64,000 nucleotides of DNA from an uncultured Gammaproteobacteria bacterium (GTDB taxonomy: Bacteria > Patescibacteriota > Patescibacteriia > Magasanikbacterales > GCA-002688135). Where the stretch lies: positions 24,076 through 88,075 of the forward strand of contig CAZHVT010000005.1 in the NCBI GenBank assembly GCA_964536205.1, given 5' to 3'. How positions within the stretch are numbered: position 1 is the stretch's first letter; the number at the start of each line of letters is the position of its first letter. A model generated the notes under the pieces. That model did not search any database and was not told where the DNA came from. It was given only the letters and a program-made list of their open reading frames with translations. The translations under genes and the position numbers were made by a program. Shown piece after piece: positions 1 through 64,000 of this stretch.

Positions 1-894
1 TGCTGTGTCGTAGATTGCTCGATACACGCCATAGCAGATCGTTGCTGGTGCGCTCCATGGTTTGGCGCTCAACGCATTCTTCTTTTCTTTTGCATCTTCC
101 CCTTTTTGTACGATGATTTGGAGGCGTGTTTTTTTGCTTTCATTTTTCCAGATTGCCTTGAGACCGGCGTAGTGCAATGTCCAGAACATTGAAGATGGAG
201 AAAAGCTTATTGGATGCAGTAGATCAAAAAAGTGTGCTTTTGGTTTTTTGTAATCGTTTACATCTGGAACTTCGATGTAAAATACACCATTTGTTTTTAG
301 ATAATTTCGAGCAGTATTTAACATTTTTACCGGATACGGGAAATGCTCAAGCACGTGATGCATGACGATTGCGTCGTATTTTTTTTGTGTGTGAGTTTGT
401 GTGAAGGTTCCCCAATCCATGTTGTGAACTTCTAGATTGTATGTGCGACGCGCATGTTCTGCTTGTTCTTGCGATGGCTCTATCATTTCTAATTGTGCTT
501 CAAAATAATCTCGTAGATGTGCCGAAGCCATTCCTAATCCCCCACCGATCACTAAAATCTTATCTCCTTTTTTAATGTGAGGTTCGAGTGCTAGTGCGAT
601 TGAACCTGTTTTTTTGCTTGTGTCTTTTTTGAATTCGATTGTCTCTCCTTCTTTTTTTGATTCTCCTCGATTTGAAACGTAGAGGGTTTTGTAGAATTCA
701 TGATATCCGTTTTCTGTGGGGCGTGGATTTAAAAAGACGCATGAGCATCTTGTGCAAATAACATTTGTCATTGCGTATGGTTCACCAGCTTTTTCGATGA
801 TGCCGCGGTCTGCGATTTTTCGGAATTCAGTATGTGCGCAGACAGGACAGTTTTTTACTGATTCCATTTCGATTGTTTCTGGGATCTTTTGCAT
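1..894 (-). CDS. Class I SAM-dependent methyltransferase with an N-terminal Cys4 zinc ribbon. The ATG start is at 894. The 3' end runs off the window, so the C-terminus is missing.
   Basis: Manual reverse-strand translation gives an uninterrupted frame: MQKIPETIEMESVKNCPVCAHTEFRK...ICTRCSC...VIGGGLGMASAHL...DAIVMHHVLEHFPYP. It has the Gly-rich SAM motif and an acidic post-I motif. The ORF track omits it because no stop lies within the window. It is a paralogue of 8456..9409. Confidence 0.7.
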   Translation of the reverse strand, partial: MQKIPETIEMESVKNCPVCAHTEFRKIADRGIIEKAGEPYAMTNVICTRCSCVFLNPRPTENGYHEFYKTLYVSNRGESKKEGETIEFKKDTSKKTGSIALALEPHIKKGDKILVIGGGLGMASAHLRDYFEAQLEMIEPSQEQAEHARRTYNLEVHNMDWGTFTQTHTQKKYDAIVMHHVLEHFPYPVKMLNTARNYLKTNGVFYIEVPDVNDYKKPKAHFFDLLHPISFSPSSMFWTLHYAGLKAIWKNESKKTRLQIIVQKGEDAKEKKNALSAKPWSAPATICYGVYRAIYDTA

Positions 895-897
895 ATC

Positions 898-2244
898 TTA
901 ATGTGCCTCATCCTTACACAAAAAACTCTTTGTTGCAATAGTCATGCCATAAGCCGCAAATAGCGTTATAAATGGTGTGACTGGAATGCGTAATCGAGGC
1001 GTGTCTTTATTCATGGATGAAATGAGTGCGAAAAATAACATCATCAAAATTATAGTGATTGCGATTCCACGAGATACTTTGTCTTTGTGTGTTGTGAGAT
1101 ATTTCCAGAAACCGAATGCCATGAGTAAGAACATTGCCGCCCACCAGATGCGTCCACCGAAATATAGGAATGGATAGAAGATTTGAGATGGCGGATCGAG
1201 TTTGTAAAATAGCGTGCTGTATGATCGTGAGGCGGAGCTTTCTATAAAAAATACTCCCATCTTTTGTACGATCACTCGAGCGAGTAATGTATAATCTTGT
1301 GAAATGATTTCGCGAGCTTTTGTGTTGAGATAATCTTGATATTGAAATTCGAAAATGCCGTATTGGGCGAAAGATTGTTCTGGGGTGAGGTGCGGGAGTC
1401 CTGTGTAGTTTAAATCTTGTACGGCTTGCGTGACGAGACCTGCATATTTTTCTTCTCCTGGTTCATAGTATTCGAGGAATCGCGGTGCAGCGGTGAGGTA
1501 TGCGTTTGCGCCGGCTGTGGAGATTGGATTAAATGTTTTGTAATGATAGTAATTTCGAGCTGACCATGGCGTAATGACTGCGATTACCAACACCACATAC
1601 ACCACCGCATGCTTGATTGCGAATTTCTTTTTCCAGAATACAAAGAGGATCAGGAGGGCGAAAAGTGGGATTACTGGGATGAGGAATGGTCGGGTCATTA
1701 TTGCGAGACCAGCGGAAATAGCGGAGAGAGCTTTGAGTTTTGAGTTTTGAGTTTTGAGATATTTGATTAACCAGTAGATGCTTAAGGTGAAGAAAAGCAT
1801 GAATACAGTTTCTGACATGAGTTGTGATGCGTTGGTTAGTCGTCGTGCTTCAAGCATGAAAAGAATTGTTCCGATGAGCGCGATATTTTCTGAAATGAGT
1901 GATGAGCCGATTCTGTAAACTATCACCAAAACATATGCGGCGATGATGTTTTGGATTGCAACAACAAAAAATAGTGACCCTGAAATTCCGTAGAGCGCTG
2001 CGACGAATAATGGGTAGAGTGGTGTGCGGATAGTTTGCGGATCTAGATCTGGATGCATGTAAAATCCGCCGGTGTCGAGAAGGTTTTTTCCGAGATCAAA
2101 ATAAAGTTCTGCATCTGATGTCCACAAAAAACCGCCTGACGCGATAGTCATTGTAAGGTACAAGACAACAGACTGGACGATGAGCGCAAAAAAGAATATA
2201 CTTTTCTCACGTTTTGATTGAAATAGAGAATTCAATACTTTCAT
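898..2244 (-). CDS. Polytopic GT-C-fold membrane glycosyltransferase (PMT/ArnT-like). The preferred start is the ATG at 2244; the ORF track extends it to a TTG at 2268.
   Basis: Translation shows about 11 predicted TM helices and a loop-rich periplasmic region. The overall architecture is that of GT39/GT83 family proteins. It is embedded among glycosyltransferase genes. Confidence 0.55.
   Translation of the reverse strand: MKVLNSLFQSKREKSIFFFALIVQSVVLYLTMTIASGGFLWTSDAELYFDLGKNLLDTGGFYMHPDLDPQTIRTPLYPLFVAALYGISGSLFFVVAIQNIIAAYVLVIVYRIGSSLISENIALIGTILFMLEARRLTNASQLMSETVFMLFFTLSIYWLIKYLKTQNSKLKALSAISAGLAIMTRPFLIPVIPLFALLILFVFWKKKFAIKHAVVYVVLVIAVITPWSARNYYHYKTFNPISTAGANAYLTAAPRFLEYYEPGEEKYAGLVTQAVQDLNYTGLPHLTPEQSFAQYGIFEFQYQDYLNTKAREIISQDYTLLARVIVQKMGVFFIESSASRSYSTLFYKLDPPSQIFYPFLYFGGRIWWAAMFLLMAFGFWKYLTTHKDKVSRGIAITIILMMLFFALISSMNKDTPRLRIPVTPFITLFAAYGMTIATKSFLCKDEAH
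1735..1760. repeat. (GAGTTTT)3.5 heptanucleotide tandem repeat inside the GT-C gene. It encodes KLKTQNSKL.
   Basis: Direct reading of gagttttgagttttgagttttgag. Confidence 0.8.
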
Positions 2245-2853
2245 ATGTACGATAGACAATACTCCCAAAAAGTCTTACGAGATCGTAAAAACGATATCGT
2301 TATGAATTATGATGCAGTTGATGCTGTGCTTTTTGATTTGTTGGATGTTACTGATGAGCATTATGTGTTGGAGGTTGGGTGCGATGTGGGGTATACACAA
2401 CGAAAATTTGAATCTCAGGTCAAACGTTGTGTCGGGATTGATGTGAATGAATTTGCGATCGCGCAAAATCCATGTGCTGATGCTGTTGTGATGAGTGGTG
2501 TTTCAACTACGTTTCCAAATGCGTGTTTTGATCGTGTCTATTCCTCGCACACTATTGAGCACATCCATGAAATTAGAGAACATTTTGAAGAGGTTGCACG
2601 CATTCTCAAACCCGGAGGAAAATATGTTGCTGTGTATCCGTGGGAATTATTTCGTGGGATGGCTGCAGCACGTGCGGCGATTACCTTATACGGCAATCCT
2701 TTTAAATCCCGCGACATGCATGTACACAAATTATCTCCTAAGAAATTGGACAAAATTACAAAAGATCTGCCAATAACGCAGACCTATCATACACTGAAAT
2801 TCATGAACACACCACAGTGGGTTTCCGTGTGGGAGAAGGACAACCATCAATGA
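2245..2853 (+). CDS. Class I SAM-dependent methyltransferase (Methyltransf_11-like).
   Basis: Motif VLEVGCDVGY followed by an acidic D, and an HTIEHIHE motif. Its ATG abuts the ATG of the divergent GT-C gene; the two share the hexamer CATATG. Confidence 0.65.
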   Translation: MYDRQYSQKVLRDRKNDIVMNYDAVDAVLFDLLDVTDEHYVLEVGCDVGYTQRKFESQVKRCVGIDVNEFAIAQNPCADAVVMSGVSTTFPNACFDRVYSSHTIEHIHEIREHFEEVARILKPGGKYVAVYPWELFRGMAAARAAITLYGNPFKSRDMHVHKLSPKKLDKITKDLPITQTYHTLKFMNTPQWVSVWEKDNHQ

Positions 2854-2924
2854 TTCAGATAGCTGCAGCTACTAGACTAACCCATCAGCTTAGCTTGTCT
2901 GAAGTAAATGCAATTCTAAATGAT

Positions 2925-3665
2925 TTACCCCCTGTTTGCATCTTTTGATTCAACGAAGCTAGATTTCATTTTATTAAGATTTGCAAGTACTGAATCTCTT
3001 TCTGCAGGAACCACATAAATTTCAAGTAGTATCCTCTTTAGTAATTCTATTAAAAATCTTATTTTGTTTGAATCCCATGCCTCCCATGACTCTTCATGCA
3101 CCTTATCGCTTGACATCTCCTGAATTTGTCCTAGTGCATCAATTAATTCTGGTGTGATATGAGGCAGCTTTTGCTTTAGTTTTTTGACACTTGCTTTATA
3201 GTCTGTCCTTCCTGTTTTTTCAACGATTACAATACTATTTTCTCTATGCATCAGTTCATAAATACTCTTTCGCAGACATGCGGAAGCGCCAGTCAGCATA
3301 TTTGCCTTTCTTGAATTTTCAGCTTCGGACACTAACTCTCGAATCCCTTTAGGGATGCGCTGATCGAGTGTAAAAAATGATGAAGGTTGTGAATAGAAAA
3401 CTGCCATGTCAATATCAATATCTTGAAAACGATTCATACTGCGATTCATAACATCCGTCTTAATGATCTGACTGTGTGCAAAGTGCACAGATATCTTGTC
3501 ACATGATTCACATTTCACAAAGTAGGTATAGCACTTGCTTTCATGAGACCAGTCGAATGACCTATCGTCGATCAACGTGTAGCTAACATTACCTCTCTTG
3601 CAAAAGGGACAGTTATATACATGTGGGTCAATAAAATATTTTTTATCTAGATGAGATAAATTCAT
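2925..3665 (-). CDS. Hypothetical protein with an N-terminal CxxC...CxxC zinc ribbon and a DUF4145-like C-terminal alpha-helical domain. It sits in a low-GC islet.
   Basis: N-terminal YNCPFCKRG...KCESCDK motif and C-terminal IPKGIRELVSEAENSRKANMLTGASACLRKSIYEL segment. Local GC is about 33%, against about 42% in the flanks. Confidence 0.5.
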   Translation of the reverse strand: MNLSHLDKKYFIDPHVYNCPFCKRGNVSYTLIDDRSFDWSHESKCYTYFVKCESCDKISVHFAHSQIIKTDVMNRSMNRFQDIDIDMAVFYSQPSSFFTLDQRIPKGIRELVSEAENSRKANMLTGASACLRKSIYELMHRENSIVIVEKTGRTDYKASVKKLKQKLPHITPELIDALGQIQEMSSDKVHEESWEAWDSNKIRFLIELLKRILLEIYVVPAERDSVLANLNKMKSSFVESKDANRG

Positions 3666-3669
3666 ATAT

Positions 3670-4401
3670 CTACTCTACAGAATTTTCAATTTGTTTTTTA
3701 CGGATATCGGTAAACCGAATGCGCAGGGCGAAAGGGACGTAACGCATGCGTTTCCATGTGTTTATTTTTGAGACGCCTTCTGTGCGGGATTTCCACCATG
3801 TTGGGATTTCGATGTATTTGTATCCGAGACGCAGCGGCTTGAGTGTTGTTTCCATGGCGATCTCGTGCATTTCTCCCCACCAATCTACTTCGTTGATTAA
3901 TTTTGCATTGAATAGTTTGAAGCCGTATGTGAGATCTCGGACTGGTGTCCAAAAGACGATTCTGAAAATTGTTTGGAAGCCGCGATTTAATACATAGGTA
4001 AGATTATCATACCCTTTTACTCCCCCGCCTGGCATCCAGCGAGTTGGTAGAACTAAATCATATCCGTCTGCTGCAGCTTGTACCATTTTAGGAACGGTAT
4101 CTAAATCCATTTCGTCATCTGCATCAATCACTAGTACATGCGTCCCAGTTACGTGCGGGAATACTTGTTTGTATGCATGTCCTAATCCTGGTACAACTTT
4201 TTGAATCATTACTTTTATCTCGGCATATTCACTCGCCAATTTCTGACACATATTCAAACATTCCACAGATGACTGCGGCGCGACAATGAAAAATATTTCA
4301 TGAATGTTTTCTCCGATTCGGTCGTATAAGCCCTCGACTACTGTCTTGAGAGATTCTACTTCTGACCAGATGGGGATGATGATTGAAACCGAAGGTTTCA
4401 T
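3670..4401 (-). CDS. GT2 glycosyltransferase, DPM1/ArnC-like polyprenyl-phosphate sugar synthase type.
   Basis: VSIIIPIWSE...VIDADDEMD motifs (DxD). Confidence 0.75.
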   Translation of the reverse strand: MKPSVSIIIPIWSEVESLKTVVEGLYDRIGENIHEIFFIVAPQSSVECLNMCQKLASEYAEIKVMIQKVVPGLGHAYKQVFPHVTGTHVLVIDADDEMDLDTVPKMVQAAADGYDLVLPTRWMPGGGVKGYDNLTYVLNRGFQTIFRIVFWTPVRDLTYGFKLFNAKLINEVDWWGEMHEIAMETTLKPLRLGYKYIEIPTWWKSRTEGVSKINTWKRMRYVPFALRIRFTDIRKKQIENSVE

Positions 4402-4403
4402 AT

Positions 4404-4470
4404 AGCGTTTAGCGTTTAGCGTTTAGCGTTTAGAAGCGAGACTAATCGCTAAACGCTTTACGCTAATCGC
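4404..4470. repeat. Intergenic element of family A: (AGCGTTT)4 followed by the small hairpin AGCGA-N6-TCGCT and AAACGCTTTACGCTAATCGCTC. It abuts the ATG of the GT2 gene.
   Basis: Direct reading. Near-identical copies occur at 5446..5514, and the heptamer array recurs at 21714..21740. Confidence 0.85.
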
Positions 4471-4473
4471 TCA

Positions 4474-5445
4474 TTAATGTTTCTTCTTAGCGTCTGCGAC
4501 GTCCTTATTTGCTTTGTACCACGATGCTGTATTTGCCAATCCTTGCTTGAGTGTAAATTCTGGTTGCCAATTTAAGTGCTCTTTCATGCGTGTTACATCG
4601 AGTACTTTTTTCATTTGGCCGTCTGGTTTTTCTGTGAGCCATTTGAGTCGTCCGCGAAATCCTGTAACTTCTGCGATTGTTTCGGCGAGTTCTTTGATGG
4701 AATTTCCTTGACCAGTTGTAATATTGATTGGCTCATGAGAATCATACAGAGCTGTTGCGCGAATAATTCCTTGCGCGGCATCTTTTACATACAAGAAATT
4801 TCGTGTTGGTTTTCCTGATCCCCACACCTCTACTTCGTCTTTGTTTTCCAGAACTGCTTCGGTGAATCTTCGAATGAGTGCACCAACCACATGGGATGAT
4901 TCTGGATTGAAATTATCCCCTTCCCCATACATGTTTGTGAGAATGAGGAAGTTTGCATTTAATCCGTATTGTTTGTTGTATGCCCATGCTTGCACGGATA
5001 GGAAGCGTTTTACCATGCCGTAATCGATTGCAGATGCATGTGGCTTTCCAGTAAATAAATCATCTTCTGACAATACTTCTTTTCCGAGATATCCTGGATA
5101 GGCACAGTCTGATCCGATGATGACAACTTTTTCTACATCACATAAATGAGCCGCGTGCATGACATTCATTCCCATCATGGTGTTTTCGTAAAACATTTTT
5201 GCGGGATATGCTTCATGAATTGGTGGGCCGCCATACCATGCTGCTGCGTGAATGATGACATGTGGTTTGCTTTGACGAATACATGCCAATGCATCATCTT
5301 GGCTCGTTAAGTCGTAATTCTTTTTGCGAGGTACTAAAATTTCACAATCAAAACCTGCAAGTTGTTTGATTATCTCGCTACCCAAAAATCCGGCACCGCC
5401 GGTGATCATGACTTTTTTTCCGGAGTAGAATGATTTTAATTGCAT
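4474..5445 (-). CDS. fcl: GDP-L-fucose synthase (GDP-4-keto-6-deoxymannose 3,5-epimerase/4-reductase).
   Basis: Rossmann motif ITGGAGFLGS and SDR catalytic YxxxK. Extended similarity to Fcl/WcaG: NVMHAAHLCDVEKVVIIGSDCAYP, FNPESSHVVGALIRRF, VEVWGSGKPTRNFLYVKD, LDVTRMKEHLNWQPEF. Confidence 0.7.
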   Translation of the reverse strand: MQLKSFYSGKKVMITGGAGFLGSEIIKQLAGFDCEILVPRKKNYDLTSQDDALACIRQSKPHVIIHAAAWYGGPPIHEAYPAKMFYENTMMGMNVMHAAHLCDVEKVVIIGSDCAYPGYLGKEVLSEDDLFTGKPHASAIDYGMVKRFLSVQAWAYNKQYGLNANFLILTNMYGEGDNFNPESSHVVGALIRRFTEAVLENKDEVEVWGSGKPTRNFLYVKDAAQGIIRATALYDSHEPINITTGQGNSIKELAETIAEVTGFRGRLKWLTEKPDGQMKKVLDVTRMKEHLNWQPEFTLKQGLANTASWYKANKDVADAKKKH

Positions 5446-5514
5446 AGCGTTTAGCGTTTAGCGTTTAGCGTTTAGAAGCGACCCTCATCGCTAAACGCTG
5501 TACGCTAATCGCTC
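5446..5514. repeat. Second copy of intergenic element family A: (AGCGTTT)4 plus the AGCGA-N6-TCGCT hairpin carrying a different loop. It abuts the fcl start.
   Basis: Direct reading. It matches 4404..4470; only the loop differs, and the stem is preserved. Confidence 0.85.
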
Positions 5515-6453
5515 TTAAATGTTTGAGTATGGATTAGGGATGGTGACGATTTCCAATGCATCCATCAACTCACGTAATCCAGTATCCATTGAAATTTTCG
5601 TTTCAAATCCTGTTGCGCGAATTTTTTGATAATTTACTTCGTAGTCACGTTGATCTTGATCTTTCGCGAATTCTGCAAAGTGAAGATAAAACGGCACGCG
5701 TGCGCGAATTTTGTTTACAATATCTTCTTTTGTGTAGTTCATTGTTTCGTGCCCGACGTTGTAGGTTTGTCCTTTCATCTCTTCGTATTTTTCTAGACCG
5801 TGAATGAACACACGTGCAATATCCCTCACATGGATAAATGTTCTACGGAAATGCTTTTCGTACACAATAAGATGCTTGGTATGAATTGCTTGGTACACAA
5901 AATCATTAATCATCAAATCCATGCGCAATCGCCCTGCCAAACCAAACGCAGTTGCAAATCGATAAATGATTGGGGTGCAATGTTCTTTTAAAATATTCTC
6001 TGCATCGAGTTTGTTTTTTCCGTAGATGGTAAGTGGGTTTGCAACAGTCTCTTCTGTACATGTTTCACCAATCGCTCCATATACAGAACCTGTTGATGCA
6101 AATTGAATAGTTTGATGAGGCTGGACAGCGCGTGCAACATTTTCTGTTCCTATCACATTCACCTCATGCGCCAATCGTTCGTCTTTTCGACATGCTGGAT
6201 ATCCGACGATCGCAGCGAGATGAATAACGTGATCTGCTTGTCCAACCAATTTATCTACTAGAACACGATCCTTTATATCACCTCTTACAAACTGAAAATG
6301 GTTGCTGTAGAAATTTTGCAAAATGCAGCGACCGTTGTTGTACAACAGATTATCTAGCACAGTTACTTCGTATCCTTTGCTCAAAAGCTCGGGGACCAAT
6401 ACAGATCCCACATATCCTGCTCCTCCAGTTACGAGTACTCGTTTTCTTTCCAT
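5515..6453 (-). CDS. NAD-dependent epimerase/dehydratase of the extended SDR family. It acts on a nucleotide sugar, but its specificity is not assignable from sequence.
   Basis: Rossmann motif VLVTGGAGYVGS and catalytic Y..K (YGKNK). Confidence 0.7.
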   Translation of the reverse strand: MERKRVLVTGGAGYVGSVLVPELLSKGYEVTVLDNLLYNNGRCILQNFYSNHFQFVRGDIKDRVLVDKLVGQADHVIHLAAIVGYPACRKDERLAHEVNVIGTENVARAVQPHQTIQFASTGSVYGAIGETCTEETVANPLTIYGKNKLDAENILKEHCTPIIYRFATAFGLAGRLRMDLMINDFVYQAIHTKHLIVYEKHFRRTFIHVRDIARVFIHGLEKYEEMKGQTYNVGHETMNYTKEDIVNKIRARVPFYLHFAEFAKDQDQRDYEVNYQKIRATGFETKISMDTGLRELMDALEIVTIPNPYSNI

Positions 6454-6454
6454 A

Positions 6455-6537
6455 TGTTAACGTTGTACGTCGTACGTTGTACGTTCTACGATCTTGCTAA
6501 GTGGCAGCTAGAACGTAGAACGTAGAACGTAGAACGA
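6455..6537. repeat. Intergenic heptamer element: (TAGAACG)4 with inverted partners CGTTCTACG and CGTTGTACG upstream. It is predicted to form a hairpin.
   Basis: Direct reading. It has the same architecture as family A (four 7-mers plus an inverted partner) but a different sequence. Confidence 0.8.
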
Positions 6538-8385
6538 TTATAGTTTAAATCCCCCTTGATTGATTTTATATATTTGGATGTCTTGCTCATCGTAGACTTG
6601 TTCGAGAAATTCATAATCCAATTCTTTCATGCCGAGTGCTCGCTCATATGGCCCGACATAGAGATAGTCCATACGATACGGCTCAAGTAGTTTCTCATCC
6701 TCTGGTAAGGTTTGATATTGCGATAAGATTTTTTCAATCGCTTCATCTGGAATGAATAATTGTCGACCCTCATCAAATGCACCCAAACCTTTTTTCCAGA
6801 AGTACGTATCAAAGAGGAAAATGGCTGTTGCATTTTCTGAATCAAGAGCAAAGCTGTCGATATTTTTATGTTCTTTTTTGAGGGAGGTCATTAATGTTGC
6901 TTCAGGAATACCATAGAGCTTTGAAATGGTCAACCAACGTCCGACAACTTCTGATAGTGGTGCTGCTGAAGTTACAGCGAGTGGCTGGATAGAATGCGCT
7001 CCGGTGTACACAGGAATGAGACTGTTTGTTGTTGCAGATGGAGATGCGACGACACTATTTGTTGGAATATTTTCATCAACCCACTCCAGTGAATTTCTAA
7101 CATGTTCTGGCATGATTGATGATTCTTGAAAGTGGGTTCCTGAAATGAATTCTGCCTGCACGCCTCGCGTGATGATCAGTAGTGATGCAATCACCAATAC
7201 TACTGATCCAGCTTTTTTTAACCATGCTGTTTTAAGACTGTGTGTGATGAATAGATGTGCGATGACGAGAAATGCTGCTGCGTATCCCAAGTAAAATTGA
7301 TGTACCGGCCAGACTGGAGGATGTGGATTGAATCCGAGAATGATTTGCATGTTGAGAATACCAATTCCAGAGAGCACTAATGAAGCGATCACCGTAGCAT
7401 CTGGAATGCGTTTTTCTGCTTTCCCCCATTTCCACACACCGTATGCCAAAATGAGCATGAGTAGATATTGAGGCCATGCGCTGAATCGAAAGCTGTGCGT
7501 GAATTCTGCACCAAGTCGTTCTACTAATTCTTGTGCATGTGGGAGCGCTTGAATTGATAGATAGTTTGTGATGTATGGAGCACTCAAAAGGGTTGCTAAA
7601 AGAACAAGCTTAAAAAATGTTTTTGCGCGATGTGTGTCAGTTTGTAAGAAGTACCATACAACCATGACAGCGACTCCTGCGAATATGTACATCGCATCTG
7701 TGACATACATGTGTGTGAGTGCCGCCATCGCCAGTGCCGTGAGCCAGAACCATTTTTTTGATGTTGGGTTTGATGCGAGTTTCAGTAATCCGAGTAGTGA
7801 AAATACAAATACCGGCCATGTAGGGAATACGGAAAAGCTCACATATCTACTCATGACAATATCCCCCGGTGGTGATCCCAACCAAAATGATCGTGCCAAC
7901 ACGCGCAAACCTTCCATGTCGACTGGCAAAATAAATAGTACAATGAGCGTTGCGTTTACAAACACAAAGGATGAGATGAGCGCCCACCAATGAGATTTTG
8001 TGAGGTGCTTTGCAATGGCGTATGCTGCAACAAATACGAGCGCCGCAGAAATAATTGTGCCTAACAGAAATGCAACAGACATGTTTTTTGTGAGTGCAAC
8101 AATTGGGTACCCAACAACAGGTGATAACATCGACCATAAACTCGGCCCAGCCACCCATTCAAGCACGCGTCCATCTGTAACATATAATCCCCCATCCATG
8201 ACTTGTCTGAAAATTGGTGCGAGATTTGAGAGTGGATCTATTTGTTGAAAAGTAAAAAAGTTGAATGGCTCACCTTGCTGCAGTTGATACCACCACATAG
8301 TGAGATAGCGACCGACAAAAAGAAAACCAGCGATTGTTGCCGCTAATATAATCTGTAGCGTTTTGTTGGTTAGTGGGTTTTTCAT
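6538..8385 (-). CDS. Polytopic membrane protein, GT-C-like, with a soluble C-terminal domain. It is a paralogue of the C-terminal half of the 13851..16355 protein.
   Basis: About 12 TM segments. The C-terminus (DYLYVGPYERALG...VYDEQDIQIYKI) aligns with the C-terminus of the 843-aa protein (NYIYNGPHEKFLG...VYSEGQVDIYKI). Confidence 0.5.
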   Translation of the reverse strand: MKNPLTNKTLQIILAATIAGFLFVGRYLTMWWYQLQQGEPFNFFTFQQIDPLSNLAPIFRQVMDGGLYVTDGRVLEWVAGPSLWSMLSPVVGYPIVALTKNMSVAFLLGTIISAALVFVAAYAIAKHLTKSHWWALISSFVFVNATLIVLFILPVDMEGLRVLARSFWLGSPPGDIVMSRYVSFSVFPTWPVFVFSLLGLLKLASNPTSKKWFWLTALAMAALTHMYVTDAMYIFAGVAVMVVWYFLQTDTHRAKTFFKLVLLATLLSAPYITNYLSIQALPHAQELVERLGAEFTHSFRFSAWPQYLLMLILAYGVWKWGKAEKRIPDATVIASLVLSGIGILNMQIILGFNPHPPVWPVHQFYLGYAAAFLVIAHLFITHSLKTAWLKKAGSVVLVIASLLIITRGVQAEFISGTHFQESSIMPEHVRNSLEWVDENIPTNSVVASPSATTNSLIPVYTGAHSIQPLAVTSAAPLSEVVGRWLTISKLYGIPEATLMTSLKKEHKNIDSFALDSENATAIFLFDTYFWKKGLGAFDEGRQLFIPDEAIEKILSQYQTLPEDEKLLEPYRMDYLYVGPYERALGMKELDYEFLEQVYDEQDIQIYKINQGGFKL

Positions 8386-8388
8386 GGT

Positions 8389-8458
8389 TTCGTAATGAGT
8401 AAAGCGGGTCGTGACCTTGAGATCGCTTTACGCTTTACTCATTACGCTTTACGACTTA
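8389..8458. repeat. Intergenic palindromic element of family B: a perfect 16-bp inverted repeat, CGTAATGAGTAAAGCG / CGCTTTACTCATTACG, around a GGTCGTGACC core. It also carries CGCTTTAC repeats.
   Basis: Direct reading. Related copies occur at 10561..10653 and 32890..33010. Confidence 0.85.
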
Positions 8459-9409
8459 ACGCTTCTTCATCCAATTTGAAATCGCGCGTCCAATTTTAAC
8501 TCGAGCTTTTTTCGGAATAAAAAATAATCCAATATCTCGACACACTCGTGCTGTTGCAAACTGTGCGCCTTTTTTCTTTATGTAATATTTCACATCTTTT
8601 GGAAATCCCATTCCTTTCATTTCTTTGTTTAAGAGCGCTGTGTTGTCTGCTGGTTGTGCTCCAGCAATTACATCCATGCCTCCCGGATAGACTGCTTTGG
8701 TTGAGAAGTATGATGGATATAGCCCCAAGCTCTCCAAGGCATTTGCTAACGAACGCGGAGAGAATGTCACAACATGTCCGGATTCGAAATATACTTCTGG
8801 TCGTTTTTTCATGTTTGTTACGTTCGGCACCCCAATGTAGATTTTTCCATTTGATGATAGCATTGATTTTATCACCTTTAATTCCCCAACTGGATCTGTC
8901 ATGTGTTCTAGTGTGTGATGCAGAACAATCATATCGAATTTCTTTTCTGGATTCTCTGATGCATATGTTCTCAAACTTCCAAAATACAAATCTACATCAT
9001 AGAATTTTTTTGCAGCCTCAATTTCAATTCGAGCCAATTCGATTCCTTCTGCTTTGTATCCTCGATCGAGTAAAATACTTACAAGTGTCCCAATCCCACA
9101 CCCCACATCCAATACACTCCCCCCGCCCGGCATATGAGGAATAATTACTTCTGCAATGCGTTTTTTTGTGGGGATTTCTGATGCACTCAATTTGTGTTCA
9201 AAGTGATCGGCGTCTTCGTATCCCTTATTCTTCAAAAAATCTTCTACATGAAATTCCTCAACTTCTGCGATCTGTTTTCTCGGTGTAATAAAAATCAATG
9301 CGCAGGATTCGCAGATGACGTTTGTGAGAGATTTGTTCAAATCGCCGATTTTTGCAACCACCGATCTTTCGGTCGAGGCACATACCGGACATTGTTCACT
9401 ATTTTGCAT
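8456..9409 (-). CDS. Class I SAM methyltransferase with an N-terminal Cys4 zinc ribbon.
   Basis: CPVCAS...CESC zinc ribbon, then VLDVGCGIGT, DMIVLHHTLEHM. It is a paralogue of the 1..894 gene. Confidence 0.7.
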   Translation of the reverse strand: MQNSEQCPVCASTERSVVAKIGDLNKSLTNVICESCALIFITPRKQIAEVEEFHVEDFLKNKGYEDADHFEHKLSASEIPTKKRIAEVIIPHMPGGGSVLDVGCGIGTLVSILLDRGYKAEGIELARIEIEAAKKFYDVDLYFGSLRTYASENPEKKFDMIVLHHTLEHMTDPVGELKVIKSMLSSNGKIYIGVPNVTNMKKRPEVYFESGHVVTFSPRSLANALESLGLYPSYFSTKAVYPGGMDVIAGAQPADNTALLNKEMKGMGFPKDVKYYIKKKGAQFATARVCRDIGLFFIPKKARVKIGRAISNWMKKR

Positions 9410-10535
9410 GTATCCAATTTGTTAATTGTTGTGCGCGTGTTTCCCATGTTTTTCGTTTCACATACGATTGCGCTGTTTGTATTTTTTGTTCTGATGGGTT
9501 TGCAAGCGTTTCCATGATTGTCTGTGCTAATTGTGATGCTTTATCAGGTTCTGAAAATTCTACCATAGATTCATCTACAATATCTCGAATAGCTGGAAGG
9601 TCTGTTGCAACGATTGGTTTTCCTGTTGCCATGTACTCGAATAATTTTAATGGTGATGATTCATACATCCCGATTTGGAATTTGCCGGATGTCGGGATTA
9701 CGAACATGTCAGCACAAGCGACATAGTGTAGCATGTCCGCTCGTTGTTTGAAACCTGTTAATTGTACACGGTCTAATTGCTCGCGATCAATGAAATCTTG
9801 CATCTTTTCCACATCTTCTGGTGTTCCTCCCACCAAAATCACACGTATATTCTGATTGAGAAAGCGAGAGGCTCGAGCGAGTGCGTATACACCCTTCCAT
9901 TCAAATAAGTGGCCTGTGTATACAACGTATTTATATTCTGGCGATAATCCTGTTTCGCGGTATGCGAGAGTTTTTTCTGGAAGCTCCTCAAAAACTTGTG
10001 TGTCTACTCCGTGATGAGCGATTGTCATAGCTGCTTTTTCCAGCCCAAATGTTTCTGAAAGCTGATCTCGTTTCCATGTATTTGTTGCGACGACATACTT
10101 CACTCCACCGAACATTAATTTATTCAAGAGTGTTTTTTTGGGGGCATCATGAACTTCATAGCACCAGTCTGGCACAAACCGACCAATTGCGAATGTTGAG
10201 AATGGATCTCGTGAATATACAATTCCTTTTTTGAGTTTTCCTAGATTGAAAAGTAGGCCGATCGTGAATGAAAGTGTGTTGACCCAATACGCCATTTTGC
10301 GCGGCATCCATTTTATCGGGAAGAGATCAATAACAGGAATTCGTTTGATGGTGAAATTTGGTTTGAGATTGTAATACACAAATGGATCTTCGTTGCTATC
10401 TGTTTTCCGATTTGGAACGTAGAGTGTCACATCATTTTCATTGTTCGCAAAAGCCTGACACATACGCATGATCTGCCATGCATGTGCGCGGTTAGATGGA
10501 AGCCTCATATTCGCTATGTAACTTATCTTTTTCAT
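9399..10535 (-). CDS. GT4 (GT-B fold) glycosyltransferase.
   Basis: E-x7-E motif: SPLKLFEYMATGKPIVATDL. Confidence 0.75.
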   Translation of the reverse strand: MKKISYIANMRLPSNRAHAWQIMRMCQAFANNENDVTLYVPNRKTDSNEDPFVYYNLKPNFTIKRIPVIDLFPIKWMPRKMAYWVNTLSFTIGLLFNLGKLKKGIVYSRDPFSTFAIGRFVPDWCYEVHDAPKKTLLNKLMFGGVKYVVATNTWKRDQLSETFGLEKAAMTIAHHGVDTQVFEELPEKTLAYRETGLSPEYKYVVYTGHLFEWKGVYALARASRFLNQNIRVILVGGTPEDVEKMQDFIDREQLDRVQLTGFKQRADMLHYVACADMFVIPTSGKFQIGMYESSPLKLFEYMATGKPIVATDLPAIRDIVDESMVEFSEPDKASQLAQTIMETLANPSEQKIQTAQSYVKRKTWETRAQQLTNWIHAK

Positions 10536-10560
10536 TTCTTCTAGTTAGTGCTTTTTAATA

Positions 10561-10653
10561 ACTCGTAATGAGTAAAGCGTAATGCGTACTGAGGGAAGCC
10601 TCCGGCTTTGTCGCCTTCGGCGACCGCTTTACGTGTTACGCTTTACTCGTTAC
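10561..10653. repeat. Family B intergenic element. Imperfect arms ACTCGTAATGAGTAAAGCGTAATGCGTAC / CGCTTTACGTGTTACGCTTTACTCGTTACTCA flank two GC hairpins (AAGCC-TCC-GGCTT and GTCGCC-TTC-GGCGAC). A T7 run follows on the plus strand.
   Basis: Direct reading. The right arm overlaps the stop codon of 10654..11274. Confidence 0.8.
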
Positions 10654-11274
10654 TCATTTTTTTAGCTTAAAAAAATGCTTAGTTGGTACGTCTGCCGGAA
10701 CCATATCTGACTCAATGGTGAATCCAGCATCTTCTAAATCTTTTCTTACTTTTTTCAGTGAGTGTCCTCGCTTCCCGATTTCCCAGTAATGTTGTCCATC
10801 GAATTCATGGATTTTTCCTGATGGGATTTTTACAAACAAATCTTTCCATCCAACTTTTGGAATGTGGAATCCAGCCTTGAATAGTGTTTTGCGAGAATCT
10901 GGAACTGAAATCATCGCACCCTTCGCGCACACTCTGTGAATTTCTCGCATGGCTTGTTTAGCATCTTCGTATGGAAGATGTTCGATTATTTGTCCCGCCA
11001 AAACTACATCATATGTATTGTCACCTGCTGGGATATCTGTAACTGATCCGAGGATATCTGGTTTCAATTCTTCATCAATATCAATTGTTGTGACGTGCAC
11101 TCCTTGTCTTACTAAATAGTTTCTCACAAGTGCGTTTCCCAATCCAACCTCAAGTACGGTTTCAGGTTTGAAACTCATCACCAATTGAATTTGATACCAA
11201 TACGACAACCACCGAGCTTTGTGGTCATATTTCATGTTATAGTGGCTTTTTGATACTTGAACCTGCTCTTGCAT
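10654..11274 (-). CDS. Class I SAM-dependent methyltransferase.
   Basis: Gly-rich SAM motif LEVGLGNALV, an acidic post-I motif (TTIDIDEEL) and GQIIEHLP. Confidence 0.65.
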   Translation of the reverse strand: MQEQVQVSKSHYNMKYDHKARWLSYWYQIQLVMSFKPETVLEVGLGNALVRNYLVRQGVHVTTIDIDEELKPDILGSVTDIPAGDNTYDVVLAGQIIEHLPYEDAKQAMREIHRVCAKGAMISVPDSRKTLFKAGFHIPKVGWKDLFVKIPSGKIHEFDGQHYWEIGKRGHSLKKVRKDLEDAGFTIESDMVPADVPTKHFFKLKK

Positions 11275-11314
11275 AATTTAGAGATTATATGCGCATTGTC
11301 TCATATTGTCAATC

Positions 11315-11378
11315 AAAAAAACCGCACTAGATTGAGCGGTTTTTGGAAAAGAAAAAGCCGAACCACGTAGGTTCGGCC
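11315..11378 (-). terminator. Two tandem rho-independent terminators downstream of the 11437..11970 gene. The distal one is bidirectional.
   Basis: On the minus strand: GCCGAACC-tacgt-GGTTCGGC followed by TTTTTCTTTT, then AACCGC-tcaatctagt-GCGGTT followed by TTTTTTT. Confidence 0.7.
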
Positions 11379-11436
11379 CCATTCCGATTGACGCCACATT
11401 GAAGTGTTCGTAATGGGAATGTAGAACAGGAGATAT

Positions 11437-11970
11437 TTAGCCAGCCATCACGCGGGTCGACCAGTGGACGATCGCGAGTGCGAATTCCTCGGCGGTGTAA
11501 TCCGCTTTGGTGCCACCTTCCAACTCGAGGAAGTTGCGTGCCATGGCCATCGGAGTCATTGGTTCTTCACCCTCGACCGCGCATGCACGGATCATGACCA
11601 ACTCGTAGTCCGCATCGTCGGTTGTGGCGTCTTTACCCAGGGATTCGCGTGAGTAAATGATCAGGTCGACTTGCTTTGCCGCTGCTTTCGTTGCTCCGAC
11701 CGCAACAGTTTGCAAGTGAGAAGCCTCTCCCTCTCTGCGTGGCTCGAAGGTTGTCTTCAGCTCCGTTTCTGACGTTACTTCGACGACCCCGCAGAAGAAG
11801 CCTTCCGGGAGCACTGAGATCAAGAACGATCCTGGCTTATCGCCCGGCCTGGCCTTGTCAAAATTCTCGTTAATCATCAAAAGTAGATGATTCATGTCTC
11901 CTTCGTAGTGCGAGAATTTGGAGTCGGCCGTTTGACGGCGTACAAAATCGTTGAGTGCAATTTCAATCAC
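11437..11970 (-). CDS. Hypothetical cytoplasmic protein with a GTG start. It is a high-GC compositional outlier.
   Basis: 177-aa ORF with markedly higher GC and GC3 (gcc atc acg cgg gtc gac...) than all neighbouring genes. A strong SD sits 6 nt before the GTG, unlike the neighbouring genes. Twin terminators follow. No recognisable family. Confidence 0.45.
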   Translation of the reverse strand: MIEIALNDFVRRQTADSKFSHYEGDMNHLLLMINENFDKARPGDKPGSFLISVLPEGFFCGVVEVTSETELKTTFEPRREGEASHLQTVAVGATKAAAKQVDLIIYSRESLGKDATTDDADYELVMIRACAVEGEEPMTPMAMARNFLELEGGTKADYTAEEFALAIVHWSTRVMAG

Positions 11971-12131
11971 TGGAAGCTCCTTCGGGGAAAATTCAATGAA
12001 AAACTATGGTGCAATAGTATCATAAATATCCCTTTTTGTCAACCCTCTCGACCGCTTAAATAACGGAAATTTGTGAATTTGTCTCTATTTAGATGAATAA
12101 AACTGTAAGACTATTTACAACTATTATTACC

Positions 12132-12908
12132 CTAAATAAAGCGTTTTCCTTGTTTTTTGAGCCATTTGTTGTCGTTGCGGGTTGGGAGTGAGAAGTAGGA
12201 TTGTTCGCGATTTGGGTATTTTGGATAGGGTCCTTTTGTCTGTACAAGATCCAGAGCATCCCACATCATTTTGGGGAAATCTTTGTAAACTTGTGTGTAC
12301 GCATCTGCAACTGTTTCAAAATTTTGTTTGTAGATATGCTGGAGGATCATGGTTCCCTTGTCGATTTCTTTGTCCATGAAATGAATGGTCACACCTACTT
12401 TTTGCTTGCCTTCAAGTAGTGTCCAGAAAACTGGCATCAATCCTCTGTATGATGGCAGTGGTCCGGCGTGTTTATTTATGACGCCGATTTTCGGCGCGTC
12501 CAGAATTTTCTTTTTGAAAATGTAACCGCATGTTGAGAGGATGATGTCTGCGTCGAGCTCTTTTATGCGATTAATGACTTGTTGCTTATTTGGATTTGAG
12601 TGTTTTTCAAATGCTGCGGAATGTCGATGTGCGAGATCTTTGTATGAATGTGGGCCGTCTGTGAAATATCTTTTGAATGTTGCGACGGTTGTGATCCAAA
12701 TTAATTTTAGAACTGTGAAAATTCCAAATGTTTTGAGATAGTAGAGCGGAACTTTCAGCCCCTTGTGTTTTCCAAGCAGATTTGGAAACACAAAAATTCC
12801 AACTACGTGATAGTTTTCTTCTGAATCTAAAAATTTCTTCCATGCGGGGAATAGAAATGCGTAGTCTTGTTCAGTGAAGATGACGACTTTTAATTTATCC
12901 TTGGGCAT
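12132..12908 (-). CDS. Formyltransferase-domain protein; likely a sugar N-formyltransferase.
   Basis: Formyl_trans_N signature ...INKHAGPLPSYRGLMP... with conserved Asn, His and Asp. It is the ArnA-N, Fmt or WbtJ-like catalytic domain in a glycan cluster. Confidence 0.6.
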   Translation of the reverse strand: MPKDKLKVVIFTEQDYAFLFPAWKKFLDSEENYHVVGIFVFPNLLGKHKGLKVPLYYLKTFGIFTVLKLIWITTVATFKRYFTDGPHSYKDLAHRHSAAFEKHSNPNKQQVINRIKELDADIILSTCGYIFKKKILDAPKIGVINKHAGPLPSYRGLMPVFWTLLEGKQKVGVTIHFMDKEIDKGTMILQHIYKQNFETVADAYTQVYKDFPKMMWDALDLVQTKGPYPKYPNREQSYFSLPTRNDNKWLKKQGKRFI

Positions 12909-13854
12909 ACTTTTTTTCTTTGAGAATATCTTCGGCTACCTCGCGGACAGTTGTCAATTTTGCGTTTGCAGACATTGTTTTGATCACTGATTCGAATAAG
13001 TACATTTTCTTTTCGAGCGAGTCTGACATGCGCTCAAAAACTGCGAGTTCATCTTTGTATTCTTTTACAATTTCAGGATCGAAATCTTCTTCGTAATTTG
13101 CAATATCTGCAGGATGCATGATGTAGTAGAATCCGTCTTTTTTCATTACTTGTTTTAACGCCCAGAGATGGAATTTGAGAGGCCACATAAACGCCATAGT
13201 GTGCCAGACAGGAAGTCGTAGAGGCGTGACTGTTGGAACGGGCAACATAAGCAATCCCTCTGAATTTGGTTTGTGTAATTTTTCTGGTCGAATTAAGTAT
13301 GGTTTTCTTGTCCCATATAACAATACCCTCTTGTCATTTCGTGACATGAAGTTTGCATCGAATTTCTGATCTGTGCGTGAATTGAATTTCAGTTTTGCAA
13401 TTGCAGCTAACATTATTGGCGATGGAAATGCTGAAGTGTCATAGATGTATCCTAGATCAAGCAATGTTTGAATGGATGTTGGACTCATGCTCCATGTTGG
13501 AGAAATGTATCCTTTTGGTTCTTCTCCGATCACTTGGGTGATTCGCTCATGAGTTTTCATTATTTCATCTTTTTGTTTTTGCGGTTCTGTTGCGCCGAGA
13601 TTTCCATGATGCGTCCATGAATGATTTCCGATTTCATGTCCTGCTTCATGCCATTTTTTCACTTGATCGGCAACTTTTTCATTTTCCAAATCTCTCCCAA
13701 TCACATAAATAGAAAATTTGAAATCGTATTTTTCTGACATCCTAAAGAACCGATCTGCAACTTTAAAAAAAGTCGGATCTAAATTTCTCTTCCGATCAAT
13801 TGAAAGCGGAAAGTATAGTGAGTCAAAATTTACATTGAGTGCAACCTTCTTCAT
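12895..13854 (-). CDS. Polysaccharide deacetylase (CE4/NodB homology domain). The preferred ATG at 13854 overlaps the upstream TGA stop as ATGA.
   Basis: NodB motifs, including GHEIGNHSWTHH. Confidence 0.7.
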   Translation of the reverse strand: MKKVALNVNFDSLYFPLSIDRKRNLDPTFFKVADRFFRMSEKYDFKFSIYVIGRDLENEKVADQVKKWHEAGHEIGNHSWTHHGNLGATEPQKQKDEIMKTHERITQVIGEEPKGYISPTWSMSPTSIQTLLDLGYIYDTSAFPSPIMLAAIAKLKFNSRTDQKFDANFMSRNDKRVLLYGTRKPYLIRPEKLHKPNSEGLLMLPVPTVTPLRLPVWHTMAFMWPLKFHLWALKQVMKKDGFYYIMHPADIANYEEDFDPEIVKEYKDELAVFERMSDSLEKKMYLFESVIKTMSANAKLTTVREVAEDILKEKKYAQG

Positions 13855-16355
13855 ATAATTTTGTAGATGTCTACTTGTCCTTCGCTGTACACGCGCTCGA
13901 TGTTCTCCCATTCATCTGGATTGAAATTTCCCAGGAATTTTTCGTGTGGGCCGTTGTAGATGTAATTCGCTTGGTACGGAAGTTTTACAGAACCAGAAAG
14001 TTTTATCGCATCGTAACTATCTCGAATTTGCTGTGCTTCTTTTTCTGGAAGTGTGCGCTCGCTTCCGGAGTTTGTGTAATCTTTTCCGTAGCGCGTTCGC
14101 AATGTATCACAAAACAATGTGTAGATATTGTCGAGATCAATGGCACGGACTGGATTTTCAAATTCGTCGTATGAACCTGTGAGTGTGTTGTCTGTCATGT
14201 CTTGTGATACTCGGAAAAGGTGTCGTGCGTAGTTGTATCGCTCAATTACTTCATCATGACCTGCAACTGTGTAACATGCAAGTGGAACATATACATTCGC
14301 ATGAGTGAAAAACGGTGTATAAGTGCTTGTGCGTGTTGATGGTGAAATAATCACACTATCCTTATCTACATTCTCATTCATCCATGCAAATGAATTTTGT
14401 ATGTCTTGTGGGATGACGTAGCGAGCGGCGTTTGTGCGGCGCTCGTTGAGATGTACGTGAAACGCACTTCCCAGCAACAATATAATAACCGCCAGCATGG
14501 TAAGTCGTTCCGCTTTTTTCCAATCTCGATTCGGTTTAATTTTGTGATAGATGAAATATGCAACTATTCCAATCACCCACACCAACATATAGACATTCAC
14601 GCGTGATCCCCAATGGTCCGGTTGTGGGTTAAATCCAAGCAGCAACTGAAGATTTAGTACGATACCAATTGGAAGTAATGCTCCGGCCAGAAAAATAACT
14701 TTGTCTTTTTGTTTTATTGTCCACGCAGCTAGAGCGATTATAATCAGTGTTGCGATAATTGTTTTTGCTGAGGCTGGGTCGAACTCTCTTCCAAAAACTA
14801 ATCCCACTCGTTCTGACATCGAGGCATAATATGATTGTGCTTGCAGTCCGTACGTTTTGAGAAGATATGGGATTGCAACTATTAATCCTATGACTCCCAC
14901 GAGAAATGTCTCTTTTGCTCGCTTTCTGAAAAATAGAAATGTAGTGATGAGTATTGTTGTGAATGCTGCAAAAACTGCGTAGTAGAAATATACGTAGAAT
15001 AATGCACCGAGTAATAACCCTGCTTTCGTGATGTCTTTTTGCTTCATGTCTACGACAACGCGGTACAAAAAGTACATGAAGGCAAACCACAGAATTATTC
15101 CTGGCGAAGGAATGAAGCTTCTCGTGAATGCTGGGTCAAATGCTGTTGCGACGAATTTGAATGGATGGAAAAGTGATGGATTTGAAATTGCAGCCCGAAT
15201 TGCAATTAGTATGTTTGGAAATATTGTGGTGACAAGCGCAAGCAGTACAGCAGGGGTTTGTCGTTTATCACATATGCGGTATGTCAGTTTGTAGAGCATG
15301 AGAAATGCAAGGGGTGGAAAGATGATAGAATACAACAGAAATAGGTTTGTTGGGTCTGTGATACCGAAAATCAGTCCTGGCAATCCAAGAATGAATGCAA
15401 GTGCGATATTGCCCCATGCGGTTTTGTTGTTTTTGTATTCAGCGAGATATGCGTCCCCGTCTGCGAGATGGCCGTCGAAAACTTCGCGCATGCGTGTGCC
15501 ATAGGCTGCGACGTCATCTAGAACTGGTACATTAAGAGAGTATGGATGATATCCTTCGATTCCTGCTTGGGCTTGCCATTGCGGGATGAGGAAGTGTGGA
15601 AGTGCGTAGAGCGCAAGGATTGCAAGTGCTACGATCCATGCTAATTTATCTTTTTTTTTAGACTTTAATCGCCATCCAAACACTCGTGAAAGTAATTTTA
15701 CGTGACGAGGAATTTCTTTTTTGTAGTTGAGTTTTGATGATCCGAATTCTCTATTTCCGATTGGTGTGGGGATTTCCACATAGCGTGATCCATCAAAATG
15801 CATTTTAAAAAACAATTCTGTTGGGGTGTCGAAACTTGTTGTTTCGAGTTTTACTCGTTTTGCAGCTTCTGCATCCATGATTCTGAAAATAGAACTGATC
15901 CCATGTACGCGGGTTCCAGCTGCAAGTGAGTATGCGAGATTTGCAGCTTTACTCACTCCTACGCGCCATTTCGGAATATCATCTGCATAGCCCGCTAATC
16001 CATGTGAACCAATCACCGCCTCCACATCACCCTGCTCATAGCGCTCCTTCAAATCACGGATGTATTTAGGATGGAATGTCATGTCAGAATCTAACAGCAC
16101 AATTTGATCTCCTTGCGCGTGTGCTATTCCTGTTCGTATAGCAGCACCTAATCCACCATTTTTCGCATGCTGAACCACACGAAGATTTTCTACATCACTT
16201 GCATATAGTCGTGCTTGGGTTTCATCTGTACTTCCATCATCAATCACCACAACCTCATAATCAAGATCCAGAGCTTTGAGCTCTGGTTCTAAAATCGTCT
16301 TTAAACCTGGGATATTGTCTTCTTCGTTGTAACAAGGAATGACAATACTGATCAT
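13851..16355 (-). CDS. Fusion protein: an N-terminal GT2 (ArnC/GtrB/DPM1-like polyprenyl-P-sugar synthase) and a C-terminal GT-C-like polytopic membrane domain. The preferred start is MISIVIPCYNEE at 16355, which overlaps the methyltransferase stop as ATGA.
   Basis: ISIVIPCYNEE...VVIDDGSTDET...LDSDM, then more than 12 TM helices. The C-terminal soluble domain is paralogous to that of 6538..8385. Confidence 0.65.
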   Translation of the reverse strand: MISIVIPCYNEEDNIPGLKTILEPELKALDLDYEVVVIDDGSTDETQARLYASDVENLRVVQHAKNGGLGAAIRTGIAHAQGDQIVLLDSDMTFHPKYIRDLKERYEQGDVEAVIGSHGLAGYADDIPKWRVGVSKAANLAYSLAAGTRVHGISSIFRIMDAEAAKRVKLETTSFDTPTELFFKMHFDGSRYVEIPTPIGNREFGSSKLNYKKEIPRHVKLLSRVFGWRLKSKKKDKLAWIVALAILALYALPHFLIPQWQAQAGIEGYHPYSLNVPVLDDVAAYGTRMREVFDGHLADGDAYLAEYKNNKTAWGNIALAFILGLPGLIFGITDPTNLFLLYSIIFPPLAFLMLYKLTYRICDKRQTPAVLLALVTTIFPNILIAIRAAISNPSLFHPFKFVATAFDPAFTRSFIPSPGIILWFAFMYFLYRVVVDMKQKDITKAGLLLGALFYVYFYYAVFAAFTTILITTFLFFRKRAKETFLVGVIGLIVAIPYLLKTYGLQAQSYYASMSERVGLVFGREFDPASAKTIIATLIIIALAAWTIKQKDKVIFLAGALLPIGIVLNLQLLLGFNPQPDHWGSRVNVYMLVWVIGIVAYFIYHKIKPNRDWKKAERLTMLAVIILLLGSAFHVHLNERRTNAARYVIPQDIQNSFAWMNENVDKDSVIISPSTRTSTYTPFFTHANVYVPLACYTVAGHDEVIERYNYARHLFRVSQDMTDNTLTGSYDEFENPVRAIDLDNIYTLFCDTLRTRYGKDYTNSGSERTLPEKEAQQIRDSYDAIKLSGSVKLPYQANYIYNGPHEKFLGNFNPDEWENIERVYSEGQVDIYKII

Positions 16356-17029
16356 ACGTTCTTTGCTTTTACAATGAGACATGTTGTCCCATGCGATCGT
16401 TTAAATTCATCGATTGCAAAACCTGCTTTTTCTAAATCTGCGATGAGTGTTTTTTTATTGTAATCGCGCAAATGCGCTTCCTCCCAAACTTTTCCTTTTG
16501 TCTTCAACCACAACCACCAAATTACTTGAAATACTACATGATGTTCTTCGACAACAAATACAATGAAACTTCCGCCGGGCTTGAGGACGCGTTTTACCTC
16601 AGAGAGTGTTTTTTCTAAATCCACGACATGCTCGATGACATCCAACATGGTTACAGCATCAAAAGAGTTTTCTTCAAATGGAAGTGCTTCTGCTGGAGCA
16701 TGCGCAAACGTAAATTGTGGACGTTCTCGTTTCGCGTATGCAATGTGATGTTCCGCAACATCTGCGCCAGCATAGTGAATGTCTGGACGAGCTTTTGCGT
16801 AATGGCCCAAGGAAAATCCTGATGAACATCCTACATCCAAAACTTTTCCTGCTTCTGGCACATCTGCAAGCATGCGATTCACATGCTTGAAACGCATATC
16901 GTAATACAATTTTTGTACTCGATTATTTGCATATGAATCATCCCAGTATGTAGCTGGAACTTGTTCGTAGATTTCTTCGAGTTGTTCTTTTGTGTATGTG
17001 TGTTCGTGTTCTCCCATATTTTTACGCAA
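16352..17029 (-). CDS. Class I SAM-dependent methyltransferase.
   Basis: VLDVGCSSGF..., DAVTMLDVIEHV. Confidence 0.65.
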   Translation of the reverse strand: MRKNMGEHEHTYTKEQLEEIYEQVPATYWDDSYANNRVQKLYYDMRFKHVNRMLADVPEAGKVLDVGCSSGFSLGHYAKARPDIHYAGADVAEHHIAYAKRERPQFTFAHAPAEALPFEENSFDAVTMLDVIEHVVDLEKTLSEVKRVLKPGGSFIVFVVEEHHVVFQVIWWLWLKTKGKVWEEAHLRDYNKKTLIADLEKAGFAIDEFKRSHGTTCLIVKAKNV

Positions 17030-17735
17030 GGGTTTTTTCTTTAGCGACCATCAATTGTTCTTTTTCAAATCTGATAAGATCTGCATGTCTATCACCTTTC
17101 TTATAGACGCCGCGGCGAAGATATTGTGTTGGGCCAACCCATGCATCTTTTTGGATGAACATTCCTGGCTCGAGAACTGCATTACATCCTACTTTTACAT
17201 CGTCCCCTAGAATTGCTCCGAATTTTGTCATTCCTGTCGTCGTGTTTCCTGCAGGAACTTCTTTTGCATCCAATCTGAAGTTTGCCAAAATTACACCTGC
17301 TCCAATATTTGATCGCGCACCCATGATACAATCACCGATAAAATTAAAGTGCGGCGCACATGCGTAATCAAGCATGATGGTGTTTTTTGCTTCCGTACAA
17401 TGTCCGATGATTGATCGCTCCCCGAGAATTGTAAGACCTCGAATGTATGCACCTGTTCCCACAATTGCTCGTGGTCCGATGTAACATGGCCCTTCAATGT
17501 ATGCAGTTGGTTCAATCTTCGCGTCTTTCGCGATGATTACATCTCCTTTGATAATTGCTTGATCAGAAATGTTTCCTTGGTGCCATTGATCTTTTGGGGT
17601 TTCAGAAAAAAGTTTTTCTAAGTATTTTTCCGAGTTGTTAAAAGCTTCCCACACAAATTCTGTTCCTTCGAATAGTTCTTTGTGCATGTAGTTTGAGAGG
17701 TCGAAGTATTGTGATGCTGCGAATTCGTTTGTCAT
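17022..17735 (-). CDS. Left-handed beta-helix (hexapeptide repeat) acyltransferase; likely a sugar N-acetyl/acyltransferase.
   Basis: Multiple [LIV]GxxxxI hexapeptide turns: IGPRAIVGTGAYIRG, IGDCIMGARSNIGAGVIL. Confidence 0.6.
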   Translation of the reverse strand: MTNEFAASQYFDLSNYMHKELFEGTEFVWEAFNNSEKYLEKLFSETPKDQWHQGNISDQAIIKGDVIIAKDAKIEPTAYIEGPCYIGPRAIVGTGAYIRGLTILGERSIIGHCTEAKNTIMLDYACAPHFNFIGDCIMGARSNIGAGVILANFRLDAKEVPAGNTTTGMTKFGAILGDDVKVGCNAVLEPGMFIQKDAWVGPTQYLRRGVYKKGDRHADLIRFEKEQLMVAKEKTLA

Positions 17736-17813
17736 AATGTGTTTATTAACTTCGTGGAATTACGATTTTAGTAACGCTCACGTCGCTTACGCGACTTTGA
17801 GCAGCTGTGCTAT

Positions 17814-18401
17814 TTACTCTGTGCAGGTCACACCAAGGTGTGGACGCGCGAGTGCCCATGCCGCGAGTGTCATCCCATCATCCATTTTCCCCTCTGCGAT
17901 CATGCGATCGAATTCTTCTGGTGAGAATGACAGTTCTGAAATCTGCTCTGTCTCTTCTAGGTTTTGTGCTGTCTTTTCAATCCCCTTGGCCACAAACACT
18001 TTGCAAATTTCATCCGTCACACCGTTCATCGGACAAAACTCCCCCACCTCTTTGATCTCTTGCGCTGTGTATCCCAACTCTTCCTCTAGCTCCTGTCGCG
18101 CTGCTTCCTCATACGTTTTGCCTTCATCCACGCCGCCACCTGCAAATTCGTATGACATGCGATCAGTGAGGTATCGATATTGATGACCAATGAGGATGCT
18201 TCCATCTGGCAATACTGGAATTACAAACGCTGATCCTTTTGTGTGCACGTACCAATAATCCCCCTCTTTGCCACTGGGCATGGTGAATTTTTTGTGCATG
18301 AATGTCGTCCATGGTGTTTTGAAAAACACCTCTTTTGATAAGGTTTTGTATGCTGGTTTTTCCATAGATTTGAATGGATTAATTGTTCGATAGAATAGCA
18401 T
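17814..18401 (-). CDS. NUDIX hydrolase (nucleotide-sugar or ADP-ribose pyrophosphatase type).
   Basis: Nudix box GGGVDEGKTYEEAARQELEEELGY. Confidence 0.7.
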   Translation of the reverse strand: MLFYRTINPFKSMEKPAYKTLSKEVFFKTPWTTFMHKKFTMPSGKEGDYWYVHTKGSAFVIPVLPDGSILIGHQYRYLTDRMSYEFAGGGVDEGKTYEEAARQELEEELGYTAQEIKEVGEFCPMNGVTDEICKVFVAKGIEKTAQNLEETEQISELSFSPEEFDRMIAEGKMDDGMTLAAWALARPHLGVTCTE

Positions 18402-18413
18402 GAGATGCGTCTT

Positions 18414-18442
18414 TTGACAACATGTACAAATATACCTAAAAT
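18414..18442 (+). promoter_or_regulatory. Near-consensus sigma70-type promoter, TTGACA-N17-TAAAAT. The -10 element ends 8 nt before the ATG at 18451, so the mRNA is probably leaderless.
   Basis: Direct reading: cttTTGACAacatgtacaaatataccTAAAATagccgactATG. Confidence 0.4.
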
Positions 18443-18450
18443 AGCCGACT

Positions 18451-19482
18451 ATGTCATTTATTTCCCGGTGGAAAGCTGCGCTGAAAACAGCTGAAGGAAA
18501 ATTTTTTGTTTTTTTGATTTCTGGATTTGTTGTTTTCTCGATCCTGATTCTTGCCGGAGCTTTTCTTGTTGATCCACATGAGGATTTCGGAACTGGGTTG
18601 ATTGATCCGCTTGTTTTGACGAATCGATCTGAAAAACTCGAGATGATTGAAGCGCTTGATGAGAATCCGGAGATTCTTATATTTGGATCTTCTCGGACAT
18701 TTACTATTGATCCTGATCATATTTTTGAGTTGACTGGCAGGCGTGCATTTAATGCGTCTGTTTCATATGGACGCAGTGAGGATCATAATGCAATCATTCA
18801 TTTTTTGACGCAGGAGCGTGCAGTGCATCCTGAAACACTCGTGATTGGATTTTCTGCTGGAGCGTTTAATGATGATCCGATTGAAACGCAATTACTGAAT
18901 AATAAGTATTTGAAATCATATCTAGCAGAACCACCTACTCCATTGTGGAAACGTGCGCCGCGTATTTTGAAGAGTAAATTGAATGGGCAGTATGTTGGGG
19001 ATATATTTCGGTCGTTGTTTTTCCATGCGTCAGGATTTCCGGCGGATCGTGTAAGCTTTTTGCCTAATGGTATGCAGGATACTCACGATAGTCCGTATGA
19101 TGCAATTAAAATTGATGAGAATTATTACCGAGCGCTCGCATTGTTTGAAAATATGTCTGAACCAAATTGGGATCGGCTTGAAGCGTTCCGTTCGCTAGTA
19201 AGATATTCTATCGATAACAATTTTGAAGTGAACGTGGTATTATTGCCTATGCCGTCTGTGACGCGCGCGCGATTGATTGAGGATACTGATTTGATTGCAA
19301 TTGAAGAACGCTTAAAAGTTTTGTTTACTGATGAGATGCCAGATAATGTGACGTTTTATGATTTTTCTGAAGTAGATAGTTTTGGTGGATCTGAAGAAGG
19401 ATTCAATGATCCAACACATCCGAATATTGCGAATACCAGATTAATAACCGAAGCGATATTTGGTGATCGTCCCAGCCCTTAG
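18451..19482 (+). CDS. Membrane-anchored AlgJ/AlgX/DltD-like (SGNH-like) partner protein of the MBOAT O-acyltransferase.
   Basis: N-terminal TM helix, then a periplasmic domain with a GSSR block (ILIFGSSRTF). It lies immediately upstream of the MBOAT gene, as in the algI-algJ and dltB-dltD pairs. The call is by context and weak motif only. Confidence 0.4.
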   Translation: MSFISRWKAALKTAEGKFFVFLISGFVVFSILILAGAFLVDPHEDFGTGLIDPLVLTNRSEKLEMIEALDENPEILIFGSSRTFTIDPDHIFELTGRRAFNASVSYGRSEDHNAIIHFLTQERAVHPETLVIGFSAGAFNDDPIETQLLNNKYLKSYLAEPPTPLWKRAPRILKSKLNGQYVGDIFRSLFFHASGFPADRVSFLPNGMQDTHDSPYDAIKIDENYYRALALFENMSEPNWDRLEAFRSLVRYSIDNNFEVNVVLLPMPSVTRARLIEDTDLIAIEERLKVLFTDEMPDNVTFYDFSEVDSFGGSEEGFNDPTHPNIANTRLITEAIFGDRPSP

Positions 19483-19485
19483 ACT

Positions 19486-19552
19486 GTCATCCCGGCGCAG
19501 GCCGGGATCCATGCTGATGAGCAAGATGGATCCCGGCCTGCGCCGGGATGAT
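19486..19552. repeat. GC-rich perfect palindrome: 27-bp arms GTCATCCCGGCGCAGGCCGGGATCCAT / ATGGATCCCGGCCTGCGCCGGGATGAT around a 13-nt loop. Each arm is itself a hairpin.
   Basis: Direct reading. A half copy with 4 mismatches lies at 23857..23888. Confidence 0.85.
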
Positions 19553-19628
19553 ACTTCGATCAGCTGCGCAGCAGTCCAAAAAGCGAAGCGCATACCAGAT
19601 ACCAGATACTAGATACCAAATACCATTT

Positions 19629-21026
19629 ATGATTTTCAATTCCTACATCTTCCTCTTCATCTTCTTCCCCATTGCATGGCTTGGTTTTTGGATGCTGCGT
19701 GGAAAACAACCTCGCTACATTTGGCTGACTCTTGCGAGTTACATTTTCTATGGATACTGGGATTGGCGGTTTACTGGCTTGCTTCTTGTTTCGACAATTA
19801 TAGATTTCTATGTCGCACGGCAGATTCCGAAACACGAAGGGAAGAAAAAGAAGCTTGTTTTGTTGATTTCGTTGGCTGCGAATCTGGGGATGCTCGGATT
19901 CTTTAAATACTTTAATTTTTCTGTTGATTCGTTGCAATCGTTGTTTACGTTATTTCAACTCTCCCCTACGCTTCCGAATCTCGATATTGTGCTGCCGGTT
20001 GGAATTTCGTTTTTCACCTTCCAGACGATGAGTTACACGATTGATGTGTATCGCGGACGCTTGCAACCGACGAAGAATTTTATGGAGTTTGCGTGTTATG
20101 TTTCATTGTTCCCGCAACTTGTTGCTGGGCCGATTGTGCGATTTTCTGATATTGATAGTGATTTGGATAACATTGATCAGCATGGTCGTACGAAATCGTT
20201 TCATCGCGGTGGTTCGATGTTTCTTGTTGGTTTGGCTAAGAAGGTTGTTATTGCCGATACGATTGCACATTTTATTGACCCATTATTTGCCAACACAATT
20301 GAGCTCACAAGTTTGACTGCGTGGGTTGCGATTATTGGATACACACTGCAATTGTATTTTGATTTTTCTGGATATTCGGATATGGCGCTCGGATTGGGAT
20401 TATTGTTTGGTTTGAAATTCCCACAGAATTTTCATTCACCATATAAGGCTGTTGATATCCAGGACTTTTGGCGGCGATGGCATATGTCACTTTCTGCTTG
20501 GTTGAAGGATTATTTATACATTCCTTTGGGAGGTTCACGGAAAGGGACTGTTCGTACGTTTGTGAATATGATGTTGACGATGTTGTTGGGTGGTTTATGG
20601 CATGGTGCTTCATGGAATTTTGTTGTGTGGGGTGGAATTCATGGGACGCTTTTAGGTGTGACGAAACTCATCAAACCATGGTATGACAAACTAAATTATT
20701 GGTTCCGTCGATTTCTCACATTATTCCTTGTGATGATTTCATGGGTGTTTTTCCGCAATATCACATTTGCAGATTCCACGAACATGCTCCGCGCGATGTT
20801 CTCATTTGATAATTGGACAATGCCAACTGCATGGAATCTTGAATCTCAAATTCTATTATTCGGCATGCTTTTTGTTGGAGCACTCATTGCACTCTTCGCT
20901 CCAAACTCATACGAAATAAAATACTCAACTAAAAAAAGCGTCGCAATCCTGCTCGCTTTCTTGTTTGTCGTGAGTTTAATTCTCATGAACTACACACAAC
21001 AAGTCTTCCTCTACTACCAATTTTAA
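19629..21026 (+). CDS. MBOAT-family membrane-bound O-acyltransferase (AlgI/DltB/PatA-like). The start is set at the first ATG downstream of the palindrome.
   Basis: MBOAT hallmarks FTFQTMSYTIDVYRG, WRRWHMSLSAWLKDYLYIPLGG and the conserved His in LWHGASWNF. Confidence 0.75.
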   Translation: MIFNSYIFLFIFFPIAWLGFWMLRGKQPRYIWLTLASYIFYGYWDWRFTGLLLVSTIIDFYVARQIPKHEGKKKKLVLLISLAANLGMLGFFKYFNFSVDSLQSLFTLFQLSPTLPNLDIVLPVGISFFTFQTMSYTIDVYRGRLQPTKNFMEFACYVSLFPQLVAGPIVRFSDIDSDLDNIDQHGRTKSFHRGGSMFLVGLAKKVVIADTIAHFIDPLFANTIELTSLTAWVAIIGYTLQLYFDFSGYSDMALGLGLLFGLKFPQNFHSPYKAVDIQDFWRRWHMSLSAWLKDYLYIPLGGSRKGTVRTFVNMMLTMLLGGLWHGASWNFVVWGGIHGTLLGVTKLIKPWYDKLNYWFRRFLTLFLVMISWVFFRNITFADSTNMLRAMFSFDNWTMPTAWNLESQILLFGMLFVGALIALFAPNSYEIKYSTKKSVAILLAFLFVVSLILMNYTQQVFLYYQF

Positions 21027-21718
21027 AATCGTCCTTTGAGTTTTGCTAGGTCTCTAAGGATTCCATACGCATGAGACGATTGCACGCGGGAATCGGGATC
21101 GTCTTGCCATGTGATGGGTACTTCTTTTATTGAGTAGTTATTTTTTTGTGCGAATTTTAAGAGCTCGACATCGAAGATCCAGCCATCTGTTTGGAGGGCT
21201 TGGAAAATGTGTTTTGTTTTTTTGTGGAATGCTTTGAATCCGCATTGTGTATCTTGGAATGGTAGATTGAGGAATTTCTGGATTACTTTGTTAAATAAAC
21301 GTCCTTGTAGTTCTCGGCGTTTTGGTTGGCGTTTGGTGAGGTTTGATTCTGGAAGTGCGCGTGAGCCGATTAAAACATCATGAGATTCTGCGTGTGGCTT
21401 GAGTGTTTCGATGTCGCGTGGATGCGTTGATAAATCTGCATCGATAAAAACAACCCACTCACCGTTTGCAGCTTCTACACCTGTTTTTACGGCCGCTCCT
21501 TTTCCTTTGTTTGTTGTGTGTTGAATGAGTTGTACGCGATTGTCTGGATATGCTCGCGCGTATGTTGCTGTTCCATCTGCACTTCCATCGTCCACTACAA
21601 TTACTTCGCACGTGTCGAGATTTTCATTTGCGTATTTTAAAATTTCTTCAATCGCATGTCGGATTGATTTTTCTTCGTTGTATGCGGGGATGATGAATGA
21701 AATGTTTTTGATAAGCGT
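21023..21718 (-). CDS. GT2 glycosyltransferase (ArnC/DPM1-like) with no canonical start codon. It is in frame with, and immediately follows, the TAA stop of the 21719..23851 gene. The ORF track starts it at an internal GTG (21595).
   Basis: Upstream of the GTG the frame continues as TLIKNISFIIPAYNEEKSIRHAIEEILKYANENLDTCEVIVVDDGSADGT. This is the typical GT2 N-terminus, and it contains no ATG, GTG or TTG. Confidence 0.55.
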   Translation of the reverse strand, partial: TLIKNISFIIPAYNEEKSIRHAIEEILKYANENLDTCEVIVVDDGSADGTATYARAYPDNRVQLIQHTTNKGKGAAVKTGVEAANGEWVVFIDADLSTHPRDIETLKPHAESHDVLIGSRALPESNLTKRQPKRRELQGRLFNKVIQKFLNLPFQDTQCGFKAFHKKTKHIFQALQTDGWIFDVELLKFAQKNNYSIKEVPITWQDDPDSRVQSSHAYGILRDLAKLKGRF

Positions 21719-21740
21719 TTAGCGTTTAGCGTTTAGCGTA
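21714..21740. repeat. (AGCGTTT)3 plus a partial copy, overlapping the stop codon and last codons (…LNAKR*) of the 710-aa gene.
   Basis: Direct reading. This is the same heptamer as at 4404 and 5446. Confidence 0.85.
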
Positions 21741-23851
21741 GAGTAGCGAGCTAAAAAGATTGCAGCGAAAATGAATAATATTGGCTGGATGGGGTAGCGG
21801 AATCGTGCATAACTTCCCAATCCTGATGCAGCGGCAAAATATATCACAATCACAGCCAAAAGCAGTATTAATTTTCGTGTGTGTTTTTCTCGAAGCGCCA
21901 TGAGTAATCCGAATATCATTGCGAGAGTCAATAATGCATAGAGTGCTTTGGCGATGAGAAATACTACTCCTCCAGATTGTATGTAGTTTGAAATAAATGC
22001 TTTAAATGCCCCTGGCTCTCCCAACCATGTTTTGTCGAATGCTCCGATTTCAAAATGTGGTTCAATTGATTTGGCGATCGTGAACCATCCATCTGAAGCG
22101 AAGAATGGAATAAGTGTTGTTGCGCCGATTCCGATATATGCGAGTGGATCTTTTGCGAGTGATTTGATGGCAACACCCATCATTGCATTTGCCGCTTCTC
22201 CTCCTGAAACATTTTGTAACTCTTCATATACTTCTACCGGAGGTTTTTGGAATTTCTTTTGTGTGTATGCTTCGACGTATTTTCCGACACTTCCGCGAAC
22301 AGCAAATGATGAGCCGTATGTGAAGTCTCCGAGTGTCACGTGATTTCTATAAAACCATGGTGAAAGTAGGATGAGTGGCATCATGACAGCGATTGCCATT
22401 TTGGTGAATCGTTGTTTTTTTATGCTCAATAACCCGATGAGTGGAAGTAGGAAAATTAATGGGTATGAGATTTGTCTTAGGTACGTTGCGATGGCAAGTA
22501 AGATTGCATATCCAATGAGTACGCTCAATCTTTTGGATTCCAGATAATCGACAAAACAATATATTGCGCCAAACAAGAAAACTGTAAACAGAGATTCACC
22601 AATAAGTTGTGTTGGCCAATACCACATGTTTGGCTCAAGTGCTGCGAGGCCTGCAGCGATGAATGCGATGTTTTCATTGAAGTATCTTTTTGTGAAAAAG
22701 TAGATCATTAAGATGAGTGCAAGTGATGCAATGATTTGGATGATGACTCCTGGCCAATATACGCCGTGCGCTCCGCCGGTGAGCATGAGAAATACTGGCA
22801 TGCCGGGGGTTCTGAAATCATTCGCAAGAAATGGTGCTTCTTTTGATAGTGAAAATTCTCCGTGGTTTTTAAGGTTTTCCGCGATTGTTACAAATTCCAC
22901 TGCATCGCCATTTGGACCGTACACGAAACTTGATTGTCCTTGTGTGAAAAGAAGAGCTGCGAATAAAACGATGCGGATGATGATGGCGGCCATCATGATT
23001 GTGCGCAACATTTTTGGAAGTCGTTTCCATGAAGCGATTATGAGAGCTTTAAATTTTGCTGGATGCCATGCATGCACAAGATTGTACCAGAAGAATCTCA
23101 TATGATAACGAAATGGGAGTACATTTTCACTGCGATATTTTACCGGAAGCCACAATGCAAGAGCGAACACTTTTAGTGCTCGAAGTGTATTCTTCCATAA
23201 TCCTCTTAAAAAGTCGCTCCATTTTGTTTTGTGAGCGTTGTCGATGAACTTTTCTCTTGCTAGCTTCAAGTAATGCGTATCTTTCTTTTTGCATGATGCC
23301 AAATCTGGCCAATATGAAAATAACTTTCCTTTCAATTCTTGTTTTTCAATTCCTTCTGGATAGACGAGTGATTCATGTACGCGTGATCCTGGTTTCCAGT
23401 GGATGCCAGCTTTTCGATTTATGAGACGATCCGTGAATTCTGGATAGAAATATGCGCGATCTATTTTCTTCCCTTCTACGATTGCGATACGTTTGAATTT
23501 TCCGACAATATTTTTGTCGTTCTTCTCTACTACTTGAGATATTTCTTCCTGCAATGTTTCGTCGAGATATTCATCTGAATCTATATAAAATACCCAATCA
23601 TGCTTTGCGAGGTTAAATGACTTCACGCGCATCTGTGTAAAATTTTGAATTGCAGCGTTTGCGTGTGGTCCTTCCACTTGAGGATAGACGCGTGCTCCAA
23701 ACTCCTTTGCGATTTCGACTGTTTTGTCCGTTGAGTTTCCATCAAGCACTACAATGTCGTCACAAAAAGAGACAGAGGCAAGGCACTGTCTGATCGTATC
23801 TTCATTATTGAGTGTGAGAATCGTGACGGAGCACGGAATTTTATTATTCAT
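21719..23851 (-). CDS. Fusion of an N-terminal GT2 (polyprenyl-P-sugar synthase-like) with a GT-C/PMT/ArnT-like polytopic membrane domain.
   Basis: SVTILTLNNEDTI...VVLDGNSTDKT...IDSDEYLDE, then about 12 TM helices with FTKRYFNENIAFIAAGLAALEPNMWYW-type GT-C loops. Confidence 0.65.
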   Translation of the reverse strand: MNNKIPCSVTILTLNNEDTIRQCLASVSFCDDIVVLDGNSTDKTVEIAKEFGARVYPQVEGPHANAAIQNFTQMRVKSFNLAKHDWVFYIDSDEYLDETLQEEISQVVEKNDKNIVGKFKRIAIVEGKKIDRAYFYPEFTDRLINRKAGIHWKPGSRVHESLVYPEGIEKQELKGKLFSYWPDLASCKKKDTHYLKLAREKFIDNAHKTKWSDFLRGLWKNTLRALKVFALALWLPVKYRSENVLPFRYHMRFFWYNLVHAWHPAKFKALIIASWKRLPKMLRTIMMAAIIIRIVLFAALLFTQGQSSFVYGPNGDAVEFVTIAENLKNHGEFSLSKEAPFLANDFRTPGMPVFLMLTGGAHGVYWPGVIIQIIASLALILMIYFFTKRYFNENIAFIAAGLAALEPNMWYWPTQLIGESLFTVFLFGAIYCFVDYLESKRLSVLIGYAILLAIATYLRQISYPLIFLLPLIGLLSIKKQRFTKMAIAVMMPLILLSPWFYRNHVTLGDFTYGSSFAVRGSVGKYVEAYTQKKFQKPPVEVYEELQNVSGGEAANAMMGVAIKSLAKDPLAYIGIGATTLIPFFASDGWFTIAKSIEPHFEIGAFDKTWLGEPGAFKAFISNYIQSGGVVFLIAKALYALLTLAMIFGLLMALREKHTRKLILLLAVIVIYFAAASGLGSYARFRYPIQPILFIFAAIFLARYSTLNAKR

Positions 23852-23856
23852 AATTC

Positions 23857-23888
23857 TGGATCCCGTCTTGCGCCGGGATGACGCTTCG
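23857..23888. repeat. Half copy of the GC-rich palindrome, with its own internal hairpin ATCCCG-N8-CGGGAT.
   Basis: 28 of 32 nt match 19526..19557. Confidence 0.75.
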
Positions 23889-23890
23889 CA

Positions 23891-25357
23891 TCATTTACGA
23901 TCTACCACGTTGAAGTAGAAAATTGAGAAAATCGCTTTAACGCCGTCCCACCAACCGATTTTTTTACCTTCTTCATATGTTCGGCCTTGATATGAAATTC
24001 CGACTTCGTACATGCGAACGCGTCGGCGTGCGAGTCGTGCGGTAACTTCTGGCTCAAATCCGAATCTGTCAGATTTTAGATGTGGGAGAATTTCTTTGAT
24101 GATTGGAGTTTTGAAAACTTTGTAACATGTTTCCATGTCCGTGAGGTTGATGTTGGTAAACATGTTGGACATCCATGTGAGGAATTTGTTTCCGATTGAG
24201 TGCCAGTAATACAATACACGGTGCGCATCAGATCCTACAAAGCGCGAACCATATACGACGTCTGCGTTTCCATCTCGGATGGGATCAAGTAATCGATTGT
24301 ATTCGTCGGGATTGTATTCTAAGTCTGCATCTTGAATGATGCATACATCGCCGGTTGCTTTTGCAAATCCAGCTCGGAGTGCTGCACCTTTCCCTGCATT
24401 CTCTTTCTGATATACCACCGTGATTCCTTCGTTTTCTAATTCTGGCAAGATTTCACGTGTGCCATCTGATGAACAATCATCAACAATAATAATCTCCTTT
24501 TCCTCATGAATCGGAGAAGCTTTAACACGAGATACAATCTCACGAATCGTCTTTTTTTCGTTATAACACGGGATGATGATTGAAACTTTCATAAGTTGCC
24601 ATGGTAGCTGATTTTCTTGATTTGGGCAATATTGACTCAATGAGAGCAATGAAACTCCTATGGGTAGCGACGTGCGTGTGAGGAGATGTTGTTCCGATGA
24701 GAATAGTTTGTAGAGTGCGTTGTTTATGAATCCCTCGCCCGTCATATTCACCTCATCTTTTGTATCGAGCGATGGCATGATGCGTTTTGCGAGTTTTACT
24801 GTTGCGATTGGTGGGAATAGAAATGAATTGTAGTATGATATTTTTTTGATGTCGCCTAGTGGCTGCACAACATCACGCAACTCATCTTTCGCGTAACGAC
24901 GATGATGGTGTAACCGTTCATCTTGTTTTGTCCATAGCGATTGTAATGCTGGAACTGTTATCATTGCGAATCCGTTCGGTTTGAGCACACGTTTGATTTC
25001 TTGCACTGCTTTTTGATCGCTTGTGCAATGTTCCAAAACATCCAATGCACACACCACATCAAATGAGTTTGATGCAAACGGAATTGACTCCCCTTCTCCT
25101 AAAACTACTGTTGATCCTGATTTCTTTTTTGCGTATCCAACCGCACTAAAATTTGGATCTATCCCATACACTTTTGCCCCCTTTTCTTCTAGTCTTCGCA
25201 ACATATACCCTGTCCCACACCCAACGTCTAAAATCTTTTTATCGATGAGTGGACCGATATGTTTTTCCAATAATCGAATCACAATATCCGCCTTGGCGCG
25301 AAACCACCAGTGCTTCTCCTCCTGCTCATTCATGATGTCGTAACATTGTGTATCCAT
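23891..25357 (-). CDS. Bifunctional protein: an N-terminal class I SAM methyltransferase fused to a C-terminal GT2 (ArnC/DPM1-like).
   Basis: [11 protein letters not shown]...[10 protein letters not shown], then [16 protein letters not shown]...[11 protein letters not shown]...QDADLEY. Confidence 0.65.
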
Positions 25358-25358
25358 A

Positions 25359-27206
25359 TTAGTTCAGAAATTTCTTTGCCCAGATTTGGAGCGTGACGAT
25401 TGACCAGATGGTGTTAAGTGCATAACCTTTGAAGTTGATGTGGTCGTCGGTGATTTTTTTGATTGCGTCCCAGTCGAACCAATCGGCTGTTTGTGGGCAG
25501 TATGATGGTGAGAGAATTTCATAAATGTAGGATTTAAGTGGATCTTCGCGGAGCCACTTTGCTGTTGGCGAGAAGAAGCCCCGCTTTTTTTGTTCGAGTA
25601 CAAATTCTGGAAGCATGGGCGCAAAGGCATCTTTGTAGATTTTCTTGCCTTCTGTTTTTGAGTGGAGTTTGTGATGTGATGGAATTGAGTATGCCAATTC
25701 TACTACCCGCGGATCGAGAAGTGGTACGCGCTGTTCGAGTCCGTGTGCCATCGTGAGCTTATCGGATCTTATAAGAGATTCATCTGCGAGCCATGTCTGT
25801 GTGTCTGCCCACATCATTTTGTTAATTGGATCTTCAAGTGAGTTATCAAAAAATTGTTTGTATGATCCTATTGAGAGTATTCCGTTGTTGAATCCCGGTT
25901 TTACAAATTTTCTCAGGATTTCTTCTTTTTGTGCCATCATAGTGAAGAACCGATCGAGTCCTGGTTCGGATTGGAGTTTTCTTGCAAGGTCTGGTTTTCG
26001 CAACATCTTTGCTATAAATTTTGAGTTTGTTTTGTTCTTTACGAATGGAGCGATTTTCTGGATTCGATCGAGCATTCTGTAATAGTAATATCTATCGTAT
26101 CCTCCGAACAATTCATCTCCGCCGTCTCCACCCAAAACCACAGCGACATCTTGCTTTGCTTTTTTTGCGAGTAAGTATGTTGCGACTTGAATGGGATTTG
26201 AGACCGGTTCGTCCATCGAGTAGATACAATCTTCTAGATTATCGCGCATGTCCTGATTTGATATTACGACTTCGTGATGATCAAATCCAAAATGCTTTGC
26301 TGTTTGAGCTGCGATTTTGAAATCTGCATTGAATTTTTCTGGATTTACTTTTGTGTCGAATCCGACAGAAAACGAATTTATTCTTCCAGATGCTTCCTGC
26401 GCCATGATAGCTGCGACAATAGAGGAATCTAATCCTCCGGAAAGGAAGATACCGACTGGTCGATCTGAAATGAGTTGTGATTTGACCGCTTCTCTCACAT
26501 GCCCTCGAATAAGTTCTTCTATTTCATGTTTCTTTTCCGGAATGTCTTTTGTTTTTAATGTGAAATATTTTTTGATTTGAAAACTTCCGTCTTTGTAGAT
26601 TCCGTATGATCCTGCTGGCATTTTTTTCACATGTTGCCACATAGTGCGAGGGCCGACGCAATAGAGGAATCTCAAATAGTTGTTGAGTGAAATTGGATCT
26701 ACATCTTTAGAAATATTGTGTTCAAATAATGCTTTTGCTTCTGATGAGAAGATGAGCCGTGCGCCGTCGTAGTGATAATAGAGTGGTTTGATTCCGAAAT
26801 GGTCGCGAACAAGGAATAACTCTTTTTTGTGATTATCCCAGATTGCGATCGCGAAGATTCCAATCAATTTTTCGAGCATTCCAACACCTTCATCTTGATA
26901 TAATTTGAGGATTACCTCGGTATCAGATTCTGAATTGAACTGAACACCTTTTGTGATCAATTCTTTTTTTAATTCTTTGAAGTTGTATAGTTCTCCGTTG
27001 TATGAAATTACAAATCGTCCATCTTCTGTTTTCATGGGCTGATGAGCTTTTTGTGAGAGATCAATAATTGAAAGTCTGTTGTGTCCCAGTGAAATTCCGT
27101 CATCACAAAAGACACCGGAATCATCCGGCCCCCTATGCTTAGTTATGTTGTTCATGGCTGTGATTGTGTCCTGATCTTGCCATGTGAATCCGTTGATGGC
27201 ACACAT
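25359..27206 (-). CDS. asnB: Glutamine-dependent asparagine synthetase family amidotransferase (AsnB-like). It is probably a glycan amidotransferase in this context.
   Basis: N-terminal MCAINGF (Ntn Cys2) and the PP-loop SGGLDSS. Confidence 0.7.
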
Positions 27207-27207
27207 A

Positions 27208-28212
27208 TTATGTCCCCTCTTTTATGTAACTTCCCATTTGTTTTACGAGTGATGGAAGTGAGTGTTTTTGTTGTACGATTTCTCGCATATGTTCTGGCGA
27301 TTGTAGTTCTAGATTTAAAATGTATTGCGCGAGAGTTTCTGGTTCGAGATTTTCTGGCCAACTTGGTAAGCCGATTGCTTGTGCATTTTCTGATGATGTT
27401 ATGGTGTTGCATCCACCTGCCATTGCCTCGAGCATTGTTTTGTCGATTGTTCCTTCCGCGAAATTCAGCATTATTTTGTAGGAATTGAAAATGTCTTTAA
27501 GCTCCTCCATTTTTACTGCTGAATTAAAATGCACACGATCTTGGAGATGATGTTTTTGTATGATCTGTTGTAGATCTGCGAGATATTCCGGTTCTTTTAC
27601 ATTTCCGTAAATAGTGAGTGTGTATTTTTCTGGGAGGATTGCGAGCGCTTCGAGCGTTGCGTGAATACGTTTTGTTTGCGAGATTCTGTGAACACTTAAG
27701 AGGTTGTGTTTCGGTTTTCGTTCGTGATCTTGTTTTAATTCCATGTCCCAGAAATCCATATCGATTCCATGACCGATCACAACTTTTTTTGGATTGCCTT
27801 CAAACTCTTCCATTGATGTTGGGGTTGCTGTGAACATTCTTTTGCAGACATAGGGACTCATGCGAAGTGGTGCGTTCATTGCAGGGTGTGTGTACCACAA
27901 ATAAACTGGGATTCCTTTGAGCTGCCAATACCATGCGCCGGCCATGAGGAATTTTGGATTCATGTGCACGAAAACGCGATCGTATTTGAGCGTTGTGATG
28001 AGTTTCCAGAATTCTGCGACTGATTGAACTTTTGCTTTTCCTTTTTCTTTTCCACACGAGTGCACAGAAAAGTTTGCAGTGTGTGTTCCTTTTTCAAAAC
28101 AGATGACTGTTGTGTCGAAGCCCTGGCGGATGAATTCTTGTACCCAAAGAGATGTGAATGCAAAAACGTCGTCATCTTCGTTTATTTTGTGGGTTATGTA
28201 TAAGAGTTTCAT
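27208..28212 (-). CDS. GT-B fold glycosyltransferase (GT1/GT4-like).
   Basis: The C-terminal half contains a degenerate E-x7-E-type block, EGTIDKTMLEAMAGGCNTITS. Confidence 0.45.
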   Translation of the reverse strand: MKLLYITHKINEDDDVFAFTSLWVQEFIRQGFDTTVICFEKGTHTANFSVHSCGKEKGKAKVQSVAEFWKLITTLKYDRVFVHMNPKFLMAGAWYWQLKGIPVYLWYTHPAMNAPLRMSPYVCKRMFTATPTSMEEFEGNPKKVVIGHGIDMDFWDMELKQDHERKPKHNLLSVHRISQTKRIHATLEALAILPEKYTLTIYGNVKEPEYLADLQQIIQKHHLQDRVHFNSAVKMEELKDIFNSYKIMLNFAEGTIDKTMLEAMAGGCNTITSSENAQAIGLPSWPENLEPETLAQYILNLELQSPEHMREIVQQKHSLPSLVKQMGSYIKEGT

Positions 28213-28318
28213 ACGCAGATCATCAACGCTTATTGACAGCGACGATAACTATTATAGTAACGGAAAAATTGGAAATTTTTCCTGTCTTCGTTGATCTTAT
28301 GCGTGATATATAAGAGTT

Positions 28319-29497
28319 TCATACGCTGTGTTCGTGGGGTTTGCGAGCTTCGTTGTTTTCGATTTTAGTAACGCTTTTGAGCACTGTGTTCTCAAAAGCA
28401 GCTCTTTTATGAGGCGCGCTGAACGCTTTGAGAGTTCGCAGTGCGGCTTTTCCATCATGTAAAGGTAGATTTATGGCGCGACGCTTCCATTGCCCTCGGA
28501 GTGCCTTTTTTGTTTGTTGTACGATGTCTTCACGGAATGTTCCAACACATATGTTTGTGCCCTCCATTATAGATTGCATGCGATTTGTTTCGTTTGCAAG
28601 CGTTAAGCATGGTATACCGAGTGCTGACGCTTCATCTTGTACTGATGCTGAATCTGTCAGAACTAGTGCTGCATTTTGTAGTAGATGTAGATGGTCGATA
28701 TATGGCAATCTCTTCAAAGCAATCGGTGCATATTTTGATTTCCATTTTAAATCAAAGGCAGCCGAAATATTTTGTGTATGTGGATGTACGGTACTGACTA
28801 CTGGTAGTATATCATGTATTTCACATGCTGAACCGAAGATTTCTCGTGCACGATTGAAGTGGAGCGTGTTTGCAGGACGATGAAAGGATAACAGTGCATA
28901 GGCTCGCGACTTTACCTCTATCTTCTTTAAAATTTTACTATGCTTTGTGAGGTTCTCGTATTGTAATAATGTATCGATGTGCAAGCCTCCTGTTAGTTCA
29001 CATTTTGATGTATCAATACCCTCTTTTTCTAAATTGTCCATCGCATATTCATCATCGGCACATAGCAGAGTCGCCATGTGATCGGAAAGAATTGCGTATG
29101 CTTCTTCACGAATCCATGATGTGTGATATCTATTTCCGGCACTTAATTTTATTATAGGTTTTTTTGTGAGATGTGCTGCCATGCTTGCTGCGTATGTTGT
29201 GAGACTTTCTCCAATCACACAAACATTATCTGGCTGCGTTTTTTGGATAATGTTTTCACATGCTTTTATTGTTTCAGGAAATGCAAGATCCGGTTGTGTC
29301 TGATCGATGTGTGTTGATTCAAATGGTTGTTCAATTTCAAGCTCTCTGCACAACTTTTCAATCCCGTCATCTGTTCCGATGTATGTATGTTTTATTTCTA
29401 TATCTTGAGCATTCCGAATAAGCGCCGCTGTGCGCACGATGTGAGAACGTGTTCCATTTATAATCAGCATTTTTCTCATACCATCATTTTTTTCCAT
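28319..29497 (-). CDS. UDP-N-acetylglucosamine 2-epimerase family enzyme (WecB/MnaA/NeuC-like).
   Basis: Epimerase_2 architecture, with conserved blocks around HIDTLL, PVVSTVHPHT and LVLTDSASVQDEASALGIPCLTL. Confidence 0.65.
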   Translation of the reverse strand: MEKNDGMRKMLIINGTRSHIVRTAALIRNAQDIEIKHTYIGTDDGIEKLCRELEIEQPFESTHIDQTQPDLAFPETIKACENIIQKTQPDNVCVIGESLTTYAASMAAHLTKKPIIKLSAGNRYHTSWIREEAYAILSDHMATLLCADDEYAMDNLEKEGIDTSKCELTGGLHIDTLLQYENLTKHSKILKKIEVKSRAYALLSFHRPANTLHFNRAREIFGSACEIHDILPVVSTVHPHTQNISAAFDLKWKSKYAPIALKRLPYIDHLHLLQNAALVLTDSASVQDEASALGIPCLTLANETNRMQSIMEGTNICVGTFREDIVQQTKKALRGQWKRRAINLPLHDGKAALRTLKAFSAPHKRAAFENTVLKSVTKIENNEARKPHEHSV

Positions 29498-30567
29498 GCA
29501 TTTATCATAACTACTTGTGCGTCTTTTTCTTGTGCAAGGGATTCAAAATCCTGACGAGCTTGGTGTGCTAACTGTGCAGCGTATTCTTTCTTTTCATATA
29601 GTTCTATAACTGCTTCTGCGAGCGCTCCTGCGTCATTTTCCGGGACCACTAATCCATTGTGACGATGTTTTATGATTTCTCCTGCAACACCCACATCTGT
29701 CATGACTATCGGTTTTTTGTGTGACATTGCTTCGATTGCAACTCTCCCCCAACCTTCTGTGTGCGATGGAATTACCACAACATCTGCATGAGCGTAGTAG
29801 TGCGCGAGATCTCGCTTGTACCCATGTAAGTGAATTGATTCTGCAATACCAATACTTTTTGCGCTGGCTAGAATTTCATTTTTTTGTGGGCCATCTCCGA
29901 TTACTAAACATTGTGCTCCTGGAATGCTCCCGCAGATGTAAGGCATTGCTCTGGTGAGTAGTGTTACATTTTTTTCTTTTGTAAGACGCGACACCACAAG
30001 AACGGTGAATTTTTCATGTGATTCATGGTTTGTCATTTCTGATGTGCTTTGTGCGGCGACTGGCGTGACAGTTATTTTATCTTCTGAAACTCCTTTTTCA
30101 ATCAAACTTTTTTTGATTCTTTGTGATACAACTCGGATGCTTTGAGCTCGCTTCAAGACAAAGAGTCCGATTTTGGCTCGGATTTTATTTATCTTAGATT
30201 GATTTCTCCAAAATGAGTTTCCATAGAAATCTCCGTGAAGTTGAACTTCGAGTTTTGCATTATTTTTTCGTGCGACAAGCCATGCAACAAAGCCGCTTTC
30301 AAATGGTTCTTGTGAGCTGATGATATGTGCGTTGTATTTTTTTGCCCATTGTGAGAGCGTTTTGTATGCCTTCCACAATCTTGCCACTGGGTTTCCCATA
30401 AAACCGGTTGCGATGAATGGACCGTGTTCTGTTTTTTCTTCTTCGCAATTTGAAAGTACAATCACCCCCAACATTGAAACGTCTGCAGCATAACGACTCA
30501 TGCGTTCGTATGATTCTGTTTCCTTATTTAGAATTTTTTTGTCGAAGCTAAGAAGGAGTACGTTCAT
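29476..30567 (-). CDS. GT4 glycosyltransferase.
   Basis: EGWGRVAIEAMSHKKPIVMTDVGVAGEII (E-x7-E). Confidence 0.7.
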   Translation of the reverse strand: MNVLLLSFDKKILNKETESYERMSRYAADVSMLGVIVLSNCEEEKTEHGPFIATGFMGNPVARLWKAYKTLSQWAKKYNAHIISSQEPFESGFVAWLVARKNNAKLEVQLHGDFYGNSFWRNQSKINKIRAKIGLFVLKRAQSIRVVSQRIKKSLIEKGVSEDKITVTPVAAQSTSEMTNHESHEKFTVLVVSRLTKEKNVTLLTRAMPYICGSIPGAQCLVIGDGPQKNEILASAKSIGIAESIHLHGYKRDLAHYYAHADVVVIPSHTEGWGRVAIEAMSHKKPIVMTDVGVAGEIIKHRHNGLVVPENDAGALAEAVIELYEKKEYAAQLAHQARQDFESLAQEKDAQVVMINAWKKMMV

Positions 30568-32851
30568 AACTTTTCATAAGTAAGTCGATTGTGTTAGTCA
30601 TCATTGTTTCTCGTGAGAAGCGTGCTGTGTCTTCATGTCCTGTTATTGCCAGTTGTTGTGCTAGTTCATTTTCAGTCACCATCATGCGAATTGATTTTAG
30701 AAGTGTCAGGTTGTCGTTAAGATCTACAAGCAGTCCGCTTTTCTTGTGTTCAACTACTTCTACATTTCCGCCAGCGCGTGATGCAACAATTGGAAGCCTT
30801 GAGAATTGTGCTTCAATCAAAACATGTGGCAATCCTTCATAATCGCTATACAACACAAATACTTGAGATTTTTTCATCGCCCAAGCAACCTGCGCGTGAG
30901 GCCGCGCTCCCATGAAATGAACGCGCTCGTTCACATTGTGCTTTGTTGCTGTTTCTTCTAACTCTTGCGCCATTGGGCCATCTCCCACAATTACACATTG
31001 TACATTTGTAATTTCGCGAGCAAGGGGCTCGAGAACTCTGATGACTTTGTCGATTCCCTTCCACGGCACAAGCCTCCCCACATACAAAACCACCGGTCCT
31101 TCTGGCCAATTTTCTATTTCTTCATTTTTTTCTGGAAGATGTGCTGCGTTATACACTACTTTTATTTTTTCAGGATCTACTCCCCACTTTGTGATGATGT
31201 TTTTAAGATAGTGACTTGGTGTGATAATTGTTTTTGCGCCGCGTGCCACCCATCGAGATAGCATTCTGACAATTTCTACTTTCAGTCCATATCGCTTCCC
31301 ATCAAAGTTATCAAGGATATCATCACATTCTCCATAGTTTCGAGCTCGCTCCCATGCTGGATCTCCCACAACTTTTAGGATCATTGGACGACGAGTTAGT
31401 ATGTGAACAATTCGAGCCGGAAATCCTGTGGACATTGAATCTTGTACGTAGATGAGATCAGATGCTTTTGCTGCTTTTTTCAGTGCGCGTGTATATTTCC
31501 AATATCTTGTTAATACTGATCTGTTTCTGTTTATGAATGTTATGGTCGTGTTGTTATCAAATCTTGTGTCATCTTTTTCGCCAAATGAAACCACTTGAGT
31601 TTCAACTCCGTTTTTTGATAGTTCATTGGCGAGAGATGCTACATATGTCGCAGGCCCTCCTGGATCTGGAGGGAAAATTCCTGTTGCGATGAGGATTTTT
31701 GGTTGCATCATTTCATCGTATGTATTTCGATATTGCTTTGCGATTGTTGACCATTCAAAGTTCTTGATTAACTCACGCGCGTTTGAAATGCATGATTCTC
31801 GTAAATTTTTATTTTGCAGTATTCGTACAATCGCTTCTGCAAATTCGTCTGTATCCTTTGGAGTGCACAATAATCCTGTGTGTTCATGTATGACAACATC
31901 AGGAATTCCACCAACATTACTTGCAACAACAGGAACGCCCAGTGCGAATGCTTCGAGTGCTGCGATTCCCAAGCCTTCTCCATGTGATGGCACAACTGCA
32001 ACTGATGCTTTTGCTAGGATTGCCATTGCTTGCTCGTGCGGCAATCTTCCATAAAGTGTAACTTTATTTTTCAGTCCTAACGTTTCAATGAGAGCTTCTG
32101 TTTCGCCTCGCTGTGCACCATCACCCACAAGATGCAATGTTGCATCAGGGATCTCTAGAGATATTTTTTTAAATGCTGTCACCAAATCCATGATGCCTTT
32201 TTCTGGTGACAGTCTTGCAACAGCTGCAATACTGTTTGGAATTTTTGCTTTCTCACTTTCTTGCTTCTTAATGTATTCCAATTTTCCGAGCGCAACTCCA
32301 TTTGGAATAATTTCAATGCTTCGAGCGCCTAGTTGCGCTGCTCGAGCTGAAAGGAAGTTGGATATTGCAGTTATTCGATTAGGTGTATTGTGAATTTTTC
32401 TCCACAACCATCCTGGAATAATTCCTTTTGCTGCTTTGTCGTCGAGATCACCACTTTGCAATGTTAAAATTCTGCGTGATCGTCGTGATAGCATCCCAAT
32501 AAACCATAATGCGATTCCTGCATAACTTTCCATGACTGCGTGGATGATATCTGGTTTGAGTCTCAAGGTTTTAAATGGTGCCAAAATTGGAAATAACCAT
32601 TTATCGAATTTGAATCCTAAACCGACACGTATGATGACGTATCGACCACGATTATCGACGCGTGGCAAATCTCTTGACAATCGAGCTGTAATAATAGTAA
32701 ATGCATGTGAATCTTTTCGACCCAAACGATTGACGATTTCCTCGACACACATTTCAGCCCCTGACATGAAGGGGTCGAAGAACGTTGATAAAATGGCTAC
32801 ATGTACAGGTTTTTTGGCCATACTCTTACTTGCGTTATTCGCAGTTTGCAC
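30548..32851 (-). CDS. Tandem GT4-GT4 double-domain glycosyltransferase.
   Basis: Two complete GT-B units, each with its own E-x7-E motif: SHGEGLGIAALEAFALGVPVV and DYEGLPHVLIEAQFSRLPIVA. Confidence 0.65.
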   Translation of the reverse strand: MQTANNASKSMAKKPVHVAILSTFFDPFMSGAEMCVEEIVNRLGRKDSHAFTIITARLSRDLPRVDNRGRYVIIRVGLGFKFDKWLFPILAPFKTLRLKPDIIHAVMESYAGIALWFIGMLSRRSRRILTLQSGDLDDKAAKGIIPGWLWRKIHNTPNRITAISNFLSARAAQLGARSIEIIPNGVALGKLEYIKKQESEKAKIPNSIAAVARLSPEKGIMDLVTAFKKISLEIPDATLHLVGDGAQRGETEALIETLGLKNKVTLYGRLPHEQAMAILAKASVAVVPSHGEGLGIAALEAFALGVPVVASNVGGIPDVVIHEHTGLLCTPKDTDEFAEAIVRILQNKNLRESCISNARELIKNFEWSTIAKQYRNTYDEMMQPKILIATGIFPPDPGGPATYVASLANELSKNGVETQVVSFGEKDDTRFDNNTTITFINRNRSVLTRYWKYTRALKKAAKASDLIYVQDSMSTGFPARIVHILTRRPMILKVVGDPAWERARNYGECDDILDNFDGKRYGLKVEIVRMLSRWVARGAKTIITPSHYLKNIITKWGVDPEKIKVVYNAAHLPEKNEEIENWPEGPVVLYVGRLVPWKGIDKVIRVLEPLAREITNVQCVIVGDGPMAQELEETATKHNVNERVHFMGARPHAQVAWAMKKSQVFVLYSDYEGLPHVLIEAQFSRLPIVASRAGGNVEVVEHKKSGLLVDLNDNLTLLKSIRMMVTENELAQQLAITGHEDTARFSRETMMTNTIDLLMKSYERTPS

Positions 32852-32889
32852 GTATTATGGTGTAAAGTTAGATAAAAGTCAATTGGTGT

Positions 32890-33010
32890 TCGTAATGCGT
32901 AATTCGTAAAGCGTCATGCGGGCAATGAGTCGCCAGAGGCGACATATTTATACAGCGCCTGCGGCGATTCCTTATACCTCTTTACGCGTTACTCTTTAAC
33001 GCCTTACTAT
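32890..33010. repeat. Family B element between divergent genes. Arms CGTAATGCGTAATTCGTAAAGCGTCATGCG / CTCTTTACGCGTTACTCTTTAACGCCTTAC flank the GC hairpins GTCGCC-AGAG-GCGAC and CGCC-TGC-GGCG. A T-run and the ATG at 33016 follow.
   Basis: Direct reading. Confidence 0.75.
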
Positions 33011-33015
33011 TTTTT

Positions 33016-34002
33016 ATGAACATCCTCATTACCGGCTCAAGTGGTGAAATTGGTACAAATTTAGGTCTGAAATTGCTCGATCGTGGAGATCGTGTTTTTG
33101 GTGTCGATAAACGAATGAATACATGGACGGATCGTATTCCGACCTTACTCCAAGATCTCTCACAGCGTTTTCACAACTTTGTCGGTGGGATTGGTGCAGC
33201 GAGTTATCCAAAACCTGACGTTGTTGTTCATTTAGCAGCAAATGCAAAAGTGCATGAGTTGGTTGTTGATCCGCAGCGTGCGTTGGATAATATTATTTTG
33301 ACATTTAATGTTTTGGAGTATTGTCGTGCTAACAATGTTCCTATTATTTTTGGAAGTTCTCGTGAAGTGTATGGTGATATTCATCGATTTGAAACTAAGC
33401 GAGAGGAAGTCAAAGAACCTTCTGCTGATTTTGTATTTACTGAAAGTACGTATTCTGCGAGTAAGGTTTCTGGTGAGTCGTTGATCTATTCATACGCACA
33501 GTGCTACGACATTCCATATATTGTTTTTCGTTTTTCAAATGTGTATGGTCGTTTTGATAATGACATTGAGCGAATGGAGCGCGTGATTCCTTTGTTCATC
33601 AACAAGATTGAGAAGGGAGAACAAATTACTATTTATGGAGCGGAGAAAACTCTGGACTTTACGTATGTTGATGATACGGTTCAGGGATTGATTAAGGGTA
33701 TTGATGCGCTGACTTCAAAGCGAGTTGTTAATAAAACTATGAACCTTGCGTGTGGTTCTGGATATACGTTAGTTCAGATGGCGAACTTTATCGCTGAGAA
33801 TTTAGGTAAGACAATTAATCCAATTATTGAGCCAACTCGTCCGGGTGAAATTACGTATTATGTTGCTGATATCACAGCAGCTCGAGAACTGATTGGATTT
33901 GAACCTACTACAACATTGCCAGAAGGAATCAAGAAGGCTATCACATGGCAGAGAGAATTTGCTGGATCAACTGAACCAGTTATTGAAAAAGAACTAGCGT
34001 AA
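33016..34002 (+). CDS. NAD-dependent epimerase/dehydratase (UDP-sugar 4-epimerase-like SDR).
   Basis: ILITGSSGEIGTNL Rossmann motif and YSASK catalytic motif. Confidence 0.7.
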   Translation: MNILITGSSGEIGTNLGLKLLDRGDRVFGVDKRMNTWTDRIPTLLQDLSQRFHNFVGGIGAASYPKPDVVVHLAANAKVHELVVDPQRALDNIILTFNVLEYCRANNVPIIFGSSREVYGDIHRFETKREEVKEPSADFVFTESTYSASKVSGESLIYSYAQCYDIPYIVFRFSNVYGRFDNDIERMERVIPLFINKIEKGEQITIYGAEKTLDFTYVDDTVQGLIKGIDALTSKRVVNKTMNLACGSGYTLVQMANFIAENLGKTINPIIEPTRPGEITYYVADITAARELIGFEPTTTLPEGIKKAITWQREFAGSTEPVIEKELA

Positions 34003-34003
34003 T

Positions 34004-35233
34004 ATGTCTGATGCAGGAGGAAAACCACTTGTCTTGCACATCATCACACAAGCTGAATTTGGTGGTGCGCAAAAGTATGTTTTTGATGTTGCGACGGGAT
34101 TGTCCGATCGCTATCGTACTATTATTGCGAGTGGTCAGATTTCAATTTCTAAGGAGTTGTTAGTGCGCGCTGCTCATGCTGGAATTGAAACTGTTGAGCT
34201 CAAGCATGTTGTTCGTTCAATTTCACCACTTTACGATCCTATTGGATATCGTGAGATTGTGAAATTGATTGAGCGTATTCGTCCTGACATTATTCATTTG
34301 CATGCATCTAAGATGAGTGTGTTGGGTTCGATGGCTGCAGCGAAAATTACTCGACGTTACAAGAAAAAAGGAGGGTATCGACCAAAGGTTGTGTATACAG
34401 CGCATGGTTGGGTGTTCACTGAAAAGATTTCAACACTCAAGCGCTGGTTTTATATTTGGGCTGAAAAATTTATGAGCAGAATGAAGGATGCGATTATTGT
34501 GCTTTCTCGAGTTGATAAAGATTTGGCGTATGAGCACGGCATCATGCCAAAGAAGAAAATCTATATTATCAATAACGGAGTTGATATTCCGGAATCTGAT
34601 TTTCTGTCCAAATCTGAAGCTCGGCATGTTTTGCATAGAAAACTGCATCGAATGCAACCGCCAAAACCACTCGATAAGAAAAATTTTTGGATTGGAACTA
34701 TAGCAAATTTGTACCCTAACAAGGGACTGTCGAATTTGATTGAGGCTGTGGGAATAGTGAATAATCAGATTGATGACACGCAATACGATGCGCATGTACA
34801 GTCTGTGATTATTGGTGATGGTATGTTGCGCGGAGAATTAACTGAAGATATTTCGTCACGCGATCTTCAGGATTTTGTTTTTTTAGCCGGGGCTGTTCCT
34901 GATGCATACAAATATTTGCGAGCGTTTGATTTGTTTGTTTTGCCATCATTAAAGGAAGGAATTCCATTTGTTTTGCTTGAAGCCATGTCCGCCGGAGTTC
35001 CCATCGTCGCATCTTCAGTTGGAGCGATTCCTGAAATTTTGGAAGATCGTAAGACAGCGATTTTAGTGGAACCGGGAAATGCAACACAACTTGCTGAACA
35101 TATTCATGAGTTAATGCATCACGAAACATTGTCTTCTGAATTAGCAAAAGCTGCGCATGAGCACGTTACAAAAAAACTAACCGCCTCAAAGATGATTGAA
35201 GCGGTTGATCGTGTGTATCAAGATTTATTGTAA
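34004..35233 (+). CDS. GT4 glycosyltransferase.
   Basis: LKEGIPFVLLEAMSAGVPIVASSVGAIPEIL. Confidence 0.7.
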   Translation: MSDAGGKPLVLHIITQAEFGGAQKYVFDVATGLSDRYRTIIASGQISISKELLVRAAHAGIETVELKHVVRSISPLYDPIGYREIVKLIERIRPDIIHLHASKMSVLGSMAAAKITRRYKKKGGYRPKVVYTAHGWVFTEKISTLKRWFYIWAEKFMSRMKDAIIVLSRVDKDLAYEHGIMPKKKIYIINNGVDIPESDFLSKSEARHVLHRKLHRMQPPKPLDKKNFWIGTIANLYPNKGLSNLIEAVGIVNNQIDDTQYDAHVQSVIIGDGMLRGELTEDISSRDLQDFVFLAGAVPDAYKYLRAFDLFVLPSLKEGIPFVLLEAMSAGVPIVASSVGAIPEILEDRKTAILVEPGNATQLAEHIHELMHHETLSSELAKAAHEHVTKKLTASKMIEAVDRVYQDLL

Positions 35234-35244
35234 GATTTATCTCA

Positions 35245-37827
35245 TCAGCCTGATTTCAATTCTCGAGATAGTGGACAGTCTTCATCCCAACGTGCTGGCA
35301 TTTTTGTCAGTTTTTTTGATTTTCCAGTTTCAAATACACATCTTAAAAATCCATCTGGGTTGATGTCGTCTATGTGGTTTTCAAAGTAGGGCTCCATCAT
35401 TTTGTATGCTTCTTCGTCTTGTGCGTATCCCGCCGCAAACAAGACTTCCTCATAATTTTGATATGTCCATGAATCTTTTCTTTCTACAATATACGCATTG
35501 AATAAAGCTTGGGTCTCCTCACTTGTGATTGCTATTTCTGGTTTTGTGAGAAATTCCGCGAACTGCTCGGTTTTGTCAGGATAACGTGCTTTGATTTGTA
35601 GTCCGATTTCGTGTGCCTTTTGATGATATCCAAAATTTTTCCATGTTTGCGCCTCTCGAATATATATTTCTGGTGTCACCCTCTGTCCAGCATTCTCAAT
35701 CATGAGTATAAGCTGACGAATGAACCGGGGTTCATGAAATCCATTCTCTGCGATGACTCGAGAGAGAAGATCTAAATCCAGAGCGCTTGTTGGTACAAAC
35801 TCTTGAAGTATAATTCCTCGATATACATCTTCCCATGCATCTGCTTTGTCTCCAGCACCATACTTAACTTTCCCCCGCTCCCACCAGACTCGGCCTACTG
35901 TGTCGTTGATAGCTATTGCTTGATCTATAAGTTCTAGTGCGCGATCTGTTTGTCCATTTTTTGCATATAGACTTGAGGCAATGAGATATAGCTGCTGTCG
36001 ATTTGGTGAGCGTTCTAGAATCTGCTGAAAACGCTCTTCAACAAACTGTTCCCATTTTGGATCGGGAAACATAAACGATGCGAGGTCAATCTCAATAAGT
36101 GCGATGTGTAATTCATTTGGTTGATTTTGATATGCTTCGTTTAATCCTTCGAGTGTTAGCTCGACAATCTCTTTGAGCTCTTCTTTTGGATACTGTTGTT
36201 GCCATATTGGTAATCGTCCATGAACCTTTCGTCCAATGTCCAGACGTATATCTGCGATATGCGGAGTTTCAAATTCATACGAAGCTTTGATGAGTTGTTT
36301 TGCATTGACTGGACCTTGTTGATGCAATGCTGCCAATACTTTCAGGACAGCTGCGTTTGCTTGGGATGGTTTGATGTTGATCTCAAAAATAAATGCTAGT
36401 GCAACCACGGAAACAATGGCGCATGTTATCCCAATTTTTTTTGACTGCGCTGGGGATGTGTGTTCCTCGTATACTCTTTTTGGTCTTGTGATTTCGTAAA
36501 TGAATGCGAGTGTTAGGAAAAGTGTTATGAATGAAATTGGGGTATCAAATACAAACATCTTGGAAAAGAAATCTGTAAATAAAAGTGCATAGCCTGCGTA
36601 TATTTTCTTTTTGTGTGCAGGATTTTCTTCTTTAAGTCGCCATAACATCATGAATGCTGCGATGTATAATCCTAGATAGCCGATGATTCCGAAAATTCCG
36701 GCGGTTGCTAATGTATTGAAAAGTACGTTATGAGCATTATCAAACCAAGATTCATAATATGAGTTTGATAGTGATTCTGGAATGAGATGTTTGTTGAATG
36801 CTGCGTAGAAATTTTCATGACCCCACCCGAAAAGTGGTTTTTCTTTCCATGCTGAAACTGATGTTTTCCATGCTGCGATTCGCGGACCGGAATCGCTTGT
36901 GATATCTGCCAATCGACTTACTCCTCTAACTTTTTTTAGAGCATCGTTTGCCGGAGAAAACCACACTATTCCAACCACTATAATAATAAGAGCTACAATT
37001 CGTATCCCCCATTTTCTGACGTGAGTGTGTTCTTTGAGAACCGCGATTAATCCGGTGACAAAAATTCCCGCAAGAAGACCAAGAATCGCGCCACGACTTC
37101 CAGAATACAATAAGAGCAATCCACTAAGCGCTATGATTGCCCCGAGTAGTGTTTTTTTGAATTTGTTTTTTTCTAGGAAGAACAGCATGGCTGCGACGAT
37201 CATACTGATTGCCATGAAGTTTCCGAGATAAATGAAATTACCAAGTGTTGAAAAAACCCTTCCTCCGCCTTCGTTGAATAAAACTCCGTTTCCGTATCGT
37301 TGAGCTAATCCGACAATTGATATAACGACTGATATGAGCATGAAGATCCACCACAATGATCTCCACCCAATCAATTTAATAGCTGTTGCTCTTTCTCCTT
37401 TCCATCCCCGAACTGAAAGCCCAATGAGAAAAAACCACAGTGCGTAATGCATGATTGAGATGAGTCCAAGCATACGCTCATGTCCACCCCAAAATGATCT
37501 GTGTGGATCTACTCCAAAAAAAGAGGAAAGTCCGAGAGATATAATATACAGAATTACCGCGTAGTGAATGAGTGATAACTTGTATCGAATTTGTTTGTTA
37601 TATAATGCGACGATTATTAGACATGCGGCTGCTATTATAGTCACTACACGCAGGAAAATCACCTTTGGAAAGATGAAGGGGAAAATGAATTTTGATGGAA
37701 TTACGATGAGTGGTGTGAGGAGCGCGACCAATACATATGCTGCACCTACTAAATACAATAAACGAAGACCCTTGTTTTTGGGTCTTTTTTCTGGGGATTT
37801 CTGAGTATCTGTGGTATCTGTGTTCAT
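35245..37827 (-). CDS. O-antigen ligase family (Wzy_C; WaaL/PglL-like) polytopic membrane protein with a C-terminal TPR-repeat domain.
   Basis: Wzy_C hallmarks SGSRGAILGLLAG, FGWGHENF, NAHNVLFNTLATAGIFG. About 12 TM helices, then a soluble helical-repeat domain. It is a paralogue of the three genes at 40205..46933. Confidence 0.65.
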   Translation of the reverse strand: MNTDTTDTQKSPEKRPKNKGLRLLYLVGAAYVLVALLTPLIVIPSKFIFPFIFPKVIFLRVVTIIAAACLIIVALYNKQIRYKLSLIHYAVILYIISLGLSSFFGVDPHRSFWGGHERMLGLISIMHYALWFFLIGLSVRGWKGERATAIKLIGWRSLWWIFMLISVVISIVGLAQRYGNGVLFNEGGGRVFSTLGNFIYLGNFMAISMIVAAMLFFLEKNKFKKTLLGAIIALSGLLLLYSGSRGAILGLLAGIFVTGLIAVLKEHTHVRKWGIRIVALIIIVVGIVWFSPANDALKKVRGVSRLADITSDSGPRIAAWKTSVSAWKEKPLFGWGHENFYAAFNKHLIPESLSNSYYESWFDNAHNVLFNTLATAGIFGIIGYLGLYIAAFMMLWRLKEENPAHKKKIYAGYALLFTDFFSKMFVFDTPISFITLFLTLAFIYEITRPKRVYEEHTSPAQSKKIGITCAIVSVVALAFIFEINIKPSQANAAVLKVLAALHQQGPVNAKQLIKASYEFETPHIADIRLDIGRKVHGRLPIWQQQYPKEELKEIVELTLEGLNEAYQNQPNELHIALIEIDLASFMFPDPKWEQFVEERFQQILERSPNRQQLYLIASSLYAKNGQTDRALELIDQAIAINDTVGRVWWERGKVKYGAGDKADAWEDVYRGIILQEFVPTSALDLDLLSRVIAENGFHEPRFIRQLILMIENAGQRVTPEIYIREAQTWKNFGYHQKAHEIGLQIKARYPDKTEQFAEFLTKPEIAITSEETQALFNAYIVERKDSWTYQNYEEVLFAAGYAQDEEAYKMMEPYFENHIDDINPDGFLRCVFETGKSKKLTKMPARWDEDCPLSRELKSG

Positions 37828-37870
37828 GAGAGACAGTATAGCATATATTCCATTTTTTGATGTTAATGCC

Positions 37871-37899
37871 TTGACAATCGAGGTTTTCTGTGCTAAATT
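37871..37899 (+). promoter_or_regulatory. Sigma70-type promoter TTGACA-N17-TAAATT, with an AAAGGGGGTG Shine-Dalgarno 5 nt before the ATG at 37956.
   Basis: Direct reading. Confidence 0.4.
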
Positions 37900-37955
37900 A
37901 CAGGCACGTAGCGTTCATTAAAACGTGAATTAGAACTTCAAAAAGGGGGTGCTTC

Positions 37956-40169
37956 ATGCAACGCTTGAGCCTCATGACCGCACTGCTTTTGGTGTGTGCA
38001 TGTCAAACAGATTTCAACCAAGCTGATTATTGTGCTTCGAATCCGGATCATCCGGACTGTCCGCAACTCTTTGTCAGCCAGGATACAGATACATCAGCTG
38101 ATGGGGTTGTCACGGTCGATGATTCTGTTTTCACTGATGATGCAATGCATATTGATACTTCTCCAGACATCATCGTGACTGATACTGATGTTGATCCAAC
38201 AGGAGAGGAAGAGGTTTCTGACACAGAAGATTCGTCTGACACTGATCAAGAAATTGATGAGCCTGACGTTCCTGATGTTGATGATACTACTGACGCTCCT
38301 GATGTCACAGATACTTCCGACACTGCCGATACTGATTCTGGTGACGGTGATGTTGAGGATATTGAGAGTGATGGTGATTTATCTACTGATGATACTTCGG
38401 ATGCTGACACAGATTCAACTGATGACAGCGATGTTGTTGAGCCTGAGTGTGTGATCGACTCCGATTGTGAGTATCTTAACGAGAACCTGTGCAACGGGTC
38501 GTGGAAATGTGTTGAAGGCGAATGTGCATTCAGTGAGAAGATCGTTGATTGTTCTAAAACCGAAACTCTTCCCTGCTATATTTCAGTGTGCGAACCGTCT
38601 GATGGTACGTGCCAAGCGCAAAAGACTGAGGATGGTGTGTCGTGTAATGATAGCGATCCTTGTACGGAAAATGATGTCTGTACTTCAGGCTCATGTGCTG
38701 GTGATCCAATCACCTGCCCGTGTCTAGATGATGCGGATTGCATTGAGCTTGAGGACGACGATTTGTGTAATGGTACGCTTGCGTGTGTTGACGGCGATTG
38801 TACGCTTGATCCAACAAGCGTGGTTGTCTGCAAGGATAGCCTTACCTGCGAGACCGAGACATGTATTCCTGCTTCAGGCGAATGTTCCTCGACACCAGTC
38901 ATCTGCAACGATGATGTGGGCTGTACGATTGATGTTTGCGTGGAGGACGTAGGATGTACATTTACTGCTGATCATCCGTCGTGTGACGATGGTGATGATT
39001 GTACGGTGAATACCTGCAACACAAACAGCGGCTGCTCTGCGATTCCATCGTTTTCACCTTGTGATGACGAGGATCCATGCACAAAAGATGATACATGCAC
39101 AAAGGATCTTGCGTGCGTTGGGGTCGACATTGATTGTGACGATCTCAATCCCTGCACAAACGATTCCTGTCAGAATGGCGATTGTCTATTCACACCACAT
39201 ACCAATGAGTGTGATGATGGTGACCCTTGCACGATCAATGATGTTTGCCAGAGCAGCGTATGTGAAGGTGAGCTGGTGTGTGAGTGTGAGGGCAATGCAG
39301 ATTGCGCAGATAAAAATGACTTGAATCTGTGTAATGGTTCATACATGTGTGACAAATCCACTGCGGTTTGGACATGTGAAATTGATCCGTCTTCGATTGT
39401 CAATTGTCCTGATCCAATCGGACAATGCCTTGTGACAAGCTGTGTGCCAAGTACTGGTGCGTGCGTTGAATCATTCGCTCCAAGCAGCACGCCGTGTGAC
39501 GATGGCGATGCATGTACGGACAGCGACGTTTGTGCAATCAATGGAAGTTGTGGGGGTTCTAATAAAACCTGCAACGACGATAACCCATGCACTGACGATA
39601 GCTGTGATTCGAGCTTGGGTTGTGTCTATAAGATTTCTGCACCAAAACCCTGCGATGATGGCAATGAGGACACCGTTACTGATGAGTGTTCTGGCGGCCT
39701 TTGCTCAGGAGTTGTTCTCTTCAAAGAATTCTTCAATGAAGGTGCTCCTGCTGACTGGGATTTTGATCAAAATGCCGATGGTTCGATCATCTTTGATGTT
39801 ACTAATGACGAGTGGAATGACGATCCCTCAAATTTCTATTTGGGTGTGTGGATCATTTCTGAAATCACACTTACTGAAACCCTTATGTTGAGTGTCACGC
39901 TCCCAGAGCTCCCCATTCCGAACAGCGAAAGTCCGAAACTTTCGTTTGTGCGGTGGGGCGGCATGGCATGTGGCGTTGGCAATCTTCACTGGCATGTAGA
40001 CGACGAACTTGTCGATGGTTCCTGTGGTAGCGAGAGTGACATCGGGACATTCGTCCCACTTGATCCTTCACATGATTTTGCGACTGTTGTTTTCACCTTT
40101 ACGATTCAGCCTGGTACGCATAGTCCTGGGCTCAAGTATCGTATCGACAACGTGAAAATGAATAAGTAG
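37956..40169 (+). CDS. Secreted or lipoprotein-type cysteine-rich repeat protein. It has a signal peptide ending LLLVCAC, a roughly 130-aa poly-acidic D/T/S/E linker, about 14 'CxDxxPCTxDxC' repeats and a C-terminal beta-sandwich-like domain.
   Basis: Repeats such as CDDGDPCTINDVCQSSVCEG, CNDDNPCTDDSCDSSLGCVY and CDDLNPCTNDSCQNGDC. They resemble Dictyostelium-type CTDC repeats or Myxococcus cysteine-rich repeats. Family assignment from memory is tentative. Confidence 0.6.
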   Translation: MQRLSLMTALLLVCACQTDFNQADYCASNPDHPDCPQLFVSQDTDTSADGVVTVDDSVFTDDAMHIDTSPDIIVTDTDVDPTGEEEVSDTEDSSDTDQEIDEPDVPDVDDTTDAPDVTDTSDTADTDSGDGDVEDIESDGDLSTDDTSDADTDSTDDSDVVEPECVIDSDCEYLNENLCNGSWKCVEGECAFSEKIVDCSKTETLPCYISVCEPSDGTCQAQKTEDGVSCNDSDPCTENDVCTSGSCAGDPITCPCLDDADCIELEDDDLCNGTLACVDGDCTLDPTSVVVCKDSLTCETETCIPASGECSSTPVICNDDVGCTIDVCVEDVGCTFTADHPSCDDGDDCTVNTCNTNSGCSAIPSFSPCDDEDPCTKDDTCTKDLACVGVDIDCDDLNPCTNDSCQNGDCLFTPHTNECDDGDPCTINDVCQSSVCEGELVCECEGNADCADKNDLNLCNGSYMCDKSTAVWTCEIDPSSIVNCPDPIGQCLVTSCVPSTGACVESFAPSSTPCDDGDACTDSDVCAINGSCGGSNKTCNDDNPCTDDSCDSSLGCVYKISAPKPCDDGNEDTVTDECSGGLCSGVVLFKEFFNEGAPADWDFDQNADGSIIFDVTNDEWNDDPSNFYLGVWIISEITLTETLMLSVTLPELPIPNSESPKLSFVRWGGMACGVGNLHWHVDDELVDGSCGSESDIGTFVPLDPSHDFATVVFTFTIQPGTHSPGLKYRIDNVKMNK

Positions 40170-40175
40170 CTTACG

Positions 40176-40208
40176 AGCAGGCCTCCCATATCGGGAGGCC
40201 TTTTTTAT
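40176..40208. terminator. Bidirectional rho-independent terminator between convergent genes.
   Basis: AGGCCTCCC-atat-CGGGAGGCCT followed by TTTTTTATT. Confidence 0.7.
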
Positions 40209-42370
40209 TCTATCAGATTGTGTCTTTGCAGAAATTCCCCTGCACGTATCCTTACCTCTTCGTATGCGTCTGTTCGATTAAACCCTTGATCTTCGAGATA
40301 CCTTATGGCTGACACCACAAGAGGCTTATCATAACCATCAACCGTGACTATCTGTTCAACGTTAAACCAATTCTTTTCTGTAAATGGATCCAAAAGTAGT
40401 AGCCGCGTAAACGCATATGTGAGAACGTCAGCTCGCTCAAGCTCAACTGCGACACGCGCGATGTGCTCCAGCTCTGGAATGTTCGCTGTTTGAAACGGGT
40501 TTTTCATGTTTATTGCTGTATGAAGCGCATCCAATCCTTCGCTTTTTTTATCTGTATACGTGAGAATTAATCCCTGTAAGTAATGTGATTGTGATAAGTT
40601 TGGCCCGAGCCGAACAGCTTCATCAAGTATTGCAACAGCCTTCTCATATTCTTCTGTGAGTACATATAAATTTGCTCGCTGAAATAGCACTGATACTCGT
40701 AGTGGCGCAAGTGCTGAAGCGTGTGCAAGTACAGCATCTGCTTCCGCTGCAAATGATGTGTCGATAATGTAACTTGCTTTTGTTAATAAGTTTCCAAGCG
40801 TGAAGTAATATTCAAATCTATCTGGTGATCGTTCTATGCCTGCTTTCATTACATCGATGCCTGATTGTAGTAACCGCGCAACTTCTGGATTATCCCGATC
40901 CGCTCGTTCAAACATAACGTTCGCATATCGCTGCGCGAGAGAATTCTGATGCGGCGACCATTTTCCCAGAACAGTTTGTGCGAGTTCTATTTCAGGTTTT
41001 CCAATGTTGCTCTGTTGTATCATCAACATTGTTTGAGATCTTTGGATTGCATGTGAAGATGCCCATAAAGTTGGTATTGATAATAGAACAACAACTATTA
41101 CTGCAATACCGCCCTTAACTTCTGCGTCTCTTTTTTGTGAATTTACTCCTAATAGTGCTGCGAATAATACGAACAACATTGTAGTTGCCGGCGAATCAAA
41201 TGAGAATATTGCTTGTACTGCATATGTTACGAGCAATCCCAACCATATAACTGATGTCATTTTTTCATTTTCTTTTTCTTGTGTAACAGCGCGTAGCATT
41301 GCCAATAGCAAATATATGAGGATGAGTAGTCCTACTATTCCCTGCATTACCAGAGCATCGACATACATGTTGTGTGCGCGATCAGAGTATGTTTGATTAA
41401 ATCCGAATCGTGTGAACAATGGATTGAAGTGCTGGTTGAATGCATAATCAAATGTTTCTGGTCCCCACCCAAAAATTGGTTTTTCTAATGATGCCTGTAT
41501 ACCGGAATTCCAAAGAATGAGTCGTTGATTTGCACTCGATTCTGAAATTGAAATGTGTAGTATACGATTGAGTGCTTTGATTTTTTTGATTGCTGCTGTA
41601 TCGCGCGCTGCCCACAAACCTCCGATTATGAGCGTTACAGCGATCGCTATAACAGCAAGTCTCTTTTTTTGTTTCCGGGTTTTTGGCCTGAATCCGTATG
41701 CGATGATCGCGATAATAGCTACAACTAATCCTACAATTACACCGCGAGTTTGTGTGAGATAAATTCCTGCCCCTGAAACAATTGCCGAAAGCAATGCAAC
41801 CACCTTCCATCTTTTATCTGTCTCCTGAAAAAATCTTTCTAGAGCAAAAAATAATGGAAAGATTGCAACGTTTGCATATAACAGTGGATTTCCAAAAAGC
41901 GATTCTGCGCGATGTCCATAACCAAATTGTACGACCTCTGAAATTACTTTCAGGATGGCTATGTTTCCCATCATGATGACAAACCATATGAGAAATCGTT
42001 TTTTGTTTTGTTCTTTTACTATGTTTGATAAAAGTATGTACAGAATCCATATCCATAACCAAACCCATAATCCAAATCCGCGCGTGTCGGTTCCCCATAA
42101 ACTTTGTAATGGATCTACGCTTGAGATTGTAGATAAGATCATTGAAATTACAAATAGCGAAAGTGCGATTGTAATGTGATTGCGCGGTATGCTTAATTTT
42201 CTTTGTGCAAACATTAATATCGGCGCAAGAACCGCAAACAGCATCACAAAAAAGAGTGTCTTACCGTTTGTGTGCGGGAATAGCATTCCTGAAGGCACAA
42301 CGACTATTGAACACAATACCAAGGCAACTAGCCAGTGATTGTAATGTTTTATTGTTTCACGCCATTTCAT
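40205..42370 (-). CDS. O-antigen ligase family (Wzy_C) membrane protein with a C-terminal TPR domain.
   Basis: TQTRGVIVGLVVA, FGWGPETF and an HN..L..G-type loop, then TPR-like helical repeats. Confidence 0.65.
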   Translation of the reverse strand: MKWRETIKHYNHWLVALVLCSIVVVPSGMLFPHTNGKTLFFVMLFAVLAPILMFAQRKLSIPRNHITIALSLFVISMILSTISSVDPLQSLWGTDTRGFGLWVWLWIWILYILLSNIVKEQNKKRFLIWFVIMMGNIAILKVISEVVQFGYGHRAESLFGNPLLYANVAIFPLFFALERFFQETDKRWKVVALLSAIVSGAGIYLTQTRGVIVGLVVAIIAIIAYGFRPKTRKQKKRLAVIAIAVTLIIGGLWAARDTAAIKKIKALNRILHISISESSANQRLILWNSGIQASLEKPIFGWGPETFDYAFNQHFNPLFTRFGFNQTYSDRAHNMYVDALVMQGIVGLLILIYLLLAMLRAVTQEKENEKMTSVIWLGLLVTYAVQAIFSFDSPATTMLFVLFAALLGVNSQKRDAEVKGGIAVIVVVLLSIPTLWASSHAIQRSQTMLMIQQSNIGKPEIELAQTVLGKWSPHQNSLAQRYANVMFERADRDNPEVARLLQSGIDVMKAGIERSPDRFEYYFTLGNLLTKASYIIDTSFAAEADAVLAHASALAPLRVSVLFQRANLYVLTEEYEKAVAILDEAVRLGPNLSQSHYLQGLILTYTDKKSEGLDALHTAINMKNPFQTANIPELEHIARVAVELERADVLTYAFTRLLLLDPFTEKNWFNVEQIVTVDGYDKPLVVSAIRYLEDQGFNRTDAYEEVRIRAGEFLQRHNLIE

Positions 42371-44670
42371 AATGTTGGAATTACATCAAAGTCCTTATGT
42401 AAATCTAAAATCACATCTGTTTGATCGTCACGCTCCATTTCCGGCAATTCCGCTATAAACAGTTCTGCTTCAGCCCTGAAACTTTCGTCTAGTGATACCG
42501 CAGTTTGTGCTGCTAGCTTTGCACTGTGCGCATACCCACCCTCCTTAAGATAGATTGCGTATTCAGCCCACGCTGTAGCTTTTCGAATGTTTCCTTCAAT
42601 ATGCATTATCTGCCAATACACCACGAGTGCCAGATCATACTCTTTATGCTCGAGCAAAATTCCCGCTGTTAATTTTTTTTGAGCACCTTCTACAGGAATA
42701 TGCCCCAACTCAATTGCCTCGATTAACTCTTTAACCCCCTCCTCATCCTGATCAAGCGTCAAAAGTGATAATCCGTAATACCAATGCCCGAGCCCAACTT
42801 TTTCTGATAAATCATGCGCCTGCTTATATGACTTATGAGCTGTGATGGGATCACCTGCATCAACGTATAATTCTGCGAGGGCAAATAGGTATTGCTGTCT
42901 TTCTGATTTTTTTATTGCGTCATTGAAGTACTCAATTCCCTTTTGCGCGTATTTTGGATTTTTCTTTGCAGCAGTGTAGTACAGAACACCATTTAAATAG
43001 GTATGATATGAATCATGTTTGTGATCGATGATATTTTTCAGACCAACCTGTTCAGCTTTTGTGATGAATTGCTCTGCTTCTGCATCGCTATATACGCCCG
43101 CCTGCAGAGCCCGAATCACATTCTTTACATACTCATTTCGTGACTCTGTTTTGTATGGTGATTGCATGTCGAGCACTCCTTGCAATCTCGGAGTAGCCTG
43201 CAGACGGGAATGTTCTGCGGCAAATACAAGTGTGTTGATGAGTGCAGAAGATTCTTTCATTGGTTGATATGCATATCGATATACGCCCATGAGTCCGACT
43301 AACATTGCTATACCGAACACAACCATTTTTTGTCCCTTAATTATTTCATTATCAATCTCCTGTATCTCATTTTTTTCGTACAGTAACATTATCGCAAATA
43401 ATAGAATGAGTGACACTGCGGTGTCGAATGAGAACATGAGGTGAACCATGTAGGCTGCGAGTGTTGCGATAGCTACAATGTTGACCGGTTTTTTCCAACG
43501 ACTGGATTGCCATAATTGATATAAAAATCTCAACATCAAAGCCGCGTATGCAAGTAAGCCAATTACACCTCCTGTTACCAGTAGTTCTACGATTATGTTA
43601 TGTGCGCGATCAAATCGAGTTTCTGCAAATCCTAAATACAGTGAATCGGGATTGTAGTTGACATCAAATGCTGCGATGAATGATTCTTGTCCCCATCCAA
43701 GGATTGGTTTTTGTTTGAAGGATTCCCATCCGCTTTTCCATGCATTTACACGAGAGACGAGCGAGCTATCTTGCAATGTTGTGACGCCAACTAATCTACC
43801 GATTAATGGAACTTTTTTCTCGATTGATTTGTGGAATATTAGTACAAGCGAGACGAGCAGCAGACCTGAAATAATACATCCTATTGCCGCGTGTCTGATT
43901 ATTTTTCTTTTTGAGCTTAATGTTACAAGCATGCCCGCAATTACCGCACCAACAATAAATCCTATAGCCGCTCCCCTTGTTTGCGTGAAAAACATGATGA
44001 GAGTTTGGAATAATGCGAGTGCTGCGAATGCAAATTTATGTGAACGTTTTTCGTGGGTGAAAAATCCATAGCCGGCGATTCCAATGTATAAAATTAGCAT
44101 TCCTGCAAAAAAGATTGGGTTTGCGATAGTTCCCGAAATTCGCAGACCTGTGTCTACGCCAAATAACACAATTCCTTTGAGACGAGCCAGTGCAATAAGA
44201 GACACCACTAATCCAGATACAGAAATTATTTGTGTGAGTCGTTTGTAATCTTTTGTGGTCGTGTGCGTAGCTCTCGTTAATACAAACCACAACCAGATTT
44301 GCGTGAGGGTGAGTAAGCCTGTTCCGCGCGATTGTGTTCCCCAAAAACTTCGCGAGAGATCAACTCCAAAAAGCGATGAGATCCACGCGGTCGCGAGATA
44401 TATTGAAAATAGTAAGGTTATTGGATTTTTAAGAATGGAGGTTATTTTTTTGCGCTGATCTGGAAAAGTGATCAACACAACCCATATAACTAATAATGCA
44501 ATTGTTGTTGTATGCAAAAAAAGTGTCTTTCCAAACATGAATGGATAGATCACAGATGGTAGTACAACCAGCGGCATGAGCGCCACTGTGAGTCGTGATA
44601 TCCATCTACTGTAATTGATGAGGTTGAATTTATTCATCGGTAGGTTGTGTCGCAGTTTTGATGCGAGCAA
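42367..44670 (-). CDS. O-antigen ligase family (Wzy_C) membrane protein with a C-terminal TPR domain.
   Basis: TQTRGAAIGFIVG, LGWGQESF, RAHNIIVELLVTGGVIG. Its start overlaps the upstream stop by 4 nt. Confidence 0.65.
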   Translation of the reverse strand: MLASKLRHNLPMNKFNLINYSRWISRLTVALMPLVVLPSVIYPFMFGKTLFLHTTTIALLVIWVVLITFPDQRKKITSILKNPITLLFSIYLATAWISSLFGVDLSRSFWGTQSRGTGLLTLTQIWLWFVLTRATHTTTKDYKRLTQIISVSGLVVSLIALARLKGIVLFGVDTGLRISGTIANPIFFAGMLILYIGIAGYGFFTHEKRSHKFAFAALALFQTLIMFFTQTRGAAIGFIVGAVIAGMLVTLSSKRKIIRHAAIGCIISGLLLVSLVLIFHKSIEKKVPLIGRLVGVTTLQDSSLVSRVNAWKSGWESFKQKPILGWGQESFIAAFDVNYNPDSLYLGFAETRFDRAHNIIVELLVTGGVIGLLAYAALMLRFLYQLWQSSRWKKPVNIVAIATLAAYMVHLMFSFDTAVSLILLFAIMLLYEKNEIQEIDNEIIKGQKMVVFGIAMLVGLMGVYRYAYQPMKESSALINTLVFAAEHSRLQATPRLQGVLDMQSPYKTESRNEYVKNVIRALQAGVYSDAEAEQFITKAEQVGLKNIIDHKHDSYHTYLNGVLYYTAAKKNPKYAQKGIEYFNDAIKKSERQQYLFALAELYVDAGDPITAHKSYKQAHDLSEKVGLGHWYYGLSLLTLDQDEEGVKELIEAIELGHIPVEGAQKKLTAGILLEHKEYDLALVVYWQIMHIEGNIRKATAWAEYAIYLKEGGYAHSAKLAAQTAVSLDESFRAEAELFIAELPEMERDDQTDVILDLHKDFDVIPTL

Positions 44671-46933
44671 TTAAATCTGTTACTTGCGGTTCTAATACTG
44701 CGTCTAATTCAAGCGCTGTCATTGCATCTGTTCGCGCAATTGAAAATGCTTCCAGATTATATGCAGCATAAGCCTTTCGCAAAAAGTTGTGCCCTGTTTT
44801 GAGATGTGGATTTTCTTGTGAGAGATTTAGAACAACATTGAGCTGTTGAAATGCCGCCGTGTAATCCCCTACTTCCTCCAGCAATACAAGAATTAAATCG
44901 AGTGTATCGTGTGACATGCGTGGCAGATATCGTCCATCTCTGATTAGTTGAGCTGCGACAAGCCCTGCCTCATGTGTTTGTTCTTGAGCTGACATTATGA
45001 TCACGCGCGTCCATTGAAAATCATTGTTTGAAGGGACATGTAATACGATTGTGTCGACTAGTTCGCGCGCTTTTTCGAGCTGCCCTGTTTGCATATAATA
45101 GTTCATCTGGTTGATGTCTACTGTTTGTCTGTCTGGTGATAATGCTCGTACATCATCATAATCTTTTTCTATCGTATCTTTGAATTTCTCTGTATCAACA
45201 TGTTCTATAGAAAGCGCCTTGAGCTGAACCTCTCGCAATTGCATTGCATATCGCGGTGCGTATGTTTCGTTATACTGTGCAAATCCGTTTAGCAGTATAG
45301 GGATCCCTCTCACAAAAAATTCTTTCGGTAGTGCGCCAGTATTATTATTTACTAAATCGTCAGTTAATATTTTCAATGTGTCTGTTTGTGTCATTGACTG
45401 TATCGCCAGAACGGAAGTCAATTTTTTTTCATACCCTTCAATATCTCCTTGTTCGAACGTATTTCTTACCTCTTGAACTTGTTTTGCTTCCATCCATGGT
45501 TTTAGAATCAATACAAACAACACAGCAACCGCAGCGAGAGTGATTACTATTTTACTTGAAACCCCCCGCGTCCAGTTTGGCAATTCTTTTGACTTCTCTA
45601 CTGCAGCTCCCAAACCTACGATAAGTGCGAGATGCAGAATGAGTGATGGGGTATTAAAAGCAAATAGCCCGAAGCCTGCATATGCACCCATTATCCCGGC
45701 TGTAAATATTCGCAATGTTTCCTGCTCTTTAGTTTTTGACTTTACCAAAAGAGGTGAGATGATCAGTAATAAATATACAAGTAATCCGATTAAACCGGTT
45801 GTAACCGCAACTTCGAGCAATTGATTATGTGCGCGTTCGGTCCATGTTTCTTGTAGACCAAACTGCGCTACTTCTTTTTTGTAATGCGTATCAAATACTG
45901 TTTCGTACATTTCATGTCCCCAACCGAGGAGTGGTTTTTCTTTGATACCATCTAATGCGGATGACCAAAATAACAAACGCGTTGAGATTCCTCCTTGTGA
46001 GTCGAGTTGCTCAAACCAGTACATTGGATGATATGGTCTTTGTGCTTGTTGATCTGCTGGAGTGAAAGCTAATAGATATACAAAAGCTGTTACACAAAGA
46101 AGGGCTGCCACAGCAAATCTTTTAATGATAACGTGAAGTTTTGAACTTCGAGTTTGAAGATATGCGAGCCCCATCAACACTAGACCGATAATAACACCCA
46201 CCTGTGACCCTCTTGAACCCGTTCCCCACACACCAAATATCGCGAGTACTATCCCGACCATGACTGCCTTTTTAATCCAGCGGGTTTTTTCGAGGCGTAC
46301 GTGCAATCCCATGAGAAACAGACTCATTAACACGTATGCTGCTAGATATGTTGAGCTGCCCCACAATCCAGTTAATTTTATTCTAACAAATCCGTAATAC
46401 TGATCCCATCCTATTCCTTCTGTTCCCACTATTGCGTTGAAAAATTCTGGTGCGAATTGTACAAGAATTGCCAGTCCAACCACAATCACAGCGGCGAGTG
46501 ATTGCATTCTTAAAATAAATAATCTTTTGTTACTTGTATTTGCCCACCAACTTAACCACCACGCAAATCCTATCATCAATATCCACATCCATGCGCCGTT
46601 TAATCTTAAGGCATCTCCCAACAACCCCTTTATGGGATCTCCTAGAAATGACCATGCCACTACCACGATCCCATACAATGTCAACATTAACAGCCCGAAG
46701 TTTTTTCCGTGTGAGAGTGGTTCGTTTGTTTTATTTTTTTTCAGCCATGTGTAAATGAGGAGAAATGTGATTACTCCTGCAATCAGCAGCCATTTACCTA
46801 CATGGCCTTCATATATGAGTGATGGCGTTGTGATTACAGGAAGCAAAAAAACCGCGGCAACACAACCGCGGATTATCCAATTTTTTGTAACTTTAGTGTT
46901 GTTTTCACTCATGTTGATGGATTTACAATCCAA
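44630..46933 (-). CDS. O-antigen ligase family (Wzy_C) membrane protein with a C-terminal TPR domain.
   Basis: TGSRGSQVGVIIG, LGWGHEMYE, RAHNQLLEVAVTTGLIG. An alternative start MSENNTK lies at about 46912. Confidence 0.65.
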   Translation of the reverse strand: MDCKSINMSENNTKVTKNWIIRGCVAAVFLLPVITTPSLIYEGHVGKWLLIAGVITFLLIYTWLKKNKTNEPLSHGKNFGLLMLTLYGIVVVAWSFLGDPIKGLLGDALRLNGAWMWILMIGFAWWLSWWANTSNKRLFILRMQSLAAVIVVGLAILVQFAPEFFNAIVGTEGIGWDQYYGFVRIKLTGLWGSSTYLAAYVLMSLFLMGLHVRLEKTRWIKKAVMVGIVLAIFGVWGTGSRGSQVGVIIGLVLMGLAYLQTRSSKLHVIIKRFAVAALLCVTAFVYLLAFTPADQQAQRPYHPMYWFEQLDSQGGISTRLLFWSSALDGIKEKPLLGWGHEMYETVFDTHYKKEVAQFGLQETWTERAHNQLLEVAVTTGLIGLLVYLLLIISPLLVKSKTKEQETLRIFTAGIMGAYAGFGLFAFNTPSLILHLALIVGLGAAVEKSKELPNWTRGVSSKIVITLAAVAVLFVLILKPWMEAKQVQEVRNTFEQGDIEGYEKKLTSVLAIQSMTQTDTLKILTDDLVNNNTGALPKEFFVRGIPILLNGFAQYNETYAPRYAMQLREVQLKALSIEHVDTEKFKDTIEKDYDDVRALSPDRQTVDINQMNYYMQTGQLEKARELVDTIVLHVPSNNDFQWTRVIIMSAQEQTHEAGLVAAQLIRDGRYLPRMSHDTLDLILVLLEEVGDYTAAFQQLNVVLNLSQENPHLKTGHNFLRKAYAAYNLEAFSIARTDAMTALELDAVLEPQVTDLIARIKTATQPTDE

Positions 46934-46936
46934 ATT

Positions 46937-48529
46937 TTATGAAGGAATTGGTGACACGGAAACCGCTATTTGGTCTATCTTGACACCATCTACGGTTGCA
47001 GTCAAGATCGAGGTTCCTGCCTCATTTGAGGAGAAAATACACTTCACTTTTCCGCTTGTTGTTTTTCCGTTGTCGCATTCTATGTTGTCGATGGATCCTC
47101 TGTTGCTCGATAGCCCGGCATCAAGTCCTGACAAAAATTCACCTTTGTAGTTTTTTGCAAATAATGTGATGGTCACTTCTTCCACCCCCCCAACTAGAAT
47201 TGGCGAGGGTGTTTGCTCTGTGTAACTTTTTTTCGCATCCGCTTTTGCCTCATCTAGATCTGCTTCAAATGTGACTTTGGGGAAATCTGAAATTATGAGA
47301 TCGCCAATTTTTGCTACCAATGTTCTCTCACCTGCTTGAGATGCAGTGAGGTATATAATGACCAATCCTTGATTGTTTGTTGTTGATCCAGCTGCAAATT
47401 CAATTACATCTGTTGAGTTTCCTGTATCAATTTCAACCTCGCGACTCCTTAGTAATGTGTTGTCCGATGATCGCGCTATAATATTCACAACAACCGTATC
47501 TACTAGATTTGCCGTAGCTGATGTTCTGGTTGTTGTGACAGCTGATCTGGTTGGTGAGACTTTTGAAATACTTTCTAGATCAGCAGTGAATGATATGTCT
47601 GTTTTTTTGTCCTCGCTTACCTCAATTGTTTCATGGATGGTGTTATATCTCTGTCTTACTACTTCTGCAAAATATGTTCCTGGCATGACCGCGAAATTTA
47701 CTTTTGTAGCATTTATGATATGTGTTGCATCTCGCGCAACCGCTCCGATTTCTTGTGCGATCTTTGTTCGCGCTCTGTCTGTGTAGAGCGTCACCTTGGT
47801 GTCACTGATAAGTGTCCCAGCTGTATTGACTACTGAAATACTTGCACGTGATTGCAATGCTCCGCATGATATAGCGGAACCGCTTTTTACGCATGATCCA
47901 GAGCCTTTAAATGAGACTGATTTTGTAGACTTGTCATTTACCGAAATTACCCCAAGCAGACCGTCCGTTGTTTGTGATTGAGGAAGATATGTTGGATGTC
48001 CAATTTCTAGTGCGCCGATATTTTGAGCTGCAAAATAGTAAGCCCCGCCAGATGCATGTCTTGCAGAAGCTCCTTCATAAAAAATATCTGCATTGGTGAT
48101 TGATGTTCCGTCTTCATCGTACGGACGAACAACGAGCGTGTAAGCCAGCGTGATTGTTTCTGATGATATGTCAAAGTTTTTGTCTGCTTGAATGTTGCCT
48201 AGATCAACTGAACCAGAAGACACAAAACCTGGCGAAGAAAATGTTGCCGTACAGTGAGTTGAGGTTTCGGTGTGATCGTAAAATAATTCGACATTATATC
48301 TATTTGGAATGGTTGTATCAGCTTTTACTAATCCTGTTTTGTGTATGTTGCACGTCGCAAGATGAACCTGTGGTGCTCGATCAAAAGAATTTCCAAATTG
48401 ATCTGTTGCTGAAAAATGTAAGTTTATTGATCTTTCTTGTGCACTTGCTGTATGTGCCCAGAAAAAAAGCATTGCTGTCGCACAGACAAAAATAAACGCT
48501 TTTGAGACTCGAGATACTGCAATAGACAT
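46937..48529 (-). CDS. Secreted protein with Ig-like and carboxypeptidase-regulatory-like beta domains. The start is set at MSIAVSRV… (a signal peptide), not at the upstream ORF extension.
   Basis: Signal peptide AFIFVCATAMLFFWAHTASAQ. Beta-rich repeats. Promoter-like TTTACC-N18-TATACT upstream of the ATG at 48529. Confidence 0.5.
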   Translation of the reverse strand: MSIAVSRVSKAFIFVCATAMLFFWAHTASAQERSINLHFSATDQFGNSFDRAPQVHLATCNIHKTGLVKADTTIPNRYNVELFYDHTETSTHCTATFSSPGFVSSGSVDLGNIQADKNFDISSETITLAYTLVVRPYDEDGTSITNADIFYEGASARHASGGAYYFAAQNIGALEIGHPTYLPQSQTTDGLLGVISVNDKSTKSVSFKGSGSCVKSGSAISCGALQSRASISVVNTAGTLISDTKVTLYTDRARTKIAQEIGAVARDATHIINATKVNFAVMPGTYFAEVVRQRYNTIHETIEVSEDKKTDISFTADLESISKVSPTRSAVTTTRTSATANLVDTVVVNIIARSSDNTLLRSREVEIDTGNSTDVIEFAAGSTTNNQGLVIIYLTASQAGERTLVAKIGDLIISDFPKVTFEADLDEAKADAKKSYTEQTPSPILVGGVEEVTITLFAKNYKGEFLSGLDAGLSSNRGSIDNIECDNGKTTSGKVKCIFSSNEAGTSILTATVDGVKIDQIAVSVSPIPS

Positions 48530-48597
48530 AGAGTATTCTTGAATATATACATCAGTAGTATAGCAGATTTTCTCACAATCGGTAAACAAAAACAAAA

Positions 48598-48640
48598 CCC
48601 CCTCGCAAAAGGGGGTTTGTTTGGGTAATGAAACCCGACG
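48598..48640 (-). terminator. Rho-independent terminator of the giant surface-protein gene.
   Basis: On the minus strand: AAACCCCCT-tttgcg-AGGGGGTTT followed by TGTTTTTGTTT. Confidence 0.7.
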
Positions 48641-48646
48641 GTCGAA

Positions 48647-51600
48647 CTAGTAGGAAACTGATCTACCAGTCAACGGCATTCCTCTAACCTCTGTGAGGGT
48701 GAGGGCTGCTCCGTCTGACCAAAGCACTGGATTCATTTCTTCTCCATCGATTCCAGTTACCGCACTCGTTTGGATTCCGACACTCAAAGTATCGTTTGCT
48801 CCAATTGATGAGTCATTGGTGTCCAATGTTACGTAAACGTAACGTGAGCTACCAGCTGAAACTGTGATATCCGTCATGTTTGCCGCGTCAATAGCGGTGT
48901 CAGAATATCCAGCGTTAGCTGATCCCAGCGCGTACGTTGTTGTAGCGAGCTGGTTTGAAGTATCAATCCTGTCTTTGTAGATCTTCAATGCACGAGTTCC
49001 AGCAAGTGAGATACCTGATGAGTTAACATCGAGGTTGATTCCCTTAACTGTAGCTTCGTACCCACCTACGTTTGCAGTATTAGATATCTTCAAGATAGCC
49101 AATGTTTGCTCTGATGATTTGGTTACGGTTCCTGATGGTGAGACCTTACCAGCGTCGTCTGAGTAGGCGATGCTAATCTTTGTTCTCAATGCATCCATTA
49201 CGTTACCAACCAAAGCTGTTTGAGTTGCTCCTGTTGCAACACCGATAACAAGACCGGATGTAGCAGTAGCATTTGTGGTTGAGATAGCAAAACCAGATCC
49301 CAATCCAATTGCATCGACGTAATCATCTTGTGCTGCAGTTGTTAAGTCTGCATCAGAAGTGAAGATCGTTGCTCTATGAGTTGAGGATGCTGATTCATTC
49401 TCTAGCCACGGTGTCAAGTCAGCTTTCAATGTCAAGACAGTTGTTGAACCCTTAGCCAATTTGAATCCACCTGCAGCAAGGCCGGTCAAGTCAAATGAAG
49501 CTACTGGAACTGTTGATGTCTTAGAATCATCCATAGCGTCAACTGATCCCAACAATGTTGAACCATTGTAAAGTTTCAAGTTACGCATTGTACCAGTTGA
49601 GCTGAAAGGAACTGCAGTGTTAATTGAGATCACGTCCGCAACTACGAACTTTTTGATCAAAATGTCTTCTGCGTTTGATTCTTCAGCCAACTTGAACTTC
49701 GCAAATGTTTGATCAGTTGCACCCAAAACAAGTTGATCGTCTTGTGGTGTATCACCGTCAATTGTTACACGAAGTGATCCATTTGTTGCAATGTTCAAAC
49801 GTTGCAATTTAGGATCTGTTGATGTGTCAGATGTTGTTGTACTTGTTTCTACACCTGTAGCAACGACAGAGTCAACGAGGATTGCTCCATCTGTATCGTC
49901 GTCGTTCAAGTTAGATGTTGCAACACCTGCTGATGACAAGATGTCAACATATACATCAACTACATACGTTTCACCGACACCAAGCGTTACGTTTGGTGAG
50001 AGGTTAAATGTGTATGTTGTTGAATCTGTGTCTGTCAATGACAATGGTGATGAATGCAACATTGTATCACCATGTTTGATTGAAAGATTATCGAAGTAGT
50101 CTTTCAATGTAACACCATCTGATGTTGTATCCACATCATCCTTCAACACAATTTGTGAGATGGTTGATGCTTCTGCTCCACCAGTAATGATGAATGAACC
50201 TGCACGGACGTTACTTGAACCAAGCACACCCAATGGACGTGATGATGTGTAGTTAGCCAATGTTGGGTTCTTTCGAACACTTACAGCTCCTGATTTCACG
50301 GTCAATGTTCGACCAGAAATTGAAGTTGTTGAAAGTGCTGTCAATGAGACAGTACCGTTAGCATTTGATGAACCAGCTGCCAATGTCACAGATACTGTGT
50401 CAGCGGAAGCGATGGTTGAATCAGTCAAATCACCGTGAACTTCTACAACGCCAGATGCACCTTCTTGAATTGTGAAGGAGTTTCCGAAGCTGAAGTCTGT
50501 TCCTGATGGAGATGATGCGTCACAAGTCAATGTGCTCAATGTTGAGCCGATTTGTGAACCATCAAATGAAATCTTAACGTTCTTCAAGATGTTTGTTGCT
50601 GCATTTCCTGAACATGAAATGTCCAAGTTCTTCACCTTCACAGGCTCACCTGAAGCTTTGAAGTTGTACTTCGCGAGCAATACGTTTGTTGCTCCGTCAG
50701 GGATGTTTCCTGTTGGGGAATCAGTTGCGATGGTTTGTGTCAACGTTCCAGTATTAATGGTTGTTGCACCACCAGCTTGTGTAACTGCAAATGCAGAGTT
50801 GTCATCTTGTGCAGGAACTGTGTAGACGTTGTAGTTCAAGTCTTTAACGATAACGTCTGTTTGCTCCTGGATACCGAATCGAATGGTACGGTTAGTTCCA
50901 CCCTTGATGTCGGCACGTACTGTCAACTGACGTTGTTGTCCAGAAGTGATTTTGAAACCACCGTCGTCTGAACCAGTCAAGTCAAATGTAGCTGTACCGT
51001 TATCGAGTGTTCCCAATGTGTTACCCAACTGTGTTGAGCCTTGGTACCACAATTCGATGTTTTGTAGGTCATCGTCGTCTGTTGAACCCACGTTAGTTAC
51101 GGTGATGTATTCCACCAACATATCTTGTGAGTTTGCGTCGAGTCGGAATGTCCATAGGTCGTAGTCATCTTGTGGGTCGATCGTGTCTGCTGCTGCCGGT
51201 AATACGTTAGCAATATCCAAGAACGCCAAATCTGATACGACTGCTACTGTGTGGTTTGAACCACTTACTGAACCTGATACAGAATCAGCACTAGATGTAA
51301 CGTCGGCTGCTGCCAAGCTCCATCCGATTGTGATTCCTGCTGATGCGTCTTTGTTTACATCAACTTTCAAATCCAAGTTTGTTGTTCCGCCTGCAGGGAC
51401 TGTGAACAATCCACCTGATTTGGTGAATGTTGCAACACCCTTAGACACTGATTGTACTTGAGCTACGATGTCCATTCCGTTGTAGAGGTACATGTCGTCA
51501 AGGTCACTGTCTGAAGCGATACCACTTCTTCGCAATACGAGTGTGTCAATTGAAACAGCGTCTGATCCAGCTGAAAAGCTCAATCCGAGAACATCTGCTC

Positions 51601-52321
51601 GTTGTCCACCTGCATTGTTACCAGTGTCTGTTACCAAAGTCATCGCACCTGGGTTTGATGATGATGGTCCCACACTCAAGCTTCCGCCTGCTGGTGTTGG
51701 TGTTGGAGCTGGTGGCGTGTTTGAATCGTCAAGACCGAGGTCTAAAGCGATTGAAGTTGCCGCAGCTTCAACTGCTGCTGGATTGAAGTCTGAAGATGAA
51801 GCAATATCACCTGAAGCTTCTGATCCTTTATAGTTGACGAAGAAACCATCTGGAACGTCGTCAATCATTGTGTTCCATGCTGAACCATAGAGTTCTACTG
51901 CAGCAGCTTCTGAAGTCACGTGACGGAGTTGTCCGCCAGCGTCAACAGCATATGTTGCAGGATCACTGGTGATTTTCACCATGCGAGCACCTGGTTTAGC
52001 TGTAACGTTAGCACCAATTTTGAATGATGCAATTTCTGCGTTTGTGACAGTTTTTACCAAACCGCCATTGTCTACTCCCTCGAGCTGGTCCATTGTGTAC
52101 CATGTCAAGAAAGTTTTTTGTGTTGGGAAGACGTACTTCTTGTTGCCGTGGTAGTAATATACTGTTGGCAATGATCCTTTGATAAGATCACCATCAGTTA
52201 CTACAGCTGCTTGAGCTGTCAAAGGTGCTACAAATGCTGCAAGTCCTACGGACCATGTAACAGTTGCTACAACAGTAACCCATGCAAATGCACGTTTACC
52301 CAATCGAATAACATCGATCAT
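48647..52321 (-). CDS. Giant (about 1,225 aa) secreted Thr/Ser/Gly/Val-rich beta-rich surface protein; an S-layer, pilus or adhesin candidate. The start is set at the ATG at 52321 (MIDVIRLGKRAF…AQAAVV signal peptide).
   Basis: Signal peptide, PPAPTPTPAGGS linker and T/S-rich composition. The protein is predicted extracellular and has no TM helices after the signal peptide. Confidence 0.55.
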   Translation of the reverse strand: MIDVIRLGKRAFAWVTVVATVTWSVGLAAFVAPLTAQAAVVTDGDLIKGSLPTVYYYHGNKKYVFPTQKTFLTWYTMDQLEGVDNGGLVKTVTNAEIASFKIGANVTAKPGARMVKITSDPATYAVDAGGQLRHVTSEAAAVELYGSAWNTMIDDVPDGFFVNYKGSEASGDIASSSDFNPAAVEAAATSIALDLGLDDSNTPPAPTPTPAGGSLSVGPSSSNPGAMTLVTDTGNNAGGQRADVLGLSFSAGSDAVSIDTLVLRRSGIASDSDLDDMYLYNGMDIVAQVQSVSKGVATFTKSGGLFTVPAGGTTNLDLKVDVNKDASAGITIGWSLAAADVTSSADSVSGSVSGSNHTVAVVSDLAFLDIANVLPAAADTIDPQDDYDLWTFRLDANSQDMLVEYITVTNVGSTDDDDLQNIELWYQGSTQLGNTLGTLDNGTATFDLTGSDDGGFKITSGQQRQLTVRADIKGGTNRTIRFGIQEQTDVIVKDLNYNVYTVPAQDDNSAFAVTQAGGATTINTGTLTQTIATDSPTGNIPDGATNVLLAKYNFKASGEPVKVKNLDISCSGNAATNILKNVKISFDGSQIGSTLSTLTCDASSPSGTDFSFGNSFTIQEGASGVVEVHGDLTDSTIASADTVSVTLAAGSSNANGTVSLTALSTTSISGRTLTVKSGAVSVRKNPTLANYTSSRPLGVLGSSNVRAGSFIITGGAEASTISQIVLKDDVDTTSDGVTLKDYFDNLSIKHGDTMLHSSPLSLTDTDSTTYTFNLSPNVTLGVGETYVVDVYVDILSSAGVATSNLNDDDTDGAILVDSVVATGVETSTTTSDTSTDPKLQRLNIATNGSLRVTIDGDTPQDDQLVLGATDQTFAKFKLAEESNAEDILIKKFVVADVISINTAVPFSSTGTMRNLKLYNGSTLLGSVDAMDDSKTSTVPVASFDLTGLAAGGFKLAKGSTTVLTLKADLTPWLENESASSTHRATIFTSDADLTTAAQDDYVDAIGLGSGFAISTTNATATSGLVIGVATGATQTALVGNVMDALRTKISIAYSDDAGKVSPSGTVTKSSEQTLAILKISNTANVGGYEATVKGINLDVNSSGISLAGTRALKIYKDRIDTSNQLATTTYALGSANAGYSDTAIDAANMTDITVSAGSSRYVYVTLDTNDSSIGANDTLSVGIQTSAVTGIDGEEMNPVLWSDGAALTLTEVRGMPLTGRSVSY

Positions 52322-52342
52322 ATAGAATATCTTTCTTTGCAA

Positions 52343-52818
52343 TGTTGACTATATATCCCCTTCTTATTCGTGCAATCCCGAGTTAATACGGGACACGATT
52401 GAGTTTTTAGGCTCTTGTGTGCCCGTATTCGCTACGGGACACACGATAAGGATGCATAATCACATTGTGTTTATTTAATAGTCGTTTTATTTCGAGCGTT
52501 TTGCGCGCTCCCGACCTTTGCAAAAATAGAACTATACGAGACCGTTACAAAACCATGAGCACACACATATCCGGCTATTTTTTCCTCATATGCAGCTCAA
52601 AACTCCGCAATGATATACGCACATCATTTTGTTGTTTTTCGCGCATCTGAGAAAAAAATCTCTCGAATCTGTGATGCACCATAGTTTTGTAACGATCTCT
52701 TCCTCTCCCCCTTTGAGTCATAATGACTCATATTGTGCGTGAACTTGATCTTCACTCCACAAATCATTGTATGCTGAGGAGATGTAAGGCTCCACGAGAG
52801 CCTCTCATCTCACCATCA
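52343..52818. promoter_or_regulatory. 476-bp non-coding region upstream of the giant surface-protein gene. It contains a candidate promoter TTGCAC-N16-TATAGT and several inverted, direct and palindromic motifs.
   Basis: Direct reading: AATACGGGACAC…GTGCCCGTATT inverted repeat; ACGGGACAC(AC)GAT direct repeat; GAGCG-ttttgcg-CGCTC; and the 17-bp perfect palindrome TGAGTCATAATGACTCA at about 52714..52730. Confidence 0.4.
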
Positions 52819-54099
52819 TTATTCTGTTGTTGTTTCTTCAACTCCTTCAATCTCTGCTTCCACTTCAACCTCCGGTTCATCTTCAACAATGACATCAGCC
52901 TCAACGAGCCCCTCTGATTCTGCACTAACATTTTCGGTATCAATTTCAATAATTTTTTCTGTGTTCGTTGTGTTTTCAGCATCAAGAATGACTGTTTCTG
53001 ATAATTCTTCTGTTTCTTCCATAGCCACCTGAGATTCGTCTTGTAACTTTGCAGCTGTTTTTTGTGCTTCGTTAACAACCGTTTTAACTTCTTTAACTTT
53101 TTCTATAGCTTCTTCAAACGCCTCGCTGTCTACTGATTCTGCTGCCTCTTTCACAACCTCTAAAGCCTCTTCTGCTTGCACTTGTGCGTTTTGTAATTCT
53201 TTTTCTTCTACCAGTAGTTTTGGTGTGTTTGTGCTGGCAACTGCATCGAGAATCAGGAGCACCTCATCAATTTCTGAAGTTGCGTCTTTTAATTTATCCT
53301 CAAGGGTATTTTTGATTTCTGTATCAACTACTTCGTTTTCACTATTATCCTCTTCTGTTTCTGTTCGTGTGTGTACGATTGTTTCAACCGCACTCACTGC
53401 TACTTCATCAATCAATTCCTTTGCTTCATTAATTTCTGGAATTTCAACTGCGAGTTCTGCTGTTTTTTCTAATACTCTTCCGATCTCTTCACTCTTTACA
53501 TCGACTGCTCGTGCTGCCTCTCGAACAATTACCGGCTCTTCACTTTCTGCTAATTCAACCAATTCGTCACTTGCTGTTTGAATTTCAGTTTCTAATCTTT
53601 CGATTGTTTTTTTAATGTTTTCCTTTACTTCTTCCTCTTCCACATCTGTTACTGCTGGTTGTGCTTTTAGTTTTACTACTTCATCTGCGCGGCGTGCTGC
53701 AAATTCTGTTCGTAAAGCGATTTTTGTACTTTTATCTGATGTAAAAGCGAGTTGTACTTTTTCTGAAATGATTTTGACACTATATAAAGCATCGCCTGAT
53801 ACACTTAGGCGCGCTGCGTTTACTGTTGAAATCCAACTTCCAAATGGGATGATAACAGCAAGTGCGATCACAAAAACTGGGCGCATGGCAAGTGCCCATC
53901 TGTTTTGTGGCGAGAACCATCTTTTTTTGTATGACTCAACGGTACGTGCCAGTTGTTTTTCAACTACTGGCGCTGGCATAGTGTTTTTAACCTGCATCAT
54001 TAGCAGTGCTTTGTTTTTTGCCAACCACGCAGAATCAGCCGCACCTGCTTGCGGTTTATTTTTGAGTTCTTTAAGTTGTTCTTCTAGTCTGTCAGACAT
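52819..54099 (-). CDS. Putative membrane-spanning anti-sigma factor with a long acidic (Glu-rich) C-terminal coiled region.
   Basis: The gene starts 2 nt after the ECF sigma stop. One TM helix (VFVIALAVIIPFGSWI) follows an N-terminal cytoplasmic segment. The call rests on context; the N-terminus is not ZAS-like. Confidence 0.45.
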   Translation of the reverse strand: MSDRLEEQLKELKNKPQAGAADSAWLAKNKALLMMQVKNTMPAPVVEKQLARTVESYKKRWFSPQNRWALAMRPVFVIALAVIIPFGSWISTVNAARLSVSGDALYSVKIISEKVQLAFTSDKSTKIALRTEFAARRADEVVKLKAQPAVTDVEEEEVKENIKKTIERLETEIQTASDELVELAESEEPVIVREAARAVDVKSEEIGRVLEKTAELAVEIPEINEAKELIDEVAVSAVETIVHTRTETEEDNSENEVVDTEIKNTLEDKLKDATSEIDEVLLILDAVASTNTPKLLVEEKELQNAQVQAEEALEVVKEAAESVDSEAFEEAIEKVKEVKTVVNEAQKTAAKLQDESQVAMEETEELSETVILDAENTTNTEKIIEIDTENVSAESEGLVEADVIVEDEPEVEVEAEIEGVEETTTE

Positions 54100-54101
54100 G
54101 T

Positions 54102-54656
54102 TTATGAGGTCTCCTTTTCATTTCTTCCCAAATGTTTTTTGAGTGTTTTGACCGCGCGATGCATTGTTACGCGGACTGTCACTTGTGATTTATTCAAAAT
54201 CTGTCCAATTTCTTTGTAACTCATTTGATCCATGAAGCGGAAAATTATGAGTTCTCGATATTCATCCTTGAGTGAACGTACTGCTTTGAGCACGACAGTG
54301 AGTTCTTGATTGTTTGCAATGCGATCTATATGTGCCGATACCATGATTGCATCTGGATCGATTGCTTCTATTGATGTGTTTTGTCGCTTAGCTCGATAAA
54401 AGTCCACTACGAGGTTTCGTGCTATTCTATATAGGAACGCACGGAAGTTCAGGACACCGTCCTTTTTTTCCCGAATTGCGGCCCATGCTTTTAAAAAAAC
54501 CTCTGAAGTGAGATCTTGTGCATCCACCCTTGAACCGACCTTAAAATAAATAAAGCGGTATATGGGTTCTGCGAAGCGATCGTAAAGTTCAGAAAAGGCT
54601 TCGGGGTCGTTATCAAACTGAAGTTTCAAGACGAGTTGTTTGTTGTTGCCTTTCAC
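54102..54656 (-). CDS. ECF-subfamily sigma-70 factor (sigma-24 type).
   Basis: Region 2 (FLKAWAAIREK…FRAFLYRIARNLVVDFYR) and region 4 HTH (MSYKEIGQILNKSQVTVRVTMHRAVKTL). Confidence 0.75.
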   Translation of the reverse strand: MKGNNKQLVLKLQFDNDPEAFSELYDRFAEPIYRFIYFKVGSRVDAQDLTSEVFLKAWAAIREKKDGVLNFRAFLYRIARNLVVDFYRAKRQNTSIEAIDPDAIMVSAHIDRIANNQELTVVLKAVRSLKDEYRELIIFRFMDQMSYKEIGQILNKSQVTVRVTMHRAVKTLKKHLGRNEKETS

Positions 54657-54798
54657 AAAAGAAGACGTAATAATTAGAGAAGTGTTACACCTACTATTAA
54701 GATGACTTATTTTAGTAGATTTTCCTGGCTGATACTGCTATGAAATGAGCTACATCATAGAATGTTGTGTAGCAAAAGTCAATGTGATATCATATTTA

Positions 54799-54818
54799 TG
54801 TCCAGACTAGTCTAGACA
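54799..54818. promoter_or_regulatory. 20-bp near-perfect palindrome TGTCCAGACTAGTCTAGACA in the divergent promoter region between the ECF sigma gene and the HTH gene. It is a candidate operator.
   Basis: Direct reading. The core AGACTAGTCT is a perfect 10-bp palindrome. TATATA-rich -10-like elements lie immediately downstream. Confidence 0.4.
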
Positions 54819-54840
54819 ATTGTCTTATATAGGCATTTTT

Positions 54841-55158
54841 ATGTATATATCCCATAAAAACAACTCTTCCCTGCCCCTTTCGATTTCAGAGACTGCACGT
54901 CTTTTTGGGCTCTCTGAAAAGACTATTCGACGAGCTATTAAATCTCATGAGCTTCCTGTTATGATTGTGAAGGGTCGTTATCGCATTCAATTTAAAGATG
55001 TTTTGGCTTGGTCACAAGAGCGACCTCGATTGTCAAAAGCTCGTGATACGAAAGGTATTGGACAGTTTATTGTAGGTTGGCGTTCTGCTGAAGCCGAAAC
55101 TATCGACGAAAGTGCGCCACAACCTCAACCGGGCGGGCAGCTTCGTCTGATTGATTAA
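54841..55158 (+). CDS. Small helix-turn-helix DNA-binding protein (excisionase/MerR-type HTH). The ATG at 54841 is preferred; the ORF track starts it at a TTG at 54820.
   Basis: LSISETARLFGLSEKTIRRAIKSHELPVMIVKGRYRIQFKDV matches the excisionase-family HTH pattern. Confidence 0.5.
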   Translation: MYISHKNNSSLPLSISETARLFGLSEKTIRRAIKSHELPVMIVKGRYRIQFKDVLAWSQERPRLSKARDTKGIGQFIVGWRSAEAETIDESAPQPQPGGQLRLID

Positions 55159-55159
55159 T

Positions 55160-56806
55160 ATGATTTCTCCTATTAGGAATTTTTTCGAAAACCATTTTCA
55201 GAGCAGATATAAAAAGCTCTACAAGCGCGCTCGAGCTCTGTTTGTGTTTGATATGGTTTTGTTGGCGATGATCGGCGCTGTTCTGATTGGAACTGTTTTG
55301 TTTTTTATTTTTCGCGAACCTCCTTCGCTTTTAGTCATTACGTCTCAATCATCCACTTCTGAGATCCGAGCGGGTGAGCCAGTTACTATTATCGCAACAC
55401 TCTCAAATCCGAGTGAGGTTGCGTTGACTGCTATTGAAATTTCACTGCAACCTCCTGATGAGATTGTTGTTTCGCATGAGACTGGACAAGCTATCACAGT
55501 TGCGGATCTTGAGGCTGGAGCGTCCATTGATATTCCACTTCGTGTTACTTTTTGGGGAGAGGTTGATACAACACTTCGCTTACCACTTCGCTCTAGCGCG
55601 AGAACCCCAGAGCACGAGATTGATATTGCACACGGTGTGATTATCCGAACTATTGAACAACCTGCTGTAACGATTTCCTTTAACAATATTCCAACATTAT
55701 ATGAAGGTCAGTTTTTCGCTCCTGAAATTACCTTAACCCAAAAAATAGAACGGGGCATTTCTGATCTGCGAATTAGAGTTGAGCGATTTGACGGACTTTT
55801 ACATTCTCCATATTTTTCAGAGGATGGTGTGCTTCCAGTCTTTGAACCGGACACTGATTTACTATTGAATTCCACACAAGAGAAAATTGTGTCTGATCAT
55901 GTTAATTTGGAATATGTTGTTGAATATCAAATTTCTGGTGAAGTTACTGCTGTGCTTACTCGTGGCATATTGAGTGAAGAGGTGCAACAACTTGATGTGT
56001 CATTTTCTACTTCTGTTAATACTGCTGACCGTATTATTAGTGAGGCGGCGCGTGTTCCTGTTTCTGTGGTTGTGCAGAATAATATTCCCGATGTATTAGA
56101 ATTTGTTGGTTTTAATTTTAGTTCGCCCTCTGCTTGTGTTCGGTTTGAAAATCGTATGCGAAATCCGGACTCATCTCGTATTCCTTTGTTGGATTTTGCT
56201 TCACGCGGATCGATTACTCCTGGTGAATTTCGTGGGGATTTGTGGTTGAGTATGCGTGTCGTGTGTGAGCCTGCTGGTGGTAATATTACCATTAATCCAA
56301 CCATGTCATTTTCAATTGGTGATTCAAATCATCATATAGAATTAGGTGCAGAATCATTTGCGCTTACCGCAAAAGGTACATCTTCTCTTCAAGCGCAATC
56401 AAGATATTTTACGGAAGATGGAGATCAGTTGGGGCGTGGCCCTCTTCCTCCTGAAGCTGGAAAAACAACCAAAGTTTGGGTATTTGTAGAAATGGGAAAT
56501 CGACTTGGTACACTTCTCAAACCGGAATTTTCTGCGGAACTTGCTGATTATGTACATTGGACAGGACGATCAAATGTCACAGCTGGTAAAGCCATTAACT
56601 TTAATTCTCAAAAAAATCTGGTATCATGGAAGCATGATGAAATTCGACATGGAGAGCGTGCCACATTAGGTTTTGAATTATCAATTACACCTCCGGAAGA
56701 TGGACTGTATAAACTTCTTACACACATCTCGCTTTCTGGTCGTGATAGAGCAACTGGAGAGGCTATCTCGTTATCCGTACCAACCGTAGTTACACCACAT
56801 GAATAA
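55160..56806 (+). CDS. N-terminally membrane-anchored extracellular protein with CARDB/DUF11-like beta-sandwich repeats.
   Basis: A single N-terminal TM helix, then all-beta repeats (…ISLQPPDEIVVSHETG…DLEAGASIDIPLRVTFWGE…). Confidence 0.4.
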   Translation: MISPIRNFFENHFQSRYKKLYKRARALFVFDMVLLAMIGAVLIGTVLFFIFREPPSLLVITSQSSTSEIRAGEPVTIIATLSNPSEVALTAIEISLQPPDEIVVSHETGQAITVADLEAGASIDIPLRVTFWGEVDTTLRLPLRSSARTPEHEIDIAHGVIIRTIEQPAVTISFNNIPTLYEGQFFAPEITLTQKIERGISDLRIRVERFDGLLHSPYFSEDGVLPVFEPDTDLLLNSTQEKIVSDHVNLEYVVEYQISGEVTAVLTRGILSEEVQQLDVSFSTSVNTADRIISEAARVPVSVVVQNNIPDVLEFVGFNFSSPSACVRFENRMRNPDSSRIPLLDFASRGSITPGEFRGDLWLSMRVVCEPAGGNITINPTMSFSIGDSNHHIELGAESFALTAKGTSSLQAQSRYFTEDGDQLGRGPLPPEAGKTTKVWVFVEMGNRLGTLLKPEFSAELADYVHWTGRSNVTAGKAINFNSQKNLVSWKHDEIRHGERATLGFELSITPPEDGLYKLLTHISLSGRDRATGEAISLSVPTVVTPHE

Positions 56807-56820
56807 TTAATTCGTTCTAT

Positions 56821-57357
56821 ATGCACCCATACATCCATGATATTGATCTCAATGCTGAAGGAAAATTATCTGAAGATCAATTAGACAAACTAAAAAAGAT
56901 CACAAAAGCGCGCGGATTTGTTGGTTGGTTGCTCGTGGTGTGTTTCGCTTTTTTGGGAGGTCTTAGTATCATCCCACTTCTTGGCAATATGTTTGAGGGT
57001 CGCATGTTGATCTTCATGTGGGTTGCGGAGGTATTATATATTATTGGCTTCCTTTACGGCATTAAGATTATTGCAGAGCAAAAAAAGAATGCAAAAATGC
57101 TGGGTAAGCCAAAAGTTCGCAAGGTTGTAGGCAAACCTACGAAAGTTGGCGCGGCTGTTGCAATTCCACATGTCCCTGTTATGGGAGGTATGATGTTAAT
57201 TACACATCTGAAAGCTGGAACCATTAAACTTGAGGGAAAGAAATATGGATCACTCAATGGCATTTACCCCGTTGTAGAAGACGGTGAACTCGCAGAATTC
57301 CATGTCGTCGATTTTGGGTTTGATACCATAAAAGGCGTTGTCGTGAACTATCTCTAA
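56821..57357 (+). CDS. Small membrane protein of unknown function, with two TM helices.
   Basis: ORF carrying the hydrophobic segments GFVGWLLVVCFAFLGGLSIIPLL and LIFMWVAEVLYIIGFLYGI. Confidence 0.4.
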   Translation: MHPYIHDIDLNAEGKLSEDQLDKLKKITKARGFVGWLLVVCFAFLGGLSIIPLLGNMFEGRMLIFMWVAEVLYIIGFLYGIKIIAEQKKNAKMLGKPKVRKVVGKPTKVGAAVAIPHVPVMGGMMLITHLKAGTIKLEGKKYGSLNGIYPVVEDGELAEFHVVDFGFDTIKGVVVNYL

Positions 57358-57362
57358 AAATC

Positions 57363-57400
57363 AAAGTCTGAATTCGAACTCCGACTTTGATTTTTGTTTT
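57363..57400 (+). terminator. Rho-independent terminator after the three-gene surface-protein cassette.
   Basis: AATCAAAGTC-loop-GACTTTGATT followed by TTTGTTTTTT. Confidence 0.7.
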
Positions 57401-57429
57401 TTGACGTGATGCGTCTTTTTTTGTATCCT
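57401..57429 (+). promoter_or_regulatory. Candidate promoter TTGACG-N17-TATCCT for the pyr operon. An AAAGGAG Shine-Dalgarno lies 5 nt before the ATG at 57459.
   Basis: Direct reading. Confidence 0.35.
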
Positions 57430-57458
57430 CATTCTCTGTTCTTTACAAAGGAGCTGAC

Positions 57459-58400
57459 ATGGAACTTCGAGGGGTTGATTTTGGGCATGTGCTGGGTGCT
57501 TCCGGTGTCGAGGGTTTTTTTGGCGAGGGGTATTGGTATCACAAGTATGCTCGTCCTTTTGGGATGAATTTTGATGGCATGACTTTTGTGTCGAAAACGA
57601 CCACATTACATGCGCGCGCTGGAAATACATCTGGAAATGAAAGATTTCCGAACTGTATTGTAGTAAAACCACTGAAATCGATTGCTCTGAATTCTATGGG
57701 ATTGCCGGGACCTGGCGCTGGTGTACTCTTGCGCACAGATGGTTGGCAGCGCCGAACGAAACCATTTTTGATTTCGTTTATGTCTATTGAAAAGACTCCG
57801 GAAAATCGGATTGGTGAATTTACGCAGTTTTGTCGATTACTTGTTGAGCATCGGATTCGATTTCGCGCGTCGTTTGGTTTGCAGATCAATGTGTCCTGTC
57901 CGAATGCCGGGCTTGATACGACTCATCTTATTGATGAGGTGAAGGAATATGTGCGGATTGCAAATCAGCATCTTGATATTCCTATCATGATTAAAATCAA
58001 TGCGCTTGTTCTTGTGGCCGCGGCCAAACAAATGAGTTTCATTGATGGCTGTGATTCGATTTGTGTTTCTAACACAATTCCATGGGGCAAGCTTCCGGAA
58101 AAAATCGATTGGAAGGGATTGTTTGGAACCGATGAATCCCCACTCAAACATTTGGGTGGAGGCGGTTTATCTGGTGCGCCGCTGTTGCCGATTGTCGAAC
58201 AATGGGTACGCGAGGCGCGAATGTCCGACATTTCCATTCCGATCAATGCAGGTGGTGGGATTTTGTCCCCCGCTGATGCAGAGCGACTTATTGACGCTGG
58301 CGCAGATTCGGTGTTTATCGGATCAATGGCGTTTTTACGTCCATGGCGTGTGGCGAAGACAATCAGACACATCAACAAACTCATGGAAAGGAGAGCGTAA
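57459..58400 (+). CDS. pyrD: Dihydroorotate dehydrogenase (class 1 catalytic subunit-like).
   Basis: NVSCPNAG motif, GGGLSG, a C-terminal GGI loop and a TIM-barrel-sized length. Confidence 0.65.
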   Translation: MELRGVDFGHVLGASGVEGFFGEGYWYHKYARPFGMNFDGMTFVSKTTTLHARAGNTSGNERFPNCIVVKPLKSIALNSMGLPGPGAGVLLRTDGWQRRTKPFLISFMSIEKTPENRIGEFTQFCRLLVEHRIRFRASFGLQINVSCPNAGLDTTHLIDEVKEYVRIANQHLDIPIMIKINALVLVAAAKQMSFIDGCDSICVSNTIPWGKLPEKIDWKGLFGTDESPLKHLGGGGLSGAPLLPIVEQWVREARMSDISIPINAGGGILSPADAERLIDAGADSVFIGSMAFLRPWRVAKTIRHINKLMERRA

Positions 58401-58401
58401 C

Positions 58402-59547
58402 GTGACTACATCCATCACCATCCGAAGGCCAGATGATTTTCATCTGCATCTGAGACAAGACGATCAACTGAAAGAAGTTCTGGGCTACTCGGCGAATGTG
58501 TTTGGTCGGGTTATTCCGATGCCAAATATTCGCACGAAAGATAAGCCTTTTAAAAAGAACATGCCGTCACCACCTGTGTGGAATGCTTCTACCATGGAAT
58601 TGTATCGTCGTGAGATTAAAGGTGTTTTACATGGACGATGTATGCCTATGCGTGAAAGTAAGATGCAACTTCTTATGAGTATCGCACTTCTTGATGAGAC
58701 GAGGCCAGAGCACATATATGGCGCAGTGGAAGCTGGTGCTGTGATTGCGAAAGCTTATCCGAAAAATCCGGAAGATGAGCAGGCTCCCAATAATATCTCA
58801 TCGATTCTGAATGGTCCTGTTGGTGAGATGACGACGAATTCCGAATATGGCGTAACTGATTTCCGCGAACCACAATTCCAACCGACCCTTGAGGCGATGA
58901 GAATTAACGGTTTGGTGCTTTCCATTCATGGCGAGCAGCCCGGTAAATTTTGCATGGACCGCGAGCGAGAATTTCTCCGAACATTGGTCTGGCTGCATGA
59001 GCATTTCCCTGATCTCAAGATTGTACTTGAACATATCACTTCGAAAGCCGCACTTGATTGCGTTCGCTCTCTTGGTGAGAGTGTAGCCGCAACCGTTACG
59101 GTTCATCATCTGATTTTGACATTAGATGATGTGATTGGTGGGAAGATCAATCCACACAACTTCTGCAAACCGATTGCGAAACGTCCTGAAGATCAGGAAG
59201 CTTTGCTTGGTGCAGTACTTGAAGGTTTCCCGCGTTTGTTCTTGGGAACTGATAGCGCTCCCCATCTTCGTGAAACGAAGGAATGTGCTGATGGTTGTGC
59301 CGGGGTGTTTAGCGCGCCCGTGGCGATGCAGGTTCTGTGTCAGTTATTTCAAGAGTGCGATGCACTTGATCGACTCGAACCATTCACATCTGAGTTTGGT
59401 GCGCGATTCTATGGATTGCCGCTAAATGATGATACGATCACACTGGTTTTCGAGCCTTGGGTTGTGCCGCAACTTTGTGGTGGCGTTGTTCCATATATGG
59501 CTGGTCGCACACTCAATTGGCAGATTGAAGGCGTGGAGGTGTTCTAA
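58402..59547 (+). CDS. pyrC: Dihydroorotase (E. coli class II type). A GTG start lies 8 nt after an AAAGGAG Shine-Dalgarno. The ORF-track N-terminal extension into pyrD is rejected.
   Basis: ITIRRPDDFHLHLRQDD aligns with the E. coli PyrC N-terminus (KIRRPDDWHLHLRDGD). There are also FLGTDSAPH and CAGCF-like blocks (ADGCAGVFSAP). Confidence 0.65.
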   Translation: MTTSITIRRPDDFHLHLRQDDQLKEVLGYSANVFGRVIPMPNIRTKDKPFKKNMPSPPVWNASTMELYRREIKGVLHGRCMPMRESKMQLLMSIALLDETRPEHIYGAVEAGAVIAKAYPKNPEDEQAPNNISSILNGPVGEMTTNSEYGVTDFREPQFQPTLEAMRINGLVLSIHGEQPGKFCMDREREFLRTLVWLHEHFPDLKIVLEHITSKAALDCVRSLGESVAATVTVHHLILTLDDVIGGKINPHNFCKPIAKRPEDQEALLGAVLEGFPRLFLGTDSAPHLRETKECADGCAGVFSAPVAMQVLCQLFQECDALDRLEPFTSEFGARFYGLPLNDDTITLVFEPWVVPQLCGGVVPYMAGRTLNWQIEGVEVF

Positions 59548-60251
59548 TGACTGATCTATTTGAACAACATTTCGAGCATCAGAATGTTCCGACAACTGTT
59601 GCCGAAGTTGAGGCGATACTTGCCGATCTTGAGCTTATTGTCACAGGCGATCACTTTGTTTACAAAAGTGGTGAGCACGGTGATGCATATGTGAACAAGA
59701 ATTACGTGACGCTTTTCCCGGAGTTAGTGAAACATATCGCACGATTGATGGCCAAGCAGCTCAGACATCGTGGCACCGAACTGATTGTGTCTCCTGCAAC
59801 TGGTGGTATTTCGCTGGGTCAGTGGGTCGCACATGAAATGCGCGTTGATCCAACGCTTTCAAATCCTCTCTTCATCTACGCAGATAAAGCTGGTGAAGAT
59901 CGGTTTGTGATTCGTCGGAACTACGACAAGCTTGTTTCTGGAAAACGTGTTGTCGTTGTTGAAGATATCGTCAACAGCGGTTTGACATCGCGCATGCTGA
60001 TGACTGAAGTTGAGCGATTAGGCGGATCTGTCGTCGTACTTTCCGCGTTGTACAATCGCGGTGGACGAACGGAGGATGATTTTCCTCTGCCTAACGGAAG
60101 CGACTGCCCATTTTGCCCGCTTATCAACCGACAACTTCGTAAGTTTCCTGGCGATGACTGTCCTTTATGTCAGGCCGGAAAACCGATCAATACAGATCTT
60201 GGACATGGCGCTGCATTTGTTGCGGAGCATGGCCAGCCAAAAGCTGTATAA
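59547..60251 (+). CDS. pyrE: Type I phosphoribosyltransferase, most likely orotate phosphoribosyltransferase, with a C-terminal CxxC…CxxC zinc-ribbon extension.
   Basis: PRPP-binding motif VVVVEDIVNSGLT and an OPRTase-like N-terminal hood (FVYKSGEHGDAYVN). The ATG overlaps the pyrC TAA. The C-terminus reads DCPFCP…DCPLC. Confidence 0.5.
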   Translation: MTDLFEQHFEHQNVPTTVAEVEAILADLELIVTGDHFVYKSGEHGDAYVNKNYVTLFPELVKHIARLMAKQLRHRGTELIVSPATGGISLGQWVAHEMRVDPTLSNPLFIYADKAGEDRFVIRRNYDKLVSGKRVVVVEDIVNSGLTSRMLMTEVERLGGSVVVLSALYNRGGRTEDDFPLPNGSDCPFCPLINRQLRKFPGDDCPLCQAGKPINTDLGHGAAFVAEHGQPKAV

Positions 60252-60290
60252 AAAAGATACCCGACACGCATGCGTGTCGGTTTTTATTTT
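60252..60290. terminator. Bidirectional rho-independent terminator between convergent genes.
   Basis: ACCCGACACGCATGCGTGTCGGGT, flanked by A5 and TTTTTATTTT. Confidence 0.75.
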
Positions 60291-62287
60291 GAGGCGTATG
60301 TGAATACGTCGTTTGAGAGTGTGATCAATTCTAATTTGTGGTCGTTATCAATATCTGAAAGATGTACTTGTACACCTCGTGAGTTTTTTACTGATCCTGT
60401 AAAATATTCGTTTTTTAAGTCGCCTGTATTTGAGTAAATTTTTACGTGTGGGCCTCCACCGATTCCTGTTCCTGTGATGATTTCATTTTGTGCATCGTCA
60501 TCAATATTTCCGATTGCAACATGAACTCCGCCGTGGAAGTATCGTGTGTATGGAATCCATGAGCGTATATATGATCCATTTGATTCTAAAAGATGTACTC
60601 GTGGTGTAGTGCCTTTTCCTGTTCCCACAGCAATATGTGACTTACTCACCGCAATATTGATTCCAATGTGTTTTGGAATACTTGGAACTCGTTTTACTCC
60701 GCCCACCTCTTTTCCAAATTGTTCGTAAATTCTATATTCTGGTGCGCCTGTTTTTCTTCCAACTACAATATCTTTGCTTCCGTCATTATTAAAATCTGTG
60801 ATGGCGATTGAGAGTTCTCCTGTGTATCCAATAAATGGCTCCATAACTCCGCGTACGTGCTTTCCACGACTAAAAGTTTTTATTAATCCGTTGTTTGCTG
60901 TGAGCACATCATCAAATCCATCACCATCTAAATCTGTGGTGAGTAATTGTGTTCCACCTAGAATGTTTTCGTTGTATGCGAAAAATCCATTTCGTTTTTT
61001 TGTTCCATCAATATCATAAATTCGCACAAATGATCCATTTGCATATGCGACATTTTTTACAACTCCGAGTGGACGCAGCAAGATTTTTCCATCATTACTT
61101 GCAAGTTTAATTGATTCGACTATTCTTCCGTTGTTGTGAAGTGGATCCTGCTTTCCACGAATCGCTTCAAATTCCCCTCCTAAATCAATATCTTGAGAAT
61201 TGGATGTTGCATTTACGATTGCCACACCATTTGCAAATTCTCGCTTCCATACCCCATCTGAAATTTTACTGTGCTCTACAAAATCTTTTTTTGCCTTGCT
61301 CTTTGCATCCCCCAACACCACATCATATTCATCATAACGCCATGTTTCTGCATGTGTTGCATCTCCGTTATCGAAACTGTAGTAGGCGTCTGTGAGTAGC
61401 GTGCTTGTCAGTCCGAATCGCATGTGACGGTAATCTTGAAGAAATCCTGAATTTTGTACATTTGAATTTAAAATAGAAACTGTTGGTGTCAGACTTTTTG
61501 ATTCAACATCCTTTGTTTTGTTTAGTCCATGTGCGAAATTATCTTCTCCGAAATGTTCGTACAGCGCACCGTTTACATGTGGTGCATAGACGTGACCACC
61601 ATTTGCGATGATGATTTTATCTGGATGCAAATGTTTTGTTTTTTGGAAAATTTTCACCATGCCGTCACGCCATTGATTGTCGTTGTGTGGACGTTGCGTG
61701 TCTAATTTTCCATCTCGATTCAAATCTGTTCCTTGTGGCATAAAGTATGAAATGTTGTCCCATGAGTTATCATAAAAGACACCATCCCATAATTCATTTG
61801 ATAGAATATTTTTCGATACAAACTCTGGCAAAAAGTCATTCCATTTTTGGTTCGCATTATTTTTTCCAGATCCATTTGTTACATTCAATAATTTTGTTCC
61901 TGGCCACCAACTCAATTGTTTCCCATTTTGATCTGTGAGCCACCAACTTTTGTGAATACTATTGTTTAGTTTGTATCGCAGCGGAGAACTGTGTTGGAGT
62001 GATGTTGCATCTCGACGAATTTCTTGTGAAGTGATATATGCGAGAATCACTATGTCAGGATTTTTTGCTCGCATGCGTTTCATGAGATTTCTCGAGTGAT
62101 TCTGAACCTCCATATCTAGGACTACTACATCCCATTTTGATAGTGCATCAGCTTGCGCGGCTGTTAATTTCCATTCTAAAAATACATTTGCGATTTTGGG
62201 ATATTGATGATTTTCGACATTCGCGTGCGCAACGTTTCCAACCAATAAAAAAATGAGGCTGAGAACCCCACCGACAGCAAATCTCAT
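60284..62287 (-). CDS. Secreted protein with an N-terminal putative glycoside-hydrolase-like (TIM-barrel-like) region and C-terminal FG-GAP/VCBS-type beta-propeller repeats. The start is set at MRFAVGG… (signal peptide).
   Basis: FG-GAP-like Ca-binding loops DLDGDGFDDVL, TDFNNDGSKDIVVG, GNIDDDAQNEIITG. Signal peptide VLSLIFLLVGNVAHA. Confidence 0.45.
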   Translation of the reverse strand: MRFAVGGVLSLIFLLVGNVAHANVENHQYPKIANVFLEWKLTAAQADALSKWDVVVLDMEVQNHSRNLMKRMRAKNPDIVILAYITSQEIRRDATSLQHSSPLRYKLNNSIHKSWWLTDQNGKQLSWWPGTKLLNVTNGSGKNNANQKWNDFLPEFVSKNILSNELWDGVFYDNSWDNISYFMPQGTDLNRDGKLDTQRPHNDNQWRDGMVKIFQKTKHLHPDKIIIANGGHVYAPHVNGALYEHFGEDNFAHGLNKTKDVESKSLTPTVSILNSNVQNSGFLQDYRHMRFGLTSTLLTDAYYSFDNGDATHAETWRYDEYDVVLGDAKSKAKKDFVEHSKISDGVWKREFANGVAIVNATSNSQDIDLGGEFEAIRGKQDPLHNNGRIVESIKLASNDGKILLRPLGVVKNVAYANGSFVRIYDIDGTKKRNGFFAYNENILGGTQLLTTDLDGDGFDDVLTANNGLIKTFSRGKHVRGVMEPFIGYTGELSIAITDFNNDGSKDIVVGRKTGAPEYRIYEQFGKEVGGVKRVPSIPKHIGINIAVSKSHIAVGTGKGTTPRVHLLESNGSYIRSWIPYTRYFHGGVHVAIGNIDDDAQNEIITGTGIGGGPHVKIYSNTGDLKNEYFTGSVKNSRGVQVHLSDIDNDHKLELITLSNDVFTYASK

Positions 62288-62291
62288 CAAC

Positions 62292-63533
62292 TTATGATTG
62301 ACGCGACTTGATGGCTTTTTTGTATATGTTGATAAGCGATTCATAATGAGTATCTTCATCATTCACCTTCTTTAATTGCGCTTGCGCAGCTTTGCCGAAA
62401 GCACGAATTAATGGCTTATCGTACCACAATTTTCGGATTTTGTCAATCCATTGATCGATATTATCATGCGCGCAAATAAACCCATTTTTTTTATTTTTTA
62501 TAATCTCTGGAATTCCGCCCAAATCTGAACCTATCGCCCCCCGACCTGCAGCAAATTGCTCTAATAATGAGATAGGATAATTTTCGTACCATTGCGAAGG
62601 GATAAGCAAAAATGCAGATTTCTCTCTTAACTTTTTGACTTTAGCAGCTGATACATGTCCATGCAATTTCACGTTCCGTAAGTCTTGTGCTTGAATCAAC
62701 ATCTCAACATCATGTCGAAGCGGTCCATCTCCCGCGATATCAAAAGTGATGTCTCTAAATACTTTTGCGCATTGCAACACCACATTAATTCCTTTTTCCC
62801 GTGCGAGTCGTCCTACATATAAAATATTATCTCCCGGAGCCGAGGCTTTTTCTTCTGCCTCAAGTCCATAGTGCAGCACATCGATATTCTTTCCGCTTCT
62901 CCCCCACTCTACATTTTTTTTCTTCATGAAATCACTTGGCGCAATAAATCTATCAATATATTTGTCATACCACCCGAACAATGACTGCGCGTACATTTCT
63001 GTAGCGACTACTGCTGATGCGGCACGTGAATCAAAAATACATTTGAACTTTACTGCTTTGTAATACTTTCTGCTTTTGCATCTTTCGCAAATACTTCCTT
63101 GTGTGAACATTGCGTGATTTGGACAGAGTCGTTTGTAATCGTGCAGTGTTTGAACAACTGGAATTTCATGTCTTTTTAAAACCCCGAGAATGCTTGGCGA
63201 GAGATGATGATAGATGTTGTGGATGTGTGCAATTTCCGGACGTTCGTCTGTGCATAATCGATCTAGTTTTTTTGCAGCTTCTTTTGAATAAATAATTCCG
63301 AGCGCTTCTTTCGCCTTGAGCGTCAGTTTTCCCTTTGCTTCATAATCATCTCGAGATATATTTCGCTGATCAACAAAATATTTTTTGTATTTTGTTTTGA
63401 TATTTTTTTTGTGATCCATTCCAAAGTATGACACATCGTGTCCATGTTTTTTTAGATATTCTGCGGTGTCTATTGCATATACGTCTGCACCGCCGTGTCT
63501 GTACCAAAATTTGTTAATCTGGAGCACCTTCAT
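62292..63533 (-). CDS. GT4 glycosyltransferase.
   Basis: GT-B fold with an E-x7-E-like motif: QWYENYPISLLEQFAAGRGAIGSD. Confidence 0.65.
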   Translation of the reverse strand: MKVLQINKFWYRHGGADVYAIDTAEYLKKHGHDVSYFGMDHKKNIKTKYKKYFVDQRNISRDDYEAKGKLTLKAKEALGIIYSKEAAKKLDRLCTDERPEIAHIHNIYHHLSPSILGVLKRHEIPVVQTLHDYKRLCPNHAMFTQGSICERCKSRKYYKAVKFKCIFDSRAASAVVATEMYAQSLFGWYDKYIDRFIAPSDFMKKKNVEWGRSGKNIDVLHYGLEAEEKASAPGDNILYVGRLAREKGINVVLQCAKVFRDITFDIAGDGPLRHDVEMLIQAQDLRNVKLHGHVSAAKVKKLREKSAFLLIPSQWYENYPISLLEQFAAGRGAIGSDLGGIPEIIKNKKNGFICAHDNIDQWIDKIRKLWYDKPLIRAFGKAAQAQLKKVNDEDTHYESLINIYKKAIKSRQS

Positions 63534-64000
63534 AACGTATATTCATAAATAGACACTCGATCTTGCGATGGTTTATCTAATTGGGTTGGTTCCCATGGAT
63601 CGATTGGAAATACGTACGAAACAACGCGCGTTCCTGGATTACAACTCTCTTCTAATTTTTTTGCCAGTCTTTTTTTCATGGGTCCAGGCATTCCAAAAAT
63701 ATAAATGATGTTTGCGTCGGAATAATCGCTGTCAAAACAACTCTCATGACGAACCTCAAAACGATCTTTCTTTCCGATTTTTTTTCTGATTTGGGAGATA
63801 AGTGCCATCGGCCATGCTCTTTCAATTCCCACTACTTTTGCGTCGCTATTATCATGCACGTATAAACTTACTCGACCGTTTCCACATCCTATTTCATATA
63901 CGGTATCATCTGGCCCCGCATTAATCATCTTGTGAATTCTTTCTAAATCTTTTTTGCGCGCAGGCACCCACGGCGCTAAAGAGTATCCCGCGATTCCCAT
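63530..64000 (-). CDS. Small class I SAM-dependent methyltransferase. Its N-terminus is at or beyond the window edge.
   Basis: YEIGCGNGRVSLYV, then an acidic residue after beta-2 (VGIERAW). Confidence 0.55.
   Translation of the reverse strand: MGIAGYSLAPWVPARKKDLERIHKMINAGPDDTVYEIGCGNGRVSLYVHDNSDAKVVGIERAWPMALISQIRKKIGKKDRFEVRHESCFDSDYSDANIIYIFGMPGPMKKRLAKKLEESCNPGTRVVSYVFPIDPWEPTQLDKPSQDRVSIYEYTL

Follow-up and report, generated by a model that had tools for sequence, protein, structure and literature searches.

Genes of the locus

The window, a 64 kb stretch of DNA from an uncultured marine Parcubacteria (CPR) bacterium, contains two minus-strand open reading frames, A and B, in each of which a GT2 domain at the N-terminus is fused to a GT-C membrane domain at the C-terminus, as the first-pass annotation had proposed (Table 1). 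No description of a natural GT2–GT-C fusion was found in the literature searched. Protein A would unite in one polypeptide two stages of surface glycosylation that usually fall to different proteins, the loading of a lipid carrier with sugar and a presumed transfer outside.

The reading frame of A has an upstream ATG at 16382, which would give 843 amino acids (13851..16382, minus strand). The second methionine, at 16355, is more probably the start: its ATG overlaps the stop codon of the upstream methyltransferase gene (ATGA), and the N-termini of homologues agree with it. Downstream, the gene order and overlaps predict translational coupling of A to the gene of a CE4 deacetylase, after which comes that of a formyltransferase. 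The CE4 protein has TIGR03006 as its best NCBIfam match (1e-12), with ArnD weak (5.5e-5), and in the PDB it scores best against a peptidoglycan deacetylase, not ArnD. The formyltransferase matches Fmt, ArnA (1e-10) and VioF (6e-10) in the PDB. Both genes are kept beside the fusion in the related loci L001, L007 and L008, at 45–83% identity.

Several further glycosyltransferase genes had been listed at first pass. The GT2 genes at 3670, 21023 and 23891 (the last with a methyltransferase) and the PMT_2 gene at 898 are borne out, although that at 21023 lacks a canonical start codon; it lies in frame with B behind one TAA. The GT2 at 3670..4401 matches the NCBIfam models AglJ (5e-13) and dolichyl-phosphate hexose transferase (6e-12). 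Protein C, which had been counted as a stand-alone glycosyltransferase, has no Pfam or NCBIfam match but is a paralogue of the GT-C domain of A.

Table 1. Features of the locus, with positions in the window
Feature	Position	Strand	Basis
Protein D, stand-alone PMT_2-type GT-C (456 aa)	898..2268	(-)	Pfam PMT_2 7e-9, PMT 1e-6
Stand-alone GT2, 243 aa, between C and D	3670..4401	(-)	Pfam GT2 5e-16
Protein C, unfused paralogue of the A GT-C domain, 615 aa	6538..8385	(-)	BLASTP 1e-38
Formyltransferase, 258 aa, size like sugar N-formyltransferases	12132..12908	(-)	Pfam Formyl_trans_N 1.6e-19
CE4 polysaccharide deacetylase-family gene	12895..13854	(-)	Pfam Polysacc_deac_1 4e-18; start overlaps A stop (ATGA)
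Protein A, fusion of GT2 (polyprenyl-phosphate class) and GT-C-fold domain	13851..16355	(-)	834 aa; ORF, Pfam GT2, homologues, model
A C-terminal extracytoplasmic alpha/beta domain (predicted)	13854..14432	(-)	High-confidence model; conserved in family
A GT-C-fold membrane domain, ~11 membrane-spanning helices (predicted)	14433..15647	(-)	Model, Foldseek, helix hydrophobicity
Acidic pair D289-D290 (843-aa numbering), first extracytoplasmic loop	15513..15518	(-)	Family conservation
A GT2 catalytic domain, cytoplasmic, with juxtamembrane helices	15648..16355	(-)	aa 1-236 of 834-aa form; PDB sequence matches
A9 homopolymer, codons KKK, in linker between GT2 and first transmembrane helix	15651..15659	(-)	Sequence
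SAM methyltransferase	16352..17029	(-)	Pfam; stop overlaps A start (ATGA)
Hexapeptide acetyltransferase, GlmU C-terminal-domain-like	17022..17735	(-)	NCBIfam Arch_glmU 3.9e-47 over acetyltransferase part
Stand-alone GT2, 231 aa, immediately downstream of B	21023..21718	(-)	Pfam GT2 4e-35
Protein B, SunS/ThuS-like GT2 and PMT_2-type GT-C, 710 aa	21719..23851	(-)	Pfam
(ACGCTAA)x3 tandem heptamer across B stop codon	21719..21739	(-)	Sequence
B N-terminal GT2 module with juxtamembrane helices, aa 1-280	23012..23851	(-)	PDB and NCBIfam matches
Methyltransferase and GT2 fusion, upstream of B	23891..25357	(-)	Pfam; NCBIfam AglJ 7e-34, ArnC 7e-22

The two halves of protein A

Pfam places Glycos_transf_2 at residues 12–175 of protein A (5e-27). 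In a search against the sequences of solved structures, DPMS (5mlz, 5.6e-21 over residues 2–228, an alignment that spans the juxtamembrane helices), ArnC (2.9e-16) and GtrB (8.8e-16) score above every other GT2. ArnC is also the best NCBIfam match (1.6e-17). The model of full-length A (pLDDT 79.8) returns the same three families in Foldseek, together with STT3 and PglB. In the alignments, DSD in A stands opposite the DAD of DPMS, and FGSSK opposite RGESK/FGESK. By sequence and model, the A GT2 is assigned to the DPMS/ArnC/GtrB polyprenyl-phosphate class. The earlier description of both GT2 domains as DPM1/ArnC/GtrB-like is borne out for A but not for B, whose GT2 is SunS/ThuS/GmaR-like. The next-closest relatives of the A GT2 are CE4+GT2 fusions (P0010-16).

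The remainder of the protein is recognized by structure. Residues 245–843 gave nothing above threshold in Pfam or NCBIfam, and neither HMMs nor PDB sequences match the membrane domain significantly. A profile of the membrane domain only matches the PMT_2 family of B weakly (probability 14%, E 0.002), and weak PMT_2 matches occur in 7 of 67 family members. A model of the GT-C domain built from 118 sequences (pLDDT 94.4, pTM 0.93) has GT-C enzymes as all of its top 26 Foldseek matches in the PDB (STT3, PglB, AftA, DPY19 and ArnT); E-values are 7e-10 for STT3 and 3e-8 for PglB, and TM-scores are modest (0.40–0.52). On this model, residues 245–843, which comprise the membrane part and the C-terminal domain, form a predicted GT-C.

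Model and hydrophobicity give the order GT2, one transmembrane helix and an acidic loop, with about 11 helices in total and the C-terminal domain outside. The first position of the acidic pair is D/E in 115 of 118 family sequences and the next is E/D in 71 of 118; downstream, D310 (115/118) and E315 (111/118) are conserved. D289-D290 are candidate catalytic or metal-binding residues. The first-pass annotation had proposed to check the domain by GT-C HMM matches and acidic loop motifs; in A a significant HMM match is absent, while the motif and the fold are both present.

The family of the A-type GT-C

The A-type GT-C family, which neither Pfam nor NCBIfam models, comprises about 2,900 clusters at 50% identity. 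Of the 33 genome loci recovered, nearly all belong to Patescibacteria, and most of the members listed, protein C included, are unfused. Residues 288–842 of A align by BLASTP with 49–608 of C (25% identity, 1e-38, ~560 aa). Paralogy had been suggested for the soluble C-terminal domains, which is correct but too narrow, as the similarity spans the entire membrane domain as well. The membrane domain of B, in turn, is similar to protein D (phmmer, 1.6e-16), its paralogue. Judged from these alignments, A and B use different GT-C families, that of A common to C and the PMT_2 family of B common to D.

Fusions recur in the family. The GT2 domains of P0003, P0006, P0033 and P0135 align with that of A over full or near-full length, and the four proteins lie in one main clade of the family tree, with P0135 placed apart. 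Two other GT2 fusions, P0109 and P0129, are found elsewhere in the tree. GtrA_DPMS_TM is fused to two members (P0073, 8.8e-15; P0132, 4.6e-8), an association that connects the family with lipid-linked sugar donors. Methyltransferase and GT4 domains are also found as fusion partners. A GT2 gene directly adjoins 9 of 27 unfused genome loci and lies within 6 kb of 21, counts that come without a baseline and from glycan loci, where GT2 genes are common.

Protein B

Protein B has Glycos_transf_2 at residues 8–135 (3e-12) and PMT_2 at 365–499 (8.6e-12, above the gathering score) in Pfam, and G-D-A-x-E is invariant after its first transmembrane helix. The best PDB matches of its GT2 are ThuS (2.8e-11, residues 9–214), GmaR (1.2e-10) and SunS, and the SunS family is the best NCBIfam match. 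Because no polyprenyl-phosphate sugar synthase is among the PDB matches, the suggestion that B is a self-contained donor synthase and transferase is unsupported. SunS, ThuS and GmaR are soluble and act on peptides or flagellin, whereas the B module, alike by alignment, is tethered to a GT-C. More likely, the role of the B GT2 is to attach a second sugar or to modify some other acceptor in the cytoplasm. The 231-aa GT2 immediately downstream (NCBIfam AglJ 1e-21, PpgS 5e-19, ArnC 8e-18) is a possible donor synthase for B and a better candidate than B's own GT2. The N-terminus of P0046, a protein with an A-type GT-C, shares 37% identity (6e-53) with the B GT2 module; this type of module thus recurs with a second GT-C family, in P0046 and L024.

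A proposed two-step enzyme of lipid-carrier glycosylation

Protein A is proposed, with moderate confidence, to catalyse two steps of a glycosylation pathway that runs through a lipid carrier in this bacterium. The cytoplasmic GT2, as its fold class suggests, would load undecaprenyl (polyprenyl) phosphate with a sugar donated by a nucleotide sugar, a separate flippase would carry the lipid-linked sugar to the outer face, and the GT-C, again judged by its fold, would pass it to a surface glycan or protein. The two halves would thereby serve one pathway. Three- and four-component systems of the same logic have been described (PMC10821137, PMC8035078). In the GtrA/GtrB/GtrC type (Shigella Gtr, B. 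subtilis CsbB/YfhO/GtcA, S. pyogenes GacI/J/K/L), a GT2 makes the polyprenyl-phosphate sugar and a GT-C spends it outside. The A GT2 is like GtrB in sequence and fold, the membrane part of A has the GT-C fold, and GtrA, the flippase of the three-component systems, is fused to relatives of the A GT-C. In those systems, however, synthase and transferase are separate, whereas A is one polypeptide with a GT-C for which Pfam and NCBIfam have no model; here also, no flippase was detected in the 64 kb, either as a GtrA-like match in a six-frame search or as a Wzx-type Pfam match among the annotated ORFs.

The coupling of A to CE4 and formyltransferase genes suggests an Arn-like amino-sugar route. Activities of the Arn pathway stand side by side at the locus (formyltransferase, polyprenyl-phosphate GT2, CE4 de-N-acylase and GT-C). 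The Arn equivalog cut-offs are all missed by far, however (63.5 against 529, 22.5 against 382 and 64.8 against 777), a search for Arn components found no aminotransferase, ArnB included, and no ArnA dehydrogenase or ArnE/F, and GT2 and GT-C are fused. In a CPR host lipid A is an unlikely acceptor, another difference from Ara4N addition by Arn. The mycobacterial PpgS/Rv3779 route for GalN likewise has a GT2 of the polyprenyl-phosphate class, a de-N-acetylation that takes place on the lipid and a transferase of the GT-C type, though its components, like AftA, are separate proteins. By analogy with these two routes, A probably handles an N-acylated amino sugar, which would lose its acyl group on the lipid, given the coupled CE4 and formyltransferase genes and the acetyltransferase gene upstream; this is the least secure part of the proposal.

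Other readings of protein A

Alternatively, although this is unlikely, the halves of A may act in different pathways, with the GT2 feeding other GT-Cs of the island such as C, the GT-C using a different donor, and the fusion serving to co-localize or co-regulate them. Three or four GT2s that match the polyprenyl-phosphate class (A, 21023, 23891 and, more weakly, 3670) share the window with four GT-Cs, which makes the pairings ambiguous. In L001, L002 and L009, too, the fusion occurs together with a comparable unfused paralogue of the C type, and the methyltransferase and GT4 partners of A-type GT-Cs are not donor synthases. The GtrA fusions and the frequent adjacency of GT2 genes, on the other hand, indicate donor supply, and consecutive steps are the usual reason for such fusions.

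It is improbable that the membrane and C-terminal domains of A form an oligosaccharyltransferase of the STT3/PglB/AglB kind, which would transfer a lipid-diphosphate-linked glycan to protein; the A GT2 would then not be the donor synthase of its GT-C. These enzymes are the best structural matches of A in Foldseek (E 7e-10 to 2e-7, ~700 aligned columns) and share its build of a transmembrane domain, a C-terminal outer domain and an acidic residue in the first outer loop. W-L-N-x-N-T-P-x-x-S-V-V in the C-terminal domain of A aligns just before the WWDYG of STT3 and AglB, an alignment that is not significant (E ~1.3–1.5), and the four Wzy_C-family proteins and many GT4s of the island could assemble an oligosaccharide. 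However, A lacks WWDYG where the sequences align, its sequence similarity to these enzymes falls short of significance (E ~1.3), and it has about 11 helices against 13. The highest TM-score (0.52/0.52) comes from AftA, a mycobacterial arabinosyltransferase with no detected sequence similarity, whose donor is a polyprenyl-monophosphate sugar. The polyprenyl-phosphate-class GT2 and GtrA as fusion partners of A-type GT-Cs also suit monophosphate donors.

Equally doubtful, or slightly more so, is an inert membrane domain that anchors or activates the GT2, like the Lnt-like domain of mycobacterial Ppm1, or GacJ/WpsB for GacI/WpsA. Solved polyprenyl-phosphate glycosyltransferases depend on membrane helices or on a partner protein (PMC10821137, PMC3485146). 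They have C-terminal transmembrane helices of their own, as is usual in GtrB and ArnC, and the lack of these in A counts against the two-step reading and for this one. Yet the acidic loop residues and many on the outer face show conservation among 118 members, most of which are unfused and so have nothing to anchor; the 190-aa outer domain is conserved too.

That the fusions arose in assembly or gene calling, from a missed stop or a frameshift joining two genes, is very improbable: in one relative (L008) GT2 and GT-C are separate ORFs, with a difference of one base in the poly-A run of the linker (A10), but the frame is uninterrupted in the window, more than nine full-length homologues of A (33–83% identity) have the same architecture in independent samples and assemblers, and B has 11 full-length homologues of similar length (40–75% identity, 693–720 aa; precomputed domain matches show PMT_2 in seven and GT2 alone in four) and a locus identical in four assemblies. 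Since such homologues exist for both proteins, the fusions are taken, on sequence comparison, as not being assembly artefacts.

The A9 of the linker is the sole A/T run of at least nine in the 64 kb, and AAG interrupts 12 of the 13 KKK sites of the window. Both shifted frames at A9 reach a stop within two to three codons, and A9 is kept in the relative L007. At the end of B, the copy number of the ACGCTAA heptamer is equal in four independent assemblies.

Domain composition of the two fusions

The window is a glycan island of mostly minus-strand genes with ~41% GC. Protein clusters containing window-encoded proteins have members labelled as Parcubacteria group MAGs from marine metagenomes, among them that of the mesopelagic at Tara Oceans station 039. 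Two of its proteins, A and B, join an N-terminal GT2 to a membrane domain. The fusion is well established as real, and it helps in annotating the glycan pathways of CPR bacteria. Protein A has a GT-A domain with a DXD motif; its residues 245-843 (numbering of the 843-aa form) give no above-threshold match in Pfam, and protein C, an unfused relative, gives zero Pfam matches.

Features of the glycan island
Feature	Position	Strand	Details
Protein D, stand-alone GT-C	898..2268	-	456 aa; Pfam PMT_2 and PMT
Protein C	6538..8385	-	615 aa
DUF3228 protein	11437-11970	-	
Protein A	13851..16382	-	843 aa from first ATG; 834 aa from second Met (16355)
A, Glycos_transf_2	residues 12-175	-	Pfam, 5e-27
A9 run in A's linker	15651-15659	-	KKK codons
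MBOAT acyltransferase and 343-aa protein	18451-21026	+	
GT2 downstream of B	21023..21718	-	matches polyprenyl-phosphate-class synthases
(ACGCTAA)x3 and partial copy	21713-21739		
Protein B	21719..23851	-	710 aa
B, Glycos_transf_2	residues 8-135	-	Pfam, 3e-12
B, PMT_2	residues 365-499	-	Pfam, 8.6e-12; 46 bits, gathering cut-off 26.1
Methyltransferase-GT2 fusion	23891..25357	-	matches polyprenyl-phosphate-class synthases
AsnB-type glutamine amidotransferase	25359-27206	-	
Double-GT4 protein	30548-32851	-	767 aa
Four Wzy_C proteins	35245-46933	-	721-860 aa; fourth at 35245-37827, three in tandem at 40205-46933
Dicty_CTDC-repeat protein	37956-40169	+	737 aa; local GC 0.47
Big_1/invasin-domain and 1231-aa proteins	46937-52342	-	
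ECF-type sigma factor, then DUF5667 protein	52819-54656	-	

The first-pass annotation had placed the start of A at the second Met. The open frame reaches the first ATG, but the second remains the preferred start because there the ATG shares bases with the TGA that ends the upstream methyltransferase gene, and because in homologues two or three residues precede the first beta-strand. The paralogy proposed for the C-terminal soluble domains of A and C is confirmed, but it extends beyond the soluble tail to the entire membrane and C-terminal region (A 288-842 vs C 49-608, 25% identity, BLASTP 1e-38). The sole similarity between A and B is a marginal GT2-GT2 match (E 0.041), and the membrane domain of B is related to protein D (1.6e-16).

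The GT2 domain of protein A

The GT2 of A is a putative lipid-sugar synthase of the polyprenyl-phosphate class (GtrB/ArnC/DPMS subclass), as the first reading had proposed. When residues 1-236 are compared with PDB sequences, the top match is the Pyrococcus dolichyl-phosphate mannose synthase (DPMS; 5.6e-21). The alignment spans residues 2-228 and thus reaches through the juxtamembrane helices of A. ArnC (2.9e-16, over 2-215) and GtrB (8.8e-16) are also matched, and the remaining GT2s in PDB align over only ~100 residues. The DSD of A aligns with the DAD of DPMS, and its FGSSK with RGESK in DPMS and FGESK in ArnC. A Foldseek search with the full-length model of A again returns the DPMS, ArnC and GtrB families. 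GtrB and ArnC have two C-terminal transmembrane helices of their own and DPMS has four; in A the GT2 passes straight into the first GT-C helix.

The nearest outgroup to this GT2 consists of CE4+GT2 fusions encoded outside the window (P0010-P0016). These proteins of ~570 aa carry an XrtA-type CE4 deacetylase (TIGR03006, 2.7e-78) with a C-terminal PpgS/ArnC-like GT2, an ArnD-ArnC-like pair within one chain.

A GT-C fold in an unannotated family

The membrane part of A is, on the evidence of structure modelling, a predicted GT-C-fold enzyme of an unannotated family. The domain finds nothing significant in Pfam, NCBIfam or PDB sequences, and no significant match to GT-C sequence models (PMT_2, ArnT, STT3 and others), the best in Pfam being GT-C_AftD at 0.037. 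Weak PMT_2 matches occur in 7 of 67 family members (best 7.8e-5). A model built from 118 family sequences has a pLDDT of 94.4 and a pTM of 0.93, and its top 26 Foldseek matches in PDB are all GT-C enzymes, with E down to 7e-10 and TM-scores of 0.40-0.52. They include STT3 (7e-10), PglB (3e-8) and AftA (TM-score 0.52), together with DPY19, ALG9, AftB, AftD, ArnT and PimE. The loop after the first transmembrane helix is acidic: the D289 position is D or E in 115 of the 118 members, the next position is E or D in 71, D310 is kept in 115 and E315 in 111. The GT-C-like domain first suggested for A is thus borne out by fold match and acidic loop; of the two marks named for it, A has the acidic residues but no significant HMM match. 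About 11 helices of A are long and hydrophobic enough to span the membrane, an odd count compatible with a GT2 in the cytoplasm and a C-terminal domain on the outer side, the topology inferred here.

Kinship between the membrane domains of A and B finds little sequence support. An hhalign probability of 80% for the whole alignments of the two families is inflated by shared GT2 columns and is discounted; membrane-only profiles give 14%.

The C-terminal domain of A carries a W-L-N-x-N-T-P-x-x-S-V-V segment, which aligns with the stretch preceding WWDYG in the oligosaccharyltransferases STT3 and AglB. There A reads SVIISPSTRTSTY in an alignment that is non-significant; the profile of the C-terminal domain alone reaches an E of only about 1.3-1.5 against STT3 and AglB. 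Because of these values, and because WWDYG is absent from A at the aligned position, A is not classed as an oligosaccharyltransferase of the STT3/PglB/AglB type.

Distribution and fusion partners of the family

Searched exhaustively as a profile, the membrane domain of A yields 2,923 cluster representatives (50% identity clusters) at E<=1e-3, of which 730 reach E<=1e-30; most are ~600 aa long. The impression of a tiny family, given by five matches for protein C in a word-indexed protein search, reflects the sensitivity limit of that search. The 33 genome loci recovered are almost all from Patescibacteria (Parcubacteria, Uhrbacteria, Giovannonibacteria, Magasanikbacteria, Sungbacteria and Saccharibacteria-labelled MAGs); one is from a Woesearchaeota archaeon.

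N-terminal fusion partners were tabulated for the best 150 of the 2,923 representatives. Four of these (P0003, P0006, P0033, P0135) have a GT2 that aligns with that of A along all or almost all of its length. Two more GT2 fusions (P0109, P0129) align partially, lack the FGxSK motif and are not assigned to a class. The partner is a methyltransferase in P0048 and P0052, a GT4 in P0054, and GtrA_DPMS_TM in P0073 (8.8e-15) and P0132 (4.6e-8). Most GT2 fusions group together in a rough neighbour-joining tree, apart from P0135, P0109 and P0129, which are placed outside that clade. Among 27 unfused loci, a GT2 gene directly adjoins in nine and lies within 6 kb in 21, these being raw counts without a background rate.

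GtrA is a putative lipid-sugar flippase of three-component systems. Its fusion to members of the family is in our view the strongest sign that the family uses lipid-monophosphate sugar donors. The envelopes of CPR bacteria, which are uncultured, are poorly known. The search brings to light a GT-C family of ~2,900 clusters at 50% identity that no Pfam or NCBIfam model names and whose members are currently annotated as hypothetical or merely as 'GT2'; the family and its partners (GT2, GtrA, methyltransferase, GT4) offer a route to annotating CPR surface glycan pathways.

Gene context of protein A

The minus-strand gene order around A is Nudix, GlmU-C-like acetyltransferase, methyltransferase, A, CE4 deacetylase and formyltransferase. 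ATGA overlaps are present at both the methyltransferase-A and the A-CE4 junction, where the stop of A overlaps the likely CE4 start. A relative's locus, L001 (45% identity), has the same gene order together with a B-like fusion, an MBOAT gene and a C-like paralogue. The CE4 and formyltransferase genes are kept in two further loci (L007, L008); L002 and L009 retain a C-like paralogue but not the CE4 gene.

The operon, its conservation and the CE4+GT2 fusions nearest to the GT2 of A suggest, by analogy with the Arn and mycobacterial GalN routes, that a sugar may be N-acylated in the cytoplasm, loaded onto the lipid and then de-N-acylated on it. The likeness to Arn is no more than an analogy: equivalog scores for ArnC, ArnD and ArnA are 63.5 vs 529, 22.5 vs 382 and 64.8 vs 777 bits, all far below cut-off, and a scan of ORFs from across the window found neither an ArnB aminotransferase nor an ArnE/F small flippase. 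The CE4 neighbour is rejected as an ArnD orthologue, with the peptidoglycan deacetylase HP0310 PgdA as its best PDB match and the ArnD model at only 5.5e-5. This neighbour bears hardly any similarity to the CE4 domain of P0010 (E 0.055).

A DUF3228 protein is also encoded in the island, as is an AsnB-type glutamine amidotransferase that may amidate a uronic acid of the glycan.

Protein B and its neighbours

A DPM1/ArnC/GtrB-like GT2 had also been proposed for B, and here the proposal fails. Residues 1-290 match ThuS (2.8e-11), GmaR (1.2e-10) and SunS in PDB sequences; DPMS, ArnC and GtrB are absent at E<=0.01, with no lipid-sugar synthase among the matches. Among NCBIfam models, the SunS family scores best. 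ThuS, GmaR and SunS are peptide or protein glycosyltransferases. The GT-C-like domain of B holds up, with PMT_2 above its gathering cut-off and an invariant G-D-A-x-E after the first helix, in which D316 and E319 are invariant in 12 sequences. The build of GT2 plus membrane domain is kept in 11 full-length homologues of 40-75% identity, seven of them with a precomputed PMT_2 match; the GT2+PMT_2 pair of these relatives is already recorded in public databases.

The GT2 module of B with its juxtamembrane helices also matches the N-terminus of P0046 (37% identity, 6e-53), one of the best 150 representatives, in which a B-type GT2 is fused to an A-type GT-C. At the locus L024 (521-3183) a separate B-type GT2 gene immediately precedes one for an A-type GT-C. 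The module has thus been combined repeatedly with GT-C domains from two families. This SunS-like GT2 seems to be a portable GT-C partner, though outside the known lipid-sugar synthase class.

In lactococcal PSP synthesis, GlcNAc-P-C55 is extended by cytoplasmic glycosyltransferases before GT-C transfer (PMC10821137). By analogy, the GT2 of B may lengthen a lipid-linked sugar supplied by a neighbouring GT2, candidates being the two flanking genes with synthase matches.

The downstream GT2 continues the frame of B behind a single TAA, with no ATG, GTG or TTG before its conserved N-terminus, and gene callers shorten it to 190 aa. An (ACGCTAA) repeat runs across the stop codon of B, and no copy-number variation of it is found across four assemblies.

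Between the two fusions, on the opposite strand, lie genes for an MBOAT acyltransferase and a 343-aa protein, a pair kept in L001 (6093-8533). The 343-aa protein has no Pfam match in the window, and its L001 counterpart gives a faint DUF1574 match. The two look like a glycan O-acylation pair of the DltB/DltD or AlgI/AlgJ type.

Comparison with separate-component systems

Lipid-carrier glycosylation normally takes a synthase, a flippase and a GT-C transferase, each a protein of its own. Protein A follows the logic of three- and four-component extracytoplasmic glycosylation (PMC8035078, PMC10821137, PMC11127046) but joins synthase and transferase covalently, and its GT-C family, unlike those systems, has no Pfam or NCBIfam model. 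A full-text literature search found no description of a natural GT2-GT-C fusion, only GacJ-GacI type fusions and the engineered WpsB-WpsA. Mechanistically, A is the expected outcome of fusing consecutive steps. Such a natural fusion would directly show which GT2 feeds which GT-C, a relationship rarely readable from sequence alone. With both active sites in one protein, it also becomes a question how the lipid-linked sugar gets from one side of the membrane to the other. A is a compact candidate for structural study of donor hand-over. A further difference from the known systems is that no flippase gene lies nearby: no ORF for a GtrA-like flippase is present in the six frames of the 64-kb window.

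The A9 run in the linker of protein A

The linker between the two domains of A is encoded in part by a run of nine A residues, the only A or T run of at least nine in the 64 kb. Of the Lys codons in six sampled ORFs 82% are AAA, yet AAG breaks 12 of 13 KKK sites in window ORFs. Gain or loss of one A would lead to a stop after two or three codons and leave a GT2-only product. The run is kept in L007. In L008 there are ten A residues (about 5975-5985), and the gene is split into a 243-aa GT2 ORF and a 618-aa GT-C ORF with its own ATG. This split orthologue was rejected as Rosetta-stone evidence, since a 1-nt poly-A difference provides no independent evidence of separate ancestral genes.

The pattern may be due to chance, to a homopolymer sequencing error in L008 or to a functional slippage site. 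In the last case A9 would be a site of programmed transcriptional or translational slippage, yielding a free GT2 of 236-238 aa beside the full fusion, and slippage in A10 relatives would restore the fusion from the split gene. It can further be imagined that the lipid-linked sugar would pass from the cytoplasmic GT2 site of A to the outer GT-C site of the same protein with no flippase dedicated to the step. That A is a self-sufficient make-flip-transfer machine with expression tuned by a slippery site is, taken together, quite improbable. Were the flippase-free or the slippage reading true, the significance of the fusion would rise.

Other genes of the island

Four paralogous membrane proteins of the Wzy_C (O-antigen ligase/polymerase) family are encoded, one with TPR repeats; the plus-strand gene between the tandem three and the fourth encodes a protein with Dicty_CTDC repeats, in a locally GC-richer stretch. 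The double-GT4 protein consists of two complete tandem units (Glyco_transf_4 + Glycos_transf_1), and a similar double GT4 is found in L001. A Big_1/invasin-domain protein lies beside a 1231-aa protein without a Pfam match. These two and the Dicty_CTDC protein probably lie at the cell surface and may be targets of glycosylation. An ECF-type sigma factor (Sigma70_r2/r4) and the DUF5667 protein that follows it may represent a sigma/anti-sigma pair bordering the glycan island.

What the first reader, a model, noticed from the sequence alone, without database searches (positions are those of the whole stretch)
35245..48595. Four PglL/WaaL-like Wzy_C-TPR paralogues surrounding a Cys-rich repeat lipoprotein, next to a giant surface-protein gene: a candidate protein O-glycosylation or surface-layer assembly system
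Four consecutive or convergent genes (35245..37827, 40205..42370, 42367..44670, 44630..46933) encode polytopic Wzy_C (O-antigen ligase) domains. They carry the (S/T)xxRG…GxGxxxF…HNxxL motifs and each is fused to a C-terminal TPR domain. Wzy_C proteins include WaaL, which ligates O-antigen to lipid A-core, and the PglL/PilO O-oligosaccharyltransferases, which glycosylate Ser/Thr of surface proteins. The tetrad brackets a gene for an exported protein with a poly-Ser/Thr/Asp acidic linker, which would be an ideal O-glycan acceptor. The tetrad is followed by an Ig-like secreted protein and a 1225-aa Thr/Ser-rich surface protein. The tetrad sits directly downstream of about 35 kb of sugar-donor biosynthesis genes. 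Taken together this reads as a dedicated machinery for decorating an S-layer or adhesin-type protein, not for making LPS. No lipid A or LPS core genes are visible. The fourfold paralogy with divergent TPR domains could encode acceptor or glycan specificity.
Basis: partly seen in the sequence, partly recalled or inferred. Interest (0 to 1): 0.7.

Follow-up and report, generated by a model that had tools for sequence, protein, structure and literature searches.

The report
Four glycan-ligase paralogues beside giant surface protein
An uncultured ultra-small (Patescibacteria/CPR) bacterium carries four old copies of a WaaL/PglL-type membrane glycan-transfer enzyme, each ending in an outward-facing TPR domain, in a conserved cassette directly after the gene for a 1,230-residue cell-surface protein; this most likely marks a surface-protein (S-layer-type) glycosylation system, which has not been shown experimentally.

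Summary
Four ORFs each have a Wzy_C domain (74-81 bits, cutoff 31.7). All keep the WaaL/PglL Arg-Arg-His residues. Each ends in a roughly 290-380-residue helical domain, which the AlphaFold model of one paralogue shows as an extracytoplasmic TPR superhelix.

Relatives place the window in Patescibacteria, probably the ABY1-type lineages. That makes a lipid A-core ligase role unlikely.

The main new evidence is synteny. In this branch, the cassette HTH | ECF sigma - DUF5667 - ~1,200-aa beta-sandwich protein - (Ig-like or small TPR protein) - Wzy_C-TPR x1-4 - GT4 genes recurs across genomes whose giant proteins are only 30-48% identical. The paralogues have positional orthologues, so the array is old.

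The best reading (about 0.4) is that these are O-oligosaccharyltransferase-like enzymes decorating the giant surface protein, like WsfB and WsaA/WsaB of Firmicute S-layers. A glycolipid or cell-wall ligase (TacL-like) and a Wzy-type polymerase are not excluded.

Points against: the PglL_A motif is absent, no flippase or priming transferase lies in the window, two thirds of giant-family loci lack an adjacent Wzy_C-TPR gene, and the link to the Cys-rich lipoprotein is weak.

In passing, I found a covarying structured RNA motif, absent from Rfam 15, in the giant gene's leader.

The parts
35245..37827 (-). Wzy_C-TPR paralogue A (860 aa). It has its own upstream region, divergent from the Cys-rich gene, and about 90 extra C-terminal residues.
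   Evidence: Wzy_C at 74.3 bits, with sub-threshold TPR_19/16/14 hits. Full-length match to the family profile. In the NJ tree it groups with last-position array members of other loci.
37956..40169 (+). Cys-rich acidic exported protein and lipoprotein candidate (737 aa, 70 Cys, pI 4.05). It has an Asp/Thr/Ser-rich linker followed by Cys-rich repeats.
   Evidence: Translation, composition, Dicty_CTDC at 28.8 bits against a cutoff of 27. Only one homologue was found next to another array, in L029.
40179..40201 (.). Terminator-like GC-rich hairpin between the convergent Cys-rich gene and paralogue B.
   Evidence: 9-bp stem, 7 GC pairs, followed by a T-run.
40205..42370 (-). Wzy_C-TPR paralogue B (721 aa).
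   Evidence: Wzy_C at 77.0 bits. TPR_2 at 22 bits, below its cutoff. Positional orthologues occupy the third array position in L005 and L008.
42367..44670 (-). Wzy_C-TPR paralogue C (ORF 767 aa; public gene aa from 44637).
   Evidence: Wzy_C at 77.1 bits. Gene call. Positional orthologues occupy the second array position in L005 and L008.
44630..46933 (-). Wzy_C-TPR paralogue D (ORF 767 aa; public gene aa from 46912). This is the paralogue that was modelled.
   Evidence: Wzy_C at 80.8 bits. PDB sequence hit to 7tpg WaaL, E 2.9e-8. AlphaFold2 pLDDT 87.9 with 13 TM helices and a C-terminal helical solenoid. Foldseek matches WaaL at TM 0.60 and TPR superhelices at about 0.5.
46937..48595 (-). Secreted Ig-like protein (Big_1 + Invasin_D3), 552 aa, or 530 aa from an internal start.
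   Evidence: Pfam. Conserved at the same position in L005 and L008.
48595..48618 (-). Terminator-like hairpin about 30 nt after the giant gene's stop codon.
   Evidence: 10-bp stem followed by a T-run.
48647..52342 (-). Giant surface protein (1231-aa ORF; 1224 aa as called). It has a signal/TM segment, an N-terminal alpha/beta domain, a Pro/Thr-rich linker and about eight beta-sandwich domains.
   Evidence: Composition. No Pfam or NCBIfam hit. At least 219 length-conserved homologues, those with names from Patescibacteria lineages. AlphaFold2 pLDDT 86. Foldseek returns only generic Ig-array proteins. Linker sequences.
52482..52533 (-). Weak copy of the conserved structured leader element (P1 stem / AAAGGUCG loop / P2 hairpin) upstream of the giant gene.
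   Evidence: The motif is visible in the sequence. The model R2 scores it at only 11.8 bits, E 1.2, in the window. The family-wide element is strongly supported.
52819..54099 (-). DUF5667 single-pass membrane protein, an anti-sigma candidate.
   Evidence: PF18915 at 36.1 bits. One TM segment. Found upstream of giant genes in 40 of 50 assessable loci.
54102..54656 (-). ECF-type sigma factor.
   Evidence: Sigma70_r2 and r4_2. Found upstream of giant genes in 47 of 50 assessable loci.
54820..55158 (+). Divergent HTH_17 regulator.
   Evidence: PF12728 at 45.2 bits. Found at the same position in L001, L005, L088, L089 and L090.
30548..35233 (.). Double GT4 glycosyltransferase (30548-32851, -), NAD-epimerase/dehydratase (33016-34002, +) and GT4 (34004-35233, +). 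Their homologues flank the arrays in other genomes.
   Evidence: Pfam. Homologues lie immediately after the arrays in L009, L032, L043, L060 and L082.
898..30567 (.). Glycan assembly and modification genes: GT2, GT4, two PMT_2 (GT-C) proteins, methyltransferases, epimerases, an AsnB-like amidotransferase, WecB-like 2-epimerase, deacetylase, formyltransferase and MBOAT.
   Evidence: Pfam. No Bac_transf, Glycos_transf_4, Polysacc_synt or ABC exporter was found.

Best explanation
The four genes encode WaaL/PglL-type lipid-linked-glycan transferases of a large family whose retrieved relatives are almost all Patescibacteria. Each has a 12-TM WaaL-like core, a 13th TM helix, and an extracytoplasmic TPR superhelix. 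They sit in a conserved envelope cassette: ECF sigma, DUF5667 anti-sigma candidate, structured leader, giant beta-sandwich surface protein, terminator, then the accessory genes.

The most likely mechanism runs as follows. Undecaprenyl-pyrophosphate-linked glycans are built by the neighbouring glycosyltransferases and modifying enzymes. They are flipped outward by a transporter encoded elsewhere. The Arg-Arg-His site then transfers them en bloc onto Ser/Thr (or Tyr) of the secreted giant protein, and possibly of the Ig-like protein and the Cys-rich lipoprotein. The TPR domain would hold the protein acceptor. The four anciently diverged paralogues would differ in glycan or acceptor-site specificity.

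Shown here: domain content, fold, conserved catalytic residues, taxonomic placement, conserved gene order and positional orthology.

Inferred: the topology (TPR domain outside), the lipid-linked donor, the protein acceptor, and the division of labour among the paralogues.
For: 1. Enzyme class.
- Wzy_C scores 74-81 bits.
- The sequence match to WaaL 7tpg aligns the RG, R...W and AHN motifs.
- R241, R319 and H369 are conserved in 100, 102 and 102 of 102 family members. Their spacing (78 and 50 residues) matches E. coli WaaL R215/R288/H338 and PglL R224/R298/H349 (PMC3643930).
- Foldseek's top PDB hit is WaaL (E 5.5e-6, TM 0.60 normalised to the target).
- The ligase-type NCBIfam model TIGR03097 scores higher than the polymerase model TIGR04370 (61.6 against 18.4 bits for A; 41.8 against 25.1 for D). 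Both are below their cutoffs.

2. Acceptor-binding module.
- The C-terminal domain is a TPR-like superhelix matching consensus-TPR and OGT TPR structures.
- It follows a 13th TM helix that comes after a Lys/Arg-rich loop, which places it on the same side as the catalytic loop (inference).

3. No LPS.
- At least 585 relatives were confirmed, and nearly all the listed ones come from Patescibacteria MAGs.
- CPR bacteria are reported to lack a Gram-negative envelope (PMC6744442).
- The window has no LPS genes.

4. Link to the giant protein.
- The gene order sigma, DUF5667, giant, (Big_1 or TPR protein), Wzy_C-TPR x1-4 is seen in L005, L014, L032, L043, L060, L082, L088, L090, L092, L095, L096, L098, L101, L102, L115 and L166.
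- Among loci with at least 2 kb upstream, 7 of 10 multi-copy arrays have a giant-family hit just upstream (one of them, L009, a 712-aa Ig-like protein that also matches the Big_1 protein), against 0 of 51 single-copy loci.
- A terminator-like hairpin after the giant gene, followed by tightly packed or overlapping downstream genes, fits a structural gene plus accessory operon.

5. Precedent.
- WsfB (Wzy_C + TPR) and WsaA (TPR) + WsaB (Wzy_C) are the predicted S-layer O-OTases of Paenibacillus and Geobacillus (PMC2943079).
- The split TPR + Wzy_C form recurs in L090.
- O-OTase genes are often adjacent to their target genes (PMC3643930).

6. Acceptor features.
- The giant protein is secreted, acidic and 22.8% Ser+Thr. 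It has a disordered Pro/Thr-rich interdomain linker (PPAPTPTPAGG).
- Neisserial PglL targets such flexible linkers.

7. Age of the paralogues.
- They are 20-25% identical to each other, and B, C and D each pair with the same-position paralogue in L005 and L008 in the NJ tree.
Against: - There is no direct evidence that any protein here is glycosylated.
- PglL_A (PF15864), which separates PglL from WaaL, is not hit.
- The same family is single-copy in most Patescibacteria loci sampled. There it lies next to murB, secA, a Bac_transf priming enzyme and a Wzx-type flippase, not next to a giant protein. That context fits a general envelope-glycan ligase or polymerase equally well.
- Only 12 of 37 assessable giant-family loci have a Wzy_C-TPR gene directly downstream.
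- The array-versus-giant association is confounded by shared ancestry.
- S-layer genes also cluster with cell-wall-polymer genes in Firmicutes (my own knowledge), so synteny does not discriminate between readings.
- TPR domains also occur in polysaccharide-export scaffolds. Weak NCBIfam hits to BcsC and PrsT were seen.
- No flippase or priming transferase lies in the window.
- Only paralogue D was modelled.
Confidence: 0.4

Rival explanations
1. Glycopolymer ligases acting on a non-protein acceptor. The enzymes would transfer finished lipid-linked polymers onto a membrane glycolipid (as TacL makes pneumococcal lipoteichoic acid) or onto another wall glycan. The polymer would then anchor or organise the giant surface protein through its conserved N-terminal domain. 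The TPR domain would dock partner proteins rather than the acceptor.
For: - TacL is a Wzy_C/WaaL-like ligase in a monoderm bacterium (PMC5727136).
- The Arg-Arg-His site is the same as in ligases.
- The family is near-universal and single-copy among the Patescibacteria loci sampled, next to murB, Bac_transf and Wzx genes. This suggests a housekeeping envelope polymer.
- The giant protein's N-terminal domain is shared with other ~500-aa proteins in these loci, as an anchoring module would be.
- One giant homologue carries a PG_binding_1 domain.
Against: - TacL and WaaL (about 400 aa) have no TPR domain.
- Four ligases in tandem would imply four polymers or acceptors.
- The only described precedents found here for a Wzy_C enzyme paired with TPR (WsfB fused; WsaA + WsaB as separate proteins) are protein O-OTases.
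- The tight operon-like placement after a secreted-protein gene resembles the O-OTase-target pairs described.
Confidence: 0.25
2. Wzy-type repeat-unit polymerases. Each paralogue would polymerise a different lipid-linked repeat unit of surface polysaccharides. The TPR domain would act as a built-in chain-length or export scaffold.
For: - Pfam Wzy_C also covers polymerases.
- There are weak hits to the repeat-unit polymerase model TIGR04370 (18-25 bits, cutoff 40).
- Single-copy relatives sit with a Bac_transf priming enzyme and a Polysacc_synt (Wzx) flippase, which is the classical Wzx/Wzy cluster make-up.
- The window holds a very large set of glycosyltransferases.
Against: - The ligase/OTase Arg-Arg-His residues are essentially invariant.
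- The ligase-type model scores higher than the polymerase model.
- The best structural match is WaaL.
- The window has no Wzx, Wzz or priming enzyme to partner four polymerases.
- No polymerase-specific Pfam family was hit at E <= 0.01.
Confidence: 0.2
3. Lipid A-core O-antigen ligases (true WaaL) of an LPS pathway.
For: WaaL is the closest solved structure and sequence.
Against: - Relatives are almost all Patescibacteria, a group reported to lack a Gram-negative envelope.
- The window has no lipid A or core genes.
- The proteins carry an extra TM helix and a TPR domain that WaaL lacks.
Confidence: 0.03

Closest known systems
WsfB (Paenibacillus alvei) and WsaA+WsaB (Geobacillus stearothermophilus), the predicted S-layer protein O-oligosaccharyltransferases (PMC2943079)
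   Same: - Wzy_C membrane domain combined with a TPR module, either fused (WsfB) or as an adjacent small TPR protein (WsaA/WsaB; compare L090).
- Monoderm-type envelope.
- Encoded with a glycan-synthesis cluster that even includes an AsnB homologue (wsfA; window 25359-27206).
- The presumed acceptor is a large secreted surface-layer protein.
   Different: - No sequence comparison with WsfB or WsaB could be made here.
- The window has four diverged paralogues instead of one.
- The giant protein has not been shown to be an S-layer protein or to be glycosylated.
- WsfB targets tyrosine.
- The phylum is different.
PglL / PilO / TfpO / PglS O-oligosaccharyltransferases of Gram-negative bacteria (PMC3643930, PMC9829042)
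   Same: - Wzy_C domain.
- Conserved Arg-Arg-His residues with the same spacing.
- The enzyme gene is often next to its target gene.
- Targets are often flexible Ser/Ala/Pro-rich linkers.
   Different: - The PglL_A motif (PF15864) is not detected.
- The C-terminal TPR superhelix is much larger here.
- Those systems target pilins and periplasmic proteins, not a ~1,200-aa beta-sandwich protein.
WaaL O-antigen ligase (Cupriavidus metallidurans, PDB 7TPG)
   Same: - Best sequence match (E 2.9e-8) and best fold match (TM 0.60 normalised to the target).
- Same catalytic loop motifs.
   Different: - WaaL has about 400 aa and 12 TM helices, with no TPR domain.
- Its acceptor is lipid A-core, which Patescibacteria are not expected to make.
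TacL lipoteichoic acid ligase of Streptococcus pneumoniae (PMC5727136)
   Same: A Wzy_C/WaaL-like ligase working in a monoderm envelope on an Und-PP-linked polymer.
   Different: - 397 aa with no TPR domain.
- Single copy.
- The acceptor is a glycolipid.
- Not associated with a surface-protein gene.
TPR-bearing protein glycosyltransferases (OGT; eukaryotic TMTC O-mannosyltransferases). This is an analogy only. The OGT part rests and the TMTC part on my own knowledge.
   Same: A glycosyltransferase fused to a TPR superhelix that selects protein substrates. The OGT TPR is among the structural matches.
   Different: The catalytic folds and donors are unrelated (OGT), or the enzymes are eukaryotic GT-C enzymes using Dol-P-Man (TMTC). 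There is no homology in the catalytic part.

Membership tests
Wzy_C / O-antigen-ligase superfamily (Pfam PF04932) | Pfam Wzy_C domain above the gathering score | tested here: met
   74.3, 77.0, 77.1 and 80.8 bits against a cutoff of 31.7.
Wzy_C / O-antigen-ligase superfamily (ligase/OTase branch) | The three functionally important residues: E. coli WaaL R215, R288, H338 = PglL R224, R298, H349 | tested here: met
   - R241, R319 and H369 (paralogue D numbering) are invariant in the four paralogues.
- They are present in 100, 102 and 102 of 102 relatives.
- They align with the corresponding motifs of 7tpg WaaL.
- The residue list comes from PMC3643930.
Wzy_C / O-antigen-ligase superfamily | WaaL-like polytopic fold | tested here: met
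   Model of paralogue D with pLDDT 87.9. Foldseek top hit 7tpg_B at E 5.5e-6, TM 0.60 normalised to the target. Only one paralogue was modelled.
WaaL (lipid A-core O-antigen ligase) | Placement in or with LPS core/lipid A genes, in an organism that makes LPS | tested here: not met
   No lipid A or core family was hit in 64 kb. Relatives are almost all Patescibacteria. The rest of the genome was not examined.
WaaL (lipid A-core O-antigen ligase) | Transfer of Und-PP-linked glycan to lipid A-core | not testable with these tools
   Needs a biochemical assay.
PglL-type O-oligosaccharyltransferase | PglL_A motif (Pfam PF15864), which separates PglL from WaaL | tested here: not met
   No PF15864 hit at E <= 0.01 for any of the four. 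PilO also lacks this motif, so its absence does not exclude O-OTase activity.
PglL-type O-oligosaccharyltransferase | Gene adjacent to its glycoprotein target | tested here: inconclusive
   Conserved adjacency to the giant secreted protein in this branch. The target status of that protein is unproven, and adjacency is absent in 25 of 37 assessable giant loci.
WsfB/WsaB-type S-layer O-oligosaccharyltransferase | Wzy_C domain with a C-terminal or adjacent TPR module | tested here: met
   The split form is seen in L090. The definition comes from PMC2943079.
WsfB/WsaB-type S-layer O-oligosaccharyltransferase | Sequence relatedness to WsfB/WsaB themselves | not tested
WsfB/WsaB-type S-layer O-oligosaccharyltransferase | Glycan transferred to an S-layer protein | not testable with these tools
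   Needs glycoproteomics or reconstitution.
TPR repeat proteins | Pfam TPR family above the gathering score | tested here: not met
   All TPR hits are below their cutoffs (17-22 bits). Paralogue C has none.
TPR repeat proteins | Right-handed superhelix of helix-turn-helix pairs | tested here: met
   For paralogue D, helices 498-762 pair up. Foldseek matches CTPR8, the OGT TPR and APC/C TPR subunits with TM 0.4-0.5 normalised to the target.
Wzy O-antigen/capsule polymerase | Match to polymerase-specific models, with partner Wzx (and Wzz) in the locus | tested here: not met
   TIGR04370 gives only 18-25 bits against a cutoff of 40. The window has no Polysacc_synt or Wzz. Single-copy relatives elsewhere do sit next to Wzx, so this remains a live rival.

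The most novel reading that the evidence does not exclude
One branch of Patescibacteria (the Uhr-, Magasanik-, Buchananbacteria type) has a dedicated glycosylation system for its major cell-surface (S-layer-type) protein. Up to four specialised, anciently diverged Wzy_C-TPR O-oligosaccharyltransferases are encoded directly after the ~1,200-aa structural gene. The whole cassette is controlled by an ECF sigma/DUF5667 pair and a previously undescribed structured RNA leader. As far as the held open-access literature shows, this would be the first protein-glycosylation machinery, and the first surface-protein regulon, defined in CPR bacteria.
Probability: 0.3. Interest if true: 0.75.

Novelty: new variant of a known kind. 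Interest (0 to 1): 0.6.

Why it matters
CPR/Patescibacteria are thought to live attached to other cells, and their envelope is almost uncharacterised at the molecular level.

If these enzymes glycosylate the giant protein, the locus names three things at once: a candidate major surface protein of a large CPR branch, the enzymes that decorate it, and its regulators.

The Wzy_C-TPR family is large (1,838 clusters at E <= 1e-10). No paper in the searched library holds both 'O-antigen ligase' and 'candidate phyla radiation', and only one holds 'O-antigen ligase' together with 'Patescibacteria', with the two terms in unrelated passages.

Tandem arrays with conserved positional orthologues are a natural system for studying how O-OTase specificity evolves. 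Promiscuous O-OTases are also tools for making glycoconjugate vaccines.

The leader RNA motif is a separate, directly testable candidate cis-regulator.

Tried and rejected
- Word-indexed homologue searches with a paralogue and with a family alignment found few relatives (8 and 36). The family's size only became visible through the genome scan and the exhaustive HMMER search.
- The structure search with the giant protein returned only generic multi-Ig proteins such as alpha-2-macroglobulin, integrins and ciliary proteins. It gave no functional assignment.
- A profile of the giant's N-terminal domain gave only weak, short matches to beta-hairpin repeats of 'cell surface protein'-derived designs. 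It matched no Pfam family.
- I tested whether giants with adjacent Wzy_C-TPR genes have more Pro/Thr-rich linkers. The numbers were too small (5 against 10) and the boundary detection was poor. The p of 0.03 is treated as inconclusive.
- A metagenome scan with the 59-sequence giant alignment failed for lack of a conserved stretch. It worked with 20 closer sequences.
- Lenient Pfam scans of the unannotated window ORFs found no flippase or priming transferase.
- Rfam has no family for the leader motif.
- MAFFT could not align the RNA motif's variable stems. I used a 3-sequence gapless seed and two rounds of covariance-model search instead.
- The WaaL structure paper was not held.
- The WaaL/LPS reading was considered and rejected on taxonomy and gene content.

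Full report

Yes. ORFs lie at the stated coordinates. The four proteins are referred to as follows:

| Paralogue | Window coordinates | Length | Pfam Wzy_C score (cutoff 31.7) |
|---|---|---|---|
| A | 35245-37827(-) | 860 aa | 74.3 bits |
| B | 40205-42370(-) | 721 aa | 77.0 bits |
| C | 42367-44670(-) | 767-aa ORF | 77.1 bits |
| D | 44630-46933(-) | 767-aa ORF | 80.8 bits |

Each has exactly one Wzy_C domain.

The TPR label is weak by sequence. Every Pfam TPR hit is below its cutoff, and paralogue C has none. Structure supports the label. The AlphaFold2 model of paralogue D (pLDDT 87.9, pTM 0.86) has a membrane domain followed by a long helix (458-494) and fourteen paired helices. Foldseek matches the membrane part to WaaL (7tpg_B, E 5.5e-6, TM 0.60 on the target). 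It matches the C-terminal part to consensus-TPR and O-GlcNAc-transferase TPR superhelices (TM about 0.4-0.5 on the target).

The other described genes are also there:
- A 70-Cys acidic protein. It has an N-terminal LLVCAC that I read by eye as lipobox-like (against my recollection of the PROSITE pattern) and an Asp/Thr/Ser-rich linker.
- A Big_1/Invasin_D3 protein.
- A 1231-aa (1224 as called) acidic protein with 22.8% Ser+Thr and no Pfam or NCBIfam match.

Positions 1-35233 are full of GT2/GT4 glycosyltransferases, two PMT_2 proteins, methyltransferases, epimerases, an AsnB-like enzyme and others. No LPS gene is present.

**2. Whose genome is it?**

The exact contig is a 264-kb metagenomic scaffold (ENA ERZ23499038) that is also present in JGI samples. 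Nearly all of the 80 best come from Patescibacteria MAGs: Magasanik-, Kaiser-, Gribaldo-, Giovannonibacteria, Paceibacterota and others. A few assemblies carry names that look like placeholders, such as 'uncultured Gammaproteobacteria'.

The giant protein's named homologues are Uhr-, Falkow-, Kerfeld-, Buchananbacteria and 'Patescibacteria group'. The organism is therefore a CPR bacterium. This group is reported to lack a Gram-negative envelope (PMC6744442). That, together with the gene content, makes a lipid A-core ligase role very unlikely.

**3. What kind of enzyme?**

The only solved relative by sequence is the WaaL ligase 7TPG (E 2.9e-8). The alignment places the family's RG, R(x3)W and AHN motifs on the corresponding WaaL motifs.

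In 102 full-length relatives, R241, R319 and H369 (paralogue D numbering) are present in 100, 102 and 102 sequences. Their spacing of 78 and 50 residues matches two reference sets: E. coli WaaL R215/R288/H338 and Neisseria PglL R224/R298/H349. These are the residues known to matter for both enzymes (PMC3643930).

NCBIfam gives only sub-threshold hits:
- The best is the 'putative O-glycosylation ligase, exosortase-associated' model TIGR03097 (61.6 bits for A, 41.8 for D, cutoff 188).
- This is above the repeat-unit polymerase model TIGR04370 (18-25 bits, cutoff 40).
- PglL_A (PF15864), the motif built to tell PglL from WaaL, is not hit.

So the proteins belong to the ligase/OTase side of the Wzy_C superfamily but not to the PglL family proper.

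From the model and hydropathy, I infer the topology as follows. There are 12 WaaL-like TM helices, then a Lys/Arg-rich loop, then a 13th TM helix. This puts the TPR domain outside the cell, on the same side as the catalytic loop. The topology was not measured.

**4. The family at large**

An exhaustive HMMER search found 6,940 cluster representatives at E <= 0.001 and 1,838 at E <= 1e-10. Nearly all of the best 150 are 680-770 aa long, and many match across both domains.

In the 80 genome loci, most have a single copy. About 14 have tandem arrays of 2-4. Single-copy genes are typically followed by murB (14 of 88 neighbours scanned) and secA (15). They are often preceded by a Bac_transf priming enzyme (7) and a Polysacc_synt (Wzx) flippase (7). 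That context says the family uses flipped Und-PP-linked glycans. It does not say what the acceptor is.

I found no paper in the held library that mentions 'O-antigen ligase' together with 'candidate phyla radiation'. The one paper that holds 'O-antigen ligase' together with 'Patescibacteria' uses the terms in unrelated passages.

**5. The link to the giant protein**

This is the main new evidence.

- A relative with 48% identical enzymes and an 80% identical giant protein keeps the order HTH_17 | ECF sigma - DUF5667 - giant - Big_1 - Wzy_C-TPR x3.
- The same order, with 2-4 enzyme copies followed by homologues of the window's GT4, epimerase and double-GT4 genes, occurs in L014, L032, L043, L060 and L082.
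- An Uhrbacteria locus has sigma - DUF5667 - giant - one Wzy_C-TPR.
- A Buchananbacteria locus has giant - small TPR protein - Wzy_C-TPR.
- A Falkowbacteria locus has giant - small TPR protein - an unassigned 526-aa protein.

In 80 metagenome loci fetched with the giant protein, the upstream pair is almost constant. Sigma is present in 47 of 50 assessable loci and DUF5667 in 40 of 50. A Wzy_C-TPR gene lies directly downstream in 12 of 37 assessable non-identical loci, mainly those closest to the window's giant (33-42% identity). In more distant branches, the next gene is instead a ~500-aa protein that shares the giant's N-terminal domain.

Among genome loci with at least 2 kb of upstream sequence, 7 of 10 arrays have a giant-family hit just upstream, against 0 of 51 single-copy loci (Fisher p about 3e-7). 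One of the seven, L009, is a 712-aa Ig-like protein that also matches the Big_1 protein. This comparison is confounded by shared ancestry and counts loci, not independent events.

A rough neighbour-joining tree pairs each of B, C and D with the paralogue at the same array position in L005 and L008. It places A with last-position members of other arrays. The array is therefore old and its order is conserved.

**6. The giant protein**

It has at least 219 homologues with strikingly constant length (about 1,170-1,270 aa). All are annotated as hypothetical.

The AlphaFold2 model (pLDDT 86.0) shows an N-terminal alpha/beta domain, a short disordered linker, and about eight beta-sandwich domains. 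PDB matches are generic Ig-domain arrays. The linker is Pro/Thr/Ser/Gly/Ala-rich. It reads DDSNTPPAPTPTPAGG in the window, and close relatives have TPATPGTPATPATP-type versions.

Several properties fit an S-layer-type or fibrillar surface protein:
- acidic pI
- near absence of Cys
- a signal/TM segment
- a terminator-like hairpin right after the gene
- a long structured leader

None of this proves that identity.

**7. Mechanism and rivals**

Best explanation (confidence about 0.4): these are O-oligosaccharyltransferase-like enzymes that transfer lipid-linked glycans to the giant protein, and perhaps to the Big_1 and Cys-rich proteins. The external TPR domain would hold the protein acceptor, and the four paralogues would divide glycans or sites between them.

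The closest precedent is WsfB (Wzy_C + TPR) and WsaA (TPR) + WsaB (Wzy_C), the predicted S-layer O-OTases of Paenibacillus and Geobacillus. The Paenibacillus alvei glycan locus even contains an AsnB homologue, as this window does (PMC2943079). The habit of O-OTase genes to sit next to their target genes is documented (PMC3643930).

Rivals:

| Reading | Confidence | Main points |
|---|---|---|
| TacL-like ligase acting on a glycolipid or wall glycan that anchors the surface protein | about 0.25 | TacL is a Wzy_C ligase in a monoderm bacterium (PMC5727136). The murB/Wzx context fits. TacL has no TPR domain. |
| Wzy-type polymerase | about 0.2 | The Wzx + priming-enzyme context of single-copy relatives fits. 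The invariant ligase residues and the better ligase-model scores argue against it. |
| True WaaL | about 0.03 | Closest structure, but the taxonomy and gene content argue against it. |

Weak points of the best explanation:
- No glycoprotein evidence exists.
- PglL_A is absent.
- No flippase or priming enzyme lies in the 64 kb.
- Adjacency holds in only about a third of giant-family loci.
- S-layer genes also cluster with wall-polymer genes (my own knowledge).

A homologue lies beside an array in just one other locus.

**8. Found on the way: a structured leader element**

Between the DUF5667 gene and the giant gene, very diverged loci share the sequence AAAGGTCG(A/G). It is flanked by stems whose sequences differ in every locus.

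- Folded one by one, 35 of 52 non-identical leaders adopt the same architecture. An outer stem P1 encloses a 5'-side internal loop that holds the conserved bases, and a hairpin P2 abuts P1's 3' arm. Flank-shuffled controls gave 2.0 +/- 1.2 (maximum 6 in 100 shuffles).
- In 5.0 Mb of fetched sequence (both strands), 56 of 64 AAGGTCG sites with this architecture lie within 450 nt upstream of a giant-family gene.
- A covariance model built in two rounds found 40 matches at E <= 0.05 in 1.16 Mb. All are on the gene's strand and at positions consistent with the giant leaders.
- On that alignment, which is fitted to the model and therefore leans towards it, 92.9% of cells pair, against 57% in shuffles and 29-37% when partners are slid. 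All 14 pairs show changes on both sides.
- Rfam 15 has no matching family.
- The window's own copy (52482-52533, minus strand) is weak at 11.8 bits, E 1.2. It keeps the loop and P2 but has an AU-rich, mismatched P1. The close relative L005 scores 22.4 bits.
- Its distance to the start codon varies, mostly 70-130 nt, so it is not the ribosome-binding site.
- The variable hairpin length argues against a fixed-spacing promoter. A 5'-UTR regulatory or stabilising element is my inference.

**9. Verdict**

The locus is a conserved Patescibacteria envelope cassette that couples a large, uncharacterised surface protein to one to four WaaL/PglL-type enzymes with external TPR domains.

It is a new variant of a known kind, the Wzy_C-TPR glycan transferases next to a surface-protein gene. 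It has unusual fourfold ancient paralogy, a CPR setting, and a previously undescribed RNA leader. Interest: 0.6.

Noticed in passing
window 52482-52533 (-); strong copies at e.g. L113:9827-9874, L092:4195-4246, L133:9825-9870, L082:3477-3525: A conserved structured element lies in the leader of the giant surface-protein gene. An outer stem P1 encloses the loop N1-3-AAAGGUCG(A/G), and a hairpin P2 abuts P1's 3' arm. All 14 pairs covary (92.9% paired against 57% in shuffles). Forty covariance-model hits are all in giant-gene leaders. Rfam 15 has no matching family. The window's own copy is weak (11.8 bits).
   Followed up: yes
window 52819-54656 (-), 54820-55158 (+); L088-L170: An ECF sigma factor and a DUF5667 membrane protein directly precede the giant gene in 47 and 40 of 50 assessable loci. 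A divergent HTH_17 gene is also present in the loci where gene calls were available (L001, L005, L088-L090). This looks like a dedicated regulon for one surface protein, and it is more widely conserved than the Wzy_C-TPR genes.
   Followed up: partly
L089:14497-16077, L106:4466-5956, L112:14033-15529, L121:13808-15277, L128:13735-15270 and others: In giant-family loci without Wzy_C-TPR genes, the next gene encodes a ~490-540-aa protein sharing only the giant's N-terminal ~140-residue domain. This suggests the domain is a reusable envelope-anchoring module. A profile of it gives only weak matches to beta-hairpin repeats of 'cell surface protein' designs.
   Followed up: partly
L012, L019, L022, L024, L031, L051, L054, L056, L059, L063, L064, L067, L068 (downstream of the single Wzy_C-TPR gene): In Paceibacteria-type genomes, the single-copy Wzy_C-TPR gene is followed by murB and secA. 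It is often preceded by a Bac_transf priming transferase and a Wzx-type flippase.
   Followed up: partly
window 21719-23851 (-) and 898-2268 (-): A GT2 + PMT_2 fusion protein (710 aa) and a separate PMT_2 protein (456 aa) are present. Both PMT_2 parts are GT-C type enzymes related to protein O-mannosyltransferases and ArnT. They are a second possible route for modifying surface proteins or glycans from polyprenol-phosphate sugars.
   Followed up: no
window 6538-8385 (-): A 615-aa protein with about 9 hydrophobic segments sits in the middle of the glycan cluster. It has no Pfam or NCBIfam match even at lenient thresholds. It could be a diverged flippase or GT-C enzyme.
   Followed up: no
window 55151-56806 (+) and 60284-62362 (-); L088:4052-5872 and 5884-7908: Two more genes recur near the cassette in an Uhrbacteria locus (L088). 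One is a ~550-600-aa single-pass protein with faint CARDB/DUF11-like hits. The other is a GHL15 glycoside-hydrolase-like protein with FG-GAP repeats. The former recurs beside the cassette in many loci, usually divergent from the sigma gene.
   Followed up: no
window 58042-59547 (+): A 501-aa TTG-start ORF with 15 Cys and no family overlaps the end of the DHO_dh-like gene (57459-58400). It lies in the window's most GC-rich stretch (0.477). It is either a spurious ORF or an unusual overlap.
   Followed up: no
L008, L010, L028, L032, L043 and others: Several MAG records that carry this typically patescibacterial family and cassette are titled 'uncultured Gammaproteobacteria' or 'uncultured Candidatus Saccharibacteria'. 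These titles look like placeholder or wrong taxonomic labels.
   Followed up: no

What the first reader, a model, noticed from the sequence alone, without database searches (positions are those of the whole stretch)
37956..40169. Compositionally distinct gene for a poly-acidic, Dictyostelium/Myxococcus-type cysteine-repeat exported protein
The 737-aa product has a signal or lipoprotein-type leader (…LLLVCAC) and a roughly 130-residue D/T/S/E-only linker. It has about 14 tandem repeats of the form C-x-D-x-x-P-C-T-x-D-x-C-x3-5-C, then a C-terminal beta-sandwich-like domain. The repeat pattern closely resembles the Dictyostelium CTDC repeat or the Myxococcus cysteine-rich repeat known from extracellular matrix proteins. 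This family assignment is from memory and tentative. The gene is noticeably GC-richer than its Wzy_C neighbours. It has a near-consensus promoter, a strong G-rich Shine-Dalgarno sequence and its own terminator. It could be an extracellular matrix or metal-binding scaffold, or the O-glycosylation substrate of the flanking enzymes.
Basis: partly seen in the sequence, partly recalled or inferred. Interest (0 to 1): 0.55.

Follow-up and report, generated by a model that had tools for sequence, protein, structure and literature searches.

The report
Cysteine-repeat surface lipoprotein of a Parcubacterium
This real gene in an uncultured marine candidate-phyla-radiation bacterium probably encodes a membrane-anchored surface fibre with an acidic tether, a disulfide-rich stalk and a binding head. 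It always sits among O-antigen-ligase-like genes, so it is a candidate attachment or glycoprotein factor, not an ordinary housekeeping gene.

Summary
ORF 37956-40169 (+) encodes a 737-aa protein with these parts:
- a lipoprotein-type leader
- a 129-aa polyacidic Ser/Thr-rich linker
- a 421-aa cysteine-rich region
- a C-terminal all-beta domain

It has its own promoter, Shine-Dalgarno sequence and terminator, and all three are conserved in orthologous loci.

The repeat family guess is half right. Pfam Dicty_CTDC matches just above threshold (28.8 vs 27 bits), and there are over 1,000 homologues, mostly from Myxococcota-type MAGs. The Myxococcus repeat and DUF4215 models do not match. I count 8 canonical plus 1 degenerate CTDC unit and three larger 9-10-Cys modules, not 14 repeats.

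The GC excess (0.47 vs 0.42) comes mainly from amino-acid composition. The apparent codon difference from the neighbours is a strand effect.

The host is a Patescibacteria (CPR) bacterium. Only about seven related proteins exist among 1.84 billion representatives. All share the leader, linker and rare C-terminal jelly-roll (MAM/CBM/Eph-LBD-like), carry 4-17 repeats, and lie beside a Wzy_C-TPR gene.

Best reading: a lipid-anchored adhesin or lectin fibre, functionally coupled to the surrounding surface-glycan machinery and possibly its O-glycosylation substrate. It is a new variant of a known repeat family, of moderate interest.

The parts
37871..37899 (+). Sigma-70-type promoter: TTGACA, 17 nt, TG-extended TAAATT
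   Evidence: Scan (10 of 12 matches). The -35 hexamer and the TGTGCTAnnTT block are conserved in orthologous loci L004 and L005.
37943..37951 (+). Shine-Dalgarno sequence AAGGGGGTG, ending 4 nt before the ATG
   Evidence: Sequence. The orthologues have AAAGGAGGTGCTTCATG at the same place.
37956..40169 (+). CDS for the 737-aa Cys-repeat lipoprotein (stop codon included)
   Evidence: An identical protein was found in ENA, JGI and NCBI assemblies, on six contigs in all, three of them shown.
37956..38003 (+). Residues 1-16: signal peptide ending in the lipobox V-C-A-C (C16 is the predicted lipidated Cys)
   Evidence: Alignment with family members that carry LAAC, ILGC or TISC at the same position. 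Lipidation itself is inferred.
38004..38060 (+). Residues 17-35: conserved N-terminal mini-motif TDFxQADYCxxxPxHPxC with a two-Cys loop (C26, C35)
   Evidence: Invariant T18, D19, F20, Q22, A23, D24, C26, H32, P33 and C35 in the orthologues. A similar motif is present in P0071, P0122 and P0020.
38061..38447 (+). Residues 36-164: polyacidic, Ser/Thr-rich, Lys/Arg-free linker, presumed disordered
   Evidence: D+E 39%, S+T 26%, K+R 0%. Its composition is conserved in all 7 family members but its sequence is not.
38442..38642 (+). Residues 163-229: first 'CNG' module (9 Cys)
   Evidence: All Cys are invariant in the orthologues.
38643..38714 (+). Residues 230-253: CTDC unit 1
   Evidence: Motif match.
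38715..38903 (+). Residues 254-316: second 'CNG' module (10 Cys)
38904..39278 (+). Residues 317-441: CTDC units 2-6
   Evidence: Motif matches at 317, 343, 369, 394 and 419. AF2 pLDDT is 85-90 for units 3-6.
39279..39494 (+). Residues 442-513: third 'CNG' module (10 Cys)
   Evidence: This is the most conserved block between the family and the Myxococcota homologues. AF2 pLDDT is about 90.
39495..39710 (+). Residues 514-585: CTDC units 7 and 8, plus a degenerate unit 9 that lacks the second Cys
   Evidence: Best Pfam Dicty_CTDC stretch at residues 538-558..
39711..40166 (+). Residues 586-737: C-terminal beta jelly-roll head domain with one Cys pair (C672, C690)
   Evidence: AF2 pLDDT 77.8, pTM 0.75. 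Foldseek matches to MAM, gingipain cleaved-adhesin, CBM4/22/61 and Eph ligand-binding domains at E about 2e-4 and TM 0.45-0.63. Only 7 representatives reach E<1e-3 among 1.84e9 proteins (5 true members); a sixth representative, P0020, was recognised by alignment.
40179..40207 (+). Intrinsic terminator: 9-bp stem (7 GC), 5-nt loop and T-run
   Evidence: Conserved with compensatory stem changes in L004 and L005.
35245..37827 (-). Divergent partner gene: 860-aa Wzy_C + TPR membrane protein with a ~190-aa C-terminal extension
   Evidence: Wzy_C E 1.2e-20. It is divergently adjacent in all 7 family members. The extension is absent from typical ~680-aa CPR homologues.
40205..46933 (-). Three further Wzy_C-TPR genes (721, 767 and 767 aa), convergent with the gene
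   Evidence: Wzy_C E 1e-21 to 1e-22. The same arrangement is present in L004, L005 and L009.
46937..52342 (-). Conserved cluster members: a 552-aa Big_1/Invasin_D3 protein and a 1231-aa signal-peptide, Cys-free, S/T/A-rich surface (S-layer-like) protein
   Evidence: Also present in L004 and L009.

Best explanation
The gene encodes a cell-surface fibre of an uncultured marine Patescibacteria (CPR, Parcubacteria/Magasanikbacteria-like) bacterium.

Proposed mechanism:
1. A Sec/lipoprotein leader exports the protein and anchors it by Cys16 to the outer face of the cytoplasmic membrane.
2. A 129-residue polyanionic Ser/Thr-rich segment, free of Lys and Arg, acts as a flexible, self-repelling tether through the wall and S-layer zone.
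3. A 421-residue disulfide-stapled stalk follows. It is made of 8-9 Dicty_CTDC four-Cys beta-hairpin units interspersed with three 10-Cys 'CNG' modules, and forms an elongated spacer.
4. A ~150-residue jelly-roll head of the MAM/CBM/Eph-LBD structural class at the distal end binds a ligand, most likely a glycan or protein on another cell (the host of the epibiont) or on a particle.

The stalk module is shared with, and was probably acquired long ago from, Myxococcota-type bacteria. The leader, linker and head are specific to a small CPR family in which stalk length varies (4-17 units).

The gene is a fixed member of a surface-glycan cluster. It is always divergent from a Wzy_C-TPR enzyme that has a family-specific C-terminal extension. 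Its function is therefore coupled to that machinery, most plausibly through O-glycosylation of the Ser/Thr-rich tether.

Shown here: gene reality, architecture, family, predicted folds, synteny and conserved expression signals.

Inferred: export, lipidation, disulfides, rod shape, ligand binding and glycosylation.
For: - Real, constrained gene. The orthologues are 68% and 46% identical, with all 70 Cys invariant. Promoter, SD and terminator are conserved. The identical protein was found in several independent assemblies.
- Lipobox. The family alignment places canonical LAAC, ILGC and TISC boxes at the position of VCAC.
- Linker. Length 96-130 aa, D+E 25-41%, S+T 18-26% and K+R 0-3% in all 7 members, although the sequence is not conserved.
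- Stalk. Dicty_CTDC is detected in all 7 members and is above threshold in 3. There are 1295 homologues. AF2 with a 39-sequence alignment gives pLDDT 85-94 over the stalk with pTM only 0.44, as expected for an elongated multi-module rod.
- Head. It is all-beta, and Foldseek's top matches are ligand-binding jelly-rolls (MAM 5l73/8yt7, Kgp cleaved adhesin 4itc, CBM4 3p6b, CBM61 2xom, Eph LBD 3nru) in two independent models.
- Host. The orthologue MAG11578.1 and contig NZCD01000031.1 are named 'Parcubacteria group bacterium'. All named homologues of the neighbouring Wzy_C gene are Patescibacteria.
- Coupling to the glycan cluster. Wzy_C flanks 7 of 7 distinct family members but only 1 of 79 other CTDC loci from the metagenome scan. 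The partner's C-terminal extension is family-specific.
- Precedents. Wzy_C-family O-oligosaccharyltransferase genes usually sit next to their target protein gene and modify flexible low-complexity segments (PMC3643930). Dicty_CTDC is listed among the N-terminal domains, collectively described as adhesion modules, of bacterial teneurin-like proteins (bioRxiv 10.1101/2025.11.11.687626).
Against: - There is no experimental datum for any bacterial Dicty_CTDC protein in the searchable literature.
- The Pfam score is only 1.8 bits above threshold, and four family members fall below it.
- The head model has moderate confidence. Its structural matches are generic (TM about 0.5, 8-18% identity), and there is no sequence-family hit, so ligand type is unknown.
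- The lipobox has an unusual Cys at -2. Lgt/LspA and a disulfide-forming system could not be looked for, because only 64 kb of the genome is available.
- The four Wzy_C proteins show no PglL_A hit at E<=1. They could instead serve the 1231-aa S-layer-like protein or a lipid acceptor.
- In the linker, Asp positions are more conserved than Ser/Thr positions. This favours 'charged spacer' over 'sequon array'.
- The CPR assignment rests on MAG naming and neighbour homology, not on a marker-gene phylogeny.
Confidence: 0.55

Rival explanations
1. Glycan-carrier lipoprotein. The protein's main role is to be the membrane-anchored acceptor onto which the four Wzy_C ligases attach polysaccharide. This would give a monoderm CPR cell a lipoglycoprotein coat, functionally analogous to LPS or lipoglycan. 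The Cys stalk and head would be secondary.
For: Strict synteny with Wzy_C genes inside a glycan island of more than 50 kb, with about 10 glycosyltransferases, epimerases, methyltransferases, MBOAT and PMT-type GT-C enzymes. The tether has about 34 Ser/Thr. CPR have no lipid A, so their Wzy_C enzymes need another acceptor (my own knowledge). There is a precedent of O-OTase genes lying next to their targets.
Against: This reading does not explain why a 420-aa disulfide stalk and a rare, conserved head domain are maintained with every Cys invariant. The Ser/Thr positions are not conserved. PglL_A motifs are absent. The S-layer-like 1231-aa protein is an equally good acceptor.
Confidence: 0.2
2. 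Self-directed organiser. The head binds the cell's own glycan or S-layer, which is the product of the surrounding cluster. The protein would then tether or space the envelope layer from the membrane instead of binding a foreign cell.
For: The jelly-roll head resembles carbohydrate-binding modules, and P0020 has a weak CBM60 hint (E 0.0098). The gene is embedded in the cluster that makes the glycan and lies beside an S-layer-like gene.
Against: Repeat number varies 4-17 between relatives. This implies very different reach, which is odd for a fixed-distance envelope strut. The ligand is unknown.
Confidence: 0.12
3. Extracellular matrix or divalent-cation (Ca2+/metal) binding scaffold, as the first reader proposed by analogy with Dictyostelium EcmA/EcmB matrix proteins.
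For: Net charge is about -148 and pI about 4, with 123 Asp. The D-D-G-[DN] loops in every CTDC unit look like cation-binding loops (inference from the sequence only).
Against: A lipid anchor and a single terminal head fit a cell-bound fibre better than a secreted matrix. No metal-binding family is matched. Cation binding would be compatible with, not an alternative to, the fibre model.
Confidence: 0.08
4. A recently acquired foreign passenger gene with no integrated role. The GC excess would mark a fresh horizontal transfer.
For: GC is 0.47 against 0.42. The nearest non-orthologous relatives are in high-GC (mean 0.64) Myxococcota-type contigs.
Against: The gene keeps the same position, orientation and expression signals in relatives down to 26-46% identity. 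The GC excess is mainly at second codon positions, and the same excess is seen in the orthologues. The codon 'difference' is a strand effect. Any transfer of the stalk module was ancient.
Confidence: 0.03

Closest known systems
Bacterial Dicty_CTDC (PF00526) cysteine-rich repeat proteins of Myxococcota-type MAGs (~1200 aa, annotated 'hypothetical' or 'cysteine-rich repeat protein')
   Same: They share the same two alternating CTDC unit types and the same 'C-x-C...DC...LCNG' module. Identity is 42% on average over a 245-aa segment (32% with Cys columns excluded). Many also have a lipoprotein-type leader and a variable C-terminal domain such as PPC, LamG, C-type lectin or Gly-rich.
   Different: The window protein is shorter and sits in a low-GC CPR genome. 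It has a 129-aa polyacidic tether and a head domain that my HMM of that domain found in none of the 79 other CTDC loci of the metagenome scan. It is Wzy_C-linked, whereas those loci are not (1 of 79). None of these proteins is characterised.
Dictyostelium EcmA/EcmB and prespore-coat proteins (the founding Dicty_CTDC members)
   Same: Tandem ~24-residue four-Cys repeat recognised by the same Pfam model. All are extracellular.
   Different: They are eukaryotic secreted matrix proteins, with no lipid anchor, acidic tether or jelly-roll head. Their function in stalk-tube matrix is stated from my own knowledge and was not tested here.
PglL/PilO/PglS-type protein O-glycosylation pairs (a Wzy_C-family O-oligosaccharyltransferase next to its target gene)
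   Same: A Wzy_C-family gene lies immediately adjacent to a gene for an exported protein that has a flexible low-complexity Ser/Thr-bearing segment.
   Different: The orientation is divergent, not co-directional. There are four Wzy_C paralogues with TPR domains. No PglL_A motif is present, the target is not a pilin, and the host is a monoderm CPR. Activity is untested.
S-layer glycosylation (slg) clusters of Gram-positive bacteria
   Same: Nucleotide-sugar genes, glycosyltransferases and a Wzy_C-type ligase are clustered with a gene for a large Cys-free surface protein (paper PMC2943079 listed, not read in detail).
   Different: Here an additional Cys-rich lipoprotein is embedded between the ligase genes. 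The S-layer nature of the 1231-aa protein is only inferred from its composition.
Membrane-anchored 'jelly-roll head on a Cys-rich stalk' receptors and adhesins (Eph receptor ectodomain, MAM-domain proteins, gingipain cleaved-adhesin domains)
   Same: The head domain's best structural matches belong here. The overall logic is a binding head held away from the membrane by disulfide-rich modules.
   Different: There is no sequence relationship (8-18% identity) and the stalk modules differ. This is an analogy of design, not family membership.

Membership tests
Pfam Dicty_CTDC (PF00526) | Whole-protein HMM score at or above the gathering threshold (27 bits) | tested here: met
   28.8 bits, E 1.1e-6, 3 stretches. 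This is a borderline pass. Family members score 17.3-47.6 bits, with 3 of 7 above threshold.
Pfam Dicty_CTDC (PF00526) | Tandem ~24-residue units with four regularly spaced Cys | tested here: met
   8 canonical units of 23-27 residues with C-x5-C-x4/5-C-x4/5-C spacing, plus 1 degenerate unit. Shuffles give 0.18.
Pfam Dicty_CTDC (PF00526) | Homology to proteins that match the model strongly | tested here: met
   P0004 is hit at E 1.7e-153 and itself scores 107 bits on Dicty_CTDC.
Pfam Dicty_CTDC (PF00526) | Disulfide-bonded extracellular fold | not testable with these tools
   A leader is present and the AF2 stalk pLDDT is 85-94.
Myxococcus cysteine-rich repeat (TIGR02232) / DUF4215 (PF13948) | Match to the family HMM | tested here: not met
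   No NCBIfam family at E<=1. No Pfam family other than Dicty_CTDC at E<=1.
Bacterial lipoproteins (Lgt/LspA substrates) | N-terminal positive n-region, hydrophobic h-region and lipobox [LVI][ASTVI][GAS]C within about 25 residues | tested here: met
   MQR-LSLMTALLL-VCAC. The -2 Cys is unusual, but relatives have LAAC, ILGC and TISC at the aligned site. No dedicated predictor was available.
Bacterial lipoproteins (Lgt/LspA substrates) | Lgt and LspA encoded in the genome | not testable with these tools
   Only 64 kb of the genome is in hand, and none of the ORFs scanned is Lgt or LspA.
Substrates of Wzy_C-family protein O-oligosaccharyltransferases (PglL/PilO type) | Gene adjacent to a Wzy_C-family gene | tested here: met
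   7 of 7 distinct family members. The precedent is 21 of 31 pglL genes next to their target.
Substrates of Wzy_C-family protein O-oligosaccharyltransferases (PglL/PilO type) | Neighbouring enzyme carries PglL-specific motifs (PglL_A/PglL_B) | tested here: not met
   No PglL_A hit at E<=1 for any of the four Wzy_C proteins. PilO also lacks these motifs, so this does not exclude O-OTase activity.
Substrates of Wzy_C-family protein O-oligosaccharyltransferases (PglL/PilO type) | Ser/Thr in a flexible low-complexity segment | tested here: met
   The 129-aa linker has S+T 26%. The individual Ser/Thr positions are not conserved.
Substrates of Wzy_C-family protein O-oligosaccharyltransferases (PglL/PilO type) | Covalently attached glycan | not testable with these tools
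   This needs mass spectrometry or a glyco-competent expression assay.
MAM / CBM4-22-61 / cleaved-adhesin / Eph-LBD jelly-roll class (structural class of the head) | Fold similarity to solved members | tested here: inconclusive
   Foldseek E about 2e-4, TM 0.45-0.63 and 8-18% identity from two models. This supports the fold class but no particular family.
MAM / CBM4-22-61 / cleaved-adhesin / Eph-LBD jelly-roll class (structural class of the head) | Sequence-profile membership in one of these families | tested here: not met
   No Pfam hit at E<=1 in the window protein. The only hint is a sub-threshold CBM60 match in P0020 (E 0.0098).

The most novel reading that the evidence does not exclude
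This small family is the host-recognition fibre of a marine clade of ultrasmall CPR epibionts. Its disulfide stalk was captured from contact-dependent predatory Myxococcota, its length is tuned by repeat number (4-17 units), and its tether is O-glycosylated by the adjacent TPR-bearing Wzy_C enzymes. That would be the first candidate protein O-glycosylation system, and the first non-pilus attachment device, in Patescibacteria.
Probability: 0.15. Interest if true: 0.75.

Novelty: new variant of a known kind. Interest (0 to 1): 0.45.

Why it matters
How ultrasmall CPR bacteria recognise and hold on to their hosts is largely unknown; a preprint found (10.1101/2024.11.25.624915) says so explicitly, and so far only type IV pili have been implicated.

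This locus offers a concrete, testable candidate. It is a lipid-anchored, length-variable, disulfide-rich fibre with a rare binding head, hard-wired into the cell's surface-glycan cluster.

It also gives a purpose to test for the puzzling multiplicity of 'O-antigen ligase'-TPR proteins in bacteria that have no LPS. In addition, it documents a cross-phylum sharing of an uncharacterised repeat module that occurs in more than a thousand Myxococcota-type proteins.

If the reading is wrong, the finding is still a tidy example of a compositional 'anomaly' that is explained by amino-acid content and strand bias, not by foreign origin.

Tried and rejected
1. **Codon usage as evidence of foreign origin.** The gene avoids A-ending codons relative to its neighbours. 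However, every + strand gene in the window does the same (A3 about 0.2-0.3, against about 0.5 on the - strand). This is strand bias, so the argument is rejected.
2. **Sequence search of the PDB.** No hit at E<=1.
3. **NCBIfam.** No hit.
4. **Genome-collection scan with the C-terminal-domain alignment A4.** I repeated it with the three-orthologue alignment.
5. **Metagenome scan.** The tool chose the generic CDDGxPCT motif and returned mostly non-family, high-GC loci. I reused them as a negative control for the Wzy_C linkage and for the head domain.
6. **Foldseek on the stalk plus head model.** Only the head finds meaningful matches. The Elapor1 'matches' covering the stalk have rmsd 38-48 Å and were discarded.
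7. **My first regular expressions for 'head' modules and type-b CTDC units.** They miscounted and were replaced.
8. **Locus L083 (GC 0.345).** It looked like another low-GC family member but carries a different C-terminal region.
9. **Literature searches for any characterised bacterial Dicty_CTDC protein.** Nothing relevant.


Full report

Yes. The window has an ATG-initiated ORF at 37956..40169 on the + strand, encoding 737 aa.

Protein composition:
- 70 Cys (9.5%), against 0.69% in the other 42 long ORFs of the window
- 123 Asp, only 20 Lys+Arg
- net charge about -148, pI about 4

N-terminus: MQRLSLMTALLLVCAC|QTDF.

Linker: the 129 residues between C35 and C165 have D+E 39%, S+T 26% and no Lys or Arg. 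Val, Pro, Ala and Gly are also present, so 'D/T/S/E-only' is too strong.

Cys-rich region (residues 163-585):
- Eight units fit C-x-[DN]-x3-C-T-x1-2-[DN]-x-C, starting at 230, 317, 343, 369, 394, 419, 514 and 539.
- One degenerate unit at 566 lacks the second Cys.
- 2000 shuffles of the same region gave 0.18 matches on average and never more than 3.
- The remainder is three larger modules of 9-10 Cys (163-229, 254-316, 442-513). Each begins C-x-C-x3-DC and contains L-C-N-G-x3-C.
- At DNA level the units are only 63-87% alike over 20-30 nt, so the array is old and not a recent expansion.

**2. Expression signals**

- A promoter-like site TTGACA-17-TAAATT with an upstream TG lies at 37871-37899.
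- A G-rich Shine-Dalgarno sequence lies at 37943-37951.
- A 9-bp (7 GC) hairpin plus T-run lies at 40179-40207.

Promoter-like sites in general are not enriched here (7 found, 7.7 expected). What makes these credible is conservation. In the orthologous loci L004 (68% protein identity) and L005 (46%), the -35 hexamer, the TGTGCTAnnTT block and AAAGGAGGTGCTTCATG are all retained. The terminator stem changes by compensatory substitutions. The gene is thus its own transcription unit, pointing against all its neighbours.

**3. Composition**

The gene's GC is 0.471, against a mean of 0.418 (sd 0.029) for 44 other ORFs (profile).
- The clearest deviation is at second codon positions (0.459 vs 0.365, z 2.5). 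This reflects amino-acid content: many Cys, Gly, Ser, Thr, Pro and Ala, and few Lys, Ile, Leu and Phe.
- GC3 is 0.415 against a mean of 0.369 (z 0.7). It is about 0.09 above what its own amino acids would give with the window's codon usage.
- The gene's avoidance of A-ending codons looked like a foreign signature. But every + strand gene in the window is T3-rich and A3-poor, and every - strand gene is the reverse. That is strand asymmetry.
- The same modest GC excess appears in the orthologues (0.458 vs about 0.40 in L004; 0.485 vs about 0.43 in L005).

The excess is an intrinsic property of the gene, not a mark of recent arrival.

**4. Repeat family**

- Pfam Dicty_CTDC (PF00526) is the only family matched at E<=1, at 28.8 bits against a cutoff of 27.
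- NCBIfam gives nothing at E<=1. That library should include the Myxococcus cysteine-rich repeat model. No DUF4215 match appears in Pfam either.
- The borderline Pfam score is backed by homology. 1295 proteins match at E<=1e-3. Nearly all are about 1200 aa long, carry PF00526 and cover only the Cys-rich 55% of the query. Where named, they come from Deltaproteobacteria or Myxococcota MAGs.
- One of them (P0004, E 1.7e-153) scores 107 bits on Dicty_CTDC.
- No solved structure matches by sequence. A 2021 survey lists Dicty_CTDC among repeat families without a known structure (PMC8078820).

**5. Who carries it**

- The exact protein occurs on a 264-kb ENA scaffold and on JGI contigs.
- Its 68% orthologue is NCBI MAG11578.1, 'Parcubacteria group bacterium'.
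- Among one genome per 185,579 species, the only full-length relative is on NZCD01000031.1, 'Parcubacteria group bacterium isolate ARS125'.
- The neighbouring 860-aa Wzy_C gene has 106 homologues. Every named one is Patescibacteria: Ca. Magasanikbacteria, Parcubacteria, Pacebacteria.

The host is therefore a CPR bacterium. The stalk's nearest non-orthologous relatives, in contrast, sit in contigs of mean GC 0.64 attributed to Myxococcota-type organisms.

Over a shared 245-aa segment the mean identities are:

| Comparison | Mean identity |
|---|---|
| CPR to Myxococcota | 42% (32% without Cys columns) |
| Within the CPR family | 50% |
| Among the Myxococcota proteins | 51% |

This discordance suggests an old horizontal acquisition of the stalk module. 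The direction of transfer is inferred from abundance only.

**6. A small family with a fixed design**

An exhaustive HMMER search with the C-terminal 154 residues found only 7 proteins at E<=1e-3 among 1.84 billion representatives. Two of these were repeat artefacts.

The true members are P0001/P0002/P0121, P0003, P0122, P0071, P0124, the fragment P0126, and P0020. They range from 493 to 1039 aa and all share:
- a lipobox (LAAC, ILGC, TISC or VCAC)
- a short two-Cys motif (except P0124)
- a 96-130-aa acidic Ser/Thr-rich, Lys/Arg-poor linker
- a variable number of CTDC units (4, 4, 8, 8, 8, 10 and 17)
- the same C-terminal domain

All 70 Cys of the window protein are invariant in the two full-length orthologues.

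**7. Predicted structure**

- The C-terminal region alone (8-sequence alignment) folds as an all-beta domain with pLDDT 77.8 and pTM 0.75.
- Residues 342-737 with a 39-sequence alignment give pLDDT 84.8, with 85-94 over the stalk. The pTM is only 0.44, which is typical of an elongated chain of small modules. Each CTDC unit is a pair of short hairpins.
- Foldseek against the PDB matches only the head. The hits are MAM domains (5l73, 8yt7, 8a28), the gingipain K1 cleaved-adhesin domain (4itc), CBM4, CBM22 and CBM61, and Eph receptor ligand-binding domains. Values are E about 2e-4, TM 0.45-0.63 and 8-18% identity.
- All of these are ligand-binding jelly-rolls. The class is supported, but no specific family is.

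**8. Genomic context**

The window is a glycan island. It holds about ten GT2/GT4 enzymes, two PMT-type GT-C enzymes, epimerases, methyltransferases, an MBOAT, a deacetylase and an asparagine-synthase-type amidotransferase.

The gene lies between an 860-aa Wzy_C-TPR gene (divergent) and three more Wzy_C-TPR genes (convergent). These are followed by a Big_1/Invasin_D3 protein and a 1231-aa protein that has a signal peptide, no Cys and an S/T/A-rich composition. An ECF sigma factor and a DUF5667 protein lie upstream of the same-strand gene string.

Evidence that the context is conserved and specific:
- Wherever flanks are available, the order is kept in the 68%, 46% and even 26%-identity relatives.
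- The most divergent member, P0020, keeps only the divergent Wzy_C partner.
- An HMM built from CPR Wzy_C-TPR proteins finds such genes beside all 7 distinct family members. It finds them within ±8 kb of only 1 of 79 other CTDC loci.
- The caveat is that this HMM may miss distant Wzy_C types.
- The partner enzyme has a ~190-aa C-terminal extension that ordinary ~680-aa CPR homologues lack.

**9. Mechanism**

I propose a lipid-anchored fibre with four parts: anchor, polyanionic tether, disulfide-stapled stalk and binding head. It would work as an adhesin or lectin and be functionally coupled to the glycan cluster.

Two published precedents bear on this:
- Wzy_C-family O-oligosaccharyltransferase genes usually sit next to their target gene and modify flexible low-complexity segments (PMC3643930).
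- Dicty_CTDC is listed among the N-terminal domains, collectively described as adhesion modules, of bacterial teneurin-like proteins.

Points against glycosylation of this protein specifically:
- No PglL_A motif is present.
- Asp positions in the linker are better conserved than Ser/Thr positions.
- The S-layer-like neighbour is an alternative acceptor.

Export, lipidation, disulfide formation, rod shape, ligand binding and glycosylation are all inferences.

**10. Verdict**

This is a real gene, accurately described, with the family guess half right. It is not an artefact and not a recent foreign insertion.

It is a new variant of a known but uncharacterised repeat-protein kind. It occurs in an unexpected phylum, has a rare head domain and shows an unusually strict link to Wzy_C-TPR genes.

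Interest is moderate (0.45). It yields a testable candidate for CPR surface attachment or protein glycosylation, but nothing here is mechanistically demonstrated, and the family is confined to a few uncultured marine lineages.

Noticed in passing
whole window (e.g. 28319-37827 and 40205-52342 on the - strand, against 33016-35233 and 37956-40169 on the +): There is strong strand-dependent third-position bias. In four-fold codon families, - strand genes have A3 about 0.44-0.52 and T3 about 0.20, apart from the 1231-aa gene (T3 0.34). The + strand genes have A3 about 0.21-0.29 and T3 about 0.30-0.46. The same pattern appears in orthologous locus L004 and more weakly in L005. Any codon-usage comparison here must be made within a strand.
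   Followed up: partly
window 11437-11970 (-): A 177-aa ORF with a DUF3228 match (E 3e-12) has GC 0.539 and GC3 0.629. It is a far stronger compositional outlier than the finding itself and may be foreign DNA.
   Followed up: no
window 37828-37850 (upstream of the - strand gene 35245-37827): The block GACAGTATAGCATATATT is conserved in all three orthologous loci. On the - strand it places a TATACT -10-like hexamer 7 nt before the ATG of the 860-aa Wzy_C gene, which suggests a leaderless or very short-leader mRNA.
   Followed up: partly
window 48647-52342 (-): A 1231-aa protein with a signal peptide (…LTAQA|AVV), no cysteine, an S/T/A/D-rich composition and no Pfam match. It is conserved in the cluster (L004, L009). 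It is a candidate S-layer or major surface protein and an alternative substrate for the Wzy_C enzymes.
   Followed up: partly
window 52819-54656 (-): An ECF-type sigma factor (Sigma70_r2/r4) is followed by a DUF5667 protein, possibly an anti-sigma factor. They sit at the head of the - strand string that runs into the 1231-aa, Big_1 and three Wzy_C genes.
   Followed up: no
window 898-2268 (-) and 21719-23851 (-): Two PMT/PMT_2-type GT-C enzymes, the second fused to a GT2 domain. Enzymes of this type O-mannosylate secreted proteins and lipoproteins in Actinobacteria (my own knowledge). They offer a second possible route to glycosylating the Ser/Thr-rich tether.
   Followed up: no
window 35245-37827 (-), residues ~670-860: The Wzy_C-TPR partner has a ~190-aa C-terminal extension with no Pfam match. 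It is absent from typical ~680-aa CPR homologues but present in the 852-876-aa orthologues that neighbour the lipoprotein (the neighbour of the divergent member P0020 is 800 aa).
   Followed up: partly
window 57459-60251 (+): This stretch is also GC-richer (0.47-0.48) and encodes DHO_dh-like and phosphoribosyltransferase proteins. The ORFs 57459-58400 and 58042-59547 overlap by 359 nt, so the listed TTG start of the second (no Pfam match) is probably too far upstream, or that ORF is spurious.
   Followed up: no
L008 2974-6093 (protein P0020), residues 963-1016: The head domain of the most divergent family member gives a weak, sub-threshold CBM60 (Ca-dependent carbohydrate-binding module) match (E 0.0098, 16.8 bits vs a cutoff of 28.2). 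This is a hint towards glycan binding.
   Followed up: no
L083 53-1300: A low-GC (0.345) metagenome contig encodes a CTDC array fused to a different, Asn/Gly/Leu-rich C-terminal region. Low-GC organisms other than this CPR family therefore also carry the repeat.
   Followed up: partly
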